Shown here: piece after piece, positions 1 through 64,000 of the stretch
Layout of the letters: every line of letters starts with the position of its first letter
Numbering within the stretch: the first letter of the stretch is position 1
Source: a virus
Strand: one strand, 5' to 3'
IMG/VR virus record: IMGVR_UViG_3300050026_000261
Location: 4,703-68,702 of that record
Length of the DNA stretch: 64,000 nt
Notes under the pieces: generated by a model
Told to the model about the DNA's origin: nothing
The model's input: only the letters and a program-made list of their open reading frames with translations
Databases searched by the model: none
Position numbers and translations under genes: made by a program

Positions 1-216
1 ATTGCATAGGCATGGATTGTTTTGTCGGCAGTATGAGGCAAAGACGGAACCGAAGGCCAGAATTACAGAAGAGGAATGGGCCGATCTTTGTGGGCACATT
101 GACGACGTGGTAGGAGGCCGGGCACTAGGGATCAGGTCAACCCGGGGGAATATCAGGATTGAACAGCAGACCAAGGCAGCGCAAGCGAAGCAGCAATAGA
201 GGGAGGCTGATACTCG

Positions 217-708
217 TTGTCCCACATCCAGATGGGCCAGAGCAAAACTCCATACACAGACACCATCACTCCGCAGTTTATTGATTGGTTGCTCTATGAT
301 CTGCCATTTCTGAAACAAATCTGTGATGAGATCATGCCGAACGACTTCGCGGACATCATCGAGTTTCACGCCCGGATGAAGACAATGGTCAGGAGTAAGA
401 TCGAATCAGTGGCGCTTCGCCGGGCACAGATGACGTCTGCGCTGGATGCTGTTGATCGGGCAATCAAGAAACTTCCTACTAGTGAGCACAAGAAGATTTA
501 TCGAATGAAATGGCGTGCCGGGATGACAGTCAGGGAGATCTCGAAACAGTTTTTCAAGGATAAAAAAATGAGGTTTTTTTCTGTGCCAAAAATTCAAGAA
601 AAAACTGAACAAGTTCGCACCCACGTAGCCCTTTATTTGCAAGCGATTCCTGGTTTTGAATTTCGGATAAAACTTATACAAAAACTTATACAAGATCAGG
701 CCGAATAA
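217..708 (+). CDS. Putative late transcriptional activator (ArpU/RinA-like, sigma70-region-4-type HTH)
   Basis: C-terminal 'AIKKLP...IYRMKWRAGMTVREISKQF' HTH pattern; position just upstream of the packaging genes; RBS GGGAGG before TTG. Confidence 0.55.
   Translation: MSHIQMGQSKTPYTDTITPQFIDWLLYDLPFLKQICDEIMPNDFADIIEFHARMKTMVRSKIESVALRRAQMTSALDAVDRAIKKLPTSEHKKIYRMKWRAGMTVREISKQFFKDKKMRFFSVPKIQEKTEQVRTHVALYLQAIPGFEFRIKLIQKLIQDQAE
669..692 (+). repeat. Tandem 12-bp direct repeat AAAACTTATACA x2, candidate activator binding site
   Basis: Exact tandem repeat at the 3' end of the regulator gene, about 40 bp upstream of a TGcTATCCT extended -10-like element. Confidence 0.5.
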
Positions 709-787
709 CTTAAACAAAGTGCCAAAAACGTGCTATCCTTATTTTGGCGAAACGAGTCAGTAATTTAGATTAAAAACACTATGGGAT

Positions 788-1270
788 GTGTTTCGGACGA
801 AGAATAGTTATGAGATCAGCGGCTTAATGGTAGTTATTAGATTACGAAGGCATAACGGTGAGAGAGTAGAAACTTTTATAGATATTAGTGATCTGGAGCG
901 AACTAATGAGTTCCCTGGCTGGTGGCGACTAGGTTCAAATGGATATGTTGTAGGTCAACTGTCGGTTGACGAACCTATCATACTATTACATCGTTGGATT
1001 ATGAACCCACCTGGCAACATGGAAATAGATCATATCAATCATTGTAGACTGGATAATCGGCGACAAACTAATTTGAGAACTGTTAATCGCAAGAAAAATG
1101 CACAAAATAGCAAAAAAAGATGGAATCAAGTGCAATCAAGGCTTAAGCCATTAGTAGGTTCGCTATTCAAAGCATCTGTAGCTTTATCTAGTGAGAATGA
1201 AAATGGAGTTTGGCCACCACCTAGCTTTAAAAGACAAGGAAAACGCAAAAGAGAAGGGCTTATAGCTTAA
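788..1270 (+). CDS. Free-standing HNH endonuclease
   Basis: LHRWIM...IDHINHCRLDNRRQTNLR HNH motif. Confidence 0.85.
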   Translation: MFRTKNSYEISGLMVVIRLRRHNGERVETFIDISDLERTNEFPGWWRLGSNGYVVGQLSVDEPIILLHRWIMNPPGNMEIDHINHCRLDNRRQTNLRTVNRKKNAQNSKKRWNQVQSRLKPLVGSLFKASVALSSENENGVWPPPSFKRQGKRKREGLIA

Positions 1271-1281
1271 GTTAAAAACAG

Positions 1282-1308
1282 GGTCGCTCGGTCTTCGAGC
1301 GGCTTTTT
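1282..1308 (+). terminator. Intrinsic terminator
   Basis: GGTCGCTCG/CGAGCGGCT stem followed by a T tract. Confidence 0.7.
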
Positions 1309-1510
1309 CATTTGAGCGAGGCGATCTCTTTGTACGAGGTCTACGACTCCAAAAAGAAACAAAAGTTGACGGTGCTGCCGCCTCGCCGCGACAAGGAAAC
1401 GGGTCTGTGCCTAGGCGACTATATCAGGCAGCACAAAGAACATGATAAACGTTGTCAGAATCCGGGACAGGCTTTAGGCCGACTGTATTGACAAACTGGA
1501 GTGAGGGGCG

Positions 1511-2569
1511 ATGGGACGCCACGCAAAGCACAACTGGCCACGCATGTTTATGGAGTTCTGCGAGGGTGGCTTTGAAAGCATAGCGGAATTTGCTCGTAAA
1601 TACAAAATGAACGAGACGCATGTCCGCAATGAGTTTCGCAAACTGAACGGGTCCCGGTCAAAGATTATGCGGGATGTCGAGGCCGCCAAGAAGAGCGGAA
1701 AGGATAGGAATTACAAAGTATCCAAGACTGACGATACCCCGGATATTGTATCGAATAATAGTGTATCGCCAACAGACACGATACAGAATTTAACACAGGG
1801 TACAATACAGAAAAAAACGCCGATAGAAAAAAATCCCAAAGCAAGCATTGGCGGTAAGCAGCGGGATGAGAACGGGCTGACTATTCGGGAGGAAACCTTT
1901 GTCCTGGAATATCTGATTGACTTCAACTCTGCGAGGGCGGCTATTGCCGCAGGGTATAGCCAGCACACAGCAGCATCCATAGGATGGGAGCTTCTCAGGA
2001 AGCCGCATATTCAGCAGCGATTGCGACAAGAAGCAGAGGCCGATGCAATTCGTCTGGGCATCAACAGGGATCGCATCCTGCTTGAATACGCCCGGATCGC
2101 CTTTGGCAACGTTGGAGATTATGTATCGTTTGGGCAACGGCAGATTCCGATTGAAGGTACATCTGCGCCTAGCAGTGAGGATGGCAACGATGGCGCCGCT
2201 CCTCTCACGCAGACAATTAATTACGTCGATCTCAATTCAAGCAACCAGGTTGACACGTCTCTGATCAGCGAGATTAGCCAGGGAAGAGATGGAGTAAAGG
2301 TTAAGCTGCACGACAAGATGAAGGCGCTGGATAAGCTGGAGCGCTACTTAGACGTGATGCCGGATACCTGGAAGCGCAAGGTCGAAGAGGAGCGCCTTGG
2401 TCTGGAGCGGGAACGGTTGGAGATTGATAGAAAGAAAGCCCTGGGCGGGGGCGATGAGGCTGAAACGGCGCACAATGAGCGGGTGACTACGCTGGCCGAA
2501 CTGATCAACCATCCGGAGCCGGATCGGCACGTGGAAGATTTTGAAGAGGAAGATGAGAGCGGCGATTAA
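1511..2569 (+). CDS. terS: Terminase small subunit with N-terminal extension
   Basis: LTIREETFVLEYLIDFNSARAAIAAGYS...ELLRKPHIQ and KVKLHDKMKALDKL motifs; directly precedes TerL. Confidence 0.9.
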   Translation: MGRHAKHNWPRMFMEFCEGGFESIAEFARKYKMNETHVRNEFRKLNGSRSKIMRDVEAAKKSGKDRNYKVSKTDDTPDIVSNNSVSPTDTIQNLTQGTIQKKTPIEKNPKASIGGKQRDENGLTIREETFVLEYLIDFNSARAAIAAGYSQHTAASIGWELLRKPHIQQRLRQEAEADAIRLGINRDRILLEYARIAFGNVGDYVSFGQRQIPIEGTSAPSSEDGNDGAAPLTQTINYVDLNSSNQVDTSLISEISQGRDGVKVKLHDKMKALDKLERYLDVMPDTWKRKVEEERLGLERERLEIDRKKALGGGDEAETAHNERVTTLAELINHPEPDRHVEDFEEEDESGD

Positions 2570-2571
2570 TT

Positions 2572-3879
2572 ATGGCAGAGTACGCTGCGTTCTGTCAGAA
2601 GCAAGTTGCATATTTGAAACAGTCATACCATAGTTGGCTTAATATAGCAGAAGGTGGAAAAAGAGCAGGCAAGAACGTGCTCAATATTATCTGCTGGTGT
2701 GAATGCATAGAAACTCATCGTGATAAGCTTCACCTTGCATCTGGGTTTTCAGTGGCATCGGCAAAACTGAACATCATTGATTGCAATGATTTTGGCGTTG
2801 CTAACTGGTTTAAAGGACGCTCACGCCCGGGTAAATATCAGAATCGAGACTGCCTTTATGTTGCCACAAAAACCGGAGAGAAAGTAATACTTATTTCCGG
2901 CGGTGGCAAGGATGGAGACGAAAAAGCTATTCATGGTAACACTTATGGGACTGTGTACGCAACAGAGGTTAATGATTGCGCCAAGCCTTTTGTCAAAGAA
3001 ATATTTGACCGAACAATATCTAGCTCGGATCGAAAACTTTTTTTTGATCTCAATCCAAAGCCTCCGCAGCACTGGTTTTACGAAGAAATACTAAAGATGC
3101 ACCAAGAGAACGCTGATAAGTATCAAAATTATGGGTTGAACTACGAGCATTTTACGATATTTGATAATCTCTCGTTTACTGCTGAGAAGATTCGGGAAAC
3201 AGTACGCACCTATGCCCGGGATTCGGTCTGGTATATCCGTGACATCCTGGGTAGGCGTAGCGCAGCCGAGGGCATCGTCTATGATATGTTTGCGCCTAAA
3301 AACCAGTATCACGCTGGCCACGGTCCGAACTATGAGCTATGGTTTCAAAGATATTTTAGCATCGATTACGGCACGACAAACCCTTTTGCCTGCCTGGAGA
3401 TCATTGAGCAGACCGACCTTCTGACAGGCATCAAATATATCTACATCGAGAACGAATATTACTACGACAGTAAGAAGCACAACCGACAGAAGGATGATAG
3501 TGAGTACGTCGAAGATATGCAGAAATTCATGAAAGACGAGAATGGTGTTCCAAAAAGATATGCAGCTATTGTCATCGACCCTTCGGCAGCATCGTTTAAG
3601 GTGGCTTTACGCAAGAAGAGCCTGAGAGCCAGGGAGACTGACGATGTGATCAACGCCAAACACGAGGTTGTAGAAGGCATCCGCTTGGTTTCCTCTCTGC
3701 TTCGCATGGGGCGACTGAAGATAAACATTGACAACTGCCCAAATTTACTTGCTGAGTTTGCAGCCTATGTCTGGAACGACAAGGCATCGGAAAAAGGCAA
3801 AGAAGAAGTTGTGAAGGCATTTGATCATTGTTTGGATGTACTTCGCTATTACGCTTTTACAATTGTCAAACGGGCTTAG
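2572..3879 (+). CDS. terL: Terminase large subunit (PBSX-like)
   Basis: Walker A EGGKRAGKN, DLNP, IDYGTTNP, IDPSAASF and DHCLDVLRY nuclease motifs. Confidence 0.95.
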   Translation: MAEYAAFCQKQVAYLKQSYHSWLNIAEGGKRAGKNVLNIICWCECIETHRDKLHLASGFSVASAKLNIIDCNDFGVANWFKGRSRPGKYQNRDCLYVATKTGEKVILISGGGKDGDEKAIHGNTYGTVYATEVNDCAKPFVKEIFDRTISSSDRKLFFDLNPKPPQHWFYEEILKMHQENADKYQNYGLNYEHFTIFDNLSFTAEKIRETVRTYARDSVWYIRDILGRRSAAEGIVYDMFAPKNQYHAGHGPNYELWFQRYFSIDYGTTNPFACLEIIEQTDLLTGIKYIYIENEYYYDSKKHNRQKDDSEYVEDMQKFMKDENGVPKRYAAIVIDPSAASFKVALRKKSLRARETDDVINAKHEVVEGIRLVSSLLRMGRLKINIDNCPNLLAEFAAYVWNDKASEKGKEEVVKAFDHCLDVLRYYAFTIVKRA

Positions 3880-3891
3880 GGGGACTGGCTA

Positions 3892-5547
3892 ATGTCAAAA
3901 CACAAAAATAAGATTCAGCCTGTCTCCACAAAGCCCCCCCGTTCCACCGTTATGGATACATTCCAGAACCAGCTTGCCAGGCTGGGTAGCGCGTCAGAAA
4001 ATATCATCTCTGCCGCTACCTACCCGCTAACTAGGCTATCGAGAAACTACCAACTGCTCAACTCCCTATACCGCAATTCCTGGATTTGCAATCATATCGT
4101 CAACATTGTCCCCGAGGACATGATCAAGAACGGCTGGGACATCACCGCCGAGCTCACACCCGAGGAGACAGACCGGATCAAGAAACTGGAACAAAAAACA
4201 CTGGTCAGGGAGAAACTTCTCGAAGGTCTGTACTGGGGTCGGCTCTACGGCGGCGCCGGGGCAATCATGATCATAGATGGCCACGAGGACAAGCTCGATG
4301 AGCCGCTTGAATACGACGACATTCTCCCTGATTCATTTTGTGGCCTCATGGTCGTTGATAGATGGTCCGGTATCTACCCGGGGCTGGAACTGATTACCGA
4401 CATCAGGGATCCTGAGATGGGGTTGCCCAAATACTACGAGGTCAGGGATACCATAACAGAGCGGCTGGTGTCAAAGGTGCATCACTCCCGGGTGATCAGG
4501 TTCACCGGCAAGAAACTGCCCTTCTGGGAAGAGATGGCCGAGATTTACTGGGGAAGCTCGATTATGGAGCATGTCTACGAGGAAATGCTGAAGAGGGATA
4601 GTACATCTTGGAATATCGCTTCTCTTGTTTTTCAGTCTAACCTGCTAGTTGACAAAGTCGATGGCATGGATCAGATGTTGGCGGCCACCGATCCGGAGAC
4701 ACAGCGCAATTTTTACAACGTCAAATCGGCGCAGAATCAGATGAGATCCAACAATGGCATGATGATCATAGGGCAGAACGAGGATATTTCAGCGATCAAT
4801 TACACCTTTGAAGGGCTCAAGGACATATCCGAATCCCAGATGATGGACATATCCGGTGCCTGCGATATCCCTATGACACGGCTGTTCGGGCGATCTCCGC
4901 AGGGCATGAACGCCACTGGGGAATCCGATTTGCAGATGTACTACGATGGTGTTGGTAGGCAGCAGGATTCAGATGTGAGGCCAAAACTTAATAAAATTTA
5001 TCCAGTTATGTTTATGTCTGAGTTTGGTTATATACCAAAGGATTTAGGTTATAAGTTTAACCCTATTAGCACACCGACCGAAGATAAACTGGCCGAGATT
5101 GTAGGGAAAAAAGTAGATTCCATTAGCAAGACTTGGAATGACGGAGCAATTACACATCGAATGTACCTTAGCGAGTTGCATGAACTCAGTTACACAACCA
5201 ACTTCTTTACATCAATTTCGGATAAAGATATTGCCCGGGCGAATGATGAATTTACTACTCCGGGGGAGGACATGCCGGATCTTGGGATGTTCGGGGATAA
5301 GCAATTGCAGGAGCAACCAAAAAAGGAAAAGGGTAGCGTAGCAGACTCCAGCGATGTTTTTAAGGGGATGGACAGGATGGCTCTATTGCAAATGGCTTTG
5401 GATAGCGAAGTCGAAGCTATCAATCTTTATGATCAGATTATTCAATCCCACAGTATAACTGAGAAAGACAAAAAGAAGTTGCAGGAAATTCTCAATGAAG
5501 AGAAGCAGCATTTTGCAGAATTAACTTTGATGATCAAGCAAGGATAA
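3892..5547 (+). CDS. Portal protein (DUF1073/HI1409 type) with a C-terminal ferritin-like two-helix domain
   Basis: LYRNSWI, RLYGG, VHHSRVIRF, IPMTRLFGRSPQGMNATGESD motifs; C-terminal E-x2-A-x3-Y...EEKQH. Confidence 0.9.
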   Translation: MSKHKNKIQPVSTKPPRSTVMDTFQNQLARLGSASENIISAATYPLTRLSRNYQLLNSLYRNSWICNHIVNIVPEDMIKNGWDITAELTPEETDRIKKLEQKTLVREKLLEGLYWGRLYGGAGAIMIIDGHEDKLDEPLEYDDILPDSFCGLMVVDRWSGIYPGLELITDIRDPEMGLPKYYEVRDTITERLVSKVHHSRVIRFTGKKLPFWEEMAEIYWGSSIMEHVYEEMLKRDSTSWNIASLVFQSNLLVDKVDGMDQMLAATDPETQRNFYNVKSAQNQMRSNNGMMIIGQNEDISAINYTFEGLKDISESQMMDISGACDIPMTRLFGRSPQGMNATGESDLQMYYDGVGRQQDSDVRPKLNKIYPVMFMSEFGYIPKDLGYKFNPISTPTEDKLAEIVGKKVDSISKTWNDGAITHRMYLSELHELSYTTNFFTSISDKDIARANDEFTTPGEDMPDLGMFGDKQLQEQPKKEKGSVADSSDVFKGMDRMALLQMALDSEVEAINLYDQIIQSHSITEKDKKKLQEILNEEKQHFAELTLMIKQG

Positions 5548-5549
5548 TA

Positions 5550-5654
5550 TGGTATAATTAACTTGTGGGATAGGGTAGCTCCTGAACGGGCGGTTTCCTG
5601 ACCGCCCTTCCCGCAGTAATAATTCAGGACAACACTACAGGAGGTGTTATTATT
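5550..5654 (+). promoter_or_regulatory. Extended -10 promoter plus structured leader RNA (copy 1)
   Basis: TGgTATAAT; P1 TGTGGGA/TCCCGCA; P3 GGGCGGT/ACCGCCC with loop TTCCTG; downstream TCAGGA; SD inside hairpin AACAC...GTGTT. Confidence 0.75.
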
Positions 5655-6338
5655 ATGGGTAAGATTATTGATTTAACAGGGCAGAAATTTGATAAGCTTT
5701 TGGTAAAACAATTTCATGGAATATCTTTGAGCAATCGGCAGGCGACATGGCTCTGCCAGTGTGCCTGTGGTAGAGAAGTAATTAGAAACTCTACTTGCCT
5801 AAGGAATAAAAGTATTACCAAAAACTGTGGGAAGCCCGGTTGTGGTAATACTTATTTTGAGGAAAACGGTCATCTTGTTGGGTTGACATTTAAAGGAGAA
5901 AGATATTTATTAGATAAAGAGGATTATTCTAAAATATGTAACCTTACTTGGATACGCGATCTTGCAAGAGGGTATATTTATGCCAGAAAAACGCACTCTA
6001 AAACGGCTATATATATGCATCATTTAATCATAGAAGCTCCTAATGGCTGCATAGATCATATAAATTTAGACAAGTCGGACAACAGGAAAGATAATCTTAG
6101 GATATGCACTATTCAACAAAATAGTTTTAATCGAGGAAAACACAAAGGGAAGCGTTTGAGTATTTATAAAGGAGTAACACAAAACGCAAAAAGGAATAAA
6201 TATATTGCTCAAATTCGTAAGGAAGGTAAGATTTATAGATTAGGTTATTTTGAAACAGAAGAAGAGGCTGCTTTTGCATATAACAAAGCAGCGATAGAGA
6301 TGTTTGGAGAGTTTGCGAAACTTAATGATATTGAATAA
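5655..6338 (+). CDS. HNH endonuclease with AP2 DNA-binding domain (moron)
   Basis: DLTGQKF...WLCQCACG N-terminus; IDHINLDKSDNRKDNLR; YKGV...LGYFETEEEAAFAYN; AT-rich, with its own promoter and terminator. Confidence 0.9.
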   Translation: MGKIIDLTGQKFDKLLVKQFHGISLSNRQATWLCQCACGREVIRNSTCLRNKSITKNCGKPGCGNTYFEENGHLVGLTFKGERYLLDKEDYSKICNLTWIRDLARGYIYARKTHSKTAIYMHHLIIEAPNGCIDHINLDKSDNRKDNLRICTIQQNSFNRGKHKGKRLSIYKGVTQNAKRNKYIAQIRKEGKIYRLGYFETEEEAAFAYNKAAIEMFGEFAKLNDIE

Positions 6339-6358
6339 TTAATCAATACAGAGTGATA

Positions 6359-6388
6359 GGGCATCTCTTCGGAGGTGCTTTTATTTTT
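6359..6388 (+). terminator. Intrinsic terminator
   Basis: GCATCTC-TTCG-GAGGTGC followed by a T tract. Confidence 0.8.
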
Positions 6389-6405
6389 GAGCAGGTGATC
6401 TCCCC

Positions 6406-7251
6406 ATGGTTGCACTCCGCAACGCAGACCTATTTCAGCCCCATCGTCGCCCAGAGTCCCTTTTCTTCCGCTCCATATTAGACATTACCGATTACCTGCG
6501 CCAGGCAATCCAAGGAGAGGGCGACCCTTTCGGTATCGTGCAGATACTCAAATCAGCATTGAATACTCCGGCCTTCGCTCTATACGCTGAAACGGTGGCA
6601 AAGAACATGGTGACGATGCTGCAGCGAGATAACGCACGCTCATGGCGGGAAGCGGCCAGGGAGTCCAGCCGGGGGCGGCTCATCTACGAAGCTTTGAGGC
6701 AGGAACTTAATGGGCCAGCCGGCGGCGAGTTCTATCACCAGATTGCCAGAAACGCCGAGCTGATCAAAACGTTACCCCAGGACATCGCGCAGCATGTGAC
6801 GGATTACATCGGCGAGGAGTCACTGAAAGGCCGCAGGGCTGAGGATATTGCCGCAGACATACAGAAGATGTTCCCCGCATCGTCAAGGGCGAAGGCGCAG
6901 TTGATTGCCCGGACGGAAGTAAGCAAGGTATCAACCGCTTTGACACAGGCCAGAGCACAGAACCTGGGGATGGACTGGTACGAATGGATCACAAGCGAAG
7001 ACCAAAGGGTCCGGCCATCACATCACAAGATGCAGGGCGTATTGATTCGGTGGAGCGATCCGCCGGCACCAGAAGCCTTAATCGGAATCAGGTCAACCCT
7101 CGGACATTACAACAGCGGAGAATGCCCGAACTGCCGCTGCTTCCCGGCCCCATTGACGGACGTTGACCGGGTTTCCTGGCCACACAAATGCTACATTAAT
7201 GGCCAAATTTTGATGCTGGCAAAGAGCCGATTCTTACAAATTGCGGCCTAA
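6406..7251 (+). CDS. Minor head protein (Mu gpF/SPP1 gp7 family)
   Basis: RAKAQLIARTE, YEWITSEDQRVRPSH, CPNCRC motifs. Confidence 0.9.
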   Translation: MVALRNADLFQPHRRPESLFFRSILDITDYLRQAIQGEGDPFGIVQILKSALNTPAFALYAETVAKNMVTMLQRDNARSWREAARESSRGRLIYEALRQELNGPAGGEFYHQIARNAELIKTLPQDIAQHVTDYIGEESLKGRRAEDIAADIQKMFPASSRAKAQLIARTEVSKVSTALTQARAQNLGMDWYEWITSEDQRVRPSHHKMQGVLIRWSDPPAPEALIGIRSTLGHYNSGECPNCRCFPAPLTDVDRVSWPHKCYINGQILMLAKSRFLQIAA

Positions 7252-7266
7252 TTGAGGTGATGCCTC

Positions 7267-8172
7267 TTGACATTACCCCTGAACGATATTGTAAGCGTGA
7301 CTATATATTTGGCTCAAAATCTCAGTATACAAGGAGTGATTATTCCGGTGGCAAACAATATTGCAAATCTTCCCCCGGTGACAGGCCGTATTTTGGATGA
7401 AAATTCAATCCCCTTTAATATCGCCAATTTTTGGGAGTCAATCTGTTCGAGTGGCTACGAGACTGGTGCAACCGGCGGATCAACCAATATCTCCGCGGCG
7501 ACCACTCCGACGTTTGAAATCGCCGTAGACCTGAACGTTGTTCAAAATGCTTTTCAGACCGTTACATTGAACCCTGCAGGCTTGACATCAGGACTATTGA
7601 TCGCCAGCGCGATGCAGACGGCGATTCAGGCGTTAGGTGGGAATTATCAATGGGTGACTGTGGCCTTTACTGGCGGCGTCTATGTGATCACTTCAGGCAC
7701 CATCGGGCCGGGGTCAAAGGTAAGGATCGCGGCAGGGCCGACGAACGACGTAGCGGCTACTCTCAAGATTGGGGCAGCGAATGGCGCAGTGGACACCGAT
7801 GGCAAGATTACGGGGCTGCCTACTCAAGTCTCTGGGAGTATAGTTGCACAAGCAAACCTCGGTACTGGCACAACCGTAGCCCAATTACCGTCAGTATCAC
7901 CAGGGGTTTCCGGCAATGCCCGCCTTCATATCTTCGGCACTGGTGCTTTTGATGTACAGGTTGTTGGCCTCTTGAATTCAACTGATACTACTTGGATGGT
8001 TATTCCTGCAAGTCCTGCGGCAGTTCCTTCCGGCCTGCCAAGCCTGGCGCAGGTGACTGATGTAACGGCAGAAGGAGTTTATGACTTTGACGTTCAGGGG
8101 TTCTATGGAGTTGCTCTGAATGTTGTCGCTGTTGTAACAAGCGTCAGTGCGGTAGGGTGGTGGACAGTCTAA
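7267..8172 (+). CDS. Putative virion protein with a sheath-like N-terminus and sheath-type accessory domain
   Basis: N-terminus MTLPLNDIV resembles sheath MATLPLSDIV; central domain similar to the 11787 ORF; G/T/A-rich beta composition. Confidence 0.55.
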   Translation: MTLPLNDIVSVTIYLAQNLSIQGVIIPVANNIANLPPVTGRILDENSIPFNIANFWESICSSGYETGATGGSTNISAATTPTFEIAVDLNVVQNAFQTVTLNPAGLTSGLLIASAMQTAIQALGGNYQWVTVAFTGGVYVITSGTIGPGSKVRIAAGPTNDVAATLKIGAANGAVDTDGKITGLPTQVSGSIVAQANLGTGTTVAQLPSVSPGVSGNARLHIFGTGAFDVQVVGLLNSTDTTWMVIPASPAAVPSGLPSLAQVTDVTAEGVYDFDVQGFYGVALNVVAVVTSVSAVGWWTV

Positions 8173-9828
8173 ATGAAAGATAGATCAGCAGAAAGATTGG
8201 CGCGAGCAGCTTTGACCCCATCCTTCATTTCCCAGTTAGGCCGGCCTCCGCGAGTACTCATGGTGACGGATAGTATCAACGTATCGCCTAACATTACGCC
8301 TAACCTGCAAGCTATGATACCAGGATTGCAGGAGTTCGGTTATTATGCGACCACTTTCAGCGGATCTCAGGCACCTATGGGTATGCTCAACTTGGCAACA
8401 GACATACAGTCGTACTGCCAACAAGGGAACCTGATACCGAATAGCAGCAACTGGGCAGCTACGTGGATTTTAGGTAATGTCACCCTAACAAGTGGAACAA
8501 GCCCGACAACTGGGGCCAATGTTAAAGCGGTAACGGCAGCAGGGCAGAGTGGTCAGTATATGGAGTTATTCTTTACGGTTCCCAGTGGCCCGCCGACCTC
8601 ATTTACCTTTAGCGTAGACGTTGAAGCCGGAACGATGCAATCTTTGAATATCACGATTTATAACGTCACCAAAAGTGGCTCTTTAAAGGGGAATGTTTTC
8701 AACCCAACCGATTTTCAGTCGATTATGACTGGGCTTCCAACTACGTTAACAATGACCGTGTTAAATTCAGATGGGGTTGGGTGGAGCGTTGGTGATTCCA
8801 TCAGAGTTATGATGCTGCCCAACTCTGTGAGTTCTGCTGCTTGCACCTTCTACGCATCCAACATGAGGGTGAACGCTGGTGGTATCCCTGCTCCGTACCA
8901 TGCTACAACGGGGACTGCCGATCCGGTTTCTGCCTCTGCATGGTTGAATACCAATACGTCCATAGACAGAACGCTATTCGATTTATGCGTAATCGAGTTT
9001 TCCCGCAACGATATGGGCACTGTGGATGCCTTGAATTTTGAACAAGCGATCTCCGGTTTAATAAGCGCAGCGGCACAACTTTGTGGCAGGGTTATGGTAG
9101 AAACGCCTCCTCCTCTTGCTGCGGCAGGTTTAGCAAGTTGGAGTTCGACGGATACCTTTGTATCCAGTGGATTCTACCGGGCATTGAAAAGGGCAGCAGC
9201 GAGGCATGGGGCATATTTCTATGATGCCTACAACGCCTTTAAAAATCTTGTATCTAGTGGACAGTTCACGATTGCCCAACTCATGCAGTCAAACTTAGAG
9301 CACGCGACCGACTCAAGCAACTATCCGTTGCCTCCATCTCCTGGGATAGCTCAATATATTAATGCTCAGTACAGCGTTTTAACTCAGCCCTATGACCAGC
9401 CAGCCAGGGCATTAAGCAGGACACCTTGCCTGAGACTTGGGGGGCAACCTACAGGATCGTTCGCATGGACAAGATTTACTGGTGCTGGGACATGGATGAC
9501 GGAATTGGCTTATGGCTATGTCAGCGCATATAGCTCTCCAGAAATCACTTACGCAATGGCAAGTTCTACTCCAGGAGACACCCTGACGTTTCCGAATGTC
9601 TACGGTAAAAACATCGGTGTGATTCATCTTTGTGTCGAAAGTGCTGCGGGTAGTTATATGGTTACTATAGACGGTCAGTTAATTAACACATTCAGTAACT
9701 TGAACTCTGGGTTGCAGGATCAACCCAGGGGCCAGTGGTTGGCAAACGGCCTCCCAGACGGTCCTCATACTGTTGTGCTAACGGTAGTGTCTGGGCAGTG
9801 CCCGATCATCGGCGTAGTTGGTTGCTAA
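8173..9828 (+). CDS. SGNH/GDSL-like hydrolase with an inserted carbohydrate-binding-like domain
   Basis: Degenerate SGNH blocks VLMVTDSI, VIEFSRND, NLEH; C-terminal beta domain (VTIDG...GPHTVVL). Confidence 0.6.
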   Translation: MKDRSAERLARAALTPSFISQLGRPPRVLMVTDSINVSPNITPNLQAMIPGLQEFGYYATTFSGSQAPMGMLNLATDIQSYCQQGNLIPNSSNWAATWILGNVTLTSGTSPTTGANVKAVTAAGQSGQYMELFFTVPSGPPTSFTFSVDVEAGTMQSLNITIYNVTKSGSLKGNVFNPTDFQSIMTGLPTTLTMTVLNSDGVGWSVGDSIRVMMLPNSVSSAACTFYASNMRVNAGGIPAPYHATTGTADPVSASAWLNTNTSIDRTLFDLCVIEFSRNDMGTVDALNFEQAISGLISAAAQLCGRVMVETPPPLAAAGLASWSSTDTFVSSGFYRALKRAAARHGAYFYDAYNAFKNLVSSGQFTIAQLMQSNLEHATDSSNYPLPPSPGIAQYINAQYSVLTQPYDQPARALSRTPCLRLGGQPTGSFAWTRFTGAGTWMTELAYGYVSAYSSPEITYAMASSTPGDTLTFPNVYGKNIGVIHLCVESAAGSYMVTIDGQLINTFSNLNSGLQDQPRGQWLANGLPDGPHTVVLTVVSGQCPIIGVVGC

Positions 9829-9833
9829 AACCC

Positions 9834-10367
9834 TTACGGGAGATTCGTTAACGGCATAGATTTAATGAATATGGCAGGGCTACCTGCAAAAATCGAGTGC
9901 GAGGGAACATCGGTTATCACTACATAATTTGCACCAATAGCGATATCATCGCCTATATTGACGGGGCCTAGAATAGCAACACCGCAAAATACCTTAACCT
10001 TATCTCCAATTATTGGGACTCTGCGACCATTACGATTGCTGTAACTGTCTTTCATGCCGATAGTAGTATTTTGATATAGCGTAAAATTGTTACCTATTTC
10101 AACATTAGGGCCAATAACGATGCCGACAGGGTGAATAACACGAAAACCTGGACCAATTGTTGCGCTTGAATCTATTTCGGCACCAAAAAGAAAGCGTCCA
10201 AAATTTGTAAAAAAGTCAGAAAGAATGAGAAAATGGTTCCTGTAAAACCAGTTAGAAATACGATAATTTACAACTAGCCAAAAGGGAGAAAAGCAAAAAA
10301 AACCTCCAATCAATCGTAGCGGCGTTAATCTGCTGACACGATAATCGTCTTTAATTGACATGATCAT
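9834..10367 (-). CDS. Hexapeptide-repeat O-acetyltransferase (CysE/WcaB-like), AT-rich moron
   Basis: GAEIDSSATIGPGFRVIHPVGIVIG...PIIGDKV...IGANYVVITDVP left-handed beta-helix repeats; SD AAAGGAG favours a start at 10361. Confidence 0.85.
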   Translation of the reverse strand: MIMSIKDDYRVSRLTPLRLIGGFFCFSPFWLVVNYRISNWFYRNHFLILSDFFTNFGRFLFGAEIDSSATIGPGFRVIHPVGIVIGPNVEIGNNFTLYQNTTIGMKDSYSNRNGRRVPIIGDKVKVFCGVAILGPVNIGDDIAIGANYVVITDVPSHSIFAGSPAIFIKSMPLTNLP

Positions 10368-10385
10368 GCTCCTTTAAAAAGATGT

Positions 10386-10415
10386 ATTTAGCATAATATT
10401 CGGATAATGTTTAAG
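10386..10415. other. dif-like imperfect palindrome, candidate recombination site
   Basis: ATTTAGCATAA (1 mismatch to the reverse complement of the E. coli XerD arm TTATGTTAAAT), 8-bp spacer, TAATGTTTAAG. Confidence 0.35.
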
Positions 10416-10468
10416 AATCCCTTCTCGCGCTTTCGGAAGGGCGCTGACGCGAGAAGGAATAGGACAAA

Positions 10469-10482
10469 AGAACGTATTTTCT
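10469..10482. promoter_or_regulatory. Firmicute LexA (Cheo)-like SOS box
   Basis: AGAAC-GTAT-TTTCT versus GAAC-N4-GTTC, one core mismatch; just upstream of the recombinase promoter. Confidence 0.45.
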
Positions 10483-10506
10483 GGTTAGATATTGTTGGAT
10501 AGGACA

Positions 10507-10636
10507 TGATATGATACCGTAGAAGCAGACATAAGGGATCGGCCTGATCAGCTGGTCCTGGTGCGCTCCCTGGGCACACCCCTTGTCTGCTTCATCTCTT
10601 CCAGGGGCCAAAAAACCACCAGGGAGGGGTCATATC
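10507..10636 (+). promoter_or_regulatory. Extended -10 promoter plus structured leader RNA (copy 2, most divergent)
   Basis: TGaTATGAT; P1 GAAGCAGACA/TGTCTGCTTC; P2 GGGATCGGC/GCTGGTCCT; P3 loop TCCCTGG complementary to CCAGGGG and to CCAGGGAG (SD). Confidence 0.7.
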
Positions 10637-11473
10637 ATGCTTTTATCTCAGGCTTGGTCCGTCTATGAGGCGGACAAGTTCCTGGCCGGCTACTCGCCGG
10701 TCACACTCAAAAGTTACCGTCTACAGATCAACCTACTTATCAGGGGCATCGGGGATCTCGAGATCGGTGAGGTCACACTGGTGCAGCTCAAAAGCTACCT
10801 TGCTGCCCAGACTCATTTAAAGCCGGCCTCGTTGGGGCACCGGGTCAGGTTCATCCGATCATTCTTCAACTGGGCGCATCAGGAGGGCTTCATCCCACTT
10901 AACCCGGCATACAAGCTCTTTGAACCCAAGATAGGTCAACGGTTGCCCAAAGCATTGAATGAAGAGGATACTGAGATGCTCCGGGAAGGCTGCAAGTCAG
11001 CCCTCGAGCACGCCCTGATCGAATTTGCCTATACCACCGGCTGCCGGGTAGGGGAGATGTACCGCCTCGATCGGAATCAGATCAACTGGGAGCAGAGGTC
11101 GGCCATTGTTCTAGGGAAAGGCGACAAGGAGCGGGAAGTCTATTTTAGCATCAAATGCGGAATCTGGCTGAAGAAGTACCTACTTAATCGACACGACCAA
11201 GATCCGGCCCTGTTTGTGACGGAGCGAGCTCCGCATAGAATGAGCATCTCGGAGATCCGGTACATCGTCAAGCGAGTGGCCAAGAAGAGTGATGTCCAGG
11301 CCAACGTCTATCCGCACAAATTGAGACACAGCTATGCGACCCATTTATTAAATAATGGGGCGCCACTGGAAGCAATCCAGTCGTTTTTAGGGCATGCAAA
11401 GATCGAAACGACCCGTATATATGCGAATCTGAGCGGGCCGCGAAGAAGAGAACTGTATCAAAAGTATTTTTAG
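10637..11473 (+). CDS. XerC/XerD-like tyrosine recombinase
   Basis: Complete catalytic set [31 protein letters not shown]; N-terminal SAM-like domain; no arm-binding domain; ATG at 10637 has an SD. Confidence 0.95.
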
Positions 11474-11482
11474 GACATAACC

Positions 11483-11507
11483 AAGCCGCCTTTCGGGGCG
11501 GTTTTTT
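11483..11507 (+). terminator. Intrinsic terminator
   Basis: GCCGCCT-TTCG-GGGCGGT followed by a T tract. Confidence 0.85.
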
Positions 11508-11538
11508 CATTCCCCCCCTGGAAGGTGGTGATGAATAT

Positions 11539-11721
11539 ATGCCATTGGAAGAAGGCAGTTCAAAAGCTGTGATCGGGCACAACATAGGCGAACTTGAGAA
11601 TGCCGGACATAAGCCTTCGCAGGCCATTGCCATAGCTTTCAAAGAGGCCGGCGAGTCAAAAGATACCGGCCACCTCTCCGGTATGGATGCGATTCTCAGC
11701 CATCCACTGTCCAACAAATAG
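11539..11721 (+). CDS. Small head-cluster phage protein
   Basis: [16 protein letters not shown]...QAIAIA motif of a type common beside DUF2213 genes; SD AGGTGG. Confidence 0.6.
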
Positions 11722-11786
11722 GTTTCACAGCGCCTCCCTGTGAGGTGCTTTTTTATTACCAAAACTCAAAAAGGAGGCACAAAACA

Positions 11787-12524
11787 ATGCCATTTCCCAG
11801 CGCCAATTTCCAGATCACCAACCAGGTAGGTTTCTCAATCGCTAACGGTGTTTTCATCAACGGCACCGCTGGGGTCGGCACCGCCGGGACATTGACTTCC
11901 GCGGCTAGCCCTGCAACCACCCTGTCTGGTATCACTGGCCCAAACTTCAACATCCAGCTTGATGGCGACCCGACGCCCCGCAATATCGTATTAACCAACA
12001 CCGATGCGACAGGGGCAGCTATTGCCGGCGAGATTCAATCGGTGATGCAGGCGCTGACTGGCGTACCAGCGAGCTACAAGACAGCGACCTGCGCCTACAC
12101 CAGTTCGAAGTATGTTATCACATCCGCTTTGTTGGGTAGCACATCGCAGGTTGTAGTGACTCCTGGCGCCACCGCAACCGGATCAACAACGGACATCGCC
12201 GCCACGCTGAAATTGACCACAGTTACAGGAGCGGTTGCCGTCCAGGGTACAGACACCGGTATATTCCAGACTGCCGCAGGAGCGCAGAATCCCTACGTAG
12301 CGCAGGAGAATACCCGCTCCCGGCTCTGGGTGACATCAGATACTGCAGGCTATCTGTACCTGATCAAGGATGGCATTGCCAGATTACTGAATGGCGGTAC
12401 GACTATGACCGTCCAAGTTCCAGTGATAGTGACGGATCTCCCGATCATGTTCGGGTCTACCTATAACATTGCCCATGCGGCAGCCGGAGCAAAGCTTAAA
12501 GTCGAATGGCTCGGCGGTATGTAG
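11787..12524 (+). CDS. Putative virion protein containing a sheath-type accessory domain
   Basis: SD AAGGAGG before ATG 11787; FNIQLDG...IAGEIQSVMQAL...YVITS...DIAATLKL block shared with the 7267 ORF. Confidence 0.6.
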   Translation: MPFPSANFQITNQVGFSIANGVFINGTAGVGTAGTLTSAASPATTLSGITGPNFNIQLDGDPTPRNIVLTNTDATGAAIAGEIQSVMQALTGVPASYKTATCAYTSSKYVITSALLGSTSQVVVTPGATATGSTTDIAATLKLTTVTGAVAVQGTDTGIFQTAAGAQNPYVAQENTRSRLWVTSDTAGYLYLIKDGIARLLNGGTTMTVQVPVIVTDLPIMFGSTYNIAHAAAGAKLKVEWLGGM

Positions 12525-12563
12525 ACCTTTGTCAATGCTGTTTTATATCGAGGTGGTGACGAT

Positions 12564-13832
12564 GTGAATTACTACGGCGACAAGATCAGCCCCAACATGA
12601 CCGTGACCCCCGAAGGTTATCTAATATGCCAAAATGTACCGATTGGGCGCACTGGCTGGATGGACTATCTGGGGCAGGAAATACCGGCATCCTTCGGGGA
12701 ACCGACGGGGAAGGTGGTCAAGGTATACCGGAGCCCGGAGGAGCTGTTCTCCCAGGCTACAATTGCCAGTTTTGAGGGCAAACCAGCCACTAATACCCAC
12801 CCTACGGCCAACCTGGATGTTAACACGGCGCCCATGACCGAACGGGGGCACGCTCAGAATGTTCACCCTAGTGGTGAATTTTTAGTCTGTGATCTGCATA
12901 TCCGGGATGCTGGCCTCATTTCCGAGATCGTCAACGATCTCAAGCGTGAGGTATCAAGCGGGTACGACTGCTCGTGGCACAAGATCGGCGATGGCAAATA
13001 CGAACAACGTGAGATAGTGGGTAATCACGTGGCTATTGTGCAAAACGGCCGCGCTGGATCGAAAGTAGCGATCCATGATGCAAAACCAGAGGATGCAAAA
13101 CCAGAAGACAAAGGAGGACGCAAGAAGATGAAAATCACCCAGAAGATGCTTGCAGCCATCGGGTTCAAGCATTTTGCCCAGGATGCCGAACCCGAGGACA
13201 TCGCTAAGGCCATGGATGCTTTGAAAGAAGACGAAGGAAAAGAGATCAAGGATTGCCACGTCAAAGACGAGGAGCCGAAGCCTGAACCAAAAGAAGAGAA
13301 GAAAGAGGAAGTCAAGGACGAGGCGCCCCCTAAATGGGCGAAGGGCATCATGGACGACATCGCCGAACTCAAAGCGGCGCAGGGCAAAAAGGAAGAAACC
13401 AAGGAAACTGCTGATTCCGTCCTGGATGCTGTCGAAGAGGATCTGAGGAAAGAAGCCAAGGACGAGGAAGAGACCAAGGAAGAAGAAGAGAAGGAAGAGG
13501 CCAAAGACGCCTTGACCGCTGGCACTCCCGATGCTCCCAAGGCTGCCGCAGATGCCGCCATCCGTAAATTCGTCCAGGATATGAAGCCCGTGATCATGGC
13601 CATCCCGGACGAAGCGGCCAGGCTGGAAGCGGCTAAGAAGTTTCGCAAAGGCATCCAGGATGCCCGAGGGCGCGGCGGCAACGGTTACGCTGACATTCTG
13701 ACCGTTGTGGCCGGTAACAAGAAGGCGGCCATGGATGCCCACGCCGTACAGGTGCAGACCGTCGAGCAACGTAACATAATGGCTTGCGACGCCTGGACTA
13801 AGGCCGGCGAAAACATGAAGGGAGGCAAATAA
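12564..13832 (+). CDS. DUF2213 prohead protease/scaffold
   Basis: TPEGYLIC.NVPIGRTG, VYRSPEELF, EVSSGY, NHVAIV..GRAG; acidic scaffold-like C-terminus. Confidence 0.9.
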   Translation: MNYYGDKISPNMTVTPEGYLICQNVPIGRTGWMDYLGQEIPASFGEPTGKVVKVYRSPEELFSQATIASFEGKPATNTHPTANLDVNTAPMTERGHAQNVHPSGEFLVCDLHIRDAGLISEIVNDLKREVSSGYDCSWHKIGDGKYEQREIVGNHVAIVQNGRAGSKVAIHDAKPEDAKPEDKGGRKKMKITQKMLAAIGFKHFAQDAEPEDIAKAMDALKEDEGKEIKDCHVKDEEPKPEPKEEKKEEVKDEAPPKWAKGIMDDIAELKAAQGKKEETKETADSVLDAVEEDLRKEAKDEEETKEEEEKEEAKDALTAGTPDAPKAAADAAIRKFVQDMKPVIMAIPDEAARLEAAKKFRKGIQDARGRGGNGYADILTVVAGNKKAAMDAHAVQVQTVEQRNIMACDAWTKAGENMKGGK

Positions 13833-13833
13833 C

Positions 13834-14397
13834 ATGCCCGGAACTGCGATTGGACAAGACCTCAATCTGGGTTACGCGGGCAAAGTATCCCGCAACCCGC
13901 TCAACAAGATCAACTCTCGCTACGTCAAGTCGATCCTTAACGGCAGTGGCGTTCAAACACAGCCCGTGATCCCCTTTGGCGCCACTGTGGTCACGAATGC
14001 CGACAATAGCTATTCCCTATTCGGTGCTTCCGGTGTCGGAGTCTCTACCCCCGTTTTCGCCAACTTCGCCGGCATAGCTGTGTCTGAGGTCAAGCAGTCG
14101 ATGACCTATGGATATGGCCCCAGCGTCAGCAACGGCCAGTTTGAGCCTGGCGTTCCCTGCGATGTGCTCCAGGCTGGTACCTGCACCGTATTCGTTACCG
14201 AGGGTGTTCCGACAGCAAACGGCCTGGTATACATCGTCACCGTGGCCGGCACTACATCTCCTGTCGGCTCCATCGTTGCCACTGCCACCCCCGCTGGCGG
14301 CACTGCCGTGCAGTTGACCAACGCCCGTTTCACATCAGGCAAAGTGGATCCGAACGGCATTTCTGAAATCGTACTGCTCACCCAGGCCAACGCCTAA
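13834..14397 (+). CDS. Capsid cement/decoration protein
   Basis: Lies between scaffold and major capsid genes; GYAG, IPFG, FAGIAV motifs. Confidence 0.7.
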   Translation: MPGTAIGQDLNLGYAGKVSRNPLNKINSRYVKSILNGSGVQTQPVIPFGATVVTNADNSYSLFGASGVGVSTPVFANFAGIAVSEVKQSMTYGYGPSVSNGQFEPGVPCDVLQAGTCTVFVTEGVPTANGLVYIVTVAGTTSPVGSIVATATPAGGTAVQLTNARFTSGKVDPNGISEIVLLTQANA

Positions 14398-14418
14398 CCG
14401 GCAGAAAGGAGAACCAAA

Positions 14419-15492
14419 TTGAACATCGAAGAACTGTTTGTTCCGACCAACCCGGGCTATAAAGCGGCAATGGATTCCCTGATGGCTTCTGGCAAGCTCG
14501 GCGCTGTGATACCGCATTCGCCCGGAGTAATCTACGGCCCTGGCATGGATGCCGGTGGACAATCTTCTGGCCTGGTATTCCTGGCCGGCCAACTTGAGAA
14601 ACAGGACCCGAGGTTGTTGGAACCGTTGACTTCGCTCACTGCTCCCCGGGACATCGACATGATCCCCGGCGGTGGATGGACTTCGATCACATCTAATGTG
14701 TTCGTAGACTATACCACTACCGGCAACGAAGAGGACTCGATCATTGGTTCTGAGACTACCAACATTCCAGTGTCCCAGGCCAACGTATCGAAGGATGTCT
14801 TCGTTGTGCATACCTTCAGCGAGATTCTGCGGGCGCCCCTGTTTGACGACTTGAAGCTGCAGCAGATCGGCAAATCGCTGACCCAGATCCTCGATGATGG
14901 GCTGAGACTCAACCATGGCAAGATGCTTGACCGTGATTGCTACCTCGGGATCACCAAGTCCGGGACGTATGGGTTGGTCAACAACCCGCTCGTCACTGCT
15001 GGATCAGCGGCGCAGGGTGCCTCTGGATCTACGCTGTGGGTCAACAAGACCCCGATGGAAATCCTGAACGACATTAACAGCCTGCTGATCGAGACATGGG
15101 GCGCTTCCCAGTACGATCTCTCGGGTATGGCGAACAGGGTACTGGTTGATCCGGCGAACTATGGCTATATCACCAGCGAGCCCGTCACCCTGGCCGGAGC
15201 AGAGTCGATCCTGACATATCTACTCAAGAACAATATCGCCGTCAATCAGGGACGCGAGCTCAACATCTTCCCGTCCCGCTGGTGCATCGGGGCAGGCATT
15301 GGAGCGACGCAGAGACTGGTCGCCTACAATAAGGCACCCAACCGCCTCAACATCGATCTGACGGTACCGTTGAGCAGGGTGATGACCGCTCCGAACACGA
15401 CTTCGGCTTCATACGAGACCATATTCGCATCGCAGTTTAGTCAAGTAAAAATATTGTACTTTCAGCCAGTGGCTTATTCTGACGGTGTTTAA
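14419..15492 (+). CDS. Major capsid protein (DUF2184 family)
   Basis: FLAGQLEKQDPRLLEPL, YGLVNNP, WVNKTPMEILNDIN; size and position. Confidence 0.9.
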   Translation: MNIEELFVPTNPGYKAAMDSLMASGKLGAVIPHSPGVIYGPGMDAGGQSSGLVFLAGQLEKQDPRLLEPLTSLTAPRDIDMIPGGGWTSITSNVFVDYTTTGNEEDSIIGSETTNIPVSQANVSKDVFVVHTFSEILRAPLFDDLKLQQIGKSLTQILDDGLRLNHGKMLDRDCYLGITKSGTYGLVNNPLVTAGSAAQGASGSTLWVNKTPMEILNDINSLLIETWGASQYDLSGMANRVLVDPANYGYITSEPVTLAGAESILTYLLKNNIAVNQGRELNIFPSRWCIGAGIGATQRLVAYNKAPNRLNIDLTVPLSRVMTAPNTTSASYETIFASQFSQVKILYFQPVAYSDGV

Positions 15493-15519
15493 GAAGCATA
15501 TCAGGATTTGAAACATTCC

Positions 15520-15565
15520 TAGACAAAGCCCTCTCTTATGGTTTATAATTAGCACAAGAGAGGGC
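15520..15565 (+). promoter_or_regulatory. Promoter embedded in an RBS-sequestering inverted repeat
   Basis: TAGACA-18-TATAAT; GCCCTCTCTT (15528-37)/AAGAGAGGGC (15556-65) perfect 10-bp inverted repeat with the -10 in the loop. Confidence 0.6.
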
Positions 15566-16240
15566 GTGAGTCGAATGGGATTAATAACTAAGAGAGGGCA
15601 ACACAACTTTGCTGATTTAACAGGGCAGAAGTTTGGCCGATTAACCGCGCTGGAGTACGATTTTTTTAGTAAGAAATGGCTTTGCCTCTGTGAATGCGGC
15701 AAGAAAAAATGGATAACTCCACCTGATCTAAAAAGAGGAATGACAAGAAGCTGCGGTTGTTTGCGGAGCCAACTTGCACGAGATGCCCATTTAAAGCACG
15801 GAAAAACTGGGTCTAAAGTATTCAATGCTTGGGTTCATATACGAGGGCGTTGCTTCAATCCCAACGATAAGCACTATGCAGATTATGGCGGTCGTGGCAT
15901 TACTGTATGTGAACGCTGGATGGATTTCAATAACTTCTATGCCGACATGGGTGATCCGGCAGAAGGCAGCGAACGAATATCCCTTGATCGTATTGAAAAC
16001 AATGGCAACTATGAACCTGGAAACTGCCGATGGGCTACCCAGAAGATGCAATCAGACAACAAAAGAAACTCACGATTTCATGCGTATCAAGGCGAGTCGC
16101 ATACTCTAGCCGACTGGGCGAAAATCAAAGGTGTGTCTTACGGCCAACTCCGGCAGCGGATCTATCAACGCGGCTGGGATTTCGAGGAAGCCATTACCGT
16201 ACCGCCTAGAGGCGTGAAGCATCCTTCGAAACCCAAATAA
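15566..16240 (+). CDS. HNH-type homing endonuclease (moron)
   Basis: DLTGQKFGRLT, WLCLCECG, SCGC, YGGRGITVCERW, LDRIENNGNYEPGNCRWAT; start may be ATG 15575. Confidence 0.9.
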   Translation: MSRMGLITKRGQHNFADLTGQKFGRLTALEYDFFSKKWLCLCECGKKKWITPPDLKRGMTRSCGCLRSQLARDAHLKHGKTGSKVFNAWVHIRGRCFNPNDKHYADYGGRGITVCERWMDFNNFYADMGDPAEGSERISLDRIENNGNYEPGNCRWATQKMQSDNKRNSRFHAYQGESHTLADWAKIKGVSYGQLRQRIYQRGWDFEEAITVPPRGVKHPSKPK

Positions 16241-16262
16241 AACAATCCTGCAACTTCAACCC

Positions 16263-16288
16263 AGAGCCTCCACCAGAGGCTCTTTTCT
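16263..16288 (+). terminator. Intrinsic terminator
   Basis: AGAGCCTC/GAGGCTCT stem followed by a T tract. Confidence 0.75.
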
Positions 16289-16321
16289 GTTTCACCAACT
16301 TAGTTTAAAAGGAGCGTTTTT

Positions 16322-16690
16322 ATGCTTAAGATTATAGCAAACAAGACCCTAGCATTTGACCGCGGCGAGAAAGACCGCGAGGGACGCCTGCTTAGGGAGA
16401 AAACGAAAGTCGGCTATTGTGAACTCCCGGAATGGGTAGCAGATACCACGTATTTCAAGGCTGCCGTCAAGGATGGTTCGCTGAAATACTTTGCCTATTC
16501 CTCTGAGGGCGATTCCGTGCAGAAGGAAATGGAAAAGCTAGCGAAGCTGAAAGAGGAGATCAGGGCGCTGGAGGAAAGAAAAGAAGCCCTGCTCGACGCC
16601 CCTGTGAGCATCAAAGCAATTGAGGCTGTCGAAGCAATAGACGCCGAACTCGCAGACCAGAAAGAAGAAGTCAAGGCCGCCAAGAAGTAG
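16322..16690 (+). CDS. Hypothetical head-associated protein
   Basis: SD AAGGAG; LPEWVADTTYFKAAVKDG motif plus coiled coil; position after the capsid gene. Confidence 0.6.
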   Translation: MLKIIANKTLAFDRGEKDREGRLLREKTKVGYCELPEWVADTTYFKAAVKDGSLKYFAYSSEGDSVQKEMEKLAKLKEEIRALEERKEALLDAPVSIKAIEAVEAIDAELADQKEEVKAAKK

Positions 16691-16698
16691 GTGATCCC

Positions 16699-17427
16699 AT
16701 GTTTGATGATCCGATTGGCATCGGGGGAGCCATATCCCCATATGGGCAGAACGTGGACGCAATGGTCGAGCAAACAACGGCTGTTGCGTCTAATGTTTTA
16801 TCCTGCGATAACCCGCCCTATCTGCTTTCTGATTTTCTGAATGCCTATCCGCAATTTGGGGGGACGCAGGCGACGATTGCAGGGACAGCCGCGTCCGGGA
16901 GTAATCTATTGACCGGTTTGTCCGGTACTGCAGGGATCGTCGTCGGGATGCTGGTCATCGGCGTTGGGCTTATTCCCGATGGAACCACTGTCACATTTGT
17001 TGGCAGTACCACAATTACTATGTCGGATCAGGCCACAGCAGGCGGCACCATGAACCTCATTTTCTATCCGCTCCTGACATCACTTTTCATTCTGCAGATG
17101 TATCTCACTTTAGCCATGGCCATTGTCAACCAGGCTCGATATAAGAGCTTCTGGCAGCCGGCAATGGGTTTCTTCATTGCTCACTTTGTGACTTTGTACA
17201 TGATGAGCATGACGCCAGCGGGAGCAGTGGCGCAGCAGGTTGTGGCAGCAGGTGAAGCCCGGGGGCTGCAAACGTCGAAGGGTGTCGGGGATATCAGCAA
17301 GAGTACCGACTATGCTGTTGTGGCCAAGGGGATCGATTTGTGGGCCGCGTACCATTTGACAATCCACGGGCAGATGTTTGCCTCAATGGCTAAGATGGTC
17401 GGTATGGGTGGCATGTATGTTCGATGA
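16699..17427 (+). CDS. Head-tail adaptor (DUF4054-like) with an inserted beta-rich segment
   Basis: DFLNAYPQF ... FIAHFVTL ... TSKGVGDIS ... LTIHGQMF; G/T-rich insert at about aa 55-120. Confidence 0.7.
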   Translation: MFDDPIGIGGAISPYGQNVDAMVEQTTAVASNVLSCDNPPYLLSDFLNAYPQFGGTQATIAGTAASGSNLLTGLSGTAGIVVGMLVIGVGLIPDGTTVTFVGSTTITMSDQATAGGTMNLIFYPLLTSLFILQMYLTLAMAIVNQARYKSFWQPAMGFFIAHFVTLYMMSMTPAGAVAQQVVAAGEARGLQTSKGVGDISKSTDYAVVAKGIDLWAAYHLTIHGQMFASMAKMVGMGGMYVR

Positions 17428-17439
17428 AAGGAGCCTACA

Positions 17440-17589
17440 ATGGTTATCATTAATACCACTGAAAACCTTGAAAAGCAGTTCAAAAAACTCTCCACTGAAA
17501 TTGAATGTCAGATTGGCAACATAACCGCAGATGAACTTCTGAAATTGATAGAGGCGCAGAAAACGCTTGTTGAAACCATGGCTATCTAG
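17440..17589 (+). CDS. Small hypothetical protein (49 aa, absent from the ORF track)
   Basis: SD AAAGGAG then ATG; open frame fills the gap between two structural genes. Confidence 0.5.
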   Translation: MVIINTTENLEKQFKKLSTEIECQIGNITADELLKLIEAQKTLVETMAI

Positions 17590-17591
17590 CC

Positions 17592-18284
17592 GTGGTCAAA
17601 GCAGAAGTCAAAACGACTAAAGATCAAACCGCCCAAATGTTCAAGTCCTTGATGGATCTGGCCAAGGTTGAGGTGTTGGTTGGGATCCCACAGGAAACAT
17701 CCAGCAGGGGCAGCAAGATCACCAACGCCGAGCTTGCCTTCATTCACACCCACGGGGTCCGGAGTAAATCAATGCAGCAGGAGATGGGGCAAAATATTCA
17801 GCTTGCCGCAAACGGTGCTCCGTTCACCGTTGATTACAACAAATTCCTCGATAACCTCGGCAAGATGACCTATGGCTCGGCCTTGAACCTGTATATTCAT
17901 GAGCACGGATCCCCCATGTGGCACATTCCACCTCGGCCAATAATCGAGCCAGCCATCAACGATCCGGAAAATAAGAAGGTCATCACTGATGATCTAAGAG
18001 AGGCCGCTCAAGCAGCTTTAGATGGTCATACAAGCACTGCGAAAACTGCTTTGAAAAAAGCCGGCATGGATGCTCAGAATCTGGTCAGGCAGTGGTTTGT
18101 GAATCCGAAGAACAAATGGGCGCAGAATGCACCCTCGACTATTGCGGCAAAAGGCAGTTCAAATTCGCTCATTGATCATGGCGAACTCCGACGAGCGATT
18201 GTCTATGTGATCCGAGAAAAGGGAAATGCTGAAAACCTTGCTATGGGTCGCCGCATGTCGAAAGCGAAAGCAACTCAAGTCTAA
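17592..18284 (+). CDS. Neck/tail-completion protein
   Basis: VLVGIP, HEHGSP..HIPPRP, NAPSTIAAKGS..LIDHGELRRAI motifs. Confidence 0.75.
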   Translation: MVKAEVKTTKDQTAQMFKSLMDLAKVEVLVGIPQETSSRGSKITNAELAFIHTHGVRSKSMQQEMGQNIQLAANGAPFTVDYNKFLDNLGKMTYGSALNLYIHEHGSPMWHIPPRPIIEPAINDPENKKVITDDLREAAQAALDGHTSTAKTALKKAGMDAQNLVRQWFVNPKNKWAQNAPSTIAAKGSSNSLIDHGELRRAIVYVIREKGNAENLAMGRRMSKAKATQV

Positions 18285-18312
18285 GGTGATCCGGAAGAAG
18301 GGCTGATGCGCT

Positions 18313-18690
18313 GTGTCTATCTACGATGTATCCGACGTTCTCTACGATCCCGATTTCTATCAGGATTTCACAGTCTATCGAAAAATCGGTTCCTGGATTA
18401 ATGGACGGTTCACGGAAATAGATCATCAGGTACTCCCTTTCGGCGGTCCGGTTTTGCCTGCTAGCAGCAGAGAAATTCAACAAGTTCCTGAAGGTGACCG
18501 AGTTGTTGGTATGATGGCATTCCGCTCAGACCAAGAAATTTTCGTCACCCATACCAATGACGATCAAGGCAATGCTGGGACATCGGATGAGATTGTCTGG
18601 CGAAATGATCGCTACCGGGTAGTAAGCGTAAATCCATGGATTGATCAGGATGGTGTCGGTCACTATACAGCGTTCGCCGTGTATATGTAA
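18313..18690 (+). CDS. Head-closure protein
   Basis: DVSDVLYDPDF, VPEGDR, DEIVW..RYRV; position. Confidence 0.65.
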   Translation: MSIYDVSDVLYDPDFYQDFTVYRKIGSWINGRFTEIDHQVLPFGGPVLPASSREIQQVPEGDRVVGMMAFRSDQEIFVTHTNDDQGNAGTSDEIVWRNDRYRVVSVNPWIDQDGVGHYTAFAVYM

Positions 18691-18711
18691 AGTGATTAAG
18701 GGGATGTTGCT

Positions 18712-19509
18712 ATGCCAGTATCCGTTACCGGGGTGACCCTGAACAAGACGAGCGATGTTCTCAATATAGGGGGAACCGATCAGCTAGTGGCTACGGTTGC
18801 TCCGTTAAATGCTACGAATAAGAGTGTGACATGGGCATCCAACAATGTATCTGTGGCCACAGTCAATTCCAGTGGAGTGATCACGGGGATTATGCCTGGT
18901 GTGACAACTATCACCGTAACGACTGCCGATGGCAGTTTTACTGCAAGTTGTAATGTCACAGTCAATCAGATCCTGACCCTGGCGCAGATCGAAAACTTGT
19001 TTCAATCCATCACGGTCGGTCTGACTGGCCTCGATTCCAATACCGGGGTCCGCATCTCATGGCCTACGGATGGAGCGCCTGGTTGGCCACTTGCGCAGGA
19101 TGTGGTGTTTATCAGAGTATCCGCCGGAGCTGATCAGGTTATCCAGACCAGAGATACTTTATACCAGGCCAGCCCGGATAATATAAACGTACCAACCACC
19201 ATCTCCTATATCCGGGTGCATACAGTGTCCTGGGTAATATACGGGCCTAATGCCTACGAGAACGGCGACCTGATCAGAGACGGGCTGGGGAGCGAGAGCA
19301 CAAAGGCTCTCCTGTCCGCTTGTAATCTGGCGCAGGTCTGGACACGTGGGCCTGTTTTCAGAGTGCCGGAGTTGTTCAACGGGCAGTGGTGGAACCGATG
19401 TGATTACGAAAACGAGTTTAACGAACAAGTCAAGCGGTACAACACGGTATCTCTGATAGGCAGCGCGTCCGTGATTATCAATGCAAACGGAGACGAGGAG
19501 GTCATCTGA
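18712..19509 (+). CDS. Tail terminator/neck protein with N-terminal Big_2 Ig-like domain
   Basis: VSVTGVTLNKT...ATNKSVTWASNNVSVATV Ig motif; C-terminal VPELFNGQWWNRCD. Confidence 0.75.
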   Translation: MPVSVTGVTLNKTSDVLNIGGTDQLVATVAPLNATNKSVTWASNNVSVATVNSSGVITGIMPGVTTITVTTADGSFTASCNVTVNQILTLAQIENLFQSITVGLTGLDSNTGVRISWPTDGAPGWPLAQDVVFIRVSAGADQVIQTRDTLYQASPDNINVPTTISYIRVHTVSWVIYGPNAYENGDLIRDGLGSESTKALLSACNLAQVWTRGPVFRVPELFNGQWWNRCDYENEFNEQVKRYNTVSLIGSASVIINANGDEEVI

Positions 19510-20654
19510 TGGCTACACTTCCACTTTCGGACATTGTACAGATATCGGTGCAGGTCAATCCCTCTACGCCGATTCTAGCCGGGTTCAACAAGGGATTGAT
19601 TGTCGGGCCTAGTACGATCATCAGCACGGCTACCCGAACCAAGAGATATGCGAATCTGGCGGCGATGTATGCGGATGGGTTCAGGAACACAATGCCGGAG
19701 TACAATGCCGCCGCGCTATATTTCTCGCAGACCCCGACACCTCAGCAGGTAGTGATTGGGTGCTACTCCTCTGGAACAGATGCCAACCTGGCTGCAGCAG
19801 TTACCGCTTGCCGGGCTTCGGACTCCAGCTGGTACGCCTGCACGTGCTGCAACACAACCATAGCAGATTGTGCAGATGCAGACATCCTGGCGGTAGCGGC
19901 TGTTATTGAGGCCGCAGCGCCTCTGTCTTGTTATTTCGCCACCACAAACACTGCGGCGGTATTGGTAGGGACAGGAGGCAATCTTGGTCTCGCCCTTCAG
20001 GGATTGGGGTACCGAAGGACGTTTTTGCAGTATTCGGCTTATATCGACGCGGCTGCGGCAATCATGGGCTACGCAATGGGCGCAAATCTACAGGCTCCCG
20101 GTTCTGCGTTTACCCTATTCGGCAAATCAGAGATCGGGGTCACGCCGGACGCTCTGACAGAAGGCAATCTCGGTGTGCTCCAGGGACAGAACACAAACTA
20201 TTACATCAACCGCGCCAACACCTACAATCTGTTGGAGCAGGGAAAAATGGTTGGCGGACTATGGTTTGACCTTCTTCTCGGTTTGGACATTCTCGTGACT
20301 AACATTCAGACCTCGATCATGTCGCTCCTGACCAGCTTGCCGAAGATTCCGTTGACGGATGGCGGGGTCGCCTTACTCGTCAACGCCTGTGCCAACGCCT
20401 GCCAACAGTTGGGGCCTAATGGCGGGACAAGCTTCCTAGGGCCGAAAGTATGGACGGCTACCGGCATCACAGTGGGATCGACGAGCGTCAACACAGGGGA
20501 TATGCTTCCTGCGGGCTATAAGATTCTCGCAGCTCCCGTAAGTTCACTCACCTCTCTACAGACGGCAGCCCGGCAGGCACCGGCTATTGTCGTGGCCTGT
20601 ACCCCGGCAGGAGCGGTACAGAACGTGTCAATCTCGATTGTAGCGAATAGTTAG
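19509..20654 (+). CDS. Contractile tail sheath (DUF3383 family, short form)
   Basis: PEYNAAALYFSQTPTP, TLFGKSEIGV, KIPLTDGG motifs. Confidence 0.85.
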   Translation: MATLPLSDIVQISVQVNPSTPILAGFNKGLIVGPSTIISTATRTKRYANLAAMYADGFRNTMPEYNAAALYFSQTPTPQQVVIGCYSSGTDANLAAAVTACRASDSSWYACTCCNTTIADCADADILAVAAVIEAAAPLSCYFATTNTAAVLVGTGGNLGLALQGLGYRRTFLQYSAYIDAAAAIMGYAMGANLQAPGSAFTLFGKSEIGVTPDALTEGNLGVLQGQNTNYYINRANTYNLLEQGKMVGGLWFDLLLGLDILVTNIQTSIMSLLTSLPKIPLTDGGVALLVNACANACQQLGPNGGTSFLGPKVWTATGITVGSTSVNTGDMLPAGYKILAAPVSSLTSLQTAARQAPAIVVACTPAGAVQNVSISIVANS

Positions 20655-20665
20655 GGGGGCCGACA

Positions 20666-21094
20666 ATGCAAATCTATTCCTTTCAGGATTTAAACGTGGT
20701 CATTCAGCACCCGGCCTTGGGGCAACTCGTTCTCAATGGCCAGGGCATAGGGACCATTACTTTCACTCCGACAACGGATAGGACGGTTGTGGATACTGCT
20801 GCAGACGGCAATATTATGATGAGTGCAGTGGCCGGGAACAGCGCTACAGTATCAATTGCCATTCAGCAGACCAGTTCTCTACAGGCCTTCCTGTTGCAGT
20901 GGTGGAACTACCTCGTTGGAGCAACGAAGGATCAGTGGGGGCTCGCTTCCCTGACCGCTCATTCTAATGTGATGGGGACTCAGATTAACTGTACGGGTCT
21001 GGCGCCACAGAAACCAGCAGAGAGACCTTTCAGCGCCCAGGGGCAGAACGTGACATGGACGCTCGTCGCTGCTGACATGCAGCAAGTTTCATAG
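20666..21094 (+). CDS. Tail tube protein
   Basis: YSFQD, AADG, IQQTSS, QGQNVTW; immediately follows the sheath gene. Confidence 0.8.
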   Translation: MQIYSFQDLNVVIQHPALGQLVLNGQGIGTITFTPTTDRTVVDTAADGNIMMSAVAGNSATVSIAIQQTSSLQAFLLQWWNYLVGATKDQWGLASLTAHSNVMGTQINCTGLAPQKPAERPFSAQGQNVTWTLVAADMQQVS

Positions 21095-21104
21095 GAGGTA
21101 AATT

Positions 21105-21560
21105 ATGAACGAGGTTAGGCCTAGGTTTAAGGATGTAGAAATAAGCGGCAGGAACTTTAGGCTTAGAAAGTTTCCTGCCCAGACTGGCGGCTATGTCGCA
21201 ATCAAGGTAGCAGGGATTTTAGCCCCGATGTTTGACCTGATTGCTTCGAATCAGGGTATTGAAATCGGTCAGGTGATAGCGCCGATGCTTAGTGCCCTAT
21301 CGAAGCTGACGGAAGCAGACTTCATGGATATTCAATCGAAATCCTTGCGGATCTGTTTCGAGCTGTTACAAGGCGGCGAGACGCAGGTTTTAAACCAGGA
21401 GGGAACCTTCGGCGTGATCGGGCTGGATGATGATGCCACGATCTGCATGGCCTTGATGGTCCATGCCTTAATTTTTAACCTCTCATCTTTTTTTCAAGGA
21501 AACCCCCTGACATCACTGCTCGGGGGACTGAATATGAGCTTGCCAGGTGCTCAAACGTAG
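21105..21560 (+). CDS. Tail assembly chaperone (G-like)
   Basis: Position between tube and tape measure; slippery T7 run at 21488-21494. Confidence 0.75.
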   Translation: MNEVRPRFKDVEISGRNFRLRKFPAQTGGYVAIKVAGILAPMFDLIASNQGIEIGQVIAPMLSALSKLTEADFMDIQSKSLRICFELLQGGETQVLNQEGTFGVIGLDDDATICMALMVHALIFNLSSFFQGNPLTSLLGGLNMSLPGAQT

Positions 21561-21721
21561 ATGAGACATTGTTCGCTCCCGTGATGGCAGGGCACTGGAA
21601 ACAGTGTCAACTCTGGAATGGTGATTATGACCTCGATGATTTGCTGGACATCCTGGAGGCAATGAGTGTTAAAGCGGAAAACGAATGGCGCAGCTATCTG
21701 TCGTCGAAAGGGGGAGCCTGA
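21105..21721 (+). CDS. Tail assembly chaperone -1 frameshift product (GT-like)
   Basis: T-TTT-TTT heptamer; -1 frame stays open to a TGA that overlaps the tape-measure ATG (…APVMAGHWKQCQLWNGDYDLDDLLDI…). Confidence 0.75.
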
Positions 21722-23211
21722 TGCCGGGGATCGATGTAATACGGGAATATCTCGTTTCGCTCGGTTTTGACACTGACCAGGCATCCCTCGGCAAAGCCCA
21801 AGGCGCTCTCACCCAGATGGCGAAGTCTGTTAATAGTTTCAGTAGTTCGCTTGAGGGCTTGGCGATAGTCGGGGGAGTCATTGCAGCTATTGGTGGGCTG
21901 GCGGCAGTATTTGAGCAACTGACACTTGGCGTTGCTGGTGCTACAATTAAAAATCAAGAATTTAGCCGGCAGATGTGGATGGACTACGATACAGCAGTGG
22001 CTTTCAAATCTTCATTAGATAGTTTAGGCGTTTCTATCCAAGATTTATATCTATCTCCTACTTTGATGAACGCATTTATCCAGTTTCGTCAGTTAGCACA
22101 ACAAATGAAAACTCCCGCTGATTTCCAAAGCACCATGGATAATCTTCAACAGATCACATTTCAGTTTGATGAGTTCAAATTAGAGGCAAGTTATGCGATC
22201 CAGTGGATTGGGTATGCTTTGGCGAAAGACTTATCCGGACCTTTGGGAGATTTCCAAGACGGGTTAAAAAAGCTAAATACTTGGATTATCACAACGATGC
22301 CTGTGTGGGCAAAAAAAATAGCTGACTTCATAGTAAATATAATAAAAGTGTTCAAAGATATCTACACCGCAGGCAAGGATTTCGTTGACTGGTGGGACAA
22401 TCTCGGATCGAAGTGGCAGCATGCCATCGAAATATCTACCGGCCTCGTAATCGGGATCATGGCGATTGGCAAGGCTATCACAATCGTCATGGGGATCATG
22501 GCCGCCATGGCGGATGCTAATTTACCCCTGTTGGCAATATCTGCCGCTATCCTTGCGATTATCCTTCTGATACAGGATTTTATGACTTACCAGAACGGCG
22601 GTCAGAGTGCGCTGGGTGGACTTTGGGCATGGATTGACAAGATGGCAAGCAGCCCAGAGATCGCGCAATTGAAACAGAGTTTCGATGATTTTAAGCAGTC
22701 TTTAGAAAGCGTCTTCGGCGCATTCGGCGATGTTATAACAGCGATAGCAAATCTCCTGGGAACAGGATCGGGGATGGTCAGTTGGGGACAGTTATTTAAG
22801 GGTATCATAGATGCCCTTACAAGCTCCTTGAAGGCTCTAGCCGGTGAGCTTAATACTGTCTCTGGTTTGATACAGGGTATTACTGGTGTTGCAACCGGGA
22901 ATCAGGCAGATATAAACGCTGGGCAAACAGCCGTCCAGAAAGGGATCGGTCAGGTGTTGCCCGGTTCGACCACAGGTGCTCCATTGTGGCAAACGATGTT
23001 GGAATATGCTTTCGGCGGTCCCAGCCTTGGATCATCGGGATTGATCAATCAATTATTCAGTTCTCCGCCAAGTGGTGCGAAGACGACAACAATAACCCTG
23101 CAACCCACTTACAACATAAATGGTGCGCAGGCACCTAAAAGCGTGGCAGACGAGATCCAGGGAAATAACATAAGTTTGATCATGCGGGGGACGCAGGGGA
23201 TGGTGTTCTAA
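21721..23211 (+). CDS. Tape measure protein (about 496 aa)
   Basis: IREYLVSLGF N-terminus, helical A/G-rich body with hydrophobic stretches; position. Confidence 0.8.
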   Translation: MPGIDVIREYLVSLGFDTDQASLGKAQGALTQMAKSVNSFSSSLEGLAIVGGVIAAIGGLAAVFEQLTLGVAGATIKNQEFSRQMWMDYDTAVAFKSSLDSLGVSIQDLYLSPTLMNAFIQFRQLAQQMKTPADFQSTMDNLQQITFQFDEFKLEASYAIQWIGYALAKDLSGPLGDFQDGLKKLNTWIITTMPVWAKKIADFIVNIIKVFKDIYTAGKDFVDWWDNLGSKWQHAIEISTGLVIGIMAIGKAITIVMGIMAAMADANLPLLAISAAILAIILLIQDFMTYQNGGQSALGGLWAWIDKMASSPEIAQLKQSFDDFKQSLESVFGAFGDVITAIANLLGTGSGMVSWGQLFKGIIDALTSSLKALAGELNTVSGLIQGITGVATGNQADINAGQTAVQKGIGQVLPGSTTGAPLWQTMLEYAFGGPSLGSSGLINQLFSSPPSGAKTTTITLQPTYNINGAQAPKSVADEIQGNNISLIMRGTQGMVF

Positions 23212-23855
23212 TGTCCATCGTTTACTATAACGGCACATCGGTTCCATCCACTACTCCCCCGCTAAGCGAGATCGGGCAACAATTATTATATGTGAAAAAT
23301 AACATCGGCGGCCTCTTTTTCGACGCATTCCTGAAATTAACCCATACCTCTTCATTAACGATCACACAGCACCCGGTCGAAACGGGCGCCGCTATTTCAG
23401 ATCACAGTTATATCATGCCAACCACTCTGGTCTGTGATATCGGGGTTTCAGATGTTGGAACGTCGATTGTCCCGGGACAGTTCGGGGGGCAGACAACTCT
23501 TGCTGGTCTGGCTGGGCCAATTGGGGAACCCCAATCCCGATCCGTCAACGCATTCCAGGCATTACTGGCGTTACAACAGAGTCGCGTCCCTGTCCAGGTC
23601 ACTACTCGGCTGAACTTGTATAACAATATGCTCATTCAAAGCATCGTGACTTCAGAGGACAACACCACGGCGCATGCCTGGAAAGCGACGGTCACTATGC
23701 AGGAGATTTTCGTTGCTGTGGTACAGACGGTGAAGGTCTCTTCGCAGCCGCAGGTTACGGATTCAACGGTAAAAGGGGTAGTACAACCAGCGGCATTGAC
23801 ACCTGCGAACGCAGGCGCAAAAAGTTTGATTATGGCAATCTATAATGCGCTGTAG
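23211..23855 (+). CDS. Baseplate/tube-initiator protein
   Basis: ITQHPVETGAAISDH and YNNMLIQSI motifs. Confidence 0.75.
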   Translation: MSIVYYNGTSVPSTTPPLSEIGQQLLYVKNNIGGLFFDAFLKLTHTSSLTITQHPVETGAAISDHSYIMPTTLVCDIGVSDVGTSIVPGQFGGQTTLAGLAGPIGEPQSRSVNAFQALLALQQSRVPVQVTTRLNLYNNMLIQSIVTSEDNTTAHAWKATVTMQEIFVAVVQTVKVSSQPQVTDSTVKGVVQPAALTPANAGAKSLIMAIYNAL

Positions 23856-23924
23856 AATAAGTGCCAAATTTGCAGGAAAATAGATCCCTCCGTGGAGTAT
23901 AATACTCTCCAAGGGGGGATTGGG

Positions 23925-24890
23925 ATGGATAAGGAGCAAAAACCTAAACGAAAAGGTCTTCCGATATGGCTTTGGATTATTATTGGTTTTTTTGTGCTGG
24001 CTATTATTGGCAGCATAAGCAACAGGAATGCTCCTTCGACACCTACAACAGAACCAAGCTCGGTTAGCCCTCAACAATCAAGTGCTCCAATACCACCACC
24101 AACAATACCACCACCAACAATACCACCTGTTCAAGTATCAGCCACAACTTTGACAGCCGATTATGTAAATAATCAATTTGCGGCGGATGAAGAATATAAA
24201 GGTAAGATTTTAGATGTATCGGGTACTGTATCTGATATAGATAGAGATATATTTGGGAATCCATTTATAGAATTTTACACTGGCCAGGGTATGGAAAATG
24301 CTCTTTTTACTTTTTCTAATAATAATGCTGCTTCTTTAGCTAAAATTAGTGTTGGTGAGCCATTAACTATTCAGGCCACATGCAAAGGTAAATCGGGCAC
24401 TGCAGTGGATATGGAAGATTGTAGCATTATCCCAAACGGGCAAGAATCAACACAAGCATCTGCTACTCCAACTGTTCAGCCTCCAACTCCAATAGTGCAA
24501 AGTCAAGCGATTCAGAGTAATAATGATGTAGTTGCTGCCGGAGAGACTGCTAATACGATTACAGGATTGACACTTAATCAGCAGTATTCTGAGCTTTATA
24601 ATTATCTTGATCCAGATGATCAAGCTACGACTTCTCAGCAAGAGTTTATTACTTCTCAGCAAACCCCAGGGTATGTGTCTGGGAGTTATACTTACAGTAT
24701 AGATTATGCAGATATTGTAATGGTGCCTACATGGGCTGATAAAGGAACTGGGAATACATATAATAATGTTGCGAAAGTGCCGGTTACATGGGCTGGAAAG
24801 ACTAGCGGTAAGTCAGTAACATTAATAATGCATTTGATTAAAGCTTCTGATGGAACATGGAGAACGTTTTTGGATTGGCCAGCGCAATAA
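23925..24890 (+). CDS. Membrane-anchored OB-fold (tRNA_anti-like) surface protein, AT-rich moron
   Basis: N-terminal TM helix, PPTI repeats, 'ADEEYKGKILDVSGTVSDI' motif; own TATAAT and terminator. Confidence 0.7.
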   Translation: MDKEQKPKRKGLPIWLWIIIGFFVLAIIGSISNRNAPSTPTTEPSSVSPQQSSAPIPPPTIPPPTIPPVQVSATTLTADYVNNQFAADEEYKGKILDVSGTVSDIDRDIFGNPFIEFYTGQGMENALFTFSNNNAASLAKISVGEPLTIQATCKGKSGTAVDMEDCSIIPNGQESTQASATPTVQPPTPIVQSQAIQSNNDVVAAGETANTITGLTLNQQYSELYNYLDPDDQATTSQQEFITSQQTPGYVSGSYTYSIDYADIVMVPTWADKGTGNTYNNVAKVPVTWAGKTSGKSVTLIMHLIKASDGTWRTFLDWPAQ

Positions 24891-24917
24891 AACGATTGAT
24901 GTGATGCCTAATGGAAG

Positions 24918-24941
24918 AAGCTCCTTTCGGGGCTTTTTTTT
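24918..24941 (+). terminator. Intrinsic terminator
   Basis: AAGCTCC/GGGGCTT stem followed by a T tract. Confidence 0.75.
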
Positions 24942-24957
24942 ATTTGGAGGTGGCTTC

Positions 24958-25299
24958 GTGGCAGTTTACAGTGTCATACCGCTTGACAATAGTCCAAACC
25001 AGCAATTAACAGTTACAATTCCTATAAATAATCAAAATATCACTTTGAACCTGGCTATATCCTGGAATGCCCAAGCGCAATATTGGGTGATGACGATAAA
25101 AGATAGGAATAATAACATAATTCTTGATGGTGTTCCCCTTCTCTGCGGGCAACCTCCCGCCCAGGATCTTCTAGGACAGTACGCGTACCTCAATCTTGGA
25201 TCGGTCTTTATCGTCAACACTGGTAATGCAGTGCTTGACAGCCCAAACGACCAGACTCTCGGATCGGATTTCATCATGATTTGGGGCGACTCATTATAG
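24958..25299 (+). CDS. Baseplate plug-like protein
   Basis: SD GGAGG then GTG; IPLDNSPNQ...WVMTI...VPLLCG...DLLGQYAYLNLG. Confidence 0.65.
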   Translation: MAVYSVIPLDNSPNQQLTVTIPINNQNITLNLAISWNAQAQYWVMTIKDRNNNIILDGVPLLCGQPPAQDLLGQYAYLNLGSVFIVNTGNAVLDSPNDQTLGSDFIMIWGDSL

Positions 25300-25312
25300 A
25301 GGGTGATCAACC

Positions 25313-26818
25313 ATGTCCATCCAAGACTGTGCCACAGCAGCAGCAAACACTTTTCCTTCATCCATCCAGGAAATAATGGTCGAGATTGCCGGCGCTGAAT
25401 CGTCCTGGGTCAATAACTGCCCCGGGGATTTCGGGCTAACAGATGGGCCGCAAGCATCAGATGGATCGACATCCTGGGGTTTGTGGCAAATCAACTCGAT
25501 CAATAGTGACATTCTACAGAACTTTACAGGATCATCAGATCCTGATACATGGCAACAGTGGTGCTACGATCCCAACAACAACGCCCAGGCCGCCCTGCAA
25601 ATTTATAACAATCCGCAAGGCCTGGGCAACTGGAGCACCTATACATCAGGGGCATACCTCAACTTCACAACTGATGCCCAGAATGCCCTGAGCGGTTGCC
25701 CTACGACAAACCTAACCTCTAACAATGCTTTCACCGGCACCGGCACAGAGAATATCACACTGCCGACCACCAACTACAACATAGTCGCCGGGACTCAGGC
25801 TCAGGGCGATGTTCTGTACGGGCGGAAATACAGAGTATTAATCCTGAACCCCAATGGTCCTGCCATTACAGGCACCGCGGGAGGATCAGCTATTACTCAG
25901 GCAGCGGGAGCAGACACAGCAACCGCTGGGCAGTCTCTCACATCACAGATAACGCCCACCACGGCCCTGGATGTTTCGCAACTCCATTGCGTTTTTAGTT
26001 GCGTTTCGACGATGATGATTCAGCCATTATGGAGCATCTGCACTATCTATAATCTTAGCCCGGAAACAGAAAATACGATCATCATGGAAGGCTTTCAGAT
26101 CATCATTGAGGCTGGCTATGAAGGTTCGCAGTACGGTCAGATATACCAGGGGAATATCGTCCAATGTATCCGGGACAAGCCCGATGGGGCGACTTATACT
26201 CTTACTTTAGTTTCAATGGATGCCCAGGAATTTCAGACTTATGGCACGGTGATCGGGACTCTGACCAGGGGTGCAAACAGCAGGGCGCAGATTGGCTATG
26301 TGGCCTCGGCTTGCTCTGTACCTACGCCTATTGGAAAATTGACGCCCGATCTATCAACAACCGGATTGACCCGGGGCAAGGTATTTTTCGGAATGGCTAG
26401 CGATTATTTGAGGCAGATCGCTCAGTCGGAAAATGCAACCTATTATTTGGAAGACGGGAATGTGAATATTGTCAAGGTAACGGATCTGCCGACTGATGAA
26501 GTTATCGATCTCACACCAAATACCGGGCTTATTGGGGTACCGGCGCAATCTGAATACGGGGCGACCATTAAGATGTTGATGAATCCAAAGGTGAAGATAG
26601 GTACAATGGTGCATGTGAATAATAGTTTGATCAGGAACGAGCAGTATGCGCAGGGTCAGGCGATCTATGCTTTGGATAACGATGGCCTATATCGTGCAAT
26701 CAAGAAAACTTTTACAGGTGATACACGCGGTACTGATTGGTACACGGAGATAGAAACTGTAACCCAAACAGGAATCGCACCTTCGATGATTACGAGTGGT
26801 GGTCAAAGTCCCTACTAG
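25313..26818 (+). CDS. Baseplate hub with N-terminal lysozyme/transglycosylase domain
   Basis: AESS...GLWQIN lytic motif; hub motifs IYNLSPET, EAGYEG, RGKVFFG, TGLIGVP, GDTRGTDWY. Confidence 0.8.
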   Translation: MSIQDCATAAANTFPSSIQEIMVEIAGAESSWVNNCPGDFGLTDGPQASDGSTSWGLWQINSINSDILQNFTGSSDPDTWQQWCYDPNNNAQAALQIYNNPQGLGNWSTYTSGAYLNFTTDAQNALSGCPTTNLTSNNAFTGTGTENITLPTTNYNIVAGTQAQGDVLYGRKYRVLILNPNGPAITGTAGGSAITQAAGADTATAGQSLTSQITPTTALDVSQLHCVFSCVSTMMIQPLWSICTIYNLSPETENTIIMEGFQIIIEAGYEGSQYGQIYQGNIVQCIRDKPDGATYTLTLVSMDAQEFQTYGTVIGTLTRGANSRAQIGYVASACSVPTPIGKLTPDLSTTGLTRGKVFFGMASDYLRQIAQSENATYYLEDGNVNIVKVTDLPTDEVIDLTPNTGLIGVPAQSEYGATIKMLMNPKVKIGTMVHVNNSLIRNEQYAQGQAIYALDNDGLYRAIKKTFTGDTRGTDWYTEIETVTQTGIAPSMITSGGQSPY

Positions 26819-26827
26819 GAGGTCCCC

Positions 26828-27433
26828 ATGCTAACTATAGGCGAACGCATCACGAATGATAAGACCCCCAGCGAATTCTACCTCCGGCAGCAGGATAAAA
26901 CAAAAGTTGACATCAAAGTTGCCACTCCTGGTATCATTCAATCCTTTGATCCGGTGGAGCAGACAGTCACGGTGCAACCGGCCATCAGGGAGAGGGTCCG
27001 TGATCAATACGGTAACCTCTCATATGTGAATCTGCCTTTACTGGTGGATGTGCCAGTTCACTGGCCCAGGGCGGGTGGTCTAGTTCTCACTTTCCCTATT
27101 GTCCAAGGCGATGAATGCCTTGTTATTTTTGGTGATAACTGCATGGATGCATGGTGGAGTTATGGGGACATCCAGAACCCCATTGAAAAAAGAAGGCATG
27201 ACCTGTCGGACGGTTACGCCATTGTGGGGTTGACATCGCAGCATAATCCCATTTTGAACTACAGCACTACATCTGCACAATTAAGAACCGAGGATGGTCT
27301 GACGAGCATCTCAATAGCACCAGGCGTGATCAACCTGAATGCCACAACGGTCAACATAAACGGGATTAGCATGGCGGCTCATTACCATGATGCGCCTGCA
27401 GGCGGTGGCAATACGTCAGGACCGGAGGGCTAA
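26828..27433 (+). CDS. Baseplate spike (Gp138-like)
   Basis: PGIIQSFD, VPVHWP..GG, GDECLVIF, RRHDLSDG, C-terminal HxH. Confidence 0.85.
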   Translation: MLTIGERITNDKTPSEFYLRQQDKTKVDIKVATPGIIQSFDPVEQTVTVQPAIRERVRDQYGNLSYVNLPLLVDVPVHWPRAGGLVLTFPIVQGDECLVIFGDNCMDAWWSYGDIQNPIEKRRHDLSDGYAIVGLTSQHNPILNYSTTSAQLRTEDGLTSISIAPGVINLNATTVNINGISMAAHYHDAPAGGGNTSGPEG

Positions 27434-27435
27434 AT

Positions 27436-27792
27436 ATGAAATACCGCAAACTCGACCCGCAAGGGGATTTTTCATTTGGCTCCGGCCTTCAAGATTTCTA
27501 CCAGGGGACAGATGCCATCGGGCAAGCAATATATACCGGACTCAAATTATTGCAAAATGAGTGGTGGGAAAATACTGCATTAGGTCTGCCGCTTTTCCAG
27601 ATTATCTTACAGCCCGGCATCTCACAGGCCGCCAAGGACAGCGTTATTCGCAACCAGATTCTAAGTACTCAGGGAGTTACCTCGATGCAAAGTTTTGCCA
27701 GTGTCTACAACTCCGCGACCAGGAGCTACGCAGTATCCGCTGTTGCTAATACTGAGACGGGCAATACAGTGACCATTCAGGAAAGTTGGTGA
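27436..27792 (+). CDS. Baseplate wedge protein (gp25/W-like)
   Basis: YRKLD..GDFSFG, EWWENT..GLP. Confidence 0.75.
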   Translation: MKYRKLDPQGDFSFGSGLQDFYQGTDAIGQAIYTGLKLLQNEWWENTALGLPLFQIILQPGISQAAKDSVIRNQILSTQGVTSMQSFASVYNSATRSYAVSAVANTETGNTVTIQESW

Positions 27793-27796
27793 TCTC

Positions 27797-29227
27797 GTGA
27801 GCTACTTCGCACCGTACATCGATGCCCTTGGTATCCACATCCCATTATTTTCGGATATCATTGCTGATTTAGTTAGTGATATGCAAAGCATCTACGGAGC
27901 AGATGTGTATTTGGGAGTTGATAGCCAGGATTACCAGATGCTTTCAACCTTCGCCTCAAAGACCAATGACACCAATCAGCTTCTAGTCCAAGTCTACAAT
28001 TCCCGCGGCCCAGCTACAGCAACAGGCGCAGGTCTGGACTCCATTGTCAAGCTTAACGGGATCGCCAGGGAGGCATCCACATATTCTTCAACTCCGGTAG
28101 TCTGTTCCGGTTCTTCAGGGACACCGCTTACTAACTGCCTCGCTCAGGATATATCCGGCTACCAGTGGAGCATCCCAAATACGGTCATCGGTGCTGGCGG
28201 TTCGGTTACGGTCACAGTGACATGCACCACCGTAGGCCCTATTGCGGCTAATCCTGGAGCAATCAACATTATTGCCACCCCGACATATGGTTGGACTTCG
28301 GTGACAAATCCTAACGCTGTCTCAGCGAACGACATAGGCCAGAACCAGGAAGCTGATTCAGCATTGAAGGCTAGGCAGGCAATCTCCACGGCAGAGAGCA
28401 ACACTACGCTGCTAGACCAGACCAAGGCAGCCATCGCCTCAGTGGTTGGGGTAACAAGGTTCAGGGTCTATGAAAACTTCGGCAGCGGCTCTGATGGCAA
28501 TGGGGCACCGTCCCACTGCATTTACGCAGTTGTTGACGGTTCCGCGACACTCGCCGCTATTGCCCAGGCCATATTCGACAACAAAGGACCAGGTTGCGGA
28601 ACGTGGGGAACTTCCAGCTATGGCATCGTAGATCAGTGGGGGCAGACGACAACGATTTATTTCTTCCTGCCGACTTATGAACCCATTGATGCGGTGATCC
28701 CTATAACACCACTGGCCGGCTACACGACGCAAACTTTAGCGAATATCCGATTAGCGGTTTACAATTATTTGAACGCTCTCGCCATAGGAGCGAGTTTGCA
28801 GAATGCCGCGATATGGGCCACTGCAATGGGCCAATGCGGATCGATAACCAGCCCGCTATTCGCTGTAAATACGGTTACAGACGCCCTCCACGGCGGATCG
28901 CAGGGAACCTCGACAGTGGCCATGGCTTTTAATCAGGTTACACAGGGAAATCTTTCGTACATTGTGATCACGCCGATGGTAACGGCGATGTCCCCCGCGA
29001 CCGGGTCGAACACCGGGGGTACGGCGGTGACGATTACCGGGGCCGGATTCACCAGAGCTACATCAGTTAAATTCGGGACGGCTTCCGCAACTTCGGTGGT
29101 TGTGGTTTCGGATACGGAGATTACCTGTGTTTCCCCAGCGGTCTCAGCGGGAACTGTCGATGTGACCGTTATTAATGCGGCTGGGACATCGCCGACGAAT
29201 ACCGCGGACCAGTTTATTTACTCATAA
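27797..29227 (+). CDS. Baseplate J/gp47 protein with C-terminal IPT/TIG domain
   Basis: ATGAGLD...GIAR, EADSALKARQ, YEN; C-terminal PMVTAMSPATG...VTITGAGF. Confidence 0.9.
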   Translation: MSYFAPYIDALGIHIPLFSDIIADLVSDMQSIYGADVYLGVDSQDYQMLSTFASKTNDTNQLLVQVYNSRGPATATGAGLDSIVKLNGIAREASTYSSTPVVCSGSSGTPLTNCLAQDISGYQWSIPNTVIGAGGSVTVTVTCTTVGPIAANPGAINIIATPTYGWTSVTNPNAVSANDIGQNQEADSALKARQAISTAESNTTLLDQTKAAIASVVGVTRFRVYENFGSGSDGNGAPSHCIYAVVDGSATLAAIAQAIFDNKGPGCGTWGTSSYGIVDQWGQTTTIYFFLPTYEPIDAVIPITPLAGYTTQTLANIRLAVYNYLNALAIGASLQNAAIWATAMGQCGSITSPLFAVNTVTDALHGGSQGTSTVAMAFNQVTQGNLSYIVITPMVTAMSPATGSNTGGTAVTITGAGFTRATSVKFGTASATSVVVVSDTEITCVSPAVSAGTVDVTVINAAGTSPTNTADQFIYS

Positions 29228-29232
29228 AAAAG

Positions 29233-29335
29233 TGGTATAATATCCTTGTGGGCTAGGGATGTACACCCGATGGCGGTTTCCCAGCCGCCTTGCCCACAAT
29301 TCGATGGGATACTACGAGGGAGGTAGTTTTTTGTT
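29233..29335 (+). promoter_or_regulatory. Extended -10 promoter plus structured leader RNA (copy 3)
   Basis: TGgTATAAT; P1 TTGTGGGC/GCCCACAA; P3 GGCGG/CCGCC with TCCCA in the loop; downstream TGGGA; SD inside hairpin ACTAC...GTAGT. Confidence 0.75.
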
Positions 29336-29908
29336 ATGAATTTAGTGCCAAAGTGTAAGTGTGGGGAAGACATGGTTCAAGTCTTGCATAAAGCTGCATG
29401 GAAATGTCTAATGTGTGGAGCAGAATTTTCATGGAAGGATGCAGACATTCAGGGTTATAATGTGCCAATTTGGAAAGTATGGAATGCAGTAGCACTAGAA
29501 ATGGCTAAGGAACCTCATGGAAAGTACGTTATTCCAGATGCCAAGGTCTTTGAATCTATGGTGAAAACTGGTTTGGCGTACTGGCGCAATGTACCTGGTT
29601 CACAGATAGTAAAAGAAATAGCAGACTCTATATCGCCAGAAACAGAAGCATTACTGCGAGAACGGTACGAAGAGGCTACGAAAGAGATAGATCGGCAGGT
29701 TTACGAAGCCTTCTGCACAGGTCAAGCTCCAAAATTATATGATTCAGCCGAGCAGACAGGAGTTACAATAGAGCAGATGCGGGAGGATATACTGAGTTCT
29801 TGTGAAGCCGCAGGAATACCAAGAAGATATTTAGAAGGTAGACCAGAAGGACCGAGTTTGGCTGCTCCAATGGCAAATATAGATATTAAAGTTGAACTTC
29901 CAAAATAA
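29336..29908 (+). CDS. Hypothetical moron protein with N-terminal Zn ribbon
   Basis: CKCG...CLMCG; own promoter, leader and terminator. Confidence 0.7.
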   Translation: MNLVPKCKCGEDMVQVLHKAAWKCLMCGAEFSWKDADIQGYNVPIWKVWNAVALEMAKEPHGKYVIPDAKVFESMVKTGLAYWRNVPGSQIVKEIADSISPETEALLRERYEEATKEIDRQVYEAFCTGQAPKLYDSAEQTGVTIEQMREDILSSCEAAGIPRRYLEGRPEGPSLAAPMANIDIKVELPK

Positions 29909-29931
29909 AAATTGCTAACTCGTTAATTATC

Positions 29932-29958
29932 AAGGCACTCCAAACGGGGTGCTTTTTT
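29932..29958 (+). terminator. Intrinsic terminator
   Basis: AGGCACTCC/GGGGTGCTT stem followed by a T tract. Confidence 0.8.
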
Positions 29959-29976
29959 ATTTGGGGGTGATTTCTA

Positions 29977-31680
29977 TTGCCAGACATACAACGATACCTC
30001 TCACTTATAACTAGTCAGCATCGCGATAAGCCCAACTTCATAGCCATGGTCACATCATTCCTATCTCACGCCGATGACACCACAACCTGCGCCGCATCCC
30101 TTAATGATGCCTTCGACATCGACCAGGCCGTAGGAGCACAGCAAGATGTTCTGGGCACCATTCTGGGCGTTTCCCGGGTAGTCACGTTTCAACCCACGGA
30201 TGCATTCGGCCCCGTTTCGGGCACCTTTGCCCGCGCTTCCGTTGCCTACGACTACCTTACAGGGGCAGAAGTGGCCTCTGGCATTCCCCGCTATGACACA
30301 ACTCTGTTCAACCAGGGGATCATGATCGAGGAAGGCACGACCAACCTTGCATTATACTCCAGTGATCTGACTAATGCCGCGTGGGTTAAAAGCGGCAGTC
30401 CGACAGTGACGTATAGCGCGCCCTATTCCAAGGTAGTAAACGGTGCTGGTGCAAGTAGCATAGACCAAACTGGCTTTACGGCCAATGGCGGTGCTTACAG
30501 TTTCGAGGTAGTTGCTAAAGCCGTTTCCGGCTCTCCTCAGATATGGATGGGGATATACGATGCCACCGCTAGCACGTTTTTGGCACAAAGTAATGTAAAA
30601 ACGCTTTCCACGTCTAGCGAGACATCGTTTTCTGTCACCATTGCTTCAACCATAAGCGGTCACACTCTGGAAATTTATCTCCAATTCAACACTGCCTCGG
30701 GGCAGTATTATGTCCGTTCTTGCCAGCTTGAGCAAAAGGGATATTCGACCAGTTGCATGGAAACCACTTCGACAACTTTAGCCCGCGCCGCCGAAACCCT
30801 CACCATCCCCAACGCGGGAATATTCACACAGGGGAATTGGGCAGTAGAGTTAGTTTATATCCCAACGGATACTGCTATTCCTACGGGAGGTTTTGAGTTA
30901 TTTTCCTATTTAATTGATTCAAACGATAGACTCTACACCAATGTTAATAATACTGGAGCACTTGCCTTAAATGTTGAGTCTAGTGGTACTCTCTATTCTA
31001 TTAGTACGTCAGCAAGTTTTTTAACGCTGGGCAATGCATATGCGATTATGATAGCTGGCAATGGGTCTGTTATACGTTTTTGCATCAATGGAGTGCAAAT
31101 CGGATCTGATACTGCCTATGTTGAGCCTGTAGGGTCACTCCCGACTAATATGTACGTCGGAAGCTATCCAACTGGTGTTTATCAGGCCAACGGCATCATA
31201 GACGACCTCCGTATCTCATCCAGGGCGAGGACGCTGGCCGAGCACCAGGCGTATGTGAGCAGTGGATTGCCACAGGTAGTAGACACTGCTACAACCTTTC
31301 TACTTCCGTTCGATGGCAGCCTTACTTATTATGTTTCAACTTCACCTATTCTTGATGATGCGACCTATCAGCTTGTCCTGCAGGCTCGAATAGCGCAGAA
31401 CATGTGGGATGGCACTACGCCGGGTATCTATTCCCTATTCGCTTCATTGTTCCCTGGATCTGTGTATCTGATCATCACGGACAACCAGAATATGACCTGC
31501 AACGTCCTGGTAATCGGGTTGCCATCTATTTTGCAACAGAATCTGATCTCAAATGGGTACATTATACCGAGGCCGGAGGGTGTTCAGTTCATTTATTCTT
31601 ATCCTGCAAATCCTGTTTTCAGTTATGGCATGGATAATACGGTATTTAAAGGATATGACGGTGGCTACTGGACGTCGTAA
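29977..31680 (+). CDS. DUF2612-type baseplate protein interrupted by carbohydrate-binding/LamG-like domains
   Basis: N-part YLSLITSQHRDKP...AVGAQQDVLG..GVSR; C-part LDDATY...NMWDGT...PRPEGV; insert with IEEGTTNL and GIIDDLRISSRART. Confidence 0.75.
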   Translation: MPDIQRYLSLITSQHRDKPNFIAMVTSFLSHADDTTTCAASLNDAFDIDQAVGAQQDVLGTILGVSRVVTFQPTDAFGPVSGTFARASVAYDYLTGAEVASGIPRYDTTLFNQGIMIEEGTTNLALYSSDLTNAAWVKSGSPTVTYSAPYSKVVNGAGASSIDQTGFTANGGAYSFEVVAKAVSGSPQIWMGIYDATASTFLAQSNVKTLSTSSETSFSVTIASTISGHTLEIYLQFNTASGQYYVRSCQLEQKGYSTSCMETTSTTLARAAETLTIPNAGIFTQGNWAVELVYIPTDTAIPTGGFELFSYLIDSNDRLYTNVNNTGALALNVESSGTLYSISTSASFLTLGNAYAIMIAGNGSVIRFCINGVQIGSDTAYVEPVGSLPTNMYVGSYPTGVYQANGIIDDLRISSRARTLAEHQAYVSSGLPQVVDTATTFLLPFDGSLTYYVSTSPILDDATYQLVLQARIAQNMWDGTTPGIYSLFASLFPGSVYLIITDNQNMTCNVLVIGLPSILQQNLISNGYIIPRPEGVQFIYSYPANPVFSYGMDNTVFKGYDGGYWTS

Positions 31681-31693
31681 GGAGGAATGAAAT

Positions 31694-32299
31694 TTGTCAG
31701 CAACGACCAATTTTGTCACATTTAACTCCGCATTAAATAATAGTGAATCAGATTCAACCTATCAGGCAGATAGCACCGTAACAGGTGGCCTCGCTAGCGC
31801 AATAGCGAACCCGCAAATGCATAATAAGTTATTCCATCAAGTCAGCATTATGGTCAAGGCCATTGCCAACGTCCTGGTCGCCCAAGGGCAGTCGGCACTG
31901 GACACATCGGAGTCTGCTTTGACGGCAGCCTTGACCGCGGCATTGTTACCGGCGGCAGTGGCCACGGCTACGATAGCGGCATCGACGAAAGAGCAGAAAC
32001 TTACCACGACCGGCCAGACAACCGTAGCGACATTCACGCCTGCAGCCAATCAGAATTTACTGATCGGGGTGTCAGTCAGGGTAATAAACGCCATAACAGT
32101 GGTATCCGCCGAAGTCGACTACACCGATGCCGGGGGGAATGCCGCTACGCAGACTTTTTACACTAACGTCTCGCTGCCTGTTGGATCCAATCCCACGCTG
32201 ATGATTCTGATCAACGCCAATGCCGCGCCGGTATCGGTTAAGGTGACAGCGGGGACCGCGAACAACGCATACTGCTCTGCCAGTATTGTGGGGGTGTAG
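31694..32299 (+). CDS. Tail fibre-related protein
   Basis: N-terminal 'HNKLFHQVSIMV.AIA' fibre-attachment-like motif; position. Confidence 0.6.
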   Translation: MSATTNFVTFNSALNNSESDSTYQADSTVTGGLASAIANPQMHNKLFHQVSIMVKAIANVLVAQGQSALDTSESALTAALTAALLPAAVATATIAASTKEQKLTTTGQTTVATFTPAANQNLLIGVSVRVINAITVVSAEVDYTDAGGNAATQTFYTNVSLPVGSNPTLMILINANAAPVSVKVTAGTANNAYCSASIVGV

Positions 32300-32301
32300 G
32301 A

Positions 32302-33135
32302 ATGCCAATCATCACACCAGGTAATGCCCAACCCAGCAACGTCGACGCGGGAATAATCTTCAACGCAGGAGCTAACTGGCAAGCGGTCGGTACTATTCCC
32401 TATGAAGGTGCGGTCGTGCTCACGCCCAGCGGGAATAACACAGTCGCTATTCCTGCCGGCCATCACAACGGCGCGGGGTACGTTGCTGAGGTGAGCGTAC
32501 CGGCGGTCAAGGTGCAATCTGATACCACCATCGCAGGAGTACAAGGTACTATGCCCGAGAAGGGCTCCCCCACGCTGCAACCAGGAGCGAGTATCACACC
32601 GGGACACTATAGTGGGGGGTCGGTAGCAAGTTCGATACTCAGTGTTCAGTATGGAACAATTACAATTGCAGCAAACACAGGCAGTGCCACTGCGACCATA
32701 AGTTCTGTTAATATGGCTGAATCAGTAGTGATTCCTCTTGGATTCGCTAGTGTTGGGGGAGGCTACCCCTGCGATGCTGTAAATTTAACGCTTACAAATT
32801 CAACTACTGTTACTGCAGCACGGAATGGGATAGGTACAGCTACAAGTGTTGTTGTGAACTTTGTCGTTGTCCAGTTTAACAACCTGAAATCTCGTCAATC
32901 AGGATCAATAAATTTAATTGGTGTATCTTCTGCAACAACGACAATAACATCGGTAAACCCGGCAAAGGCAATTTGTTTTTTAACCGGCTGGACAAATAGC
33001 AGTAATAATGGTGGATCCTACGAGTATGGTATCGACCCCTTGATAACTCTCACTAATTCGACAACAGTAACCGGATTGTTGTACTATTCAAATACTGGAG
33101 TGACAGCTTATTTTACAGTTTGCGAGTTTTATTAA
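32302..33135 (+). CDS. Tail fibre/receptor-binding protein with an internally duplicated domain
   Basis: PAGHHNGAGYV motif; two copies of S.Q.G.I...ATI.SVN...LTNSTTVT. Confidence 0.65.
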   Translation: MPIITPGNAQPSNVDAGIIFNAGANWQAVGTIPYEGAVVLTPSGNNTVAIPAGHHNGAGYVAEVSVPAVKVQSDTTIAGVQGTMPEKGSPTLQPGASITPGHYSGGSVASSILSVQYGTITIAANTGSATATISSVNMAESVVIPLGFASVGGGYPCDAVNLTLTNSTTVTAARNGIGTATSVVVNFVVVQFNNLKSRQSGSINLIGVSSATTTITSVNPAKAICFLTGWTNSSNNGGSYEYGIDPLITLTNSTTVTGLLYYSNTGVTAYFTVCEFY

Positions 33136-33141
33136 ATAGAG

Positions 33142-33897
33142 GTGGATATGACTCAATCAGATATCACAGATGCCTGCGTCTCCATCGGTGAGGCCAGAAC
33201 CCAAACAGGCGTCCTCAAAACATTAATGCTCTCGTTCGCAGCGGGGGCATTTATCGCGTTCGGCGGCCTATTGATGGCCGTCGTGGTGTCCGGCCTTCCT
33301 TCGATGGGTACGCTGAGCAAATTGATTGGCGGTCTGCTGTTCCCGGTGGGGCTGGTGTTGGTCGTGGTGACAGGCGCGGATCTGTTCACCGGGGATTGTT
33401 TATACGCCACTGTCTCATCTAGGTGGGCTGCTGGCAGGTTAGGCATGATCAGCATCAGCAGGGTCATGTCTCTCTCCTACCTAGGCAACCTTATCGGTGC
33501 TCTATTCGTCGCCTACCTGGCGATAGCATCAGGGATTCTCACGCCAGAGGCTCAGAATTGGCTCAGGGCGGCAGCAGTGGCAAAAGTCCACCTATCCTTC
33601 GTCCAGGCATTTACCAGGGGGATCGGGTGCAACATCCTCGTTTGCCTGGCGCTATGGTTGGCGCTCTCTGCGGATAGCCTGACGGGCAAAATCCTGGGCA
33701 TATGGATTTGCGTTGCGGCTTTCGTGGCTATGGGGATGGAGCACTCGATTGCGAATATGTTTTTCGTTCCGCTGGGAATTCTCTGCGGGGCGCATGTGAG
33801 TTGGAGTCAGTTCTGTCTGGCCAACGAGCTGCCGGTGACGCTGGGGAACATTGCCGGCGGCGCATTGGTGGGGTTGCTGATGCTGCTCCAGAAATAA
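33142..33897 (+). CDS. Formate/nitrite transporter (FNT family) channel
   Basis: AGAFIAFG, FPVGL, GADLFTG, GIGCNILVCLA, GMEHSIANMF, PVTLGNIAGG signature motifs. Confidence 0.95.
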   Translation: MDMTQSDITDACVSIGEARTQTGVLKTLMLSFAAGAFIAFGGLLMAVVVSGLPSMGTLSKLIGGLLFPVGLVLVVVTGADLFTGDCLYATVSSRWAAGRLGMISISRVMSLSYLGNLIGALFVAYLAIASGILTPEAQNWLRAAAVAKVHLSFVQAFTRGIGCNILVCLALWLALSADSLTGKILGIWICVAAFVAMGMEHSIANMFFVPLGILCGAHVSWSQFCLANELPVTLGNIAGGALVGLLMLLQK

Positions 33898-33906
33898 ATC
33901 CGCCCG

Positions 33907-34200
33907 GTGAGGCGCATTTCGGAGGTGGGGTTTTTGAGTGATGGAGAAGCTCTAACGCTGATCGTCGCCCGTCTGGGGGAAATACACAAAGACATCGGAG
34001 ACCTGTATAAGCGCGTGGATGGGTTGCTCTCCAAAGAGGACTGCGAGAAATGTAAGTCAGATCGTGAGAAGTCCGAAGAGAAACGGCATAGCGTATCGCC
34101 CAGGGTGGCCCTGGCTGCAACAATAGGCGGTGGTATTGTCGGCAGCATCCTTTATCGCATCCCCTGGGGCACAATCTGGCGTTTCTTTAGGGGAGGATAG
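33907..34200 (+). CDS. Small coiled-coil plus TM protein (holin/XhlA-like)
   Basis: Coiled coil followed by a C-terminal hydrophobic helix; lysis-region position. Confidence 0.45.
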   Translation: MRRISEVGFLSDGEALTLIVARLGEIHKDIGDLYKRVDGLLSKEDCEKCKSDREKSEEKRHSVSPRVALAATIGGGIVGSILYRIPWGTIWRFFRGG

Positions 34201-34202
34201 CC

Positions 34203-34568
34203 GTGCCCAAACTCAACAACCTGATCGCCAACATCCTGGCTGACGTTCTTTCGACCATGGCCTGCTTCTGGATCGTCACCGCCATGGTGGTTGTCGTTCT
34301 CTTCTGGCAGCGACCTACATCCCTTGTTGGTTGGATAACCTACATCAGTACGGCAATATTCCAGGCAAGCGCGTTGCCGGTATTGGCGTTTGTGGCCAAG
34401 AAAGAAGGGGTAGCGCAGCAGGCTTTGCTCCAAGACACCCATGATCAGGTTATGAGCGAGCTAAGGCTGATCAGCGAGTCACACGACGATTTGAGGGAGC
34501 TGGTCAGTCAGGTACACATCAAGGTTAATGCTGGCGAGGTCGATGTGATAGTAACAGAAGAGGGGTGA
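34203..34568 (+). CDS. Two-TM membrane protein
   Basis: SD GGAGG; two hydrophobic segments followed by a coiled coil. Confidence 0.55.
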   Translation: MPKLNNLIANILADVLSTMACFWIVTAMVVVVLFWQRPTSLVGWITYISTAIFQASALPVLAFVAKKEGVAQQALLQDTHDQVMSELRLISESHDDLRELVSQVHIKVNAGEVDVIVTEEG

Positions 34569-34793
34569 TCCCGCCATGCGGGTAAAACCTGGTTAGGCAA
34601 GCCAATGACCACTGATCAATTGCTTGATGCCGCTCATTTCGGAGCGGAAGCACAATCTAATCCCTGCGAGATATGCGGGGAAATCACTTTTCTGACCGCC
34701 CGGGTCCGAGGGGCGTTTTTTTATTTGTGCAAGAGAAATGGGCATTGGAGCCGGGAGGGGTTGAGAACTGTGCTGGAAAGGTTTGATTAACCA

Positions 34794-35048
34794 ATGGAAT
34801 TCCCCTTTATTGCAACAATCAGTTGTGGAATCCGCGATGCCATTGCCACGCTCGATGAGGGCGTGAAGTATCTGACATGGGATAAACCCGAAACCGATCC
34901 ATCAGGGACGCTTATAAAGGAAACCGCAGAGATGCGGGATGCCCTGGAGAGGCTGGCGAAACTGGCCGATAAGTGGGGCACTATCGACAACAACGGAATG
35001 ACGCCGTTCCGTATCCGGCTGGAGATTGAGGGCGGCGAATTGCTATGA
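34794..35048 (+). CDS. Hypothetical protein
   Basis: ORF overlapping the next start (ATGA). Confidence 0.45.
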   Translation: MEFPFIATISCGIRDAIATLDEGVKYLTWDKPETDPSGTLIKETAEMRDALERLAKLADKWGTIDNNGMTPFRIRLEIEGGELL

Positions 35049-35560
35049 GCGACCCGTGTAAAGGATGCCAAATCAAAACGGCAACCTGCCAGGGCTGGTG
35101 CCTTGTATACCGGAAATGGAAGGAGGTAACCAAATTGGCAACAACTCTTGATCAATCAATCCATGAAGCGGCGGCTGCGATCTGCCTCGAACTCGGCGTC
35201 GCTCCAATAGCAGTGAATGGCGGCTTGCTCAAAGCCTGGATATTGCAAGAGAAAGGCAACACCTCGGGGGCGGCATGGGACAACAACAACCCGCTAAATA
35301 CCACGGAGCCGGTCTATCCTGATGCAAATATCAACAGCGATGGCGTCAAACGATACGATAGCCAACAAGAGGGCGTTTTCGCCTGCTGTAAAACACTGAG
35401 AGACGGCAACTATCCGCACCTGCTAGCTGGACTCCAAGATGCCAACGCAGAGGAGTTCTTTGCGCAGCCGACAGAGCTTAACTCGCCGGGTGGCTGGGGT
35501 ACAGGATGGCAGCCGGTCTATGATTTGTACCAGGAGATTTTGAGCGGCGAGCTGGTCTAG
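35045..35560 (+). CDS. Lysozyme-like cell-wall hydrolase
   Basis: AWILQE...NNPLNTT...GVKRY..GV...TL..G.Y motif; an internal SD AAGGAGG plus TTG near 35136 may be the true start. Confidence 0.55.
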   Translation: MSDPCKGCQIKTATCQGWCLVYRKWKEVTKLATTLDQSIHEAAAAICLELGVAPIAVNGGLLKAWILQEKGNTSGAAWDNNNPLNTTEPVYPDANINSDGVKRYDSQQEGVFACCKTLRDGNYPHLLAGLQDANAEEFFAQPTELNSPGGWGTGWQPVYDLYQEILSGELV

Positions 35561-35877
35561 GAAAGGAGAATTACCATGAAGCGTACTACCGTTGAAGAGT
35601 ACGACAACGAAGGAAGATTGATTAAACGCACTGTCACCGAGGAAGGCATTCAGGTTCAACCCTATGTATCACCGATCATCGTACAACCATATGCCCCTAC
35701 GACAGTAATTCCGCCAACCGCATGGGGTGGCCTGTATCCGCCAACAGGCTCTGAAATGATTTCCACCACCTGCGGGAGCGCGTCGATTCCAATGTAGCAG
35801 GCTAAAGTAAACAACGCCAATCAAACCGCCAAGAGCGGCTTTTTATTGGCCCTAAGGCCAGAAAGCGAGGCTAAGAC

Positions 35878-37284
35878 ATGCAACTTTCAAACGGGATGCA
35901 CATCGGAAAACTTCCCCCGAGGATCGATCCACGCACACTGCAATTCAATAGATACCGCACCGGACTCCCGACGCCCCCGGATCAGATCGGCCACGAGAAC
36001 CTAATTGCCGCGGCAAATTGGGGGATGCTGGGCAACGGTCCCGACAACACTGTACAGCCCGGTTTTCAGGGCGCAGGCGATTGCGTTTTCGCCGGTGGCG
36101 ATCACGAGACACTGCTTTGGACAACCGAGGGCGGCAACCCGGCTGAGTTCAACGGCAAAACAGCCATATCCGATTACTCCGCTGTGACCGGGTACGTGAT
36201 CGGCGACCCCAATACGGATGTGGGCACGGACGTTATAACTGCGCTCAACTACCGACGCAAGACCGGGCTGATCGACATATTAGGCAACCGGCATAAGATC
36301 GGCGCTTACGTTGCTCTCGACGTGTCCAAGATCAATGCGGGCGATTTCTCCGAGTTCGACGAAGCTCTCTTTTTATTCGGCGCTGTGGCGATCGGTATCC
36401 GGTTCCCGGCTTCGGCCATGACTCAGTTCGATAATGGTCAGCCGTGGGATGTGGTAGCGGATGATGGCGGGATCGAAGGCGGCCACTATATCCCTGCGGT
36501 CGAGAAATACCCCGACGGTACAAGCGATTGTGTTACCTGGGCGAAACCTCAGCGAGTAACGGCGGCATTCTGGAGCAAGTATGTCGACGAGGCGTATGCC
36601 ATATTATCTCCGGAGATGCTGAGGCAAGACAAATCTCCAGAAGGCTTTGACCTGGCGCAGTTGCAGACGGATCTGGCCGAGATCGACAGCGCGAATACGG
36701 CAGGCCCCGCGGTGACCGGCATAGATCCCAGCAGCGGCCAGGCAGGTAGCAGCGTGACCATTACCGGATCAGGGTTCACCGGGGCGACGCAGGTTCTGTT
36801 CGGCGGCGTGGCGGCTAATTTCAGCGTTGGCGACGACACAGCTATTACCGCTATTGTCCCGGCAGGAACCGGAACCGTTGATATTGCGGTATACGTTTCG
36901 AGCATCCAGAGCGCTACAGGCACAGCCGATCAGTTTACCTATGCGGTTACTCCTGATCCCAGCAAGCAGATCATCGGACAGGTAGGCAATCCTGTTCTCC
37001 AGGCCTTCGGCAAATCAATCACCATGGACGTGGCGCCCGTTCTTCTCGATATAGGGGGTGGGGGCCGGGTGATGGTTCCGGTCAGGTTCGATGCTGAGTC
37101 TCGCGGTGACCAGGTTGACTGGGATGAGGCGACCAAGACGTTCACGATCACACCCGCGGTCGATCCTGCTACCGCGGCAGAGTTGGAAACTACCAAGGCC
37201 ACCCTTGCCACCACCCAGGCCAAGCTGGCCGATGTATTATCGCTGCTGGCGAAGGTGAAAACAGACTTGGGTTTTCCCGGATAG
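35878..37284 (+). CDS. Putative endolysin: papain-like peptidase + IPT/TIG + copper-amine-oxidase-N (stalk) domain
   Basis: GDCVFAG / GGHYIP / VTWA; PAVTGIDPSSG...VTITGSGF; DVAP...RVMVPVRF..E..G..VDWD; followed by a holin-like gene. Confidence 0.65.
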   Translation: MQLSNGMHIGKLPPRIDPRTLQFNRYRTGLPTPPDQIGHENLIAAANWGMLGNGPDNTVQPGFQGAGDCVFAGGDHETLLWTTEGGNPAEFNGKTAISDYSAVTGYVIGDPNTDVGTDVITALNYRRKTGLIDILGNRHKIGAYVALDVSKINAGDFSEFDEALFLFGAVAIGIRFPASAMTQFDNGQPWDVVADDGGIEGGHYIPAVEKYPDGTSDCVTWAKPQRVTAAFWSKYVDEAYAILSPEMLRQDKSPEGFDLAQLQTDLAEIDSANTAGPAVTGIDPSSGQAGSSVTITGSGFTGATQVLFGGVAANFSVGDDTAITAIVPAGTGTVDIAVYVSSIQSATGTADQFTYAVTPDPSKQIIGQVGNPVLQAFGKSITMDVAPVLLDIGGGGRVMVPVRFDAESRGDQVDWDEATKTFTITPAVDPATAAELETTKATLATTQAKLADVLSLLAKVKTDLGFPG

Positions 37285-37301
37285 GGGGAAAGGAGAATAT
37301 C

Positions 37302-37667
37302 ATGCAATTTAACAACCCTGTTTTTTGGCTAAGCGTCCTGGGCTATCTATACGGCATTGGAAAGCTGCTATACCCCGGGCTGGTCATTCCGAACTATGAC
37401 CTGAACGTGGTGGCAAACATCCTGGCCGGGGTCTTTGTTCTGGCTGGCTTGTGGACTGCGCACAAGCTGACCTGGGCGCAGGTCTGGGCATGGCTGGGTA
37501 TCACCACGACACAGCCCAGCGCACAACCTGTAGGTGTACAGTACGCAAAGTACGCTGAGCCGATAAAACAGTTCACCACTGGCAAGAATGTCCTACCGGC
37601 GGCGAAGAAAACCTGCGACGAGCCGATTGTAGAATTGAACGATGCTCCGGACAAACCGGCAAAGTAA
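37302..37667 (+). CDS. Putative holin
   Basis: FNNPVFWLSV N-terminus, two TM helices, last gene before a strong terminator. Confidence 0.6.
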   Translation: MQFNNPVFWLSVLGYLYGIGKLLYPGLVIPNYDLNVVANILAGVFVLAGLWTAHKLTWAQVWAWLGITTTQPSAQPVGVQYAKYAEPIKQFTTGKNVLPAAKKTCDEPIVELNDAPDKPAK

Positions 37668-37724
37668 ATAACTCCGTAAAACATAAGAGGTCCCGGCGTG
37701 AGTCTCCGGGATCATTCCTCCTGC

Positions 37725-37760
37725 GCCCCCTGTCCCTAATCGGGATGGGGGGCTTTTTTT
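37725..37760 (+). terminator. Late-operon terminator
   Basis: GCCCCCTGTCCC/GGGATGGGGGGC stem followed by T7. Confidence 0.85.
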
Positions 37761-37773
37761 ATTTTGTGGGCAA

Positions 37774-38321
37774 TTAATCATCGCTGCGATGGTATCGGCG
37801 CACCTGCGCCATAGCCGTCTTGCGGTTGCGGGAGAGATGAAAATCGCAGGTGCCGATCAACTGCTTACGGTTGGTTGGCTCTACCCAAAAGAGTCCCTCG
37901 AACTGCTTATTAGTGGCGTAGTAGGTGCCCTTGTCCTGCCCAACACACGTCCAGAACCATCCGCCTTCAGGGTAGGACTCAAAAGTCTCGAAGAATTTCG
38001 GTCGACCACCCAGCTTGCCGTTGCTGCGGCTGGCAGCAGCCTTCTTGGCGGTGCGGATGGAACCGAGGGCGGCGGCAGCGGTATGAATCTCCTCTTCGTG
38101 TGTTTTCACCTTGGCTGCACAAATGTCGATCAGCTGGTTCGCAGCCTCTGTCGGAGATACGTCGAGCTTGTATTCGTCGATGATTTCCTGGATGTGGTCA
38201 ATGTCCTCGACCGCCAAGCCATGGATGTCGGTCTGCTCGATACAGTCATAGGAGTCCCAAGATTGCATGATGGCATCAACCACCGCATCCAACTGCTGCT
38301 CATCGGTTGCACCGACATTAC
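37774..38321 (-). pseudogene. Phage gene 5'-truncated by the IS
   Basis: KAAASRSNGKLGGRP motif; the track's ATG (38355) lies inside the IS left end and has no SD. Confidence 0.55.
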
Positions 38322-38432
38322 AGCAACGTAGCTGAAAGCCCACCGCTTTAGCCATGGGATGAAAGCGGCTTTAGTCATTTTTATCTTTCGAACCCCATTG
38401 CAGTTAGAGTTAATAACTGATACTATATTCTT

Positions 38433-38831
38433 ATGGGACAAGAATATAGAAGAACGCAAACTACAGTATCATTAATCAAATATCATTTTGTTTTCTGCCC
38501 CCGATACAGGCGCAAAGCATTAGTGGGAGAGGCCGAGAAGCGATTTAGGGAAATCCTGAAAAATGTTTGCGAGGAGAATGCATTCATCATCGTAGCCCAA
38601 GAAGTAATGCCTGACCACGTCCACTTATTTCTCAATACCTTGCCGTCGATCAGCCCCTCGGACATTATGGCAAAAGTGAAGGGAGTGACATCAAGAGAGT
38701 TACGGCGGGAATTCAAGCACCTGCAGCACTTGCCAAGCCTATGGACACGTTCATTCTTCTGCTCTACGGCAGGAAACGTATCCAGCGAAACCGTAGCCCG
38801 GTACATTGCTGAACAAAAGAAAAGGGGGTGA
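38433..38831 (+). CDS. tnpA: Y1 HUH transposase
   Basis: YHFVFCPRYRR, MPDHVHLF, LWTRSFF, RYIAEQ. Confidence 0.95.
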   Translation: MGQEYRRTQTTVSLIKYHFVFCPRYRRKALVGEAEKRFREILKNVCEENAFIIVAQEVMPDHVHLFLNTLPSISPSDIMAKVKGVTSRELRREFKHLQHLPSLWTRSFFCSTAGNVSSETVARYIAEQKKRG

Positions 38832-38835
38832 TAAG

Positions 38836-39933
38836 GTGCAAATCACAGTACAAGCTAAAATCACTCCAAACCAAGAGCAGCGTTATTTGCTAGATTCAAC
38901 CATGAAAGAATACATCAGTCTCGTCAATCGGATCGTTTCAGAATACATAATCGCTGAAAAGGACATGAAGTATACAACAAGAGACCTGGTTGCCACACTA
39001 CCAAGCGCAGTCAAAAACCAGGCCATTCAGGACGCTAAAAGTGTTTTCAAGAAATACACCAAGAACCTCAAGGCAAATACCAAAAGGCCGCCCGACCAAC
39101 AGAAAAAGATTAAAATACCCATTCTCAAAAAGCCCGTTGCGATTTGGAACAACCAGAACTATAACGTCAAAGGTGATATAGTCTCATTCCCGGTTATCAT
39201 CGAAGAAAAGTCAAAGCGCATCGAACTCAAGGTGATCATGACCGAATATCAAAAACAGCTTTTAGGTAACAGATTGGGCAGCCTCAGAATCACCCAAAAG
39301 TCCGGCAAATACATGGCGCAAATCGCTGTACAGGCGAAAGAGATTCCGGCAGCAGCCGGGCAGCCAATGGGCGTGGACCTTGGACTCAAAATCCCGGCTG
39401 TAGCCGTTGTAGATGGTGGTAAAACCAGATTTTTCGGCAATGGCCGTCAAAACAAATTCGTTAAACGTAAACACCGGTCAGCTAGACGCAAGCTAGGCAA
39501 ACTCAAAAAATTAACGGCCATCCGAAGGCGTGACAACAAGGAACAGCGCTGGATGAAAGATACTGACCACAAAATCAGTCGCCAAATCATCAATTATGCC
39601 AAAGACAACCATGTGGCGACCATTCGCCTGGAAAAACTTTCTGGCATCCGCCAGACGGCAAGAAAAAGCCGTAAAAACGAAAAGAACCTGCATAGCTGGT
39701 CGTTCTATCGGTTGGCCCAGTACATCGAATACAAAGCAATTCTGGCAGGAATGAAGATAGAATATGTTGACCCGAAATATACCAGCCAGAAATGCCCTGT
39801 TTGCGGCGAACGGAATAAGGCCAACGATAGAATGTACAAATGTAGTTGCGGATTTAAAGGCCACCGGGATATTGTGGGAGCCTTGAATATCATATCTGCA
39901 ACTGTGATAGATGGTAACAGTCTATCAGCCTAG
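38836..39933 (+). CDS. tnpB: RNA-guided endonuclease TnpB
   Basis: RuvC D (GVDLG), E (RLEKL), D (RDIVGALNI); Zn finger CPVCG/CSCG; GTG with SD. Confidence 0.95.
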   Translation: MQITVQAKITPNQEQRYLLDSTMKEYISLVNRIVSEYIIAEKDMKYTTRDLVATLPSAVKNQAIQDAKSVFKKYTKNLKANTKRPPDQQKKIKIPILKKPVAIWNNQNYNVKGDIVSFPVIIEEKSKRIELKVIMTEYQKQLLGNRLGSLRITQKSGKYMAQIAVQAKEIPAAAGQPMGVDLGLKIPAVAVVDGGKTRFFGNGRQNKFVKRKHRSARRKLGKLKKLTAIRRRDNKEQRWMKDTDHKISRQIINYAKDNHVATIRLEKLSGIRQTARKSRKNEKNLHSWSFYRLAQYIEYKAILAGMKIEYVDPKYTSQKCPVCGERNKANDRMYKCSCGFKGHRDIVGALNIISATVIDGNSLSA

Positions 39934-40080
39934 AGTGCCAGAGGCACTGCTCTAGGACGGGCTGATGGCACAGCCCTTAACTTGGGGTCATACTCCGATA
40001 GTAGAAATGCGCTTCGGTTTAATCACCCAAGAATCCCATGGCTTTAGCCGTGTGGAGTGTCAATGCTTTGGTGAGACCTA
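39900..40080 (+). ncRNA. Predicted TnpB omega/reRNA scaffold plus flanking guide (boundaries approximate)
   Basis: Hairpins between the tnpB 3' end and the right end; established TnpB biology places the guide immediately 3' of TCAA. Confidence 0.6.
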
Positions 40081-40167
40081 TTTATTCAAGGACACAGGAC
40101 TTCGGACAGATCAAGCATCCAGCGTTTAAGCCAGGTTGCGGTGGCCGGAAGAGAGGAGCGATAGCAC

Positions 40168-40821
40168 GTGAATCAGATCCAACCGCTCGATGAACTCGGC
40201 GTGACAGAAAAGAGTGGTATCCCGGTTGTGAGCAGCCGGAGCGTGGCAGAAACATTTAATAAGCGACATGCCCACGTACTCAGAGCAATTGATAACTGCG
40301 AATGTAGCAATGAATTTAGAGAATCCAATTTTGGGGTTTCTTATTACCGAGAAGGCAAGGGCAAATATAAAGAATATCTGCTGACCAAAGATGGTTTTGC
40401 TTTTACCGTCATGGGTTTTACTGGCAAAAAGGCTGCTCGGTTCAAAGAAGACTACATCAACAGCTTTAACCAAATGGAAACCTTCATCAAAAACCTTTAC
40501 GAAGCTAAAGCAGATTTCCCCGAATTCACTCAGGCGATCATGATGACTCACGAAGAACCTAAGCATTACCACTTCTCAAACGAACTCGACATGATCAACA
40601 GAATCGTGCTAGGGATGTCAACAAAGCAGTTCAAAGAAGTCCACCAAATAGATAGCAAGGTTCATTCTATCCGCCCTTACCTGTCAGCGAAGCAAATTGA
40701 TGCAATAAGGGCGCTTCAGAGAACGGACATCGGGTTAATTATGGCCATCCCTGATTTTCAGGGGCGAAAGCATGCCCTGACAGATTATCACCGCCGCCGA
40801 TCAGCAATAGCCATCGCATGA
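40168..40821 (+). CDS. rha: Rha-family phage regulator
   Basis: VVSSRSVAETFNKRHAHVLRAI, YLLTKDGF..VMGFTGKKAARFKEDYINSFNQME. Confidence 0.9.
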   Translation: MNQIQPLDELGVTEKSGIPVVSSRSVAETFNKRHAHVLRAIDNCECSNEFRESNFGVSYYREGKGKYKEYLLTKDGFAFTVMGFTGKKAARFKEDYINSFNQMETFIKNLYEAKADFPEFTQAIMMTHEEPKHYHFSNELDMINRIVLGMSTKQFKEVHQIDSKVHSIRPYLSAKQIDAIRALQRTDIGLIMAIPDFQGRKHALTDYHRRRSAIAIA

Positions 40822-41047
40822 TGCTTGAGAAGCTGATCGTCTTCCTCTGCTGCATCTACGGTATGACCGAGTCTGTATACTGCAAAGTCTTCGAAAGGTA
40901 GGTGATTCGATGCTCCGTTGGCTCCTGTCCATATTTCATAAAGACTCCAAATTGTCAAAGACCGCACGTTTTATCCTGGCAAATAAAACGATCCGCTAAA
41001 TCTATCCCCTGCCGCCACAAATATAACAGAAAGGAGTTGCGCAAAAC

Positions 41048-41293
41048 ATGCAAAGAAAAGCGAGTTTTCCAATCAAGAACCTGCAACAGTTTATGCGGCT
41101 TGCCCGGTTGGCGGCAGGGTACAGCACACAGACAGCAGCAGCAATGCAGATTCCAGTTAGCGTGAGGGCGCTACAGTATTACGAATCAGGCCAAATTAGA
41201 CCAGGCGAGGGCATAGTTGAGGCAATGGCACGAGCTTATCGGGTGCCTGATCTCCTGGATTACTACTTCGAAGAAAGGGGGAGGGCGGCTTGA
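41048..41293 (+). CDS. XRE/Cro-like HTH regulator
   Basis: ARLAAGYSTQTAAA...VSVRALQYYESG...P. Confidence 0.75.
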   Translation: MQRKASFPIKNLQQFMRLARLAAGYSTQTAAAMQIPVSVRALQYYESGQIRPGEGIVEAMARAYRVPDLLDYYFEERGRAA

Positions 41294-41504
41294 GTTTGGT
41301 TGGCTACGTAGGCACGAATTATGGTTTTGGGCTGGCCTGCCGGGAGATCAGGAAGCAGAGGATGGCCGGGCAGCTAATGACGGTCAAAGAGATGCGGCGG
41401 ATATATCGCAAGGCAAAGATGATGGACATCCGGCATCAATACAATCCGCAGCCAGCGGCATAAAAATAGACGCCTTTGCTGAGGCGCCCAGGGGGTAAAC
41501 CACT

Positions 41505-41900
41505 ATGGCTAGTATGCTATCACAAAATGATACACAAGTCAATTCCATCCCCATCCAGGAGCACCACCTGCGCCTCGATACCATCGAGGCCGCGGCCAAA
41601 GCTTATTTCCGAGCACCAACACCGCAGATCAAACAGGAATTCCTTGATGTCATCGGCTTCGTGCTGCCGGAGGGCTATACAAAATACGCCACCATGACCG
41701 GGTTGATTGTTGAGCGATTTTGCACAGTTGTCACCATCAGGGTCGAAAAATCCAGCGAATCAGGGCTATGCCCATATTGTGGTAGCGACATCCTGAAAGC
41801 GCGGTTGTGCAACCAGATGAAGGGGCAGCGATGGGTTGAATCCGTGGTGTATTGCGAGTGTGGGAAGTTCAGCCGGATATTGGAGCGGAGGGCGATCTAA
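41505..41900 (+). CDS. Hypothetical protein with C-terminal Zn ribbon
   Basis: CPYCG...CECG. Confidence 0.55.
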   Translation: MASMLSQNDTQVNSIPIQEHHLRLDTIEAAAKAYFRAPTPQIKQEFLDVIGFVLPEGYTKYATMTGLIVERFCTVVTIRVEKSSESGLCPYCGSDILKARLCNQMKGQRWVESVVYCECGKFSRILERRAI

Positions 41901-42099
41901 TGTCGGCGCTGTGGGATTACGTTGACTACATGGGATCGATAGGGACCGCTTCGCCCCCCAAGCCGATCAAAGGCCTCTGCTCATCCTGTCCTAGCTGTAA
42001 TTACAAAGGGGAACCGTGTAATCACCCGGATTACGCAATATCAGCAGTGACGATTCAAATGAATGACAGGTGTTGGTTACGGAAAGGAGCGAAACCTAA

Positions 42100-42561
42100 T
42101 TGGCAAAATCTCAGCCCGTACCCGAATCCCTTTATCAATTGGCGACTAAATACAGAAATCTCAGGGATACCAAATCCCTATTCGAAACAAAACTCAAGCA
42201 ACTAAATCTGCAGCTTGAAATAGCAGAAATGGAACTGTCCGACATGATGATCTCCACGGAGATCGGCAAATTTACGCATACCAGCATGGAAGGCCCGGCA
42301 ACGATATACCTTTCTACCAAGCTACACGCCAGTTGCCTGGCGGCCAAACGGCACGATTTACGGCTCTACCTGATGAGCGAGGGGAAGATCGAACTACTGG
42401 TGGACACAGTGGACGACAAGGCGCTCACCAAGTACGTCAAAGAACTGTTGGATCAGGCCGATGAGTTGGATCCAGGTTTGAGTGAATGCATCACAGTGTT
42501 CGAGCGACCATCAGTGAATATCAGAAAACAAAATTCTAAGGAGGCAAAATCAGATGAATAA
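42100..42561 (+). CDS. Coiled-coil phage protein of the replication/recombination module
   Basis: SD AAGGAG then TTG; N-terminal coiled coil; C-terminal SVNIRK. Confidence 0.6.
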   Translation: MAKSQPVPESLYQLATKYRNLRDTKSLFETKLKQLNLQLEIAEMELSDMMISTEIGKFTHTSMEGPATIYLSTKLHASCLAAKRHDLRLYLMSEGKIELLVDTVDDKALTKYVKELLDQADELDPGLSECITVFERPSVNIRKQNSKEAKSDE

Positions 42562-43462
42562 GGCAGAACAGACGGCAGTGGCAAAGGTTGAGGAAGCCAA
42601 CACTCAGGTAGTAGTAGTGGAGAAGAAGATCGGCGGGTATCCGGTGGCAATATTCACTGTTCCGGAAGTCCCAGAACTGTCCGAGGAGCAGAAAGCCGAT
42701 ATGGTCGAGGATATGGACGGGCTGACCATTCAGTTTGACAGGGTGAAGATTCCTTCCGGGGGCGGTATTGCCTGGGAACTGCCTGCCGAAGAGGGCAAGG
42801 ATTCTGAGGTCTCCAAGGAGATCGTCGGCGTGATCGTCGACCACCACAAGTGCAACGCCTACTACGCCGGCACATATGGTGATGGCGGCACGAACAAACC
42901 GCCGGACTGCAGTTCGATGGACGCCGTTACCGGCTACGACCAGCACGGAGAGGCCCGCTCTTGCGCCACCTGCCCCTTCAACCAGTTCGGCAGCGATCCC
43001 CGTGGTGGCAACGGCAAGGCATGCAAGAACATGCACCGTGTCTACCTGCTCAAAGATGGCGACGATGCAGCATTTCCCTGGCTGATCACCATCCCGCCCA
43101 CTTCAGTCCGCAACTTCGCAAACTGGATGGGCAAGCGGGTTGTCTCCCATGCGCTACGCTCGTTCGACGTGATCACCAAATTGACCCTGAGCAAGGCGGA
43201 GAGCGTCGACAAGATCACCTATTCGCAGGTCAATTTCTCGGTAGCGGGGGCGCTGAATCCCTCTTTGCGGAATGGCATGCGGGCATACTCCCAGTCTATC
43301 AAGGGAATCACCCGGCAGTTGAGGCTCAGTACCGCCGACTACAACGCCACCGGGGAGTCGGATGACAACGTGAGCTACCCGGAGCCGGGCGCAGAGGATA
43401 AGCCCACGGTTGAGGTGTACAAGGGACCTGTTGCAAATCTGCCCGACGAACCCAATTTCTAG
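42554..43462 (+). CDS. Putative ssDNA-binding/recombination protein
   Basis: FDRVKIPSGGG, PPDCSS.D, CATCPFNQFGS, GKACKN, IPPTS; acidic C-terminal tail ending in F. Confidence 0.6.
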   Translation: MNKAEQTAVAKVEEANTQVVVVEKKIGGYPVAIFTVPEVPELSEEQKADMVEDMDGLTIQFDRVKIPSGGGIAWELPAEEGKDSEVSKEIVGVIVDHHKCNAYYAGTYGDGGTNKPPDCSSMDAVTGYDQHGEARSCATCPFNQFGSDPRGGNGKACKNMHRVYLLKDGDDAAFPWLITIPPTSVRNFANWMGKRVVSHALRSFDVITKLTLSKAESVDKITYSQVNFSVAGALNPSLRNGMRAYSQSIKGITRQLRLSTADYNATGESDDNVSYPEPGAEDKPTVEVYKGPVANLPDEPNF

Positions 43463-43473
43463 CAAAATCAAAA

Positions 43474-43796
43474 TTGCCAGGGGGCGCTCAGCGGGATGGT
43501 AGCGGGCACGAACCAGGCCTGCGAGGACAGGGTAGCGGGAACCCTGGGGCGCCCCTAGGCAAATATTTACTGATAAGAGGGGGTGATTGCTCTCACGAAG
43601 GCGCTAGATCCTCACCTTCTCAATTAGACAAACACCGAAAGGGGTGAGTACCATGCGGCGGATCGTCGGCTGGTACCCGGCTAAAACCGCCTGAGAGCAC
43701 AGTAACCCCTAATATGACAATGAAGTGTGTACATTGATTCACAAGTATGTCGCAGTGTCCATTGACCGGGGCCTTGTCAAGGGGGCGAGGCCCCAC
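43474..43796 (+). ncRNA. Candidate multi-hairpin structured RNA region
   Basis: Several GC-rich stems in a roughly 390-bp intergenic gap; see findings. Confidence 0.4.
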
Positions 43797-43850
43797 AAAT
43801 AAAAATTCCAGAGATTTTCTGATGAGATAGATGAAGGAGAGTGAAGCAAA

Positions 43851-44168
43851 ATGTTGACTCGCACCGGAATCAACGAACTGACAAGTGACCGCTCCTGGAT
43901 CGAGATATGGGGCGAAAATGATGGCGGAAAACAGCTTCTTGCTGATGTTTTTGTAGATAGCGAAGAATCCGTGAGACTGGCTGATCTGTTTGTGGCAGCA
44001 CCTAGTCTGCTGAGCGCCTGCAAATCTGCGTTGAACTATATCGTGTGTTGCGATGAGCCGCCATTAGAAGGAATGCTGCGGGCGGCTATCAACGTGGCCG
44101 AGGGCAGCGTTGAGAAAAGTGAAGATGGAGATTGCCAGGAGCAAGAAAGCGAGCAGGTGCAACTATGA
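43851..44168 (+). CDS. Hypothetical phage protein
   Basis: SD AAGGAG; A.L..AAP.LL.AC motif common in phage early proteins. Confidence 0.55.
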   Translation: MLTRTGINELTSDRSWIEIWGENDGGKQLLADVFVDSEESVRLADLFVAAPSLLSACKSALNYIVCCDEPPLEGMLRAAINVAEGSVEKSEDGDCQEQESEQVQL

Positions 44169-46165
44169 GCATCCCTGCCAGCAACCTGATCGACCTATCC
44201 GCAAAATTACAAGCCCGGGGGATTGAACTGGCTCCCCCGGTACAGTCCCCGACGCTCTCCCCGGTAGAAACAATATTACGGGAAACTTTACCCAAAAATA
44301 TCCAGGGCTACGAGGTCAGGGAACCGCAAATAAGCATGTCCACCATGATCGAATCAGCCCTTGCTAACAATGAGCATGTCCTCGCCGAGGCCGGCACTGG
44401 CACCGGCAAAAGTGTAGCTTATCTGCTCCCTCTACATCTACACCTCAAACAAAATGGGGGCCGCGCAGTCGTCTCCACCGGCACCATCGCCTTACAGGAG
44501 CAGTTAATCCAAAAGGATATTCCCCTATTAGAAGCAACCTTACATAAAAATTTCAGAGCACGATTAGCGAAAGGCAAAGCAAATTACCTCTGCAAACTGC
44601 GCCTAGCAACAGAATTAAACCAGTTGGCCGGGATGTTCCTCGACTCAGAGGCAAACCAGTTGCTCCAAATAGAGGAGTGGGCTGCTAATTCGCAGACTGG
44701 CGACAAAGCCGAACTCCTCACAGAGCAGAACGAAATATGGAGCAAAGTCTGCGCTGACGACAACTGCACCGGCAGACGATGCGTTTATTATGCTGAGTGC
44801 TTCGTAACCAGGGCCAAACAATTGCTGAGTGATGCGCAGATCATCATTACCAATCACAACTTGTTTTGCCTCGACCTTGCCGTGAAGGATAAATCGGACG
44901 GCAATGCCTACATCCTGCCGGACTATGAAATTGTGTGCGTTGATGAGGCCCACAAGATCGAGGAGATTGCCCGCGCCGCGCTCAGTAAACAATGCTCCAT
45001 TTTCAGGCTTCCACTGCTGCTCAAACAGGTCCAGAAGATCCCCGGGGCTGACTGGAACCTGATCGAAGGCGCCAAATTGCAGAATGACCATTTTTTCAAC
45101 ATGGCTGCCACCCTTGATAAATCCGATAAGTTCCGCTTCCGGCCAAATAATGCGCTGATCGAGCAGGGCAATAAACTGCTGCAAATAGTAGAAGGTATTG
45201 CCAAGACGGAATCAGATGGCATGTCTGACCATGATGCTTCTGTGTTAGGCAATGTAGGCAAGTTGTTCTGGGATCTGGTCTACATCCTATCTGCCGATCA
45301 GGGCAGAAACGTCTATTGGGTAGAAAAAACACGGAGTGCCAGAGGTGGCCAAAAAGTTACTTTAAACGGGACGCCCATTGATGTTGCACCACTTTTACGA
45401 GATATGCTGTTCGAGAACGACGAGATTAATTCGGTGATCATGACTTCGGCCACTCTTTCAACTGGCGGGAAGTTCGACTATCTCAAAAAGTCTGTTGGTT
45501 GCTCATTATCCAGGGAATTGATCGTGGAATCTCCCTTCGACTATTCGCAGCAGTGCTTATTATACCTGCCTTCAAATTTGCCTGAACCCAATTCCCCAAA
45601 CTTCCACCAAGGGATCACTACTATCATCCATGACATCCTGCAAGCCACCAACGGGCGCGCACTGGTGCTGTTCACATCCTATAAGGGGATGAACGAGGTC
45701 TACTCTTCGCTACAGGATAGGCTGCCCTGGCGCGTGCTGAAACAGGGCGATATGCCCAAAAGGGCGCTGCTGGATGCATTTAGGGATGATGTGCACTCCG
45801 TTTTGATGGCAACTGCAACGTTTTGGGAAGGCGTGGATATTATCGGTGAATCACTTTCCTGTGTGATCATCGACAGGCTCCCCTTCTCCGTGCCGGATGA
45901 CCCTATTAGTCAGGCCAAGGCAGATGCGCTCAAAAGGAATGGGGGCAACGTGTTCGCCCATTTGAATATGCCCGAGGCCATTTTGAAACTGAAGCAGGGG
46001 TTCGGGCGGCTGATCAGGACGGGGACGGATCGGGGAGTGGTGGCGATATTGGATTCACGTATTACGGGGAAGGGGTACGGCAAGGTATTCTTGCGGTCAC
46101 TGCCGGGGGCGAGGGTGGTACGAGAGTTAGCAGACGTGGAATGGTTTATGGGGGAGGTGGAATAG
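44165..46165 (+). CDS. dinG: DinG/YoaA-family Fe-S helicase
   Basis: EAGTGTGKS, KGKANYLC, C..RRC....CF, DEAH, TSATL, FWEGVD, QGFGRLIR. Confidence 0.92.
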   Translation: MSIPASNLIDLSAKLQARGIELAPPVQSPTLSPVETILRETLPKNIQGYEVREPQISMSTMIESALANNEHVLAEAGTGTGKSVAYLLPLHLHLKQNGGRAVVSTGTIALQEQLIQKDIPLLEATLHKNFRARLAKGKANYLCKLRLATELNQLAGMFLDSEANQLLQIEEWAANSQTGDKAELLTEQNEIWSKVCADDNCTGRRCVYYAECFVTRAKQLLSDAQIIITNHNLFCLDLAVKDKSDGNAYILPDYEIVCVDEAHKIEEIARAALSKQCSIFRLPLLLKQVQKIPGADWNLIEGAKLQNDHFFNMAATLDKSDKFRFRPNNALIEQGNKLLQIVEGIAKTESDGMSDHDASVLGNVGKLFWDLVYILSADQGRNVYWVEKTRSARGGQKVTLNGTPIDVAPLLRDMLFENDEINSVIMTSATLSTGGKFDYLKKSVGCSLSRELIVESPFDYSQQCLLYLPSNLPEPNSPNFHQGITTIIHDILQATNGRALVLFTSYKGMNEVYSSLQDRLPWRVLKQGDMPKRALLDAFRDDVHSVLMATATFWEGVDIIGESLSCVIIDRLPFSVPDDPISQAKADALKRNGGNVFAHLNMPEAILKLKQGFGRLIRTGTDRGVVAILDSRITGKGYGKVFLRSLPGARVVRELADVEWFMGEVE

Positions 46166-46166
46166 G

Positions 46167-46424
46167 GTGGCTGAGATACCGGATAGCGTCAAAATTATGG
46201 TTGCAGATTTACTGTTAGAGCGCAACGAAGCCAGAAAGCAAGTCAAGCAGATCCAGGATGCTAAAGGTGACCTCGAAAATGTGCAGTGTGATCTGCAAAA
46301 TGCGCTGAACGATATCAAAAAAATAGCACAGAGAAACAAGTTAGGCGTGGCCGGTCTTAGCAACATTGAAACCTTAGACAAAATCATTGATACCTGTGAA
46401 CGCCTTATCGGAGAGGGCTGGTAG
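46167..46424 (+). CDS. Small coiled-coil protein
   Basis: SD GGAGG; tightly packed between neighbours. Confidence 0.5.
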   Translation: MAEIPDSVKIMVADLLLERNEARKQVKQIQDAKGDLENVQCDLQNALNDIKKIAQRNKLGVAGLSNIETLDKIIDTCERLIGEGW

Positions 46425-48022
46425 TGATGGCTGAGATCAAGCAGATCTACATACGGGACTTTCAGAGCCACGAAACAACCATCTTGGAGCCGGCACCGGC
46501 AGGCCAGCTCACGTGCATAATCGGTCCATCCGATAGCGGAAAAACGGCGATTCTCAGGGCGCTGCGCTGGCTGTTCTATAACACGCCCCAGGGTACTGAC
46601 TTCATCCGGGTAGGCCGGAATGCAGCCAATGTGACCGTCTGCTATACCGATGGGCAAGTGGTGACCCGGGCACGTAGCCACAAAGGATTTAACCGCTATG
46701 TCATCGGAGCAGAACCGGCAACGGATGCAAATAAGTTCGAGGGATTCGGCACTACCGTCCCGCTCGAGGTCCAGCAGATCACTGGTATCAGGCCGGTTGA
46801 GATTGGCGATATGACACTGCTGATTAACCTAGCTGATCAACTCAGTGGGCCCTTCCTTGGCTCCTCAGTATCTGCCCCGGCCCGCGCCAAAGTCCTGGGC
46901 AAGCTGGCCGGGACAGAGGAAGTAGACGCTGCCGCCAAATCAACCGGCACTGACCTGTATCGCAGAAGGCAGGATGAGAAGCGGCTGGGCGAGGATGTTG
47001 CGAGATTGCAGGAAGCGATTGGCAAGTATGCCTATTTGGTGGAACTGGGCGAAAAGATTGAGCAGGCAGAGGCTTTGCTGGCCGGGATCAAACAAAACAG
47101 TGAGCGGGTAGAAAAGCTGAAAAAGCTACGGGATGAGCGGGCGCAAATCGAGTACCAATGGAACAAAATGATCCAGTTAATCCTGCGTCTGACCAGTGTT
47201 ATCACTATATCTGAGCCTTTCATCACCAATTCTGCCCGGATGATTGACCTGCGCACCAAACTGCAAAAGGCCGGCAATGAACTTGCCCTGATTGATGGTC
47301 AGATCAAAGACGTGCAGCACGTTCTCGCCATCACATGCCAGATTGAAGAGGCTGGGGTCATACATGCTCAGATAGCCGCAAATGCTGCTCGGCTTACCCA
47401 TCTAAAAGGCATTAATGACCGCTGGAGTGCCGTTTGTGACAAGTTGGGTAAGGCCACCTACATTCTGGCCTTTGGCACCGGTTGGGTTCCCGAGGCCGAA
47501 ATCCTGCTCACCAGTACAGTTAAGCAGGATACCCGGTACACCTATCTGCATGGCCGCAGGGAAGCCCTGAGCATGGTTGACTTCTACCTGAATAGTGCTC
47601 AGAGAACGCTGGATGCAACGCAGGGTGTCGACCAGGCATACCTGTTGGCCACAGCAGTACAGGGTAACATGGACAAACTAAAGACGCTCAGCGGGGCAAT
47701 TGAGAGGTATGACAACTGCATACGAGAGATCATCCTGCAAGATATGAGCCTCAGCAGGCTGGCCGGGATTGACGAGGCGACCATTGTCCTGGACCACATC
47801 AAAGAACAGGTTTTCACATCTCGGCAACTGCGCTACCTGAGTCTGCAAATAGGCAAAGAGGGATTGCAAGGCAAGCTCGATGAGTGTGGGCGGATGATCG
47901 TTTACTTCGCTGCCAGCGAGAAAACCCTGTCCAAGGATTACAGAGAAACTCTGCTGGATGCCGGGGTTTGCCCGGTGTGCGGATCACAAATCACCAAAGA
48001 AAACTTAGAGGAGGCTGTCTGA
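46424..48022 (+). CDS. SbcC/Rad50-like ATPase, N-terminal half ending in the Zn hook
   Basis: DFQSH, Walker A GPSDSGKTAILRAL, coiled coil, terminal CPVCG; no Walker B. Confidence 0.85.
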   Translation: MMAEIKQIYIRDFQSHETTILEPAPAGQLTCIIGPSDSGKTAILRALRWLFYNTPQGTDFIRVGRNAANVTVCYTDGQVVTRARSHKGFNRYVIGAEPATDANKFEGFGTTVPLEVQQITGIRPVEIGDMTLLINLADQLSGPFLGSSVSAPARAKVLGKLAGTEEVDAAAKSTGTDLYRRRQDEKRLGEDVARLQEAIGKYAYLVELGEKIEQAEALLAGIKQNSERVEKLKKLRDERAQIEYQWNKMIQLILRLTSVITISEPFITNSARMIDLRTKLQKAGNELALIDGQIKDVQHVLAITCQIEEAGVIHAQIAANAARLTHLKGINDRWSAVCDKLGKATYILAFGTGWVPEAEILLTSTVKQDTRYTYLHGRREALSMVDFYLNSAQRTLDATQGVDQAYLLATAVQGNMDKLKTLSGAIERYDNCIREIILQDMSLSRLAGIDEATIVLDHIKEQVFTSRQLRYLSLQIGKEGLQGKLDECGRMIVYFAASEKTLSKDYRETLLDAGVCPVCGSQITKENLEEAV

Positions 48023-48023
48023 T

Positions 48024-48284
48024 ATGCCAGAGACCAACAATTACGCCGCAAGGTTGGAGAGCCTGAAAGGTTCCATCGACCGCGCAAGAACCGACCGGGC
48101 AAAGGCCGAGGCCACCAAGGAGCAACTGGAAAAGCAGCAGGAAGCAATTTTGAGCGAAATACGGGCGCTGGGCGTGGAGCCGGATCAGTTGGATACGGTG
48201 ATCACGGAACTGGAGACGGGGATTGAGGCGGATCTTGGGAAACTCGATGAATTAATTCCCCAGGAATATCGGGTCAGGGGGTAA
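48024..48284 (+). CDS. Coiled-coil protein of the split SbcC module
   Basis: Heptad-rich, LGVEPDQL motif; SD GAGGAGG. Confidence 0.65.
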   Translation: MPETNNYAARLESLKGSIDRARTDRAKAEATKEQLEKQQEAILSEIRALGVEPDQLDTVITELETGIEADLGKLDELIPQEYRVRG

Positions 48285-48631
48285 TGGCCATGACACCAAC
48301 ACGCGAACAAGTAATTAAACGACTGCTAGAACTACCCATAGAGATTCAGAGCGCAGAGTCAGATCTAATCCGGGTACGGCAAAAATATGATGATGCTCAG
48401 TTTATAGCGGAGGCCAAAGCAGCAGAGTTGATATCAAATGGAACCGTAACACCAGAACCGGGTGGTATGCGAGATGCTCAGCTTAACCAGCTATTAAAAG
48501 CTGAGCAAAATGAGCTTCGCCTGCTTAATGCGGCTATTCCGTCCCATGAATCGGCAGCCGGCCGAAAGCGTAATGAGTTCAGGGCTTACCAGGCAATAAC
48601 GAGGATTGTGGAGCGTGATCCCGATGCTTGA
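48284..48631 (+). CDS. Helical hypothetical protein
   Basis: Start overlaps the previous stop; heptad-rich. Confidence 0.55.
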   Translation: MAMTPTREQVIKRLLELPIEIQSAESDLIRVRQKYDDAQFIAEAKAAELISNGTVTPEPGGMRDAQLNQLLKAEQNELRLLNAAIPSHESAAGRKRNEFRAYQAITRIVERDPDA

Positions 48632-49265
48632 CACCTATGATTCCGCCCTCACCGCAATGCGCACCCGCTACAACACCGGCATAGGCCAGCGTGACCTGCT
48701 GCAGCAGCAGCTAAACGATGTCCAGGCTGAGTTGCTCCAGGCAAAGCAGGACATCGTAACCTGGGAGCAGACACAGCTATTGTTGGGCAAGGTTTCAGAT
48801 TATGCCCGTACTCAAATTCTCGAAAGAATCCAAAACACCGTTTCTGCCGCCCTGTATGCCGTATTTGGCGAGGGGTACGAGTTCAGAATCAACATGCGCA
48901 CGGTGGGCAACCAGGCGGCGGCGGAGTGGCAGGTAGTGAGCCAGTATGGGGATACGGAAGTGGTATGCAGCCCGGAGGATTCCAGGGGTGGCGGAATCGT
49001 CGATGTCGTCTCCTTGGCGCTCAGATTAGCAATGCTGGAACTTTTAAGACCGCGAGTAGACGGGCCACTTATCTTGGATGAACCTGCGAAAATGGTCAGC
49101 CAAACTTATCTGCCGAATGTAGCCTACTTTCTAAAACAATACGCTCGGCAAACGGGTCGTCAAATTCTATTAGTGACACATGCCGACTCCCTGGCTGAAG
49201 TGGCCGACAGAAGCTACCTGGTCACTCAGAAGGACGGCATCTCGGAGGTGAAGCAGCTATCATGA
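48624..49265 (+). CDS. SbcC/Rad50-like ATPase, C-terminal half
   Basis: Signature SRGGG, Walker B LILDEP, H-loop LVTH. Confidence 0.85.
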   Translation: MLDTYDSALTAMRTRYNTGIGQRDLLQQQLNDVQAELLQAKQDIVTWEQTQLLLGKVSDYARTQILERIQNTVSAALYAVFGEGYEFRINMRTVGNQAAAEWQVVSQYGDTEVVCSPEDSRGGGIVDVVSLALRLAMLELLRPRVDGPLILDEPAKMVSQTYLPNVAYFLKQYARQTGRQILLVTHADSLAEVADRSYLVTQKDGISEVKQLS

Positions 49266-50248
49266 TCCGTCTACTGTACATAGGAGATGTTCACTACAGG
49301 GGCAATTCTCCTCGTGCCCGGCTCGATAGCTACCCCGACGCTATCAAGGCTAAGCTCAGGGAATGCTGGAGCCTCGCTGCCCAAAACAACTGCCAGGCCG
49401 TGATCTGCCCCGGGGATCTGCTGGATTCTCCGGACCCTGATTATTCCGTAACCGGGGAACTGGCGGCAGTGTTAAGGGAATGTCCGGTGCCGTTCTATAC
49501 CTGCATCGGCAACCACGAAATTTACGGTTATAGCCAGTCGACGGTACCCCGGACAGCCCTGGGGCTGCTGGCGAGGATCGGGGCAGTGAAGCTACTTACA
49601 AGAGTACCAGTGGTGATCGATGATGCGGCCAACTCGGTGTATTTAACCGGTCAGGGCTACCACGCAGACATGGACCGCAGCCAGGCCGACTACCAAACAG
49701 GGCTAAGTACAGAATTATGCGGCTGGAGAGTGCATGTCGTCCACGGAATGCTGGTGGAGAAACCGTTGCCCTATGAAGCGCCGCACACCCTTGTCAAAGA
49801 CCTCAAGAGCGATGCAGATGTGGTTTTAGCAGGGCATGAGCATATTGGATTTGGCTATCTCAGATCTAAAAACAACGCTGCCTGCATCAACCCTGGGGCA
49901 CTGGGGAGGGTCAATGCCAAGATCGAGGAGATGTACCGCCCGATCCAAGTGGCATTGCTTACATTCACTTCGGATTGTCAGCCAATAACTGTTGATCTCA
50001 TCCCCCTCTCCTGCGCCCGCCCAGGCTCAGAAGTGCTATCCCGTGAGCACATAGAGCAGCAGATTCAAAGGGAGGACCGCACATCAAGATTCCTTTCCCT
50101 ATTAGCATCAGAGGGCGAATCCCGCTTCCTCGAAGTCGCTGATATAGTCGACGACATTGCCCGGCGGGATGCGTTGCCGGTTGCTGTGACCCAGGATGCT
50201 TTAAGGCGGATTGGGTTGGCTCGGGAGCTCCTGGGGAGGAGCGCATAG
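49262..50248 (+). CDS. SbcD/Mre11-like metallophosphoesterase nuclease
   Basis: GDVH, GDLLD, GNHE, VHG, GHEH, NPGALGR. Confidence 0.9.
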   Translation: MIRLLYIGDVHYRGNSPRARLDSYPDAIKAKLRECWSLAAQNNCQAVICPGDLLDSPDPDYSVTGELAAVLRECPVPFYTCIGNHEIYGYSQSTVPRTALGLLARIGAVKLLTRVPVVIDDAANSVYLTGQGYHADMDRSQADYQTGLSTELCGWRVHVVHGMLVEKPLPYEAPHTLVKDLKSDADVVLAGHEHIGFGYLRSKNNAACINPGALGRVNAKIEEMYRPIQVALLTFTSDCQPITVDLIPLSCARPGSEVLSREHIEQQIQREDRTSRFLSLLASEGESRFLEVADIVDDIARRDALPVAVTQDALRRIGLARELLGRSA

Positions 50249-50427
50249 AGATGCCTGGCTCAAATATCCTAAAACTTCGGATGCGGATGGAGTCATTGCG
50301 GATTTTGTTACTGCGGACGGGGGAGCAACTAGGGCTGGATCACCCGGACACTTTGAGGATAAGTCAACGATTTGACAGGGCGCATAGTCAGTTTGAAATA
50401 GCGAAGAGGGAAGCGGGGTAGGGGAAA

Positions 50428-52929
50428 ATGGAGAAACTGAATATTTATACATCGAACCGCATAATTATGCATATGCCCAAGGGCGCTCTCTCACAAAGCA
50501 CCAACGATTTCCTATCCGTGGTCAAAAGTGAGAACACGATCCCCAACCCCGCCTACCAGGAGGCGCAGAAACGGGGCCGGTGGCTAGGCAGAATCTCATC
50601 TGTGATCCCATTGGTGCAGATCGAGCCGCACGGCATATCGTTGCCCAGGGGCTATGCTTATAGGCTGCTGCAGTTGGCAAAGCATTTCGGGGTGGAGTAT
50701 TGCTTTGAGGATGTGCGCAGGGAATTGCCCATGGTGCTGTACCGGTCAAAAATTCAGCTCAGACCATATCAGAAAATAGCGGTCGAGGGGATGCTAAAGG
50801 GCACCCAGGGCGTTTTGGTCAGCCCCGCCGGCAGCGGAAAAACCGAATCCATGCTTGAGGTAATCGCCCGGGTGGGGCAACCTGCTATCTGGCTCACCCA
50901 TACCAAGGAACTGGCAGAACAGGCGGCGGCCAGGGCAGAGTCTCGCTTAGGTATCCTCCGGAGCGAGATCGGCATGATCGGTGATGGAACTTACCGTGTA
51001 GGGGAAATGCTGACCATTGGCATCTTGCAGACACTCTGCCGGATGGATCTGAAAAAACTGGCCGGGTTGTTTGGTTTATTGATGCTAGATGAATGCTTCC
51101 CAGCAGGAACGCTGATTGATGGAAAACCCATTGAATCTATCAAACTAGGAAATGTTGTTACTGCTTGGGATGAGCGCAATCAGCAAGTAACTCAAGGCAT
51201 TGTTGCTGAAACGCTTAAAAGAAGAGCCCCATCTTTGTTGGTTCGCGTTCATGCTAGCGGCAAAAATGTAGTCTGCACCCCAAACCATCCATTCTTAACG
51301 AAAGATGGCTGGAGAGAAGCAATTGGCCTAAATCTAGGAGAGGAGTTGCTTTATGAAGCCTGTTCTGAAGGCATGCCCGAAGTGTGGCAAAGTAAGGATG
51401 ACAAGCCCGGAATCAGAATTATGCAAAAAATGCAGGGGAGAAACAACTCGATACAACAACAGAGTGTTTGCTCTTTGCAGTTGTTGCAAAAGAATTGTTG
51501 TAATTTCGGAAAAAGTGAAAAGAGATCAGTTTCGGGATACGGGGCTAATTTATTGTTCGGAACAATGCAAGAAAGCATACCTGCACGAAGTCAATTCCAG
51601 GACCATGACCAAAACCAACAAGAAGTACGGTTCGGCCATGATGGCCAACAGAGATCCACATTTGACACCGGAAACGAGGGCCAAACTGAGTGCTTCCCTC
51701 AAAGCCAGGGGATGGAAGCCACCAATTCAGGGCGGCAATGGTCGAGGGCTAACAGTGCCGCAAGCCAGTCTTGCCAGCGTCTTGAACTGGCCAACAGAAC
51801 TAATAGTTCCAACGAAGATAAAGAGACCCAGCAGATATCCGACCTGTTACAAGATCGACATTGCCAATTCAGGGTTGAGGATCGGAATAGAGATCGATGG
51901 CCACTCTCATTCTGCCCGCAAACTCCTCGATCAGAAGAAGGATACCTTCCTGTCTGGCTTAGGGTGGACAATATTGAGATTCTCCAACCAGGTAGTGACG
52001 GAACATTTGGAGGATTGTGTCCAGATGGTCATGTCTACAATTTCGAAGTTGCAGACTACCACACCTACACAGCAAACGGGTTCATAGTTCACAACTGTGC
52101 GCATTGCCCAGCCGAAACCTATGCAGCAGTGGTTGACCAGTTCCCCGCCCGGTGGCGCTATGGATGCTCCGCGCAAATTGTCCGGTCAGATGGTTTAGAA
52201 GTGCTTACTGAGCGTTTCATCGGCCCCATTCTGCACACTGTACCAAGGACAGCAGTTGAACTGTCGGGTGGCGTCATAGTACCCCGGCTAAGAACCATAA
52301 AAACTGAAACAGTTTCAGAAAGTTTCAGCCAGCATGTGAAAAGAACAGAAGAATGGGAACGCCTTTGCGGGGAAGCCCGGTTAAACAATACCAGAGAGCC
52401 AAGGAAGCCGCAAATGAACTACAACGCAATTATGAGCGACGTAATCAACGACTCTGAACGCAATCACCTGATCATCCAGACATTGATCCAAGAGTGCCCG
52501 GGACATTTTTCACTAGTTTTAAGCGAAAGAGTCGATCATTGCCAAGGGTTGAACGCTATTTTACAACAGACATTTCCTGAATTAAGATCGGACATTGTTC
52601 ATGGCAAACTAGCGGCCAAGAAGCGGGAAACAGTAATTGAAAGTATGAAAAGTGGAAATCTGGATGTACTGTTCGCCGTTGACCTGGCAAAAGAGGGGCT
52701 GGACATCCCCCGGCTGGACAGGCTGTTCTTGGTGGCCGGGGGGAACAACGAAGCCGAGACTGAGCAGAAGGTTGGACGGATACAAAGAGGATTTAGCGGA
52801 AAGAGAGATGCGTTTGTGTTTGATTTTGTGGATGAATGTATCCCGGTGCTGGCAGCGCAGTTTTGGACGCGGAAGAAGGTGTACCAGAGGTTAGGGATGA
52901 TCGGGAATAGGGAAAGGCAGGTGGGGTAG
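50428..52929 (+). CDS. SF2 (UvsW/ResIII-like) helicase containing an intein
   Basis: LRPYQ, SPAGSGKT, DE|intein|CAH, KEGLDIPRL, QKVGRIQR, FDFVD. Confidence 0.92.
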   Translation: MEKLNIYTSNRIIMHMPKGALSQSTNDFLSVVKSENTIPNPAYQEAQKRGRWLGRISSVIPLVQIEPHGISLPRGYAYRLLQLAKHFGVEYCFEDVRRELPMVLYRSKIQLRPYQKIAVEGMLKGTQGVLVSPAGSGKTESMLEVIARVGQPAIWLTHTKELAEQAAARAESRLGILRSEIGMIGDGTYRVGEMLTIGILQTLCRMDLKKLAGLFGLLMLDECFPAGTLIDGKPIESIKLGNVVTAWDERNQQVTQGIVAETLKRRAPSLLVRVHASGKNVVCTPNHPFLTKDGWREAIGLNLGEELLYEACSEGMPEVWQSKDDKPGIRIMQKMQGRNNSIQQQSVCSLQLLQKNCCNFGKSEKRSVSGYGANLLFGTMQESIPARSQFQDHDQNQQEVRFGHDGQQRSTFDTGNEGQTECFPQSQGMEATNSGRQWSRANSAASQSCQRLELANRTNSSNEDKETQQISDLLQDRHCQFRVEDRNRDRWPLSFCPQTPRSEEGYLPVWLRVDNIEILQPGSDGTFGGLCPDGHVYNFEVADYHTYTANGFIVHNCAHCPAETYAAVVDQFPARWRYGCSAQIVRSDGLEVLTERFIGPILHTVPRTAVELSGGVIVPRLRTIKTETVSESFSQHVKRTEEWERLCGEARLNNTREPRKPQMNYNAIMSDVINDSERNHLIIQTLIQECPGHFSLVLSERVDHCQGLNAILQQTFPELRSDIVHGKLAAKKRETVIESMKSGNLDVLFAVDLAKEGLDIPRLDRLFLVAGGNNEAETEQKVGRIQRGFSGKRDAFVFDFVDECIPVLAAQFWTRKKVYQRLGMIGNRERQVG
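51094..52095 (+). mobile_element. Intein (334 aa) inserted in helicase motif II
   Basis: Block A CFPAGTLI, block B CTPNHPFLT, blocks F/G VYNFEVADYHTYTANGFIVHN followed by +1 Cys. Confidence 0.95.
51353..52087 (+). CDS. Zn-finger + DUF559/Vsr-like endonuclease nested in the intein in the +1 frame
   Basis: SD AGGAG 7 nt before ATG; CPKC, CKKC, CSCC, YCSEQC; YKIDIA...IGIEIDGHSH...DQKKDTFL..LGWTILRFSN. Confidence 0.85.
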   Translation: MKPVLKACPKCGKVRMTSPESELCKKCRGETTRYNNRVFALCSCCKRIVVISEKVKRDQFRDTGLIYCSEQCKKAYLHEVNSRTMTKTNKKYGSAMMANRDPHLTPETRAKLSASLKARGWKPPIQGGNGRGLTVPQASLASVLNWPTELIVPTKIKRPSRYPTCYKIDIANSGLRIGIEIDGHSHSARKLLDQKKDTFLSGLGWTILRFSNQVVTEHLEDCVQMVMSTISKLQTTTPTQQTGS

Positions 52930-53165
52930 GGTGGCTCTGTGTGCCTGTGGCTGCGGCCAGGAAACAAAGCCAGGCAATCATTATATCAATCACCATTCAT
53001 GGCGAGACAAAGGTTTCCTGTTCGTAAAATCACCACTAGAGGATGCGGATATAGTGTCAATTCGCAGACGTCAACAGAGTTACAGGAATCGCAGTTATGA
53101 CACCCGTAACAGATGCGGGACGGGGACACGGTTGTTTGGGCAGGTTTGAAAGATGGTGAATTAAA

Positions 53166-53597
53166 TTGACCGAATCTCAGATCAAAGACTTCGCAACCAA
53201 AAACCTATTTCATGGCTATGACTTCGTTACAGCCGAGATGGGGCCGTACCACTCACAAATTAGATTTGATCTAATTGGGATCCGGCGAAGCAAAAGGATA
53301 GTCCGAATTTTCGAGGTCAAAACATCCAGATCGGATTTCTTAGCGGATAAGAAATGGAGTAAATATCTGCAATTCGCGACACATTTTTATTTCATTGCCC
53401 CTGTTGGGGTAATCAAACCGGAGGAACTGGATCAAAGGGTTGGGCTGATCGAACTAGCAGAGGTTGGAAAGGGGTATTTCAGGTATAACTTTGTAAAACG
53501 GTGCAAGAAGCTGCCGGATTTATCTATGGAGTGCTATATCCAACTAATCGAAGCAATCGCTTGGCGGCAATGGCAAACAAATAGGCAGGTGGTCTAG
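53166..53597 (+). CDS. MmcB-like PD-(D/E)xK nuclease
   Basis: RFDLIG...IFEVKTSRSDFLADKKW..YL.F...FYF..P. Confidence 0.8.
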   Translation: MTESQIKDFATKNLFHGYDFVTAEMGPYHSQIRFDLIGIRRSKRIVRIFEVKTSRSDFLADKKWSKYLQFATHFYFIAPVGVIKPEELDQRVGLIELAEVGKGYFRYNFVKRCKKLPDLSMECYIQLIEAIAWRQWQTNRQVV

Positions 53598-53869
53598 CAT
53601 TGGTCACGTAAAACGCACCTGCGACTCTTGCATGGCGGTTACATTCTCATCCTATGACCACCGCAACGAGGATCGCGTCAGATGCACCCGGTGCGGTCAA
53701 TGGATAGACAATATTCATTGGCGACCGGTTCAGCAGATAGAACAAGTAGAGACACCGATTATTGAGGCGCAAAGCCTCTATAAAAAAACCATTGAAGCCC
53801 AAAATGTGGAGAATGTCCCATCCTATCTTACTCAGAGGAAACAAATTCTATGCACGGAGGCGAAACAAA

Positions 53870-54643
53870 ATGCCGGACAACCAGACGGACAACCAATTAA
53901 ACGAGGATCAGGAAAACATCCAAGAAGAAAACACCATGATCGAGCCGGAAAGCGGCCCAACAGAGGATACAGCAGGCGACATCCCATTCAGTAATACTCC
54001 GACCCCGGTCACCAAGATTCTGGTGATCCCAGACTGGTACGGTCAATACGTGATCAGAGATCAGTTCCGGCCCATTGCTGACGCCCTGGTCAAGAAGTAT
54101 GAAGAATTGAAGCACATCCAAACCAATTCAATATTGTTTGTCTCGAACACGACAGGCAAAGGCGCTGACAAGGACCGGCACAAACTGGCGCAAATCGCCA
54201 CAATTCCAGCCAAGTGGACGGAGATCCTGTATCAGTTCACAGGCGGAAACTTTACCTATCTGATGGAGTTCTTTGCCGCTAATATTCACCACTTGAAAAG
54301 GGAGCAATACATCGCCCTGATCTACCACGAACTCAGGCATATAGGGCATGATGGGAAACTGGTGCATCACGACATCGAGGATTGGAGCAGGATGATCAGC
54401 GCCTTGGGGATCGATTGGAGCGGCTGTAAAGACGAGGGCGATTTCCCAGACCTGCTGGACGAAGATTTGGACTGGGACAGATTGATCGGGCAACAAAAAA
54501 GGCAAATGAACCTCGAAGATGCCCGGTCGACATATGCCCGGCTGCATGATCAGATAGAGGGGCTTCTGCCGGATGGCGTTGACAGTATGACGATCAGTAC
54601 TGGAGATGGGGTGCCTGGGCAACGGTTAACGCTGGTGAGGTAA
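53870..54643 (+). CDS. Putative phage metallopeptidase
   Basis: ALIYHELRHI (HExxH) and HDIEDW; SD GGAGG before ATG 53870. Confidence 0.75.
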   Translation: MPDNQTDNQLNEDQENIQEENTMIEPESGPTEDTAGDIPFSNTPTPVTKILVIPDWYGQYVIRDQFRPIADALVKKYEELKHIQTNSILFVSNTTGKGADKDRHKLAQIATIPAKWTEILYQFTGGNFTYLMEFFAANIHHLKREQYIALIYHELRHIGHDGKLVHHDIEDWSRMISALGIDWSGCKDEGDFPDLLDEDLDWDRLIGQQKRQMNLEDARSTYARLHDQIEGLLPDGVDSMTISTGDGVPGQRLTLVR

Positions 54644-54712
54644 GGAAAATCCCAGTTAAAAAGAGACTCCCGCGGAAGAAGATGCCGTTTTAGGTCAAGG
54701 TAAATAAACCGT

Positions 54713-54800
54713 TGCGGGGCGGCTCAGACAGGCAAGCCTGGCCAGCCTGCCGATTGTGGTGATCTGTTAAGCAGGGTTCGATTCCCTGCCCGCCCCCGCA
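54713..54800 (+). ncRNA. tRNA-like RNA with a canonical T-arm but non-canonical D/anticodon region
   Basis: TGCGGGGCGG/CCGCCCCCGCA closing stem; GCAGGG-TTCGATT-CCCTGC; no CCA and no clear anticodon arm. Confidence 0.45.
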
Positions 54801-54825
54801 CAATTTTGAAGGGAGATGCGAGAAG

Positions 54826-55584
54826 ATGGCAGTTGCAATGATTAAGGCGTCATCGGATGTTTTGGAAGTTTTGGATCATGCAGAGGTGCAGGGCAATGTC
54901 CTATATCTCAGAAGTGCCCAACTTGATCGCAAGCTCTATACCGATACCAACAAAGTCCTAGAAGCAATGGGCGGCAAGTGGAACCGCAAACAGGGCGGCC
55001 ATGTCTTTGAATCTGACCCATCAGAACTGCTCTGCATGGTCAGGGAGACCGGCGAGATCATCGACATTAAGAAATCCTACCAGGCATTTTACACACCGCC
55101 AGAGCGGGCTGCTCATTTGGTCGAACTGGCAGATATCGGTCCCGGCATCGACGTGCTGGAACCATCTGCTGGCGTAGGGAACATAGCCGACGAACTGATC
55201 AAAACGGAGTGCGATCTATCCGTGATCGAGATCCGGCCAGATAGCCAACTGACTCTTCAAAAGAAAGGATACAACCTGATCGGCGGCGATTTCTTGGTAT
55301 ACAACGAAAGGCAGTTCTCCCGCATAGTGATGAACCCGCCATTCACCCGGCAGCAGGACATCGACCACGTAACCCATGCCTGGAGCCTGCTAAAGCCTGG
55401 CGGTCGTCTGGTGGCAATCATGAGCAGCAGCACAGTGCACAGAGAGAATCGCAAGGCTCAACAATTCCGAGGTCTTCTCGACTATGGCTGGTACGAAGAG
55501 AACGAGGACGATGCTTTCAAAGCAAGCGGCACAACGGCCAAAACGATAACGGTTGTTCTGGACAAGCCGGGGGACAGTGCTTAA
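54826..55584 (+). CDS. Amino (N6-adenine-type) methyltransferase
   Basis: FYTP, VLEPSAGVG, IVMNPPF, LKPGGRLVAI. Confidence 0.85.
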   Translation: MAVAMIKASSDVLEVLDHAEVQGNVLYLRSAQLDRKLYTDTNKVLEAMGGKWNRKQGGHVFESDPSELLCMVRETGEIIDIKKSYQAFYTPPERAAHLVELADIGPGIDVLEPSAGVGNIADELIKTECDLSVIEIRPDSQLTLQKKGYNLIGGDFLVYNERQFSRIVMNPPFTRQQDIDHVTHAWSLLKPGGRLVAIMSSSTVHRENRKAQQFRGLLDYGWYEENEDDAFKASGTTAKTITVVLDKPGDSA

Positions 55585-55940
55585 TGCGTCCGCTCCTGAT
55601 CGCCCTGCTCCTGGTACTGATCCCGCACCCGCTCGCAATCGAGAGAGGGCCGGCTCAAGTAGCCAGCCGCCACGAATCAGCCCAAATCTTTCTCGCCACT
55701 GCCTACGTAGCGACAGGCCACAGGTGCAAGGATGGCAGTTGGCCGGTGGTAGGCAAGACGATAGCCGTTGACCCAAGTATCATCCCCCTGGGGTCAAAGG
55801 TGCAGGTAAACGGGGTGGAGATGGTGGCAAGGGATACCGGGGCCTTGATACGGGGGAGACATGTGGATTTGTTCGTGGGAAGCAGGGGCGAGGCCGTGAG
55901 TTAGGGCAGAAGATTGGTTGAGGTAGAAATCGAGAAGTGA
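55584..55940 (+). pseudogene. 3D-domain secreted protein with a premature amber codon
   Basis: Signal peptide; ATAY, IAVDPSIIPLGSKV, ARDTG, VDLF; TAG at 55902 where Trp of 'WGRR.V.V' is expected; frame continues to TGA 55940. Confidence 0.65.
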
Positions 55941-55962
55941 GATTTGGCGGCCAGAGCAGAAA
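55940..55962 (+). repeat. Gene-junction repeat AGATTTGGCGGCCAGAGCAGAAA (copy 1)
   Basis: Identical 23-mer at 57519-57541; variant at 56385-56410. Confidence 0.85.
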
Positions 55963-56384
55963 GGCAAGGCAAAGCACAATGGCGATCCAGCGAAGCGAAG
56001 AGGAAATCGAAAGGCTCTGTAGTGAACTGCAAACAAGCACCTACAACTACGGAACAGCAAAAGGATCAAACATTATGGAAGCGATCATAACCAATCCTGA
56101 CCAGCTTAACGCAGCAAAGAGGCTTTTGCATGATGTAATGAACGATCTAGGAAAAAATGCGTATGAAGCCGTGCATTTCTACCTGATCGAGCATCCTGAA
56201 CTACCAATAAAATAAACAACTGGCCTGGCCGCCAGTTAATTTTGAAGTGAGGGTGATCGAATGAGCGATATCTGCGAAGCAATGAACATCCCCACATGGG
56301 AAGCATCATTAATCTGTGGCTATGGCCACTGTTACTACTGCAAGCATTGCCCTAATGGAAAATATCGGGAAGTTCCGGAGTGAA

Positions 56385-56410
56385 AGATTTGGCGGCTGGA
56401 GCCAAGAAAG
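56385..56410 (+). repeat. Gene-junction repeat (variant copy 2)
   Basis: AGATTTGGCGGCTGGAGCCAAGAAAG just after a TGA stop. Confidence 0.7.
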
Positions 56411-56423
56411 TGAAGGTGAAGAT

Positions 56424-56915
56424 GTGAAAGCCATATCGATAATGCAACCACACGCATCATTAGTGGCAATCAGAGCGAAACACAACGAAACGCGTAGTTG
56501 GGCGACAAAGTACCGCGGGCCCCTGGTGATCCATGCAAGTGCCAAGATGGGCCGTAAACAGAAGGAATTGTGCCTTCAAGAGCCATTTGCGACAGCTATA
56601 TACGATTTGGTTATAGATGGAGGCGGGTTAAATCCTGTCATTGAATTTGATCTTGGCGCTATTATCGCTACCTGCAATTTAGTGGACATTTACGCCATAG
56701 CAGGCTACAAGGACATGATCAACGTCAATCCGAACGCCGAAAAGTTGCTCAGGCCATTCCCAGGCGAACCGGAGCGTTCCTTCGGTGACTACACCCCTGG
56801 TCGCTACGCCTGGATCCTTGCCGATATGCGCCAGATTGAGCCGATTCCCTGCAAAGGAAAACTGGGATTGTGGAACGTACCGACGGAGATTGAGGAGATG
56901 ATTAAACATGGATGA
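56424..56915 (+). CDS. ASCH-domain protein
   Basis: KAISIMQPHASLV...K..ETRSW.T.YRGPLVIHAS; GRYAW; GKLGLW. Confidence 0.9.
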   Translation: MKAISIMQPHASLVAIRAKHNETRSWATKYRGPLVIHASAKMGRKQKELCLQEPFATAIYDLVIDGGGLNPVIEFDLGAIIATCNLVDIYAIAGYKDMINVNPNAEKLLRPFPGEPERSFGDYTPGRYAWILADMRQIEPIPCKGKLGLWNVPTEIEEMIKHG

Positions 56916-57249
56916 TTGGCTGAAATCACTGAAAGTTGGCGATGAGGTCTGCTACACCTACACAGCGATAAGCAAACGGATCGTCATGACCACCGTTGCT
57001 AAAATCACGCCAACAGGAAAAATACGCACGGCAGACGGGAAACTGTTCGACGAAACAGGATTTCTCAAAGAAGGCCACGGATGGAACTGCACGTATTATC
57101 ATCTGTCGCCCATAACCGACGAGATCCGGTATGAGATCAGGTGCCGGGATCTGCTCAACCAAACAAGACGGATCAAATTTCCAGAGCTCACCAATGAGCA
57201 GCTTGAGGAAATAGTCAAGATAGCAGAGTTGGCACCGCAAGGCCGATGA
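56908..57249 (+). CDS. Hypothetical beta-barrel-like phage protein
   Basis: LKVGDEV...VAKITPTG motif; SD GAGGAG. Confidence 0.6.
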   Translation: MDDWLKSLKVGDEVCYTYTAISKRIVMTTVAKITPTGKIRTADGKLFDETGFLKEGHGWNCTYYHLSPITDEIRYEIRCRDLLNQTRRIKFPELTNEQLEEIVKIAELAPQGR

Positions 57250-57518
57250 TATGCCGTGGGTGATGAAATGATCTTATATGACATCAACTTTCTAATACCA
57301 ATCTACACTGACGGATTCGAAGATGGGCGAAAAAGTGAAGTATCTGCAAGATTACGAAACTTACCAAGTAAAAGCGCATTTTCTTCCTAAGGTCGGTGAG
57401 GAAGTAATGATTGATGAAGATGAATCGGAAAACGAATACACAGTAAAGCGCATTGTTCACCATTATGACAAGCATGGTGGTACATACCAATATACTGAAA
57501 TCTTTTTAACTGATTAAT

Positions 57519-57541
57519 AGATTTGGCGGCCAGAGCAGAAA
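57519..57541 (+). repeat. Gene-junction repeat (copy 3)
   Basis: Identical to 55940-55962; follows a TAA stop. Confidence 0.85.
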
Positions 57542-57957
57542 CGGAGGAACGACATGGCAACTAGGGCAAAGTTCAAGTGTTACAGTAAGTCAGCATACGA
57601 GCAAGGGTGCGGTGGTGTAGTCCTCAACCCAGTGTCAAGTCGTAGATATGCCTTGGCAAAATGCTCACGATGAATGGCTAATGAATATACGGCGGTATAA
57701 AAACAGGAGATACGATACTTTCCACTTGGCCGACATCGTCTCCTGCAAGGTGGGGTGGAAATGACCGACACCATCACTCGCAGATTCTCAACCGTTTCCG
57801 ATGTACGCAATTTCTTCCGAGATAGATATTACGGCCTGCCGATCAACGAAAAATTGGTTGAGCAGACATGCAGTAATTGCGGGATCGAGTATATTCCTGA
57901 CGTGATCAGGTACAGCGAGAATATGAGCGCAATTTGGGCGATGTGGGAGGACGCGAT

Positions 57958-60231
57958 ATGAACTATCAATCTTTCCTTGAATCCAAACGAATTATGACCG
58001 CCAGCGAGGGGATAACGGTCTCCAACGACGATATAAACCCGATCCTCTATCCCTTCCAGAGAGATGTAACCCGGTGGGCGCTGCGGAAAGGGAGAGCGGC
58101 ACTGTTCGAGGATTGTGGCCTCGGTAAGACATTCCAGCAGTTGGAGTGGGGGCGGCTGATCCACCTTCGTACTGGTGGGGACGTTCTGATCCTTGCTCCA
58201 CTGGCCGTGTCGAAGCAGACGAAGCGCGAGGCCTTGAAACTGGGCATGGATATTACCATTTGCCGCACTCAAGCCGATGTGAGACCGGGCATCAATATCA
58301 CCAACTATGAGATGCTGCAACACTTCATCCCCGAGGCCTTCGCCGGGATCGTGCTGGATGAGAGTTCAATCCTCAAGGCCTTCTCCGGGAAGTATCGCCA
58401 GGAGATTACCAAATTCGGCAGTAAGATTCCTTATCGGCTGGCTTGCACGGCCACGCCTGCGCCTAACGACCTGATCGAAATCACAAACCATGCAGAGTTT
58501 TTGGGCACCATGCGAGGCAAAGAGATCATTGCCCTGTTCTTCACCCAGGACGGTAACACAACCCACGCCTGGAGGCTCAAGGGCCACGCTAAAAAGGACT
58601 TCTGGACGTGGGTAGCCTCTTGGTGCGTGGCTATCAGGAAGCCCTCTGATTTGGGTTATGACGACGATAAATTCATACTCCCGAAATTAAATCTGATAGA
58701 GCACGTTCTTGAAGTGGAAAACTTCTCTGACCGGCTTTTCGTGGTGGAGGCTGAAACCCTGGAAGAACGCAGAAGAGCGCGGCAACTATCAACCAAGGAT
58801 AGGGTTGCAGAAGCGGCCCAGCTGGTAGCAGAAAAACCGGATGAACCGTGGCTGATCTGGTGTGACTTGAACCGTGAAAGCGAGGCCTTGAAGAAAGCCA
58901 TTCCGGGAGCGGTCGAGGTCAAAGGATCGGATTCCCCGGAGTACAAAGAAAACTCCCTTGTCGGCTTCACAAATGGAGATTTTAACGTCCTGGTGACAAA
59001 GCCCTCTATAGCCGGGTTCGGGATGAACTGGCAACATTGCAGCAACGTGATTTTCGTCGGACTATCTGATTCCTACGAGCAGTTCTATCAGGCCGTAAGA
59101 CGGTGCTGGCGGTTTGGGCAAGAGAAGGAAGTCAATGCCCATATTGTGATCGCCGAGACTGAAGGCAAAGTCAAAGAGAATATCCAGCGCAAGGAAAGGG
59201 ATGCTTCTGCCATGTTTGACAACATCATTGAGAATATGCAAGGCCTGCAGATGGACGGAGCTTTGCAGAGATCGGAGATGGAATACCTCGAGGACGTGGC
59301 CGAGGGCAAAGATTGGAAGATGTATCTTGGTGACAGCGTGAAGATGATTGACCAGATAGAGACTGACTCCATCGGGCTTTCGGTATTCTCCCCGCCGTTC
59401 CCCGGTATGTACGCCTATACCAATTCGACTCACGATATCGGCAACACGACCACCATTGATCAGATGATTGAGCATTTCTCCTTTCTGGTGGGCAACGACA
59501 AGCTGTGGCGGGTGCTGATGCCGGGACGTATCTGCGCTATCCATCTCTGCCAACTCACGGCCATGAAAAGCCGGGAAGGGTATATCGGGTTGCACGATTA
59601 TCGAGGAAGGGTTATTCAGATGATGATCGACGCTGGCTGGGTTTATGCGGGAGAAGTGACCATTGACAAGAATCCTCAGATCCAGGCTGTACGCAACAAA
59701 GAAAGAGGATTGCTTTTCAAAACATTGGCGACTGATGCCTCCCTGATGAGAATGTCATTGGGCGACTATCTGATCTACTTCCGCAAGCCCGGAGACAATA
59801 TAAAACCTATCAAGGCCGGGGTAAGCGGAAAATACAACAAAAATGGCGGCTGGATCACGGAAGAAGAATGGATCGAATGGGCTGCTCCAGTGTGGTATAG
59901 ACAGACAAAAGATTACCCAGGCGGCATCAGGGAGACCGACGTACTCAACGTGCGCCAGGCCAGGGAGACCGACGACGAGCGGCATCTCTGCCCACTGCAG
60001 TTGGGCGTGATTGAGCGGGCGGTAAAGCTTTGGAGCGCTCCCGGGGACACAGTGCTTGATCCATTTGCCGGTATTGGCTCGACTGGGTACAGGGCTTTGG
60101 AGCTGGGCCGCAAGTTCGTGGGGATCGAACTGAAAGAGAGTTACTTCCGGTCTGCTGTGCGGAACTTGAAAAGCGTCAAGAAAGACAATGCCCAAACATC
60201 CCTCGAGGATCTGCTCGGTGAAGCATTATGA
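57958..60231 (+). CDS. SNF2-like helicase fused to an N4/N6 DNA methyltransferase
   Basis: DCGLGKT, LDESS, TATPAPND, QAVRRCWRFGQ; SPPF, HLCPLQ, VLDPFAGIGST. Confidence 0.9.
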   Translation: MNYQSFLESKRIMTASEGITVSNDDINPILYPFQRDVTRWALRKGRAALFEDCGLGKTFQQLEWGRLIHLRTGGDVLILAPLAVSKQTKREALKLGMDITICRTQADVRPGINITNYEMLQHFIPEAFAGIVLDESSILKAFSGKYRQEITKFGSKIPYRLACTATPAPNDLIEITNHAEFLGTMRGKEIIALFFTQDGNTTHAWRLKGHAKKDFWTWVASWCVAIRKPSDLGYDDDKFILPKLNLIEHVLEVENFSDRLFVVEAETLEERRRARQLSTKDRVAEAAQLVAEKPDEPWLIWCDLNRESEALKKAIPGAVEVKGSDSPEYKENSLVGFTNGDFNVLVTKPSIAGFGMNWQHCSNVIFVGLSDSYEQFYQAVRRCWRFGQEKEVNAHIVIAETEGKVKENIQRKERDASAMFDNIIENMQGLQMDGALQRSEMEYLEDVAEGKDWKMYLGDSVKMIDQIETDSIGLSVFSPPFPGMYAYTNSTHDIGNTTTIDQMIEHFSFLVGNDKLWRVLMPGRICAIHLCQLTAMKSREGYIGLHDYRGRVIQMMIDAGWVYAGEVTIDKNPQIQAVRNKERGLLFKTLATDASLMRMSLGDYLIYFRKPGDNIKPIKAGVSGKYNKNGGWITEEEWIEWAAPVWYRQTKDYPGGIRETDVLNVRQARETDDERHLCPLQLGVIERAVKLWSAPGDTVLDPFAGIGSTGYRALELGRKFVGIELKESYFRSAVRNLKSVKKDNAQTSLEDLLGEAL

Positions 60232-60485
60232 TCGCTACCCTGGATGACCGCAGATATAATTTTTACGCCCTTGCAACCGCGATCCTCGCCAACGTCAGCG
60301 TCGATAAGGCGTTGATCAGGATGGAGTTAACGAATCCAAATGTGGCGACTGATGATCATCGGCTAGACGTCGAAGGCGCAATCAGGATGCTCGAGTCGGG
60401 GATGAGCTACCGGGAAATAGGTGAGTGTTACGGCGTTAGCGGAGACGTGATCTGGAAGCGGATCAAACGGTGGAAGGGGGAATGA
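60228..60485 (+). CDS. HTH protein
   Basis: GMSYREIGECYGVSGDVIWKRIK. Confidence 0.7.
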   Translation: MIATLDDRRYNFYALATAILANVSVDKALIRMELTNPNVATDDHRLDVEGAIRMLESGMSYREIGECYGVSGDVIWKRIKRWKGE

Positions 60486-60488
60486 GAC

Positions 60489-62228
60489 GTGAACAGAAGT
60501 AAACAAGTAAAAACTCGCAAAGCACACAACTGTTGGGGCTGTGAGAGAACGTTTCCTGCCGGGAGCAAGATGCGGCGACAGACAGCAGCAGACTACGACG
60601 GGATAATGTCTTTCTACTGGTGCGCCGTATGTGATGCGGAGATGGCAAGGTATCCACACAACGACTTCTGGGATGGGATCAACTATGGTGATGTCAAGAA
60701 TGGGAACGAAGAGACATGGAACGAGACCAGAAGAGAGATCGAGGGGGAATCAACGTGAAACTGTGTCAATTAATTTCCCAAGAGGACGAAGACGGTGCCA
60801 TATTCTGTACCTGCCTCTTTGCCGCAGATGATGATCAAGACATAACAGACATCCATGTAAACTGCGGCGGCTCTGTGGAAGATTGCCAGACCGTGTATAT
60901 CAAAACCGTCACCGACAAAGACGGAAACAAGCACCATGTAGTATTGCTGCCGGTGAGCGAGGAGGTGTCCAATGGCGACTGAATGGGTATATCTCTGCAC
61001 CTACTGTGAGTATTCGCATATTTGCACCAGTGCTCCATCGTGCCCTTTGATGTTTAATTACACCGTTTCGGTGGGGGTGGGAACCAATGGCATCTAACAT
61101 CGTCCATTGCCCCCGTTGCAAGTATCCCTACACGGACGTAGAAAAGGAGGCCCGGTACATCGTCCAACACGGCCAGTGCCCGTCCTGTGCCGCCCAGGAT
61201 GATGAAAAGGAGATCGACAAACTGCGGGATCAGTTGAGTGCTGCGGAGATGCGGATCGGGAAATATGTGGACCAAATACGGAAACTGCATGAATTGAACG
61301 ATCTCGAAGTGAATGTTAAACGTGAGCAGAGGGCGGAGATTACCAGATTGCGGGATGCGCTAGAACTCCATTTGCCTGATTGCACAGAGGATCGATGTGC
61401 TACCTGCTCCGTCTATGACGATCCTGGTGAGTGCGCTGAGAGACAGGCCGCTATTGCAATCTATGGCTGGAAATTAAGAGAGACAGACAACGGCGGGTAT
61501 CCTGGTTGCGAGGAAGGGGATGGAGTAGATGCCTGAGGTTAGAATACTGTTTTATTCTAGTTCCAAAGAAAAGGTATTTCCTGATGCCGATGGAGTCTAT
61601 ACCAAGGGTGGCTTGCTGTGCGTCAGGGCAGGAGAATACCTGATCAAATATCCACTTTGCAATGTTTTCAGCGTGGTTAGTAAACACGGAGCGCATTGGG
61701 GCAGCAAGGCACATTTAGATGGGGGGACGGAGTAGATGGACAGTAAATATATCGTTGGTTTCCTGATTGGCTTCATTGGCGCTGCGATATTACACCTTAT
61801 ATCTGATGCATCCTACCAACACACTTTGCAGATGATCGGTGACAGAAGGGCAGTGGAATGTATCCGGGGCAAATTTTACAGGATCGTACCGGCTTATGAC
61901 AAGGCATATATGGGATTTCCGAGGGGGGACGGAGTAGATGGACGCTAAGCGATCGCGAGAACTGCTGCGCCAGTTAAGTAAGACAGATAATCCGTATGTG
62001 GACGTGTGTCCTGCCGAGCTTGCCGATCTCCTGGACGCGGCAGAAAAACTACATGACACAGAGATCGATCTTCTGGAGTGGCGAGACGAGGCATATACGC
62101 AGAAGCGCATGAGGACGGCGGCAGAGAGCGCTGCACAGAGGCTGCGGGATGCGCTGGCGAAGATGGCTAGACACCCAGTTGATCTTGTAGCGGAGATAGC
62201 CAAGCAAGCCCTGGAGGTGTGTGAGTGA
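60489..62228 (+). other. Array of small overlapping early ORFs, several Cys-rich
   Basis: ORFs at 60489, ~60755, 61087, 61529, 61736 and 61938 with coupled stop/start junctions and SDs. Confidence 0.6.
61721..61943 (+). repeat. 21-bp direct repeat GGGGGGACGGAGTAGATGGAC flanking ORF 61736
   Basis: Exact copies at 61721-61741 and 61923-61943; core GGAGTAGATG also at 61522 and 63961. Confidence 0.85.
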
Positions 62229-62929
62229 TGGATGATGCAACTAGAAAGGCCAATCAGGAAGCTGAACTAAATAGGATGCGGCAAACAGCGAAGAAGCCAC
62301 GGTGGGAACCAAACAAGGCAATAAAAATGCAGCAGGACGAGATAGACCGCCTGCTCACTTGTATCTCCGATCAGGATCAGCTAATCGGCAGACTACAAGG
62401 CAATGTCGAGGGGCTGACCCGGCAGCTTGAGTCGGCGAAAGATGAACTGGGCGAAAATATGGAATGGCGGAAGCATGGAGCAGCCTTAAGTAGGCAGGTA
62501 TCTGATTTAAAACAAAAACTGGTTACCAAGAACATTATCCAGCAGCAACTTTCCGAACTCACAAAGCAACATGAGCAACTGAAATCCGATCACACCGCCC
62601 TGAAATCAGAGAATGAACGGTTAAAAGGTGATATTGAGAGACGGCAAGATCAGAAAGAACGGCTATTACAGGCTGAGGCGGCTGAGTACCGGGATGCCTT
62701 ACAAAAAACACTGGCCTGGTGCAGAGAGAATGACCTAATAATGGCGATAGATTCCCTCGGGGATCAACTGGAGAAATACCTCAAATCTACCACTGCCGGC
62801 GCCTCTCTCCTCGACAGGCTGAAGCGGCAGGATGCCGTGATCGAGGAGATCAAGAAAAACCGGGCATATCGGATAAAGAAAAAGTTGCTGCTGAAACAGA
62901 ATCCTGATTTAGATTTTCGGGAGGTGTGA
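62225..62929 (+). CDS. Mosaic coiled-coil protein (paralogue A)
   Basis: Shares KAIKMQQDEI, ISDQD..IG.L.GNVEG, AEAA and TAGA.LLDR blocks with the 63152 ORF. Confidence 0.7.
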   Translation: MMDDATRKANQEAELNRMRQTAKKPRWEPNKAIKMQQDEIDRLLTCISDQDQLIGRLQGNVEGLTRQLESAKDELGENMEWRKHGAALSRQVSDLKQKLVTKNIIQQQLSELTKQHEQLKSDHTALKSENERLKGDIERRQDQKERLLQAEAAEYRDALQKTLAWCRENDLIMAIDSLGDQLEKYLKSTTAGASLLDRLKRQDAVIEEIKKNRAYRIKKKLLLKQNPDLDFREV

Positions 62930-63151
62930 ACTGGATGCCATATGTCTGCTGTGCCGAGTGCAAGAAACTGGATACCTGCAAAAATGTATGCGATGGCCTG
63001 AACGGTGAAGACGATGAGCTTTGCACCGAAGAGATGCAGAAGCTTGGCTGTGATGAAATAACCGATGACGAAGACTGCTTTGAGCCGAAGGAGGCTTGAG
63101 AGCGAAGGCGATGATCGCACGTCAGGATGCTTTAGGGGGGCAGAATAAGCT

Positions 63152-63967
63152 ATGAAAGACATACCGTGGGATAAGGACAAGGCAATAAAAATGCAGCAGG
63201 ACGAGATAGGGCGCCTGGAAGGCGTAATAAAGCAGCAGATGGATCATGATGCTGGAGTTATAGCGAGGCTAAAGACTGAGGTATCCCGCCTCCTCACCCG
63301 TATCTCCGACCAAGATCACATAATCGGCCAATTAACAGGCAATGTCGAGGGGTACGCCATGAGATGCCACCAGTTGACTGAGGAGAAACATGGTGCCTAC
63401 ACCGAGCGTGACAAGTGCGTATCTCTGATTGCCCGGATCGCTCAGGCTATGGGCCTACCTGCTGGCATTGAACGGCACCCTGACGACGATCAGACATGGG
63501 ACGATGAATGGCGCAATATCATCCGTATTGATCTTCCTGCTGGTCAGGTGTCATGGCATATCCGTGATGACGAGCTACCCTTATTTTCGTTCCTACAGCC
63601 TTACAACGGAGAATGGGACGGCCACGACACCGAGGAGAAATACAGGCGGGTGTTGTCCTGCGAGAACGACAGGATCGGCGAGCGACTACGGGCTGAGGCA
63701 GCGTCTCACATAGCCATGTTACGACATTCCTTTGACATCGTTTCCGAAAACACTTCTGAAGACGATCCTACTAACCCCTTATACGATCTAGTTGACGAAA
63801 TTGACGGCTATATAGCGACATGCGACACTGCCGGGGCTGATCTGCTCGACCGGATGCGGAAGATGGAAAAGGTGTGCGAGGCAACAAAGGAATGGCTTTC
63901 TTGCCATACTCTACTTGCACAACGGGATCTGGCTATTGCTCTGGCGGAACTGAAAGGCGGGGAGTAG
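63152..63967 (+). CDS. Mosaic coiled-coil protein (paralogue B) with a GQVSWH domain
   Basis: Same blocks plus AYTERD...DLPAGQVSWH...WDGHDTEEKYRR. Confidence 0.7.
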   Translation: MKDIPWDKDKAIKMQQDEIGRLEGVIKQQMDHDAGVIARLKTEVSRLLTRISDQDHIIGQLTGNVEGYAMRCHQLTEEKHGAYTERDKCVSLIARIAQAMGLPAGIERHPDDDQTWDDEWRNIIRIDLPAGQVSWHIRDDELPLFSFLQPYNGEWDGHDTEEKYRRVLSCENDRIGERLRAEAASHIAMLRHSFDIVSENTSEDDPTNPLYDLVDEIDGYIATCDTAGADLLDRMRKMEKVCEATKEWLSCHTLLAQRDLAIALAELKGGE

Positions 63968-64000
63968 ATGATTAGTCAATTCTTAGATGTTTTAAATGTA

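Follow-up and report, generated by a model that had tools for sequence, protein, structure and literature searches.

What do three leaders that precede three unrelated accessory genes of one uncultured phage have in common, and what might they do for those genes? The window, by which we mean the whole 64,000-nucleotide stretch of DNA that was analysed, carries the three on its + strand. All the sequence features listed for them in an initial annotation are present where it had placed them. The leaders are located between genes of long same-strand operons.

Architecture of the three leaders

Copy 1 opens with an extended -10, TGGTATAAT (5550-5558), which lies 4 nt 5′ of the 8-bp helix P1. Its three-way junction (5563-5617) is predicted by RNAfold and scores 65.8 bits (E 4e-14) against R2, a covariance model built from 42 sequences. 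P1 (5563-5570 with 5609-5616) leads through UA into P2 (5573-5583, loop UAGCU), which is followed by GAAC and then by P3 (5588-5607, loop UUCCUG). Box 1, UCAGGA (5624-5629), complements the P3 loop and sits 1 nt 5′ of P4, the Shine-Dalgarno (SD) hairpin (5631-5648), in which the arms AACACU and GGUGUU enclose the loop ACAGGA. The HNH-AP2 gene that follows (5655-6338, ATG at 5655) matches Pfam HNH_3 and AP2. In copy 3, TGGTATAAT (29233-29241) again stands 4 nt 5′ of P1, and the junction (29246-29300) is likewise predicted by RNAfold and matched by R2 (57.8 bits, E 4e-12). P1 (29246-29253 with 29292-29299) is followed by UA, P2 (29256-29268, loop AUGUACA) by GAU, and P3 (29272-29289) has the loop UUCCCA. 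Box 1 is UGGGA (29305-29309), and the SD hairpin P4 (29311-29327) consists of ACUAC, GAGGGAG and GUAGU. The gene, with its ATG at 29336, is a 190-aa Cys-rich ORF that matched no Pfam or PHROG family and whose fold gave no hint of a role.

Copies 1 and 3 are homologous three-way junctions, their similarity being far beyond chance. They are 82% identical over 55 columns and were the only two matches of R2 when the whole window was searched with filters off.

Copy 2 is more divergent. An extended -10-like sequence, TGATATGAT (10507-10515), lies 6 nt 5′ of a 10-bp P1 (10522-10531 with 10584-10593), which is followed by UAA. P2 (10535-10559) has 9 bp and a self-complementary loop, CUGAUCA, with no GAAA after it; P3 (10560-10580) holds CUCCCUGG and has a 3-nt loop. 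Box 1, CCAGGGG (10601-10607), precedes the SD box CCAGGGAG (10619-10626), itself within CCAGGGAGGGG (10619-10629), and the ATG at 10637 starts a tyrosine recombinase gene (Pfam Phage_integrase, 2.9e-36). A three-way junction is predicted by RNAfold for all three leaders (leader z-scores -2.31, -3.32 and -2.27). For the junction of copy 2 alone (10522-10593) the predicted energy is -38.1 kcal/mol and z is -4.56, with 0 of 200 shuffles folding equally well. The R2 search of the window returned nothing at E≤10 for copy 2, and no sequence alignment with copies 1 and 3 was obtained. None of the covariance models detected it. The claim of one leader layout in three places before unrelated accessory genes holds, in the case of copy 2 by architecture.

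We call copy 2 a copy on this architecture together with the same-architecture leaders of recombinase homologues. Two of the three closest homologues of its recombinase, L227 and L229 (67-68% identity), are preceded by such leaders, with P1 AAGCAGGC at the same position as P1 GAAGCAGACA of copy 2. They also show UA(A)GG, self-complementarity in the loop of P2, a match between P3 loop and box, and an SD placed in the loop of a hairpin; the P2 loop of L227, CUGAUCA, is identical to that of copy 2, and that of L229 is AUGCGCAA. There is a small but appreciable chance that copy 2 is instead an unrelated GC-rich structure joined to an ordinary SD-sequestering hairpin and resembles the others by accident. 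It escapes R2, lacks GAAA and differs in its 9-bp P2 and 3-nt P3 loop, and RNAfold pairs its SD with CUCUUCC. Its leader recovers neither L227 nor L229 by blastn against all 252 loci, L227 gets just 9.0 bits (E 1.4) from R2, the family-type fold of L229 lies 3.2 kcal/mol above the minimum free energy fold, and the leader is absent from the third homologue, L228. Against chance resemblance, the leaders of L227 and L229 stand at the same place with matching architecture, GAAA is present in L227, and R2, although built without these leaders, matches L229 over its full length (20.3 bits, E 0.002). A recombinase with 32% identity (E 1e-38) follows the canonical member L169, and the Rfam name int-alpA, discussed below, points to integrase neighbourhoods, to judge from the name alone.

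Helices and loop pairings among relatives

Relatives were collected from viral contigs as 41 sequence clusters, using a pattern that fixed GGGNTAGGG, CCYGAAA and TTCC; in the loop TTCC alone was fixed, and the downstream part was unconstrained. They occur in phages of Vibrio, Aeromonas and Enterobacter, in E. coli prophages, and in MAG contigs labelled Spirochaetota, Deltaproteobacteria/Desulfobacteraceae and Planctomycetaceae/Phycisphaerae; the Firmicute setting suggested at first gives way to this range. In all but one of 48 parsed members (47 of 48) a start codon follows on the same strand, the median distance from P1 being 35 nt (IQR 32.5-37). The gene is often a homing endonuclease; others encode integrase, sigma-70 region 4, methyltransferase, glycosyltransferase, DUF551 proteins and small unknown proteins. 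That the downstream genes extend beyond nucleases counts against the reading in cis proposed below.

Within a covariation alignment of 51 distinct rows, fitted to the model, P1 and P3 are paired in 93.8%, compared with 42-50% when the partners are slid, and double-change cells number 205 against 22-39. Compensatory change is seen in 12 of the 15 P1/P3 pairs, and RNAalifold independently recovers both helices. The covariation first claimed for the three copies is real, and is demonstrable solely on this larger set of relatives.

The tip of P3 also tracks its own downstream sequence. Over the 41 clusters its longest Watson-Crick match averages 5.49 to its own box-1 region versus 3.89 to those of other members, and 4.63 versus 3.70 for the SD region; neither value was reached in 20000 permutations. 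A refined parse (n=37) gave 5.97 versus 4.25 for box 1 and 4.27 versus 3.47 for the SD (P4 loop). The same triple match is found in cultured phages with quite different loops, for example AUCGUAA with box UUACGAU and P4 loop UACGA, and in the recombinase leaders L227 and L229. Box 1 forms the stronger duplex with the P3 loop in 30 of 41 clusters (mean energies -8.83 kcal/mol for box 1 and -6.79 kcal/mol for the SD). These comparative data favour pairing of the P3 loop with two alternative downstream partners, the box and the SD region.

The SD of the relatives is located in a hairpin of 5-8 bp. A P4 stem of at least 5 bp is found in 33 of 41 clusters, against a mean of 16.5 and a maximum of 24 in 300 shuffles, in agreement with the small SD hairpin proposed initially. 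P4 ends 0-4 nt 5′ of the start codon in 26 of 33, box 1 starts 5-9 nt 3′ of P1 in 31 of 33, and box 1 ends within -2 to +1 nt of P4 in 24 of 33. The first box had been described as a possible decoy; it is indeed complementary to the loop, but it abuts the SD hairpin, and a stacking clamp fits at least equally well. The P2 loop contains a palindrome of at least 6 nt in 16 of 41 loops (shuffles: mean 1.55, maximum 7 in 2000) and of at least 4 nt in 31 of 41 (11.8 in shuffles); the window loops contain AGCU, UGAUCA and UGUACA. Comparison thus lends support to the helices, to both pairings of the P3 loop, to P4 and to the self-complementarity of P2.

The junction letters (GGG N UA GGG ... CCY GAAA ... 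YU NCCC) are near-invariant while all helices vary. This invariance is partly built in, because the collecting pattern fixed most of those letters. A junction of this kind might act as a sensor, with a bound small molecule or protein, of phage or host, deciding between box 1 and the SD loop as partner of the P3 loop. One loop with two mutually exclusive partners would suit an expression platform, as would constant letters amid changing helices. We nevertheless hold a sensor to be very unlikely: besides the contribution of the pattern to the invariance, GAAA is missing in copy 2 and L229, the junction is small, and no metabolic theme unites the downstream genes. The hosts span several phyla, and a protein partner would therefore have to be universal.

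Proposed control of translation in cis and its alternatives

On balance, and with moderate confidence, we read the leaders as portable cis-acting 5′ elements of one RNA family that gate translation initiation of accessory genes. Each leader in this phage would start at its own sigma-70-type promoter and, with that promoter directly before the fold, the transcript would therefore begin with P1. P1 closes the three-way junction with its conserved letters UA, GAAA and YU; P2 presents the self-complementary loop, and the loop of P3 an extended anti-SD. Box 1, 5-9 nt after P1, would pair with the P3 loop, with hairpin P4 directly adjoining. The P4 loop supplies the 5′ half of the SD and letters matching the P3 loop, while what remains of the SD lies in the 3′ arm, together with the spacer to the start codon. 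P4 would close the ribosome-binding site, locked either by a stacked helix of P3 loop and box 1 or by a loop-loop kiss between P3 and P4. With P4 closed and locked, few ribosomes would start on the accessory-gene mRNA. Since the P3 loop matches the site where ribosomes bind ahead of the gene itself, the leader most likely limits the protein made, and the cassette would carry its own context-independent expression setting to any new location. Two leaders possibly pair through the P2 loop. Cis action, repression as its direction and dimerisation are what we infer from the sequences.

Several observations run counter to parts of this scheme. Strong SDs, and a box 1 that pairs better with the loop than the SD does, weaken the case for repression; were box 1 to titrate away the anti-SD loop, the SD could stay free, and the leader could even insulate or activate it. 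Two mutually exclusive partners imply a switch, and a plain lock on the ribosome-binding site leaves the highly conserved junction letters unexplained. Copy 2, in addition to lacking the GAAA junction, has a weak P4, its SD lying in the ordinary hairpin with upstream CUCUUCC predicted by RNAfold.

The leader might also be passive, serving to stabilise or insulate the mRNA or as a processing site: its paired 5′ end would shield the transcript, or set it apart from upstream late message, and would not set the translation rate. The -10 of the window copies lies 4-6 nt before P1, and a transcript would therefore start inside P1; a -10-like hexamer has the same spacing in 11 of 41 clusters. 5′-Terminal stem-loops are known mRNA stabilisers, and a position between genes of long same-strand operons would suit a passive element. 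No -10 is recognisable at that place in the other 30 of 41 clusters, however, and a passive element, which we judge quite improbable, leaves unexplained the covariation of the P3 loop with two downstream sites, the abutment of box 1 on the SD hairpin, the conserved junction letters and the self-complementarity of P2.

Counter to action in cis, the Rfam type of int-alpA is 'Gene; sRNA'. The junction could be cut off in the linker to give a stable RNA of ~55-70 nt, closed by P1, whose P3 loop represses matching mRNAs in trans via box 1 and the SD loop. The model would be the c4 antisense RNA of P1/P7, a small structured RNA made from the transcript that carries its target as well, with loops that pair with duplicated sites including the ribosome-binding site. 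Besides the Rfam type, the junction forms a domain of its own at the 5′ end, each loop has two target boxes reminiscent of the paired target sites of c4, and the linker after P1 shares with RNase E-type sites a richness in AU (0.60 versus 0.41 in the junction). PMC2988022 reports processing by RNase E around segB, segG and mobE. A trans-acting RNA nonetheless seems unlikely to us: the c4 models of Rfam gave no match (see below), no terminator follows the junction, which is succeeded by the nearby start codon described above, and each copy's loop matches its own boxes within one genome (the window; G001). With its own loop-box pair for every copy, each RNA has its target in the sequence just 3′ of it, and cis pairing would be kinetically favoured.

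Comparison with known systems

The initial annotation could assign no named family. This stands for the window copies, which gave no match to RF02996 (int-alpA) at gathering score or at E≤10, 85-nt stretches included, but not for their relatives. By cmscan six loci that R2 or its training set groups with the window copies exceed the RF02996 gathering score of 35.8 bits: L244 (47.5), L251 (44.0), L168 (43.5), L175 (40.0), L164 (38.0) and L189 (38.0 bits), that is 4/20 and 2/11 of those tested. The consensus agrees in its 8-bp P1, UA, short P2 hairpin, CGAAAA, P3 with a CCU-containing loop, CU, the return of P1 and a tail ending AgGG able to pair with the loop. It differs in that the Rfam model ends at box 1, leaving out the SD hairpin, and in being typed as an sRNA, the context here being that of a 5′ leader with a start codon 35 nt on. 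We found no functional study of int-alpA; two papers do no more than list the name, which is absent from the main text of PMC5737381. The family core is thus already catalogued, without function, as int-alpA, and the window copies are divergent relatives.

As suggested initially, the c4 families were also compared; c4, c4-2 and c4-a1b1 in Rfam gave no match at gathering score or at E≤10. The likeness to c4 lies in the layout, with a structured RNA on the same transcript, pairing at the ribosome-binding site and duplicated targets. The fold is different, and there is one pairing loop here as against two in c4. The P2 loop invites comparison with the HIV-1 dimerisation initiation site (SL1), a kissing loop with a self-complementary word. 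Here too a loop word of 4-6 nt varies between lineages and yet stays self-complementary; a packaged genome is far from a phage mRNA leader, and the likeness is by analogy only.

A precedent is offered by the RNA structures that sequester the ribosome-binding sites of I-TevI, I-TevII, I-TevIII, segB and Aeh1 mobE, as described in PMC2988022. There a local RNA structure hides the strong SD of a selfish nuclease gene and limits translation, and the gene class is shared with many members of the present family. The T-even structures have no sequence or model relation to these leaders. They are simple, unrelated hairpins, formed in read-through transcripts only and bypassed by an internal late promoter. 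Here, in contrast, the promoter precedes the whole fold, and the leader adds a three-way junction that is conserved, a loop with two predicted long-range partners and a second loop that is self-complementary.

Fold and gene context of the three leaders

Every stem, junction, loop and box that the initial annotation had quoted for the three leader RNAs (copies 1, 2 and 3, at 5550–5654, 10507–10636 and 29233–29335) is found in the window sequence, and RNAfold returns the three-way junction for all of them (z −2.31, −3.32 and −2.27). The observation is thereby confirmed; its interpretation as a translational switch, working through alternative pseudoknots or a processed antisense RNA, is supported only in part. 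The junction of copy 2 (10522–10593) folds alone at −38.1 kcal/mol (z −4.56), a stability reached by none of 200 shuffles in RNAfold. Copies 1 and 3 (junctions 5563–5617 and 29246–29300) have 82% column identity and are plainly homologous; no sequence alignment of copy 2 with either was possible. A covariance model of 42 sequences, R2, was applied to the entire window with filtering disabled and gave 65.8 bits for copy 1, 57.8 bits for copy 3 and no other matches. Both copies align full-length, and since they belong to the training alignment they match by construction.

Two boxes complementary to the loop of helix P3 are present in all three copies: box 1 and the Shine–Dalgarno sequence (SD). 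The SD lies partly within a hairpin, P4, with a stem of 5–6 bp in copies 1 and 3 and of only about 3 bp, by eye, in copy 2. The sole promoter-like site is upstream of the whole fold. The P2 loops contain the self-complementary words AGCU (copy 1), UGAUCA (copy 2) and UGUACA (copy 3). A hammerhead or other ribozyme, considered in view of the three-way junction with GAAA, was rejected: copies 1 and 3 lack a CUGANGA-type core, and none of the three sites matches a ribozyme in Rfam. A leader peptide following box 1 was likewise rejected, as copies 1 and 3 have no start codon there.

The window comprises bases 4703–68702 of a 68.7-kb IMG/VR virus record estimated to be complete, and nearly all its large ORFs lie on the + strand. 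Its DNA is contained in three sequencing runs, recorded as DNA or unknown, two of which are labelled peat metagenome. Copy 1 sits between a portal gene (3892–5547, +; Phage_portal_3, 1.6e-106 in Pfam) and an HNH_3-AP2 endonuclease gene (5655–6338, +; Pfam), after which comes a Mu-F-like head gene. The portal protein and the product of a second ORF (8173–9828, no Pfam or PHROG match) are both exactly 551 aa long. Copy 3 is preceded by a baseplate-J/TIG gene (27797–29227) and followed by a 190-aa Cys-rich ORF (29336–29908, +) with no Pfam or PHROG family and then by a DUF2612 baseplate gene. The genes behind copies 1 and 3 interrupt gene pairs that are usually adjacent in phage structural modules, and would have the usual look of free-standing insertions. 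For the 190-aa ORF, AlphaFold2 without an alignment reached a mean pLDDT of only 40.0, and the ESM Atlas gave no usable match by features and a TM of at most 0.33 by structure. The Atlas version of this protein begins only at residue 26; the SD hairpin of copy 3 indicates that the true start is the ATG at 29336.

Copy 2 precedes a tyrosine recombinase of 278 aa (10637–11473, +; Phage_integrase, 2.9e-36). This gene and a minus-strand hexapeptide-transferase-like gene (acetyltransferase-like, with hexapeptide repeats; 9834–10367) stand amid the head-gene region, and the pair resembles a single inserted cassette. A 10-bp GC-rich inverted repeat with an 18-nt loop (10420–10457; CCTTCTCGCG ... CGCGAGAAGG) separates the minus-strand gene from the promoter of the recombinase cassette, and may be the terminator closing that gene.

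Relatives of the leader and the genes they precede

A first viral scan with the pattern TAGGGN{4,16}GGCGGTTTCC returned at least 115 stretches and was too unspecific; R1, a covariance model of copies 1 and 3, found no true relative at 80 of its loci. A tighter pattern yielded two true relatives. One (L135) precedes an endonuclease-VII-like gene; the other (L132) occupies the same portal-to-HNH site as copy 1, in a 128.7-kb IMG/VR record with three copies (L132, L159 and L160) before HNH, GIY-YIG-like and second HNH-like genes. The portal-to-HNH junction around the leader is almost letter-for-letter alike in the window and in this record; either the two phages are related or cassettes have been exchanged. 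A pattern fixing only GGGNTAGGG, CCYGAAA and TTCC gave 66 stretches, with some 10 expected by chance on a rough estimate. From 55 unique candidates, six without the fold were dropped by eye (L166, L174, L183, L192, L204 and L225), and L197 was left out of the counts owing to a parsing failure, though it is a true R1 match. The 48 parsed leaders, one without a start codon, were merged at 80% identity into 41 clusters, which include copies 1 and 3 as L155 and L158. Most records carry one copy; the two copies of locus L212 carry the same P3 loop.

R1 and R2 also pick up independent relatives. With blastn against GenBank phages, one of the two leaders submitted gave a single short match and the other none; the match, Aeromonas phage 4_4512, is a real member by R2. 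Seven viral-contig loci encoding homologues of the HNH-AP2 protein gave no R1 match below E 0.17, filters being off, and these homologues are thus without the leader. A search of viral contigs for relatives of the recombinase gave one distant, uninformative locus.

A strict pattern had 12 matches in GTDB genomes, all confirmed by R2, on MAG contigs labelled Spirochaetota/Spirochaetales, Deltaproteobacteria, Desulfobacteraceae or Desulfosarcina, and Planctomycetaceae or Phycisphaerae; one lies within a 3.5-Mb chromosome. In cultured phages R2 scored 41.2 bits in Enterobacter phage Tyrion, 34.6 in Vibrio phage PS15B.2, 28.7 in Vibrio phage 1.100.O and 33.3 in Aeromonas phage 4_4512, with a second copy there at 21.1 bits; all these matches fall within unannotated spacers. 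Of 5426 complete E. coli genomes, 51 have the Tyrion-type leader, in front of a DUF551 gene. This gene is flanked, in a lambdoid-type prophage, by the lysis cassette on one side and the DNA-packaging genes on the other, as in E. coli NCTC8623 (NZ_LR134234.1, L264, locus 2501–2797), where no ncRNA is annotated at the leader. In Aeromonas phage 4_4512 (MK813942.1, L250, locus 1575–1600) the first ATG after the SD hairpin opens a mini-ORF of four codons, whose stop overlaps (UGAUG) the start of an annotated 51-aa hydrophobic protein; this arrangement suggests possible translational coupling behind the leader.

Pfam on the 41 ORFs downstream of family members found HNH_3 (4), HNH (3), HNH_2 (2), HNH_5 (1), NUMOD3 (3), AP2 (3) and GIY-YIG (2), counts that are not additive because several families overlap on single proteins. 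PHROGs concur that HNH families are commonest. Phage_integrase, Sigma70_r4, three methyltransferase families, two glycosyltransferase families and DnaT, among others, have one member each. On our own reading of the annotations, nucleases account for at least 13 of the 41; given the other families present, the leader is enriched before homing endonucleases and is not restricted to them. Seven leaders (L170, L180, L188, L190, L203, L209 and L210) precede small proteins of 105–145 aa with a common N-terminal motif, MKLSV..R..L...LP..G.F.NL, which are not nucleases by Pfam; their genes form a second class associated with the leader.

Copy 2 is the difficult case. R2 gave no match to it at E ≤ 10, and it fits only in part the consensus fold of the Rfam motif int-alpA (RF02996), as GAAA is missing and P2 is longer. 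Its recombinase has three close homologues (67–68% identical) in metagenome contigs, and two of them, L227 and L229, have a leader of the same build in the same place; the third, L228, has none. The L227 leader comprises P1 GCAGGC, UA, a 7-bp P2 with loop CUGAUCA, GAAA, a P3 with loop CCCCGCA, box 1 CUGCGGG and the SD UGCGGGAGG in the loop of a 5-bp hairpin. That of L229 has P1 AAGCAGGC, UAA, P2 loop AUGCGCAA, GA, P3 loop ACUCCUGA, box 1 UCAGGAG and the SD UCAGGAGG, again in a hairpin loop. All three leaders have the P1 letters GAAGCAGACA in common, and copy 2 and L227 also agree in the loop of P2 and in the 13 bases that end with the ATG. R2, with none of these sequences in its training, aligned to L229 full-length at 20.3 bits (E 0.002) and gave L227 only 9.0 bits. 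When MAFFT aligns L227 with L229, the arms of P2 and P3 are shifted by one column. L169, a canonical member, likewise stands before a recombinase (32% identical). Against membership, blastn of the copy 2 leader versus all 252 loci matched neither L227 nor L229, so homology of copy 2 is not established at sequence level; the family-type fold of L229 is less stable than its minimum free energy fold by 3.2 kcal/mol, and copy 2 itself combines the missing GAAA with a weak P4. Weighing these points, we consider it likely that copy 2 is a true divergent member of the leader family.

Comparative evidence for the helices and loop pairings

Across the family, P1 and P3 positions are paired in 93.8% of cases, against 42–50% with the partners slid, and double-change cells number 205 against 22–39. 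Compensatory change on both sides is seen in 12 of the 15 pairs of these helices. The alignment behind these figures had been fitted to the model; RNAalifold independently recovers both helices.

The search pattern left the box 1 and SD sites unconstrained. The tip of P3 scores 5.49 against its own box region and 3.89 against those of other members; for the SD region the values are 4.63 and 3.70. In neither comparison (41 clusters) did any of 20000 permutations reach the observed value. A refined parse (n = 37) gave 5.97 versus 4.25 for the box and 4.27 versus 3.47 for the SD. A crude two-letter register test of the P3 loop against the P4 loop found both positions complementary in only 15 of 31; the pairing is therefore judged by the comparison of own with foreign sites. 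The P3 loops of the cultured phages are of the UCGUNA kind, and box 1 and the P4 loop change to match, which strongly and independently supports both pairings.

A P4 stem of at least 4 bp is too lenient a cut-off, being reached by 29 of 41 in shuffles, and a stricter parse and control were therefore used: at 5 bp or more, 33 of the 41 clusters have the stem, against 16.5 in shuffles (maximum 24). The P4 loop contains NNNGGA, the last Gs of the SD open the 3′ arm, and in 26 of 33 the start codon comes 0–4 nt after the end of the hairpin. Box 1 begins 5–9 nt after P1 in 31 of 33 and ends within −2 to +1 nt of P4 in 24 of 33; as the two adjoin, the loop–box helix could stack on P4. A self-complementary word of at least 6 nt is present in the P2 loop of 16 of the 41 clusters (1.55 in shuffles, maximum 7), and one of at least 4 nt in 31, with many different words. 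Of the 48 parsed leaders, 47 have a start codon after P1 (median distance 35 nt). The extended −10 that the initial annotation had placed before P1 is less general: 11 of 41 clusters have a −10-like hexamer 4–6 nt 5′ of P1 and seven an extended −10, so the promoters of the window's own copies are a feature of a subset.

Likely role and relation to known RNA systems

Comparison across the family shows the helices of the junction, two mutually exclusive partners for the P3 loop, an SD hairpin beside one of these and a self-complementary P2 loop. The leader would probably act in cis on translation initiation, holding it low. Box 1 had been proposed as a decoy, which its stronger predicted pairing (−8.83 versus −6.79 kcal/mol) would allow; its adjacency to P4 favours a clamp rather than a decoy.

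The P2 words differ from leader to leader, both in the window phage and in another genome with several copies (three different words in G001). As each leader has a self-complementary word of its own, copies of one message would kiss only each other, and the leader might then be a self-recognising, dose-sensing mRNA switch, controlling translation by sequence-addressed, concentration-dependent homodimerisation. The P3 loop of a monomer would occupy the box 1 of its own leader; on dimerisation it would instead reach the SD-hairpin loop of the partner, and a rise in the mRNA of the selfish gene, along with the phage genome copy number, would then lower translation of that gene. We regard this elaboration as improbable. 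Our searches found no description of translation control by mRNA homodimerisation for phage or bacterial messages. For the proposed cis-acting leader itself, the members in E. coli prophages and cultured phages make the model testable with ordinary reporter genetics.

The initial annotation had assigned the element to no named family and likened it to the c4 RNA of phage P1 and to P4 CI. For the window copies the first point holds, and c4 is among the families they do not match; relatives, however, do pass RF02996. At gathering score no Rfam family matches anywhere in the window. RF02996 is not matched around any of the three copies at its gathering score of 35.8 bits or at E ≤ 10, nor are c4, c4-2 and c4-a1b1 by either measure, permissive scans of the three sites giving noise only. 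In a set of 11 loci, L244 (68.9 bits on R2) reaches 47.5 bits on RF02996 and the Tyrion leader (L251) 44.0 bits, both above the gathering score; the PS15B.2 leader remains below it at 31.8 bits and the eight other sources have no match at E ≤ 5. Four of 20 in a second set pass (L168, L175, L164 and L189), all of them R2 training members. RF02996 is thus not passed by 9 of the 11 and 16 of the 20. The RF02996 consensus reads P1, UA, P2 hairpin, (C)GAAAA, P3 with a pyrimidine loop, CU and P1, then a purine box; its tail ends in a box that fits the P3 loop, and R2 has the same order of elements. Given this shared order and the R2-grouped loci that pass RF02996, the family forms the wider surroundings of a catalogued, uncharacterised motif. 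The window element is a divergent set of members of this int-alpA-centred leader family, and the Rfam model does not extend to the window copies.

Only two papers were found to name int-alpA, and both list it without studying it. The motif is absent from the main text of PMC5737381, whose supplements presumably describe it and may give a loop–tail pseudoknot. Neither that main text nor the other literature searched, a 2026 preprint included, describes the leader, and within the limits of our search neither the extended architecture of the leader nor its likely role has been published.

Selfish or accessory cassettes, homing endonucleases among them, need expression that is harmless to the carrier phage, and to our knowledge the means by which this is achieved outside the T-even phages are largely unknown. 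Our results suggest that such genes are accompanied by one widespread RNA module, whose members occur in uncultured peat, lake and gut phages, in cultured phages of Vibrio, Aeromonas and Enterobacter, and in E. coli prophages. With loop–box addresses particular to each copy and a self-complementary loop, the module would be a natural collection of orthogonal RNA regulators. The Rfam type of int-alpA, 'sRNA', implies a processed junction acting in trans; our analysis suggests for this orphan motif a concrete, testable role as a 5′ leader acting on the ribosome-binding site, not a free sRNA. The nearest working analogues are the structures that sequester the ribosome-binding sites of T-even endonuclease genes (PMC2988022). 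They have neither fold nor promoter logic in common with the leader: in the T-even type a downstream late promoter bypasses the structure that buries the SD, whereas the leader has a promoter-like site upstream only.

Follow-up and report, generated by a model that had tools for sequence, protein, structure and literature searches.

A putative homing-endonuclease gene overprinted in the +1 frame of a phage helicase intein

What does viral DNA encode when an intein interrupts a helicase gene, the intein frame holds no recognisable endonuclease, and an intact nuclease ORF lies over the same letters in the +1 frame? The locus considered here lies in a 64,000-nucleotide window (the whole stretch of DNA analysed, positions 4,703 to 68,702 of IMG/VR record IMGVR_UViG_3300050026_000261), where the DExH box of an 833-aa phage helicase (ORF 50428-52929, plus strand; PHROG phrog_16 DNA helicase, E 6.2e-51) is split by a 334-aa class-1 intein. 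The features are listed below in window coordinates.

50428..52929, +, helicase precursor ORF including the intein; SF2 helicase with a ResIII/DEAD N-terminal half and a Helicase_C C-terminal half
50428..51093, +, N-extein, ending ...LMLDE, the first half of motif II
51094..52095, +, class-1 intein, 334 aa, with Cys1, T62-x-x-H65 and H333-N334, then Cys +1
51094..51363, +, Hint N-lobe (intein residues 1-90), model pLDDT 94-98
51336..51345, +, Shine-Dalgarno-like AGGAGAGGAG, 7 nt upstream of the ATG of the nuclease; the helicase frame reads ...LGEE...
51353..52087, +, overprinted +1-frame gene for a putative homing endonuclease, 244 codons and a TAG stop
51364..51945, +, nuclease gene as read in the helicase frame (intein residues 91-284), an unstructured linker in the model
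51374..51568, +, two Cys4 zinc-ribbon-like modules, C8/C11/C24/C27 and C42/C44-45/C68/C72
51845..52039, +, DUF559/Vsr-fold catalytic domain (nuclease residues 165-229), from Pfam, A1 conservation and Foldseek
51946..52084, +, both frames predicted as folded, conserved protein over ~46 codons, from models and alignment
51946..52095, +, Hint C-lobe (intein residues 285-334), strands 285-297, 313-319, 324-327 and 330-333
52096..52929, +, C-extein, beginning CAHCP

The intein and the gene nested within it

The intein begins with CFPAG, carries TPNHPF as block B and ends with VHN directly before a cysteine, and it sits between ...LMLDE and CAHCP, that is, within helicase motif II. As the C-extein starts with CAHCP, splicing would restore DE-CAH, a DExH box. 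The splicing residues C1, T62/H65, H333-N334 and Cys +1 show no or almost no variation among 30 relatives (alignment A2). Pfam profile matches in the intein frame were to Hint models only (PT-HINT at 36.6 bits against a cut-off of 27.7; Intein_splicing at 35.3 bits, slightly below its cut-off of 35.8), and nothing else in the 68.7-kb virus record matches Hint. In the AlphaFold2 model the Hint lobes are beta-rich, with block-mean pLDDT values of 80-96 across residues 281-334 of the C-lobe region. The intein middle (residues 91-280) has block means of 39-55 and no modelled secondary structure, and no Pfam domain was matched in the helicase-frame middle at 51364-51945. This middle part is modelled as disordered and would be removed along with the intein. 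A canonical bifunctional intein holds its endonuclease in the intein frame, whereas here the nuclease occupies the +1 frame.

The nuclease ORF contains four Cys pairs, at residues 8/11, 24/27, 42/44-45 and 68/72. In the family alignment the second of the two zinc-ribbon-like modules is kept throughout and the first only in a subset, and C72 is near-invariant in alignment A1. The catalytic domain matches Pfam DUF559 (PF04480) over residues 165-229 (E 2.1e-10; 40.9 bits against a cut-off of 20.6), with D169, E180, H186, D193 and K196 invariant in A1 and D182 nearly invariant. The structure model reaches a pLDDT of 81, and its best Foldseek matches are 3hrl (DUF559), 3r3p (I-Bth0305I) and 1vsr, at weak E-values (1.8e-3, 5.7e-3 and up to 3.7e-2); the A1 profile matches the DUF559 structure 3hrl at E 3.7e-9. 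The initial annotation had described a 334-aa intein at DE|CAH, a stop-free intein-frame middle devoid of recognisable motifs, and a separate +1 ORF with four Cys pairs and a DUF559/Vsr-like nuclease that follows an AGGAG 7 nt before its ATG and stops 8 nt before the splice junction, and all of these elements are present. Comparison with relatives supports the view that the +1 frame holds a distinct gene, the nuclease, and that this gene is conserved.

Coding in both frames and recurrence of the layout

The architecture recurs across loci, and both of its frames are under selection. Chance was assessed by 5000 synonymous-codon shuffles of the nuclease ORF, in each of which helicase-frame stops were counted: the window has 0 against a mean of 14.1 expected, and 0/5000 shuffles reach 0, which bears out the earlier claim that the two frames are not open by chance. 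The 13 other embedded copies examined likewise have 0 helicase-frame stops, with 4.7-15.3 expected; free-standing nuclease copies have 21-29 in the same frame (for example, 27 versus 28 expected in L015 and 29 versus 22 in L016). A helicase-frame stop requires a T-ending nuclease codon followed by a codon starting with AA, AG or GA. Within the window's nuclease ORF, codons in that position end in T in 0/71 cases versus 49/172 elsewhere (Fisher p 7e-9), and pooled over 71 distinct embedded copies in 0/3879 versus 25% elsewhere; the share in free-standing copies is 35-40%. The frame can thus be held open by synonymous choice alone, and the +1 offset makes keeping it open cheap. These counts support selection as what holds the helicase frame open, and the double coding is real and selected. 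The locus is a clean natural case of dual coding over a long stretch, where synonymous codon choice alone bears the cost to one frame.

Substitutions tell which frame is constrained as protein. In 15 pairs differing at 11-21% of sites, drawn mostly from one clade and not independent, differences ranked nuclease codon position 3 > 1 > 2 in 13/15, while in the remaining 2/15 position 3 led and position 2 was level with, or one above, position 1. For example, the pair L010/L011 differed at 18/16/62 sites by nuclease codon position. Column conservation was ~0.6 in the nuclease frame versus ~0.37 in the helicase frame, with the two converging over the last 30 columns (0.57/0.52 and 0.75/0.73). In the intein middle, the nuclease frame is therefore the one under protein-level selection.

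The homing-cycle model predicts that an endonuclease decays after fixation, and the nuclease could be a pseudogene left from the past insertion of a free-standing gene, with only the helicase frame maintained and the +1 ORF open by chance. A search of IMG/VR with the C-extein confirmed no intein-less close relative of the window's helicase, in line with such a relic. However, the +1 ORF is intact at every embedded locus looked at, the catalytic residues are invariant, substitutions are distributed as in a coding frame and the nuclease model is confident, while the third frame carries 22 stops over the same stretch. We consider a decaying relic very improbable.

Nor does the layout look like an assembly error. 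Two frame changes ~700 nt apart could arise from indels in a low-coverage metagenome assembly, in which case the nuclease would truly lie in the intein frame, as in a canonical bifunctional intein, and two compensating errors would have displaced it. Contigs from two other samples and studies nevertheless show neither differences nor gaps in either frame-switch zone (X2 covering 51014-51494 and 51976-52167; X3 covering 51282-51670), and a nuclease-frame stop precedes the ATG. At 83/85 IMG/VR loci the nuclease is offset by +1 within a long ORF free of stops, and this host ORF is open for >400 aa in 82 of those 83; the ORFs in the nuclease frame do not go beyond 1071 nt, which means that none shares the frame of its host gene. 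The same +1 layout was found in 31/36 bacterial genome contig loci with long matches and in 5/5 isolate phages (Pseudomonas MR14, Corynebacterium phi673, Vibrio CP-T1, 1.194.O and 104E43.1). The genome contig count derives from 46 of the 80 kept loci, namely all 36 long matches plus 10 of the 44 with a DUF559 domain only, and these 10 were ordinary cellular DUF559 genes and were left out. No in-frame nuclease fusion was scored among 428 longer candidates (proteins of 428-2000 aa), which is weak evidence in the same direction. Compensating indels and stops in homologues had both been raised in the initial annotation as grounds for doubt. The gap-free independent contigs exclude such errors, and the embedded copies examined are open in both frames. 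By these comparative data the artefact reading is already refuted, and we give it virtually no credence.

The nuclease ends within the intein, 8-53 nt before the junction, in 73/76 loci with both intein ends located; the ends were found by regular expressions, which were unmatched in 6/82 loci and gave implausible bounds in L067, L070 and L085. One database protein (P0046, 391 aa) crosses from the helicase frame to that of the nuclease, whose stop codon it shares, and is either a broken copy or the product of an indel error; its frame switch indicates that broken or mis-assembled copies exist. The host genes of the family comprise several SF2 helicase subfamilies plus a clamp loader.

The 3' stretch of the nuclease gene is used differently from its middle. 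At 51946-52084 the nuclease frame reads ...GLGWTILRFSN...CVQMVMSTISK... and the Hint frame ...WLRVDNIEIL...GHVYNFEV...; the high-confidence models place the last strand and the helices of the nuclease in one frame and the strands of the Hint C-lobe in the other. No other part of the gene shows detectable DNA similarity to phages phi673 and MR14 (70-72%, positions 51934-52135). The intein had been proposed to shield the helicase from a nonsense-frame peptide; this fits the disordered middle (51364-51945) but fails for the last ~46 codons, which are predicted to fold in both frames. Because these codons are shared and the nuclease starts in the last strand of the Hint N-lobe, the endonuclease could not be cleanly deleted without breaking the intein and, with it, an essential helicase. 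It is possible, though we put this forward only tentatively, that the overprinting is an old, stabilised entanglement and not a short-lived accident of insertion. If so, entanglement could explain why the +1 layout is the normal state of the family across phages of many bacterial phyla, and its members would in part be spared the decay of endonucleases that usually leaves mini-inteins.

Expression, homing and other possible roles

Separate translation of the nuclease is suggested by its own start. The Shine-Dalgarno-like element stands 7 nt before the ATG, and a nuclease-frame TAG at 51335-51337 closes the frame 5 codons upstream of it; in relatives such as L007, L012, L065, L067, L080 and L082 a nuclease-frame stop lies directly before the ATG. 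Across the family a core Shine-Dalgarno precedes the first ATG in 18/67 distinct members versus a background of 13.8%, a modest enrichment, taking the first ATG as the start being a crude choice. The strong Shine-Dalgarno of the window is thus not a family rule. A consensus scan for sigma-70-like promoters within the intein found none, with counts at shuffle level. Positions 52026-52248 are matched exactly by a 223-nt metatranscriptome contig; as such libraries can contain DNA and contigs cannot reveal expression, the match is given no weight as a sign of transcription.

Translation could instead reach the nuclease by a programmed +1 ribosomal frameshift, yielding a fusion of N-extein, Hint N-lobe and nuclease. 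Just upstream of the nuclease ATG the helicase frame reads GAGGAG-TTG-CTT-TAT, which we take to resemble the +1 site of prfB, where 3 nt separate a Shine-Dalgarno-like element from CUU-U. However, no stop or rare codon follows the CTT to stall the ribosome, and the nuclease frame is open for only 5 codons upstream of the ATG. The stop that abuts the ATG in several relatives leaves no room for a shift, and the CTT-T context is not conserved, L013 being without it. A frameshift is therefore extremely improbable, and separate initiation of nuclease translation is the reading that we infer from the sequence.

We favour a composite mobile element, in which a class-1 intein in the motif II of an SF2 helicase carries an independent homing endonuclease gene overprinted in the +1 frame, and assign this reading a probability of about 80%. 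Ribosomes translating the helicase would read through the nuclease gene and produce a disordered linker of ~195 residues between the Hint lobes, and protein splicing would take out lobes and linker together, restoring DE-CAH. The same mRNA would yield the nuclease as a separate product, with ribosomes starting internally at AGGAG-N7-ATG, where the Hint N-lobe ends. This protein is predicted to combine zinc ribbons and a helical region with a catalytic domain of DUF559/Vsr fold. On the model of other homing endonucleases, it would cut intein-less helicase alleles in co-infecting phages, and repair of the cut allele would copy the element in.

Isolate phages provide a view of such alleles. Vibrio phage vB_VchM-138 carries the CP-T1 helicase at 96.4% identity minus exactly the 1059-nt intein, and reads DE-A-HH where CP-T1 has DE-[intein]-C-HH. 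This presence/absence difference points to mobility within the family. A whole-gene blastn search with the window's gene against isolate phages returned only pieces of 164-185 nt, in 3 records.

The nested gene may alternatively be expressed in another role, for instance in phage competition or against the DNA of the host, and use the intein only as a place where its insertion does no harm. To our knowledge cellular DUF559 proteins are not homing enzymes, and the free-standing relatives L015 and L016 lie beside and not inside helicase genes. Against this, the nuclease is nearly always tied to one intein family at one type of site, and presence/absence is precise in near-identical helicases. 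Distances for the Hint N-lobe and for the nuclease core correlate (r 0.43; 0/999 permutations reach it; L067, L070, L085 and L082 left out), a correlation to which shared phage ancestry also contributes. The fold moreover resembles that of a proven homing enzyme, I-Bth0305I (PMC3239194). Another role is accordingly unlikely, and homing is the function we favour for the nested gene.

Related systems and annotation

The initial annotation regarded the arrangement as an undescribed class, a claim that does not stand. Intein endonucleases encoded in another frame or antisense already appear in 2025-26 preprints, and the class is therefore not new. Gosselin, Arsenault and Gogarten (bioRxiv 10.1101/2025.01.02.630785), who cite Gorbalenya 1998, describe such endonucleases in actinobacteriophage inteins and propose that they originated when a free-standing endonuclease gene invaded an intein. 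The locus here shares with those inteins an endonuclease inside the intein but outside its frame, an absence of intein-frame stops and an intein middle without recognisable structure; with an intact endonuclease ORF in another frame and a stop-free intein frame, it is a non-canonical intein. Their reported cases are endonuclease VII-like in frame 3 and LAGLIDADG or VSR-like antisense, the host genes encode DNA polymerase, minor capsid, terminase and thymidylate synthase, and the layouts are called rare. In contrast, the family described here has a sense-strand +1 DUF559/Vsr-fold gene in SF2-helicase motif-II inteins, the nuclease 3' end doubles as code for the Hint C-lobe, and the layout spans >100 loci and many bacterial phyla. 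No sense-strand +1 DUF559 nuclease in a helicase intein was found in the texts consulted, though the supplementary tables of Gosselin et al. could list related cases.

Several other systems share parts of the arrangement. In the fractured genes of Dassa et al. 2009 (PMC2677866), found in phage DNA-metabolism genes, split inteins flank a free-standing Vsr-like or GIY-YIG endonuclease gene, and the last 6-69 bp of that gene also belong to the downstream intein part. Such genes likewise place a separately translated Vsr-like endonuclease gene between intein halves, but they consist of two separate host ORFs, whose products must be rejoined by trans-splicing. Here the host frame runs continuously through the nuclease gene (0 stops), as it does at 83/85 IMG/VR loci, so that splicing would occur in cis. 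I-Bth0305I (Taylor et al. 2011, PMC3239194; 3r3p), the prototype of the EDxHD homing endonucleases, is similarly a multidomain phage enzyme with a C-terminal Vsr-fold catalytic domain, and was the second-best Foldseek match of the nuclease model (probability 0.99, TM 0.55 on target). Neither the single sequence nor the A1 profile matched 3r3p at sequence level, the profile picking up 3hrl alone; the fold is similar, and E, D, H and D are conserved. Unlike the gene here, that of I-Bth0305I lies in a group I intron in recA, and NUMOD-like motifs are described for it, whereas the N-terminal DNA-binding part here would consist of zinc ribbons.

Out-of-frame endonucleases are also known from other settings. 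A hidden HNH endonuclease ORF in a phage methylase gene, the ShiLan insertion (Arsenault et al. 2025, PMC11855218), is likewise out of frame with no host-frame stops, but is reported without detectable splicing domains, the extra peptide being apparently retained; here, by contrast, the flanking Hint lobes should remove the insertion. A 2026 preprint (bioRxiv 10.64898/2026.09.14.751524) names in its title an out-of-frame homing endonuclease in a cyanobacterial dnaX intein, which has a cellular host gene, and term searches found neither 'Vsr' nor 'DUF559' in it.

The family described here lends support to the idea that inteins acquire their endonucleases through capture of free-standing genes, and that such captures can last long. 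It may also supply many candidate site-specific nucleases for helicase motif II, their presumed target, and, judging by the models, inteins that tolerate a disordered insert of ~200 residues. As the initial annotation anticipated of standard gene callers, the nested gene is uncalled in 5/5 annotated phage records. A database of 5.8 billion predicted proteins yielded 43 near-length relatives (E <= 1e-10), many on short contigs, versus 200 and 232 confirmed stretches in the DNA collections, and the nuclease family is thus largely invisible to protein-based surveys.

A nuclease gene overprinted on a helicase intein

The virus record that holds the window is 68.7 kb long, is rated complete and derives from peat metagenomes. 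Its helicase gene is interrupted by an intein, on which a second ORF lies in another frame:

50428-52929, plus strand: helicase ORF including the intein, 833 aa, with ResIII/DEAD and Helicase_C domains (PHROG DNA helicase, E 6.2e-51)
51094-52095, plus strand: class-1 intein, 334 aa, between ...LMLDE and CAHCP
51353-52087, plus strand: nuclease ORF in the +1 frame relative to the helicase, 244 residues, closed by TAG

The helicase is preceded by a calcineurin-like phosphoesterase and followed by an MmcB-like protein and a phage metallopeptidase; with all of these genes on the plus strand, the neighbourhood has the look of a module for replication and repair. Immediately before the helicase, a 56-aa ORF (50251-50421) has a weak Spo0E-like match (E 1.2e-4) that falls below the Pfam cut-off.

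The intein carries the marks of class 1 (Cys1, block B TPNH, a terminal His-Asn and Cys at +1) and matches Hint splicing-domain profiles, the sole Hint match in the whole virus record. It is predicted to form two confident lobes, at residues 1-90 (pLDDT 94-98) and 281-334 (pLDDT 80-96), with residues 91-280 modelled at pLDDT 39-55 and without secondary structure. The nuclease ORF encodes Cys pairs at residues 8/11, 24/27, 42/44-45 and 68/72 and a DUF559 domain at residues 165-229 (E 2.1e-10, above the Pfam cut-off). The sequence AGGAGAGGAG ends 7 nt upstream of its ATG, and its TAG stops 8 nt short of the splice junction. The initial annotation had described the intein bounds and marks, the +1 ORF, its Cys pairs and DUF559 domain, and the spacing of the Shine-Dalgarno site and stop from the sequence alone, and every particular was found again. 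The AlphaFold2 model of the nuclease has a mean predicted pLDDT of 81, and its best structural matches, with weak E-values, are the DUF559 protein 3hrl, the homing enzyme I-Bth0305I (3r3p) and Vsr. By sequence, the nuclease family profile matches 3hrl at E 3.7e-9.

Relatives and described systems

A tblastn search of isolate phages with the nuclease returned 41 records, and each match listed falls under one large CDS. In the five records examined, those of Pseudomonas phage MR14, Corynebacterium phage phi673 and Vibrio phages CP-T1, 1.194.O and 104E43.1, the helicase CDS is open and the start of the match is offset from the CDS start by 1 modulo 3 (5/5). The nested gene had been expected to escape standard gene callers, and a nested CDS is called in none of these five records. 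The same layout extends to IMG/VR, from which 85 loci were retrieved (a second scan confirmed 200 stretches, 80 of them kept). In 83 of the 85 loci, a stop-free ORF runs through the nuclease gene, which lies in its +1 frame, and in none is the nuclease in frame with the host gene; the stop-free ORF exceeds 400 aa in 82 of these 83, the last being cut by a contig end. Among the 76 loci with both intein ends identified, 73 have the nuclease stop 8-53 nt ahead of the junction. Among bacterial genome contigs, the embedded layout is present in 31 of 36 loci with long matches and absent in five.

Host genes are SF2 helicases of several subfamilies, each split in motif II (DEC...HN|CHH, DEC...HN|SSILK or DEAH|C...HN|CYKN). 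In one locus (L019:2-1129), the nuclease occupies the +1 layout within the intein of a clamp-loader gene (DNA_pol3_delta2) rather than a helicase, and the element has therefore switched host gene at least once. Other hosts include a fusion of a helicase with an N6/N4 DNA methylase domain (L072:1827-5300) and proteins of ~2200 aa with SNF2-related domains (L063 and L088). One helicase (L011:1227-4382) contains two inteins by Pfam, an in-frame canonical LAGLIDADG intein near Walker A and a motif-II intein with the overprinted nuclease. A database protein of 391 aa (P0046) begins with the helicase N-extein and Hint N-lobe, crosses the helicase-frame linker and finishes in the nuclease frame, at the stop of the nuclease; either the copy is broken (frameshifted) or the assembly contains an indel.

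Compensating indel errors, which the initial annotation had named among the findings that would undo the dual-frame reading, were ruled out. Contigs from two other samples and studies show no differences and no gaps relative to the window over both frame-switch zones, and with the same layout recurring across relatives, an artefact is untenable.

An out-of-frame intein endonuclease is a kind of element already described, and the initial suggestion of an undescribed class does not hold. Gosselin, Arsenault and Gogarten (bioRxiv 10.1101/2025.01.02.630785) report an endonuclease VII-like intein endonuclease in frame 3 as well as antisense LAGLIDADG and VSR-like ones; they call such layouts rare and cite Gorbalenya 1998 for the antisense case. 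The title of a 2026 preprint (bioRxiv 10.64898/2026.09.14.751524) names a cyanobacterial dnaX intein with an out-of-frame endonuclease. Dassa et al. 2009 (PMC2677866) describe split inteins whose two halves flank a free-standing Vsr-like gene. In Arsenault et al. 2025 (PMC11855218), an HNH gene is hidden out of frame within an insertion without detectable splicing domains, whereas the insert in the window matches Hint profiles. In the literature searched, supplementary tables aside, no paper was found on sense-strand DUF559 nucleases encoded in the +1 frame of helicase motif-II inteins, on functional double use of Hint C-lobe codons or on the frequency of the +1 DUF559 intein family.

Selection on the overlapping frames

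At a +1 offset, a helicase-frame stop requires a nuclease codon ending in T before a codon starting with AA, AG or GA. In the window, T-ending codons occupy 0 of 71 such stop-creating contexts, compared with 49 of 172 other codons (Fisher p 7e-9). In 5000 synonymous-codon shuffles of the nuclease ORF, helicase-frame stops averaged 14.1 and were never absent, bearing out the initial claim that both frames are open beyond chance. The third frame contains 22 stops over the same ORF. A natural control for stop avoidance in embedded copies is provided by the two IMG/VR exceptions, free-standing nuclease genes (L015:1531-2151 and L016:2785-3417), each of which shares 17 nt with the start of a helicase gene that has no intein. 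Here the corresponding frame contains 27 and 29 stops, in line with shuffles, and T is used freely in stop-creating contexts. These genes may preserve the ancestral arrangement or target helicase genes by a second route. Together, the comparative layout and stop avoidance uphold the initial reading of the architecture, a +1 nuclease gene within an intein, and of selection on it.

The two frames are not constrained alike along the overlap. In its middle, most differences between close pairs fall on nuclease codon position 3 (18/16/62 differences by position for L010/L011, for example), and in 13 of the 15 pairs the fewest fall on nuclease codon position 2, which is third in helicase-frame codons; the 15 pairs are drawn mostly from one clade. 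Column conservation in this region is ~0.6 in the nuclease frame versus ~0.37 in the helicase frame. The substitution pattern, column conservation and models thus argue that the middle is a nuclease gene, which the helicase ribosome would read as a floppy linker. At ~51946-52084, the same bases encode the last strand and helices of the nuclease (...GLGWTILRFSN...CVQMVMSTISK) and the Hint C-lobe strands (...WLRVDNIEIL...GHVYNFEV). Both proteins are conserved and confidently modelled there, and this is the only DNA of the gene still alignable to phages phi673 and MR14 (70-72%).

Proposed expression and homing

As judged from sequence, the helicase precursor is most likely translated straight through the nuclease gene; the intein would then excise itself along with the linker, and the nuclease would be made as a separate product by internal initiation. 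The window offers a good Shine-Dalgarno site, a feature that only 18 of 67 relatives have. Alternatively, ribosomes could enter the nuclease frame by frameshifting from the helicase frame, which just before the nuclease ATG (51340-51355) reads GAGGAG-TTG-CTT-TAT. This resembles the +1 frameshift site of prfB, in which a Shine-Dalgarno-like element is followed by a 3-nt spacer and CUU-U. However, no stop codon follows this site and its context is unconserved in relatives. Entry by frameshifting is further argued against by a nuclease-frame stop, which lies 5 codons upstream of the ATG in the window and abuts it in several relatives.

For the nuclease, we infer a role in homing because of its family, its near-exclusive tie to one intein family and one clear presence/absence polymorphism. 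The helicases of Vibrio phages CP-T1 and vB_VchM-138 (L004 and L090) are 96.4% identical, and vB_VchM-138 is without exactly the 1059-nt intein. At +1, the occupied CP-T1 allele has Cys where the empty allele has Ala, and there is a synonymous difference in the last extein codon. Compared by distance rather than by a proper co-phylogeny, the Hint N-lobe and the nuclease core are correlated (r 0.43, reached by 0 of 999 permutations), a pattern that fits movement of the two as a unit.
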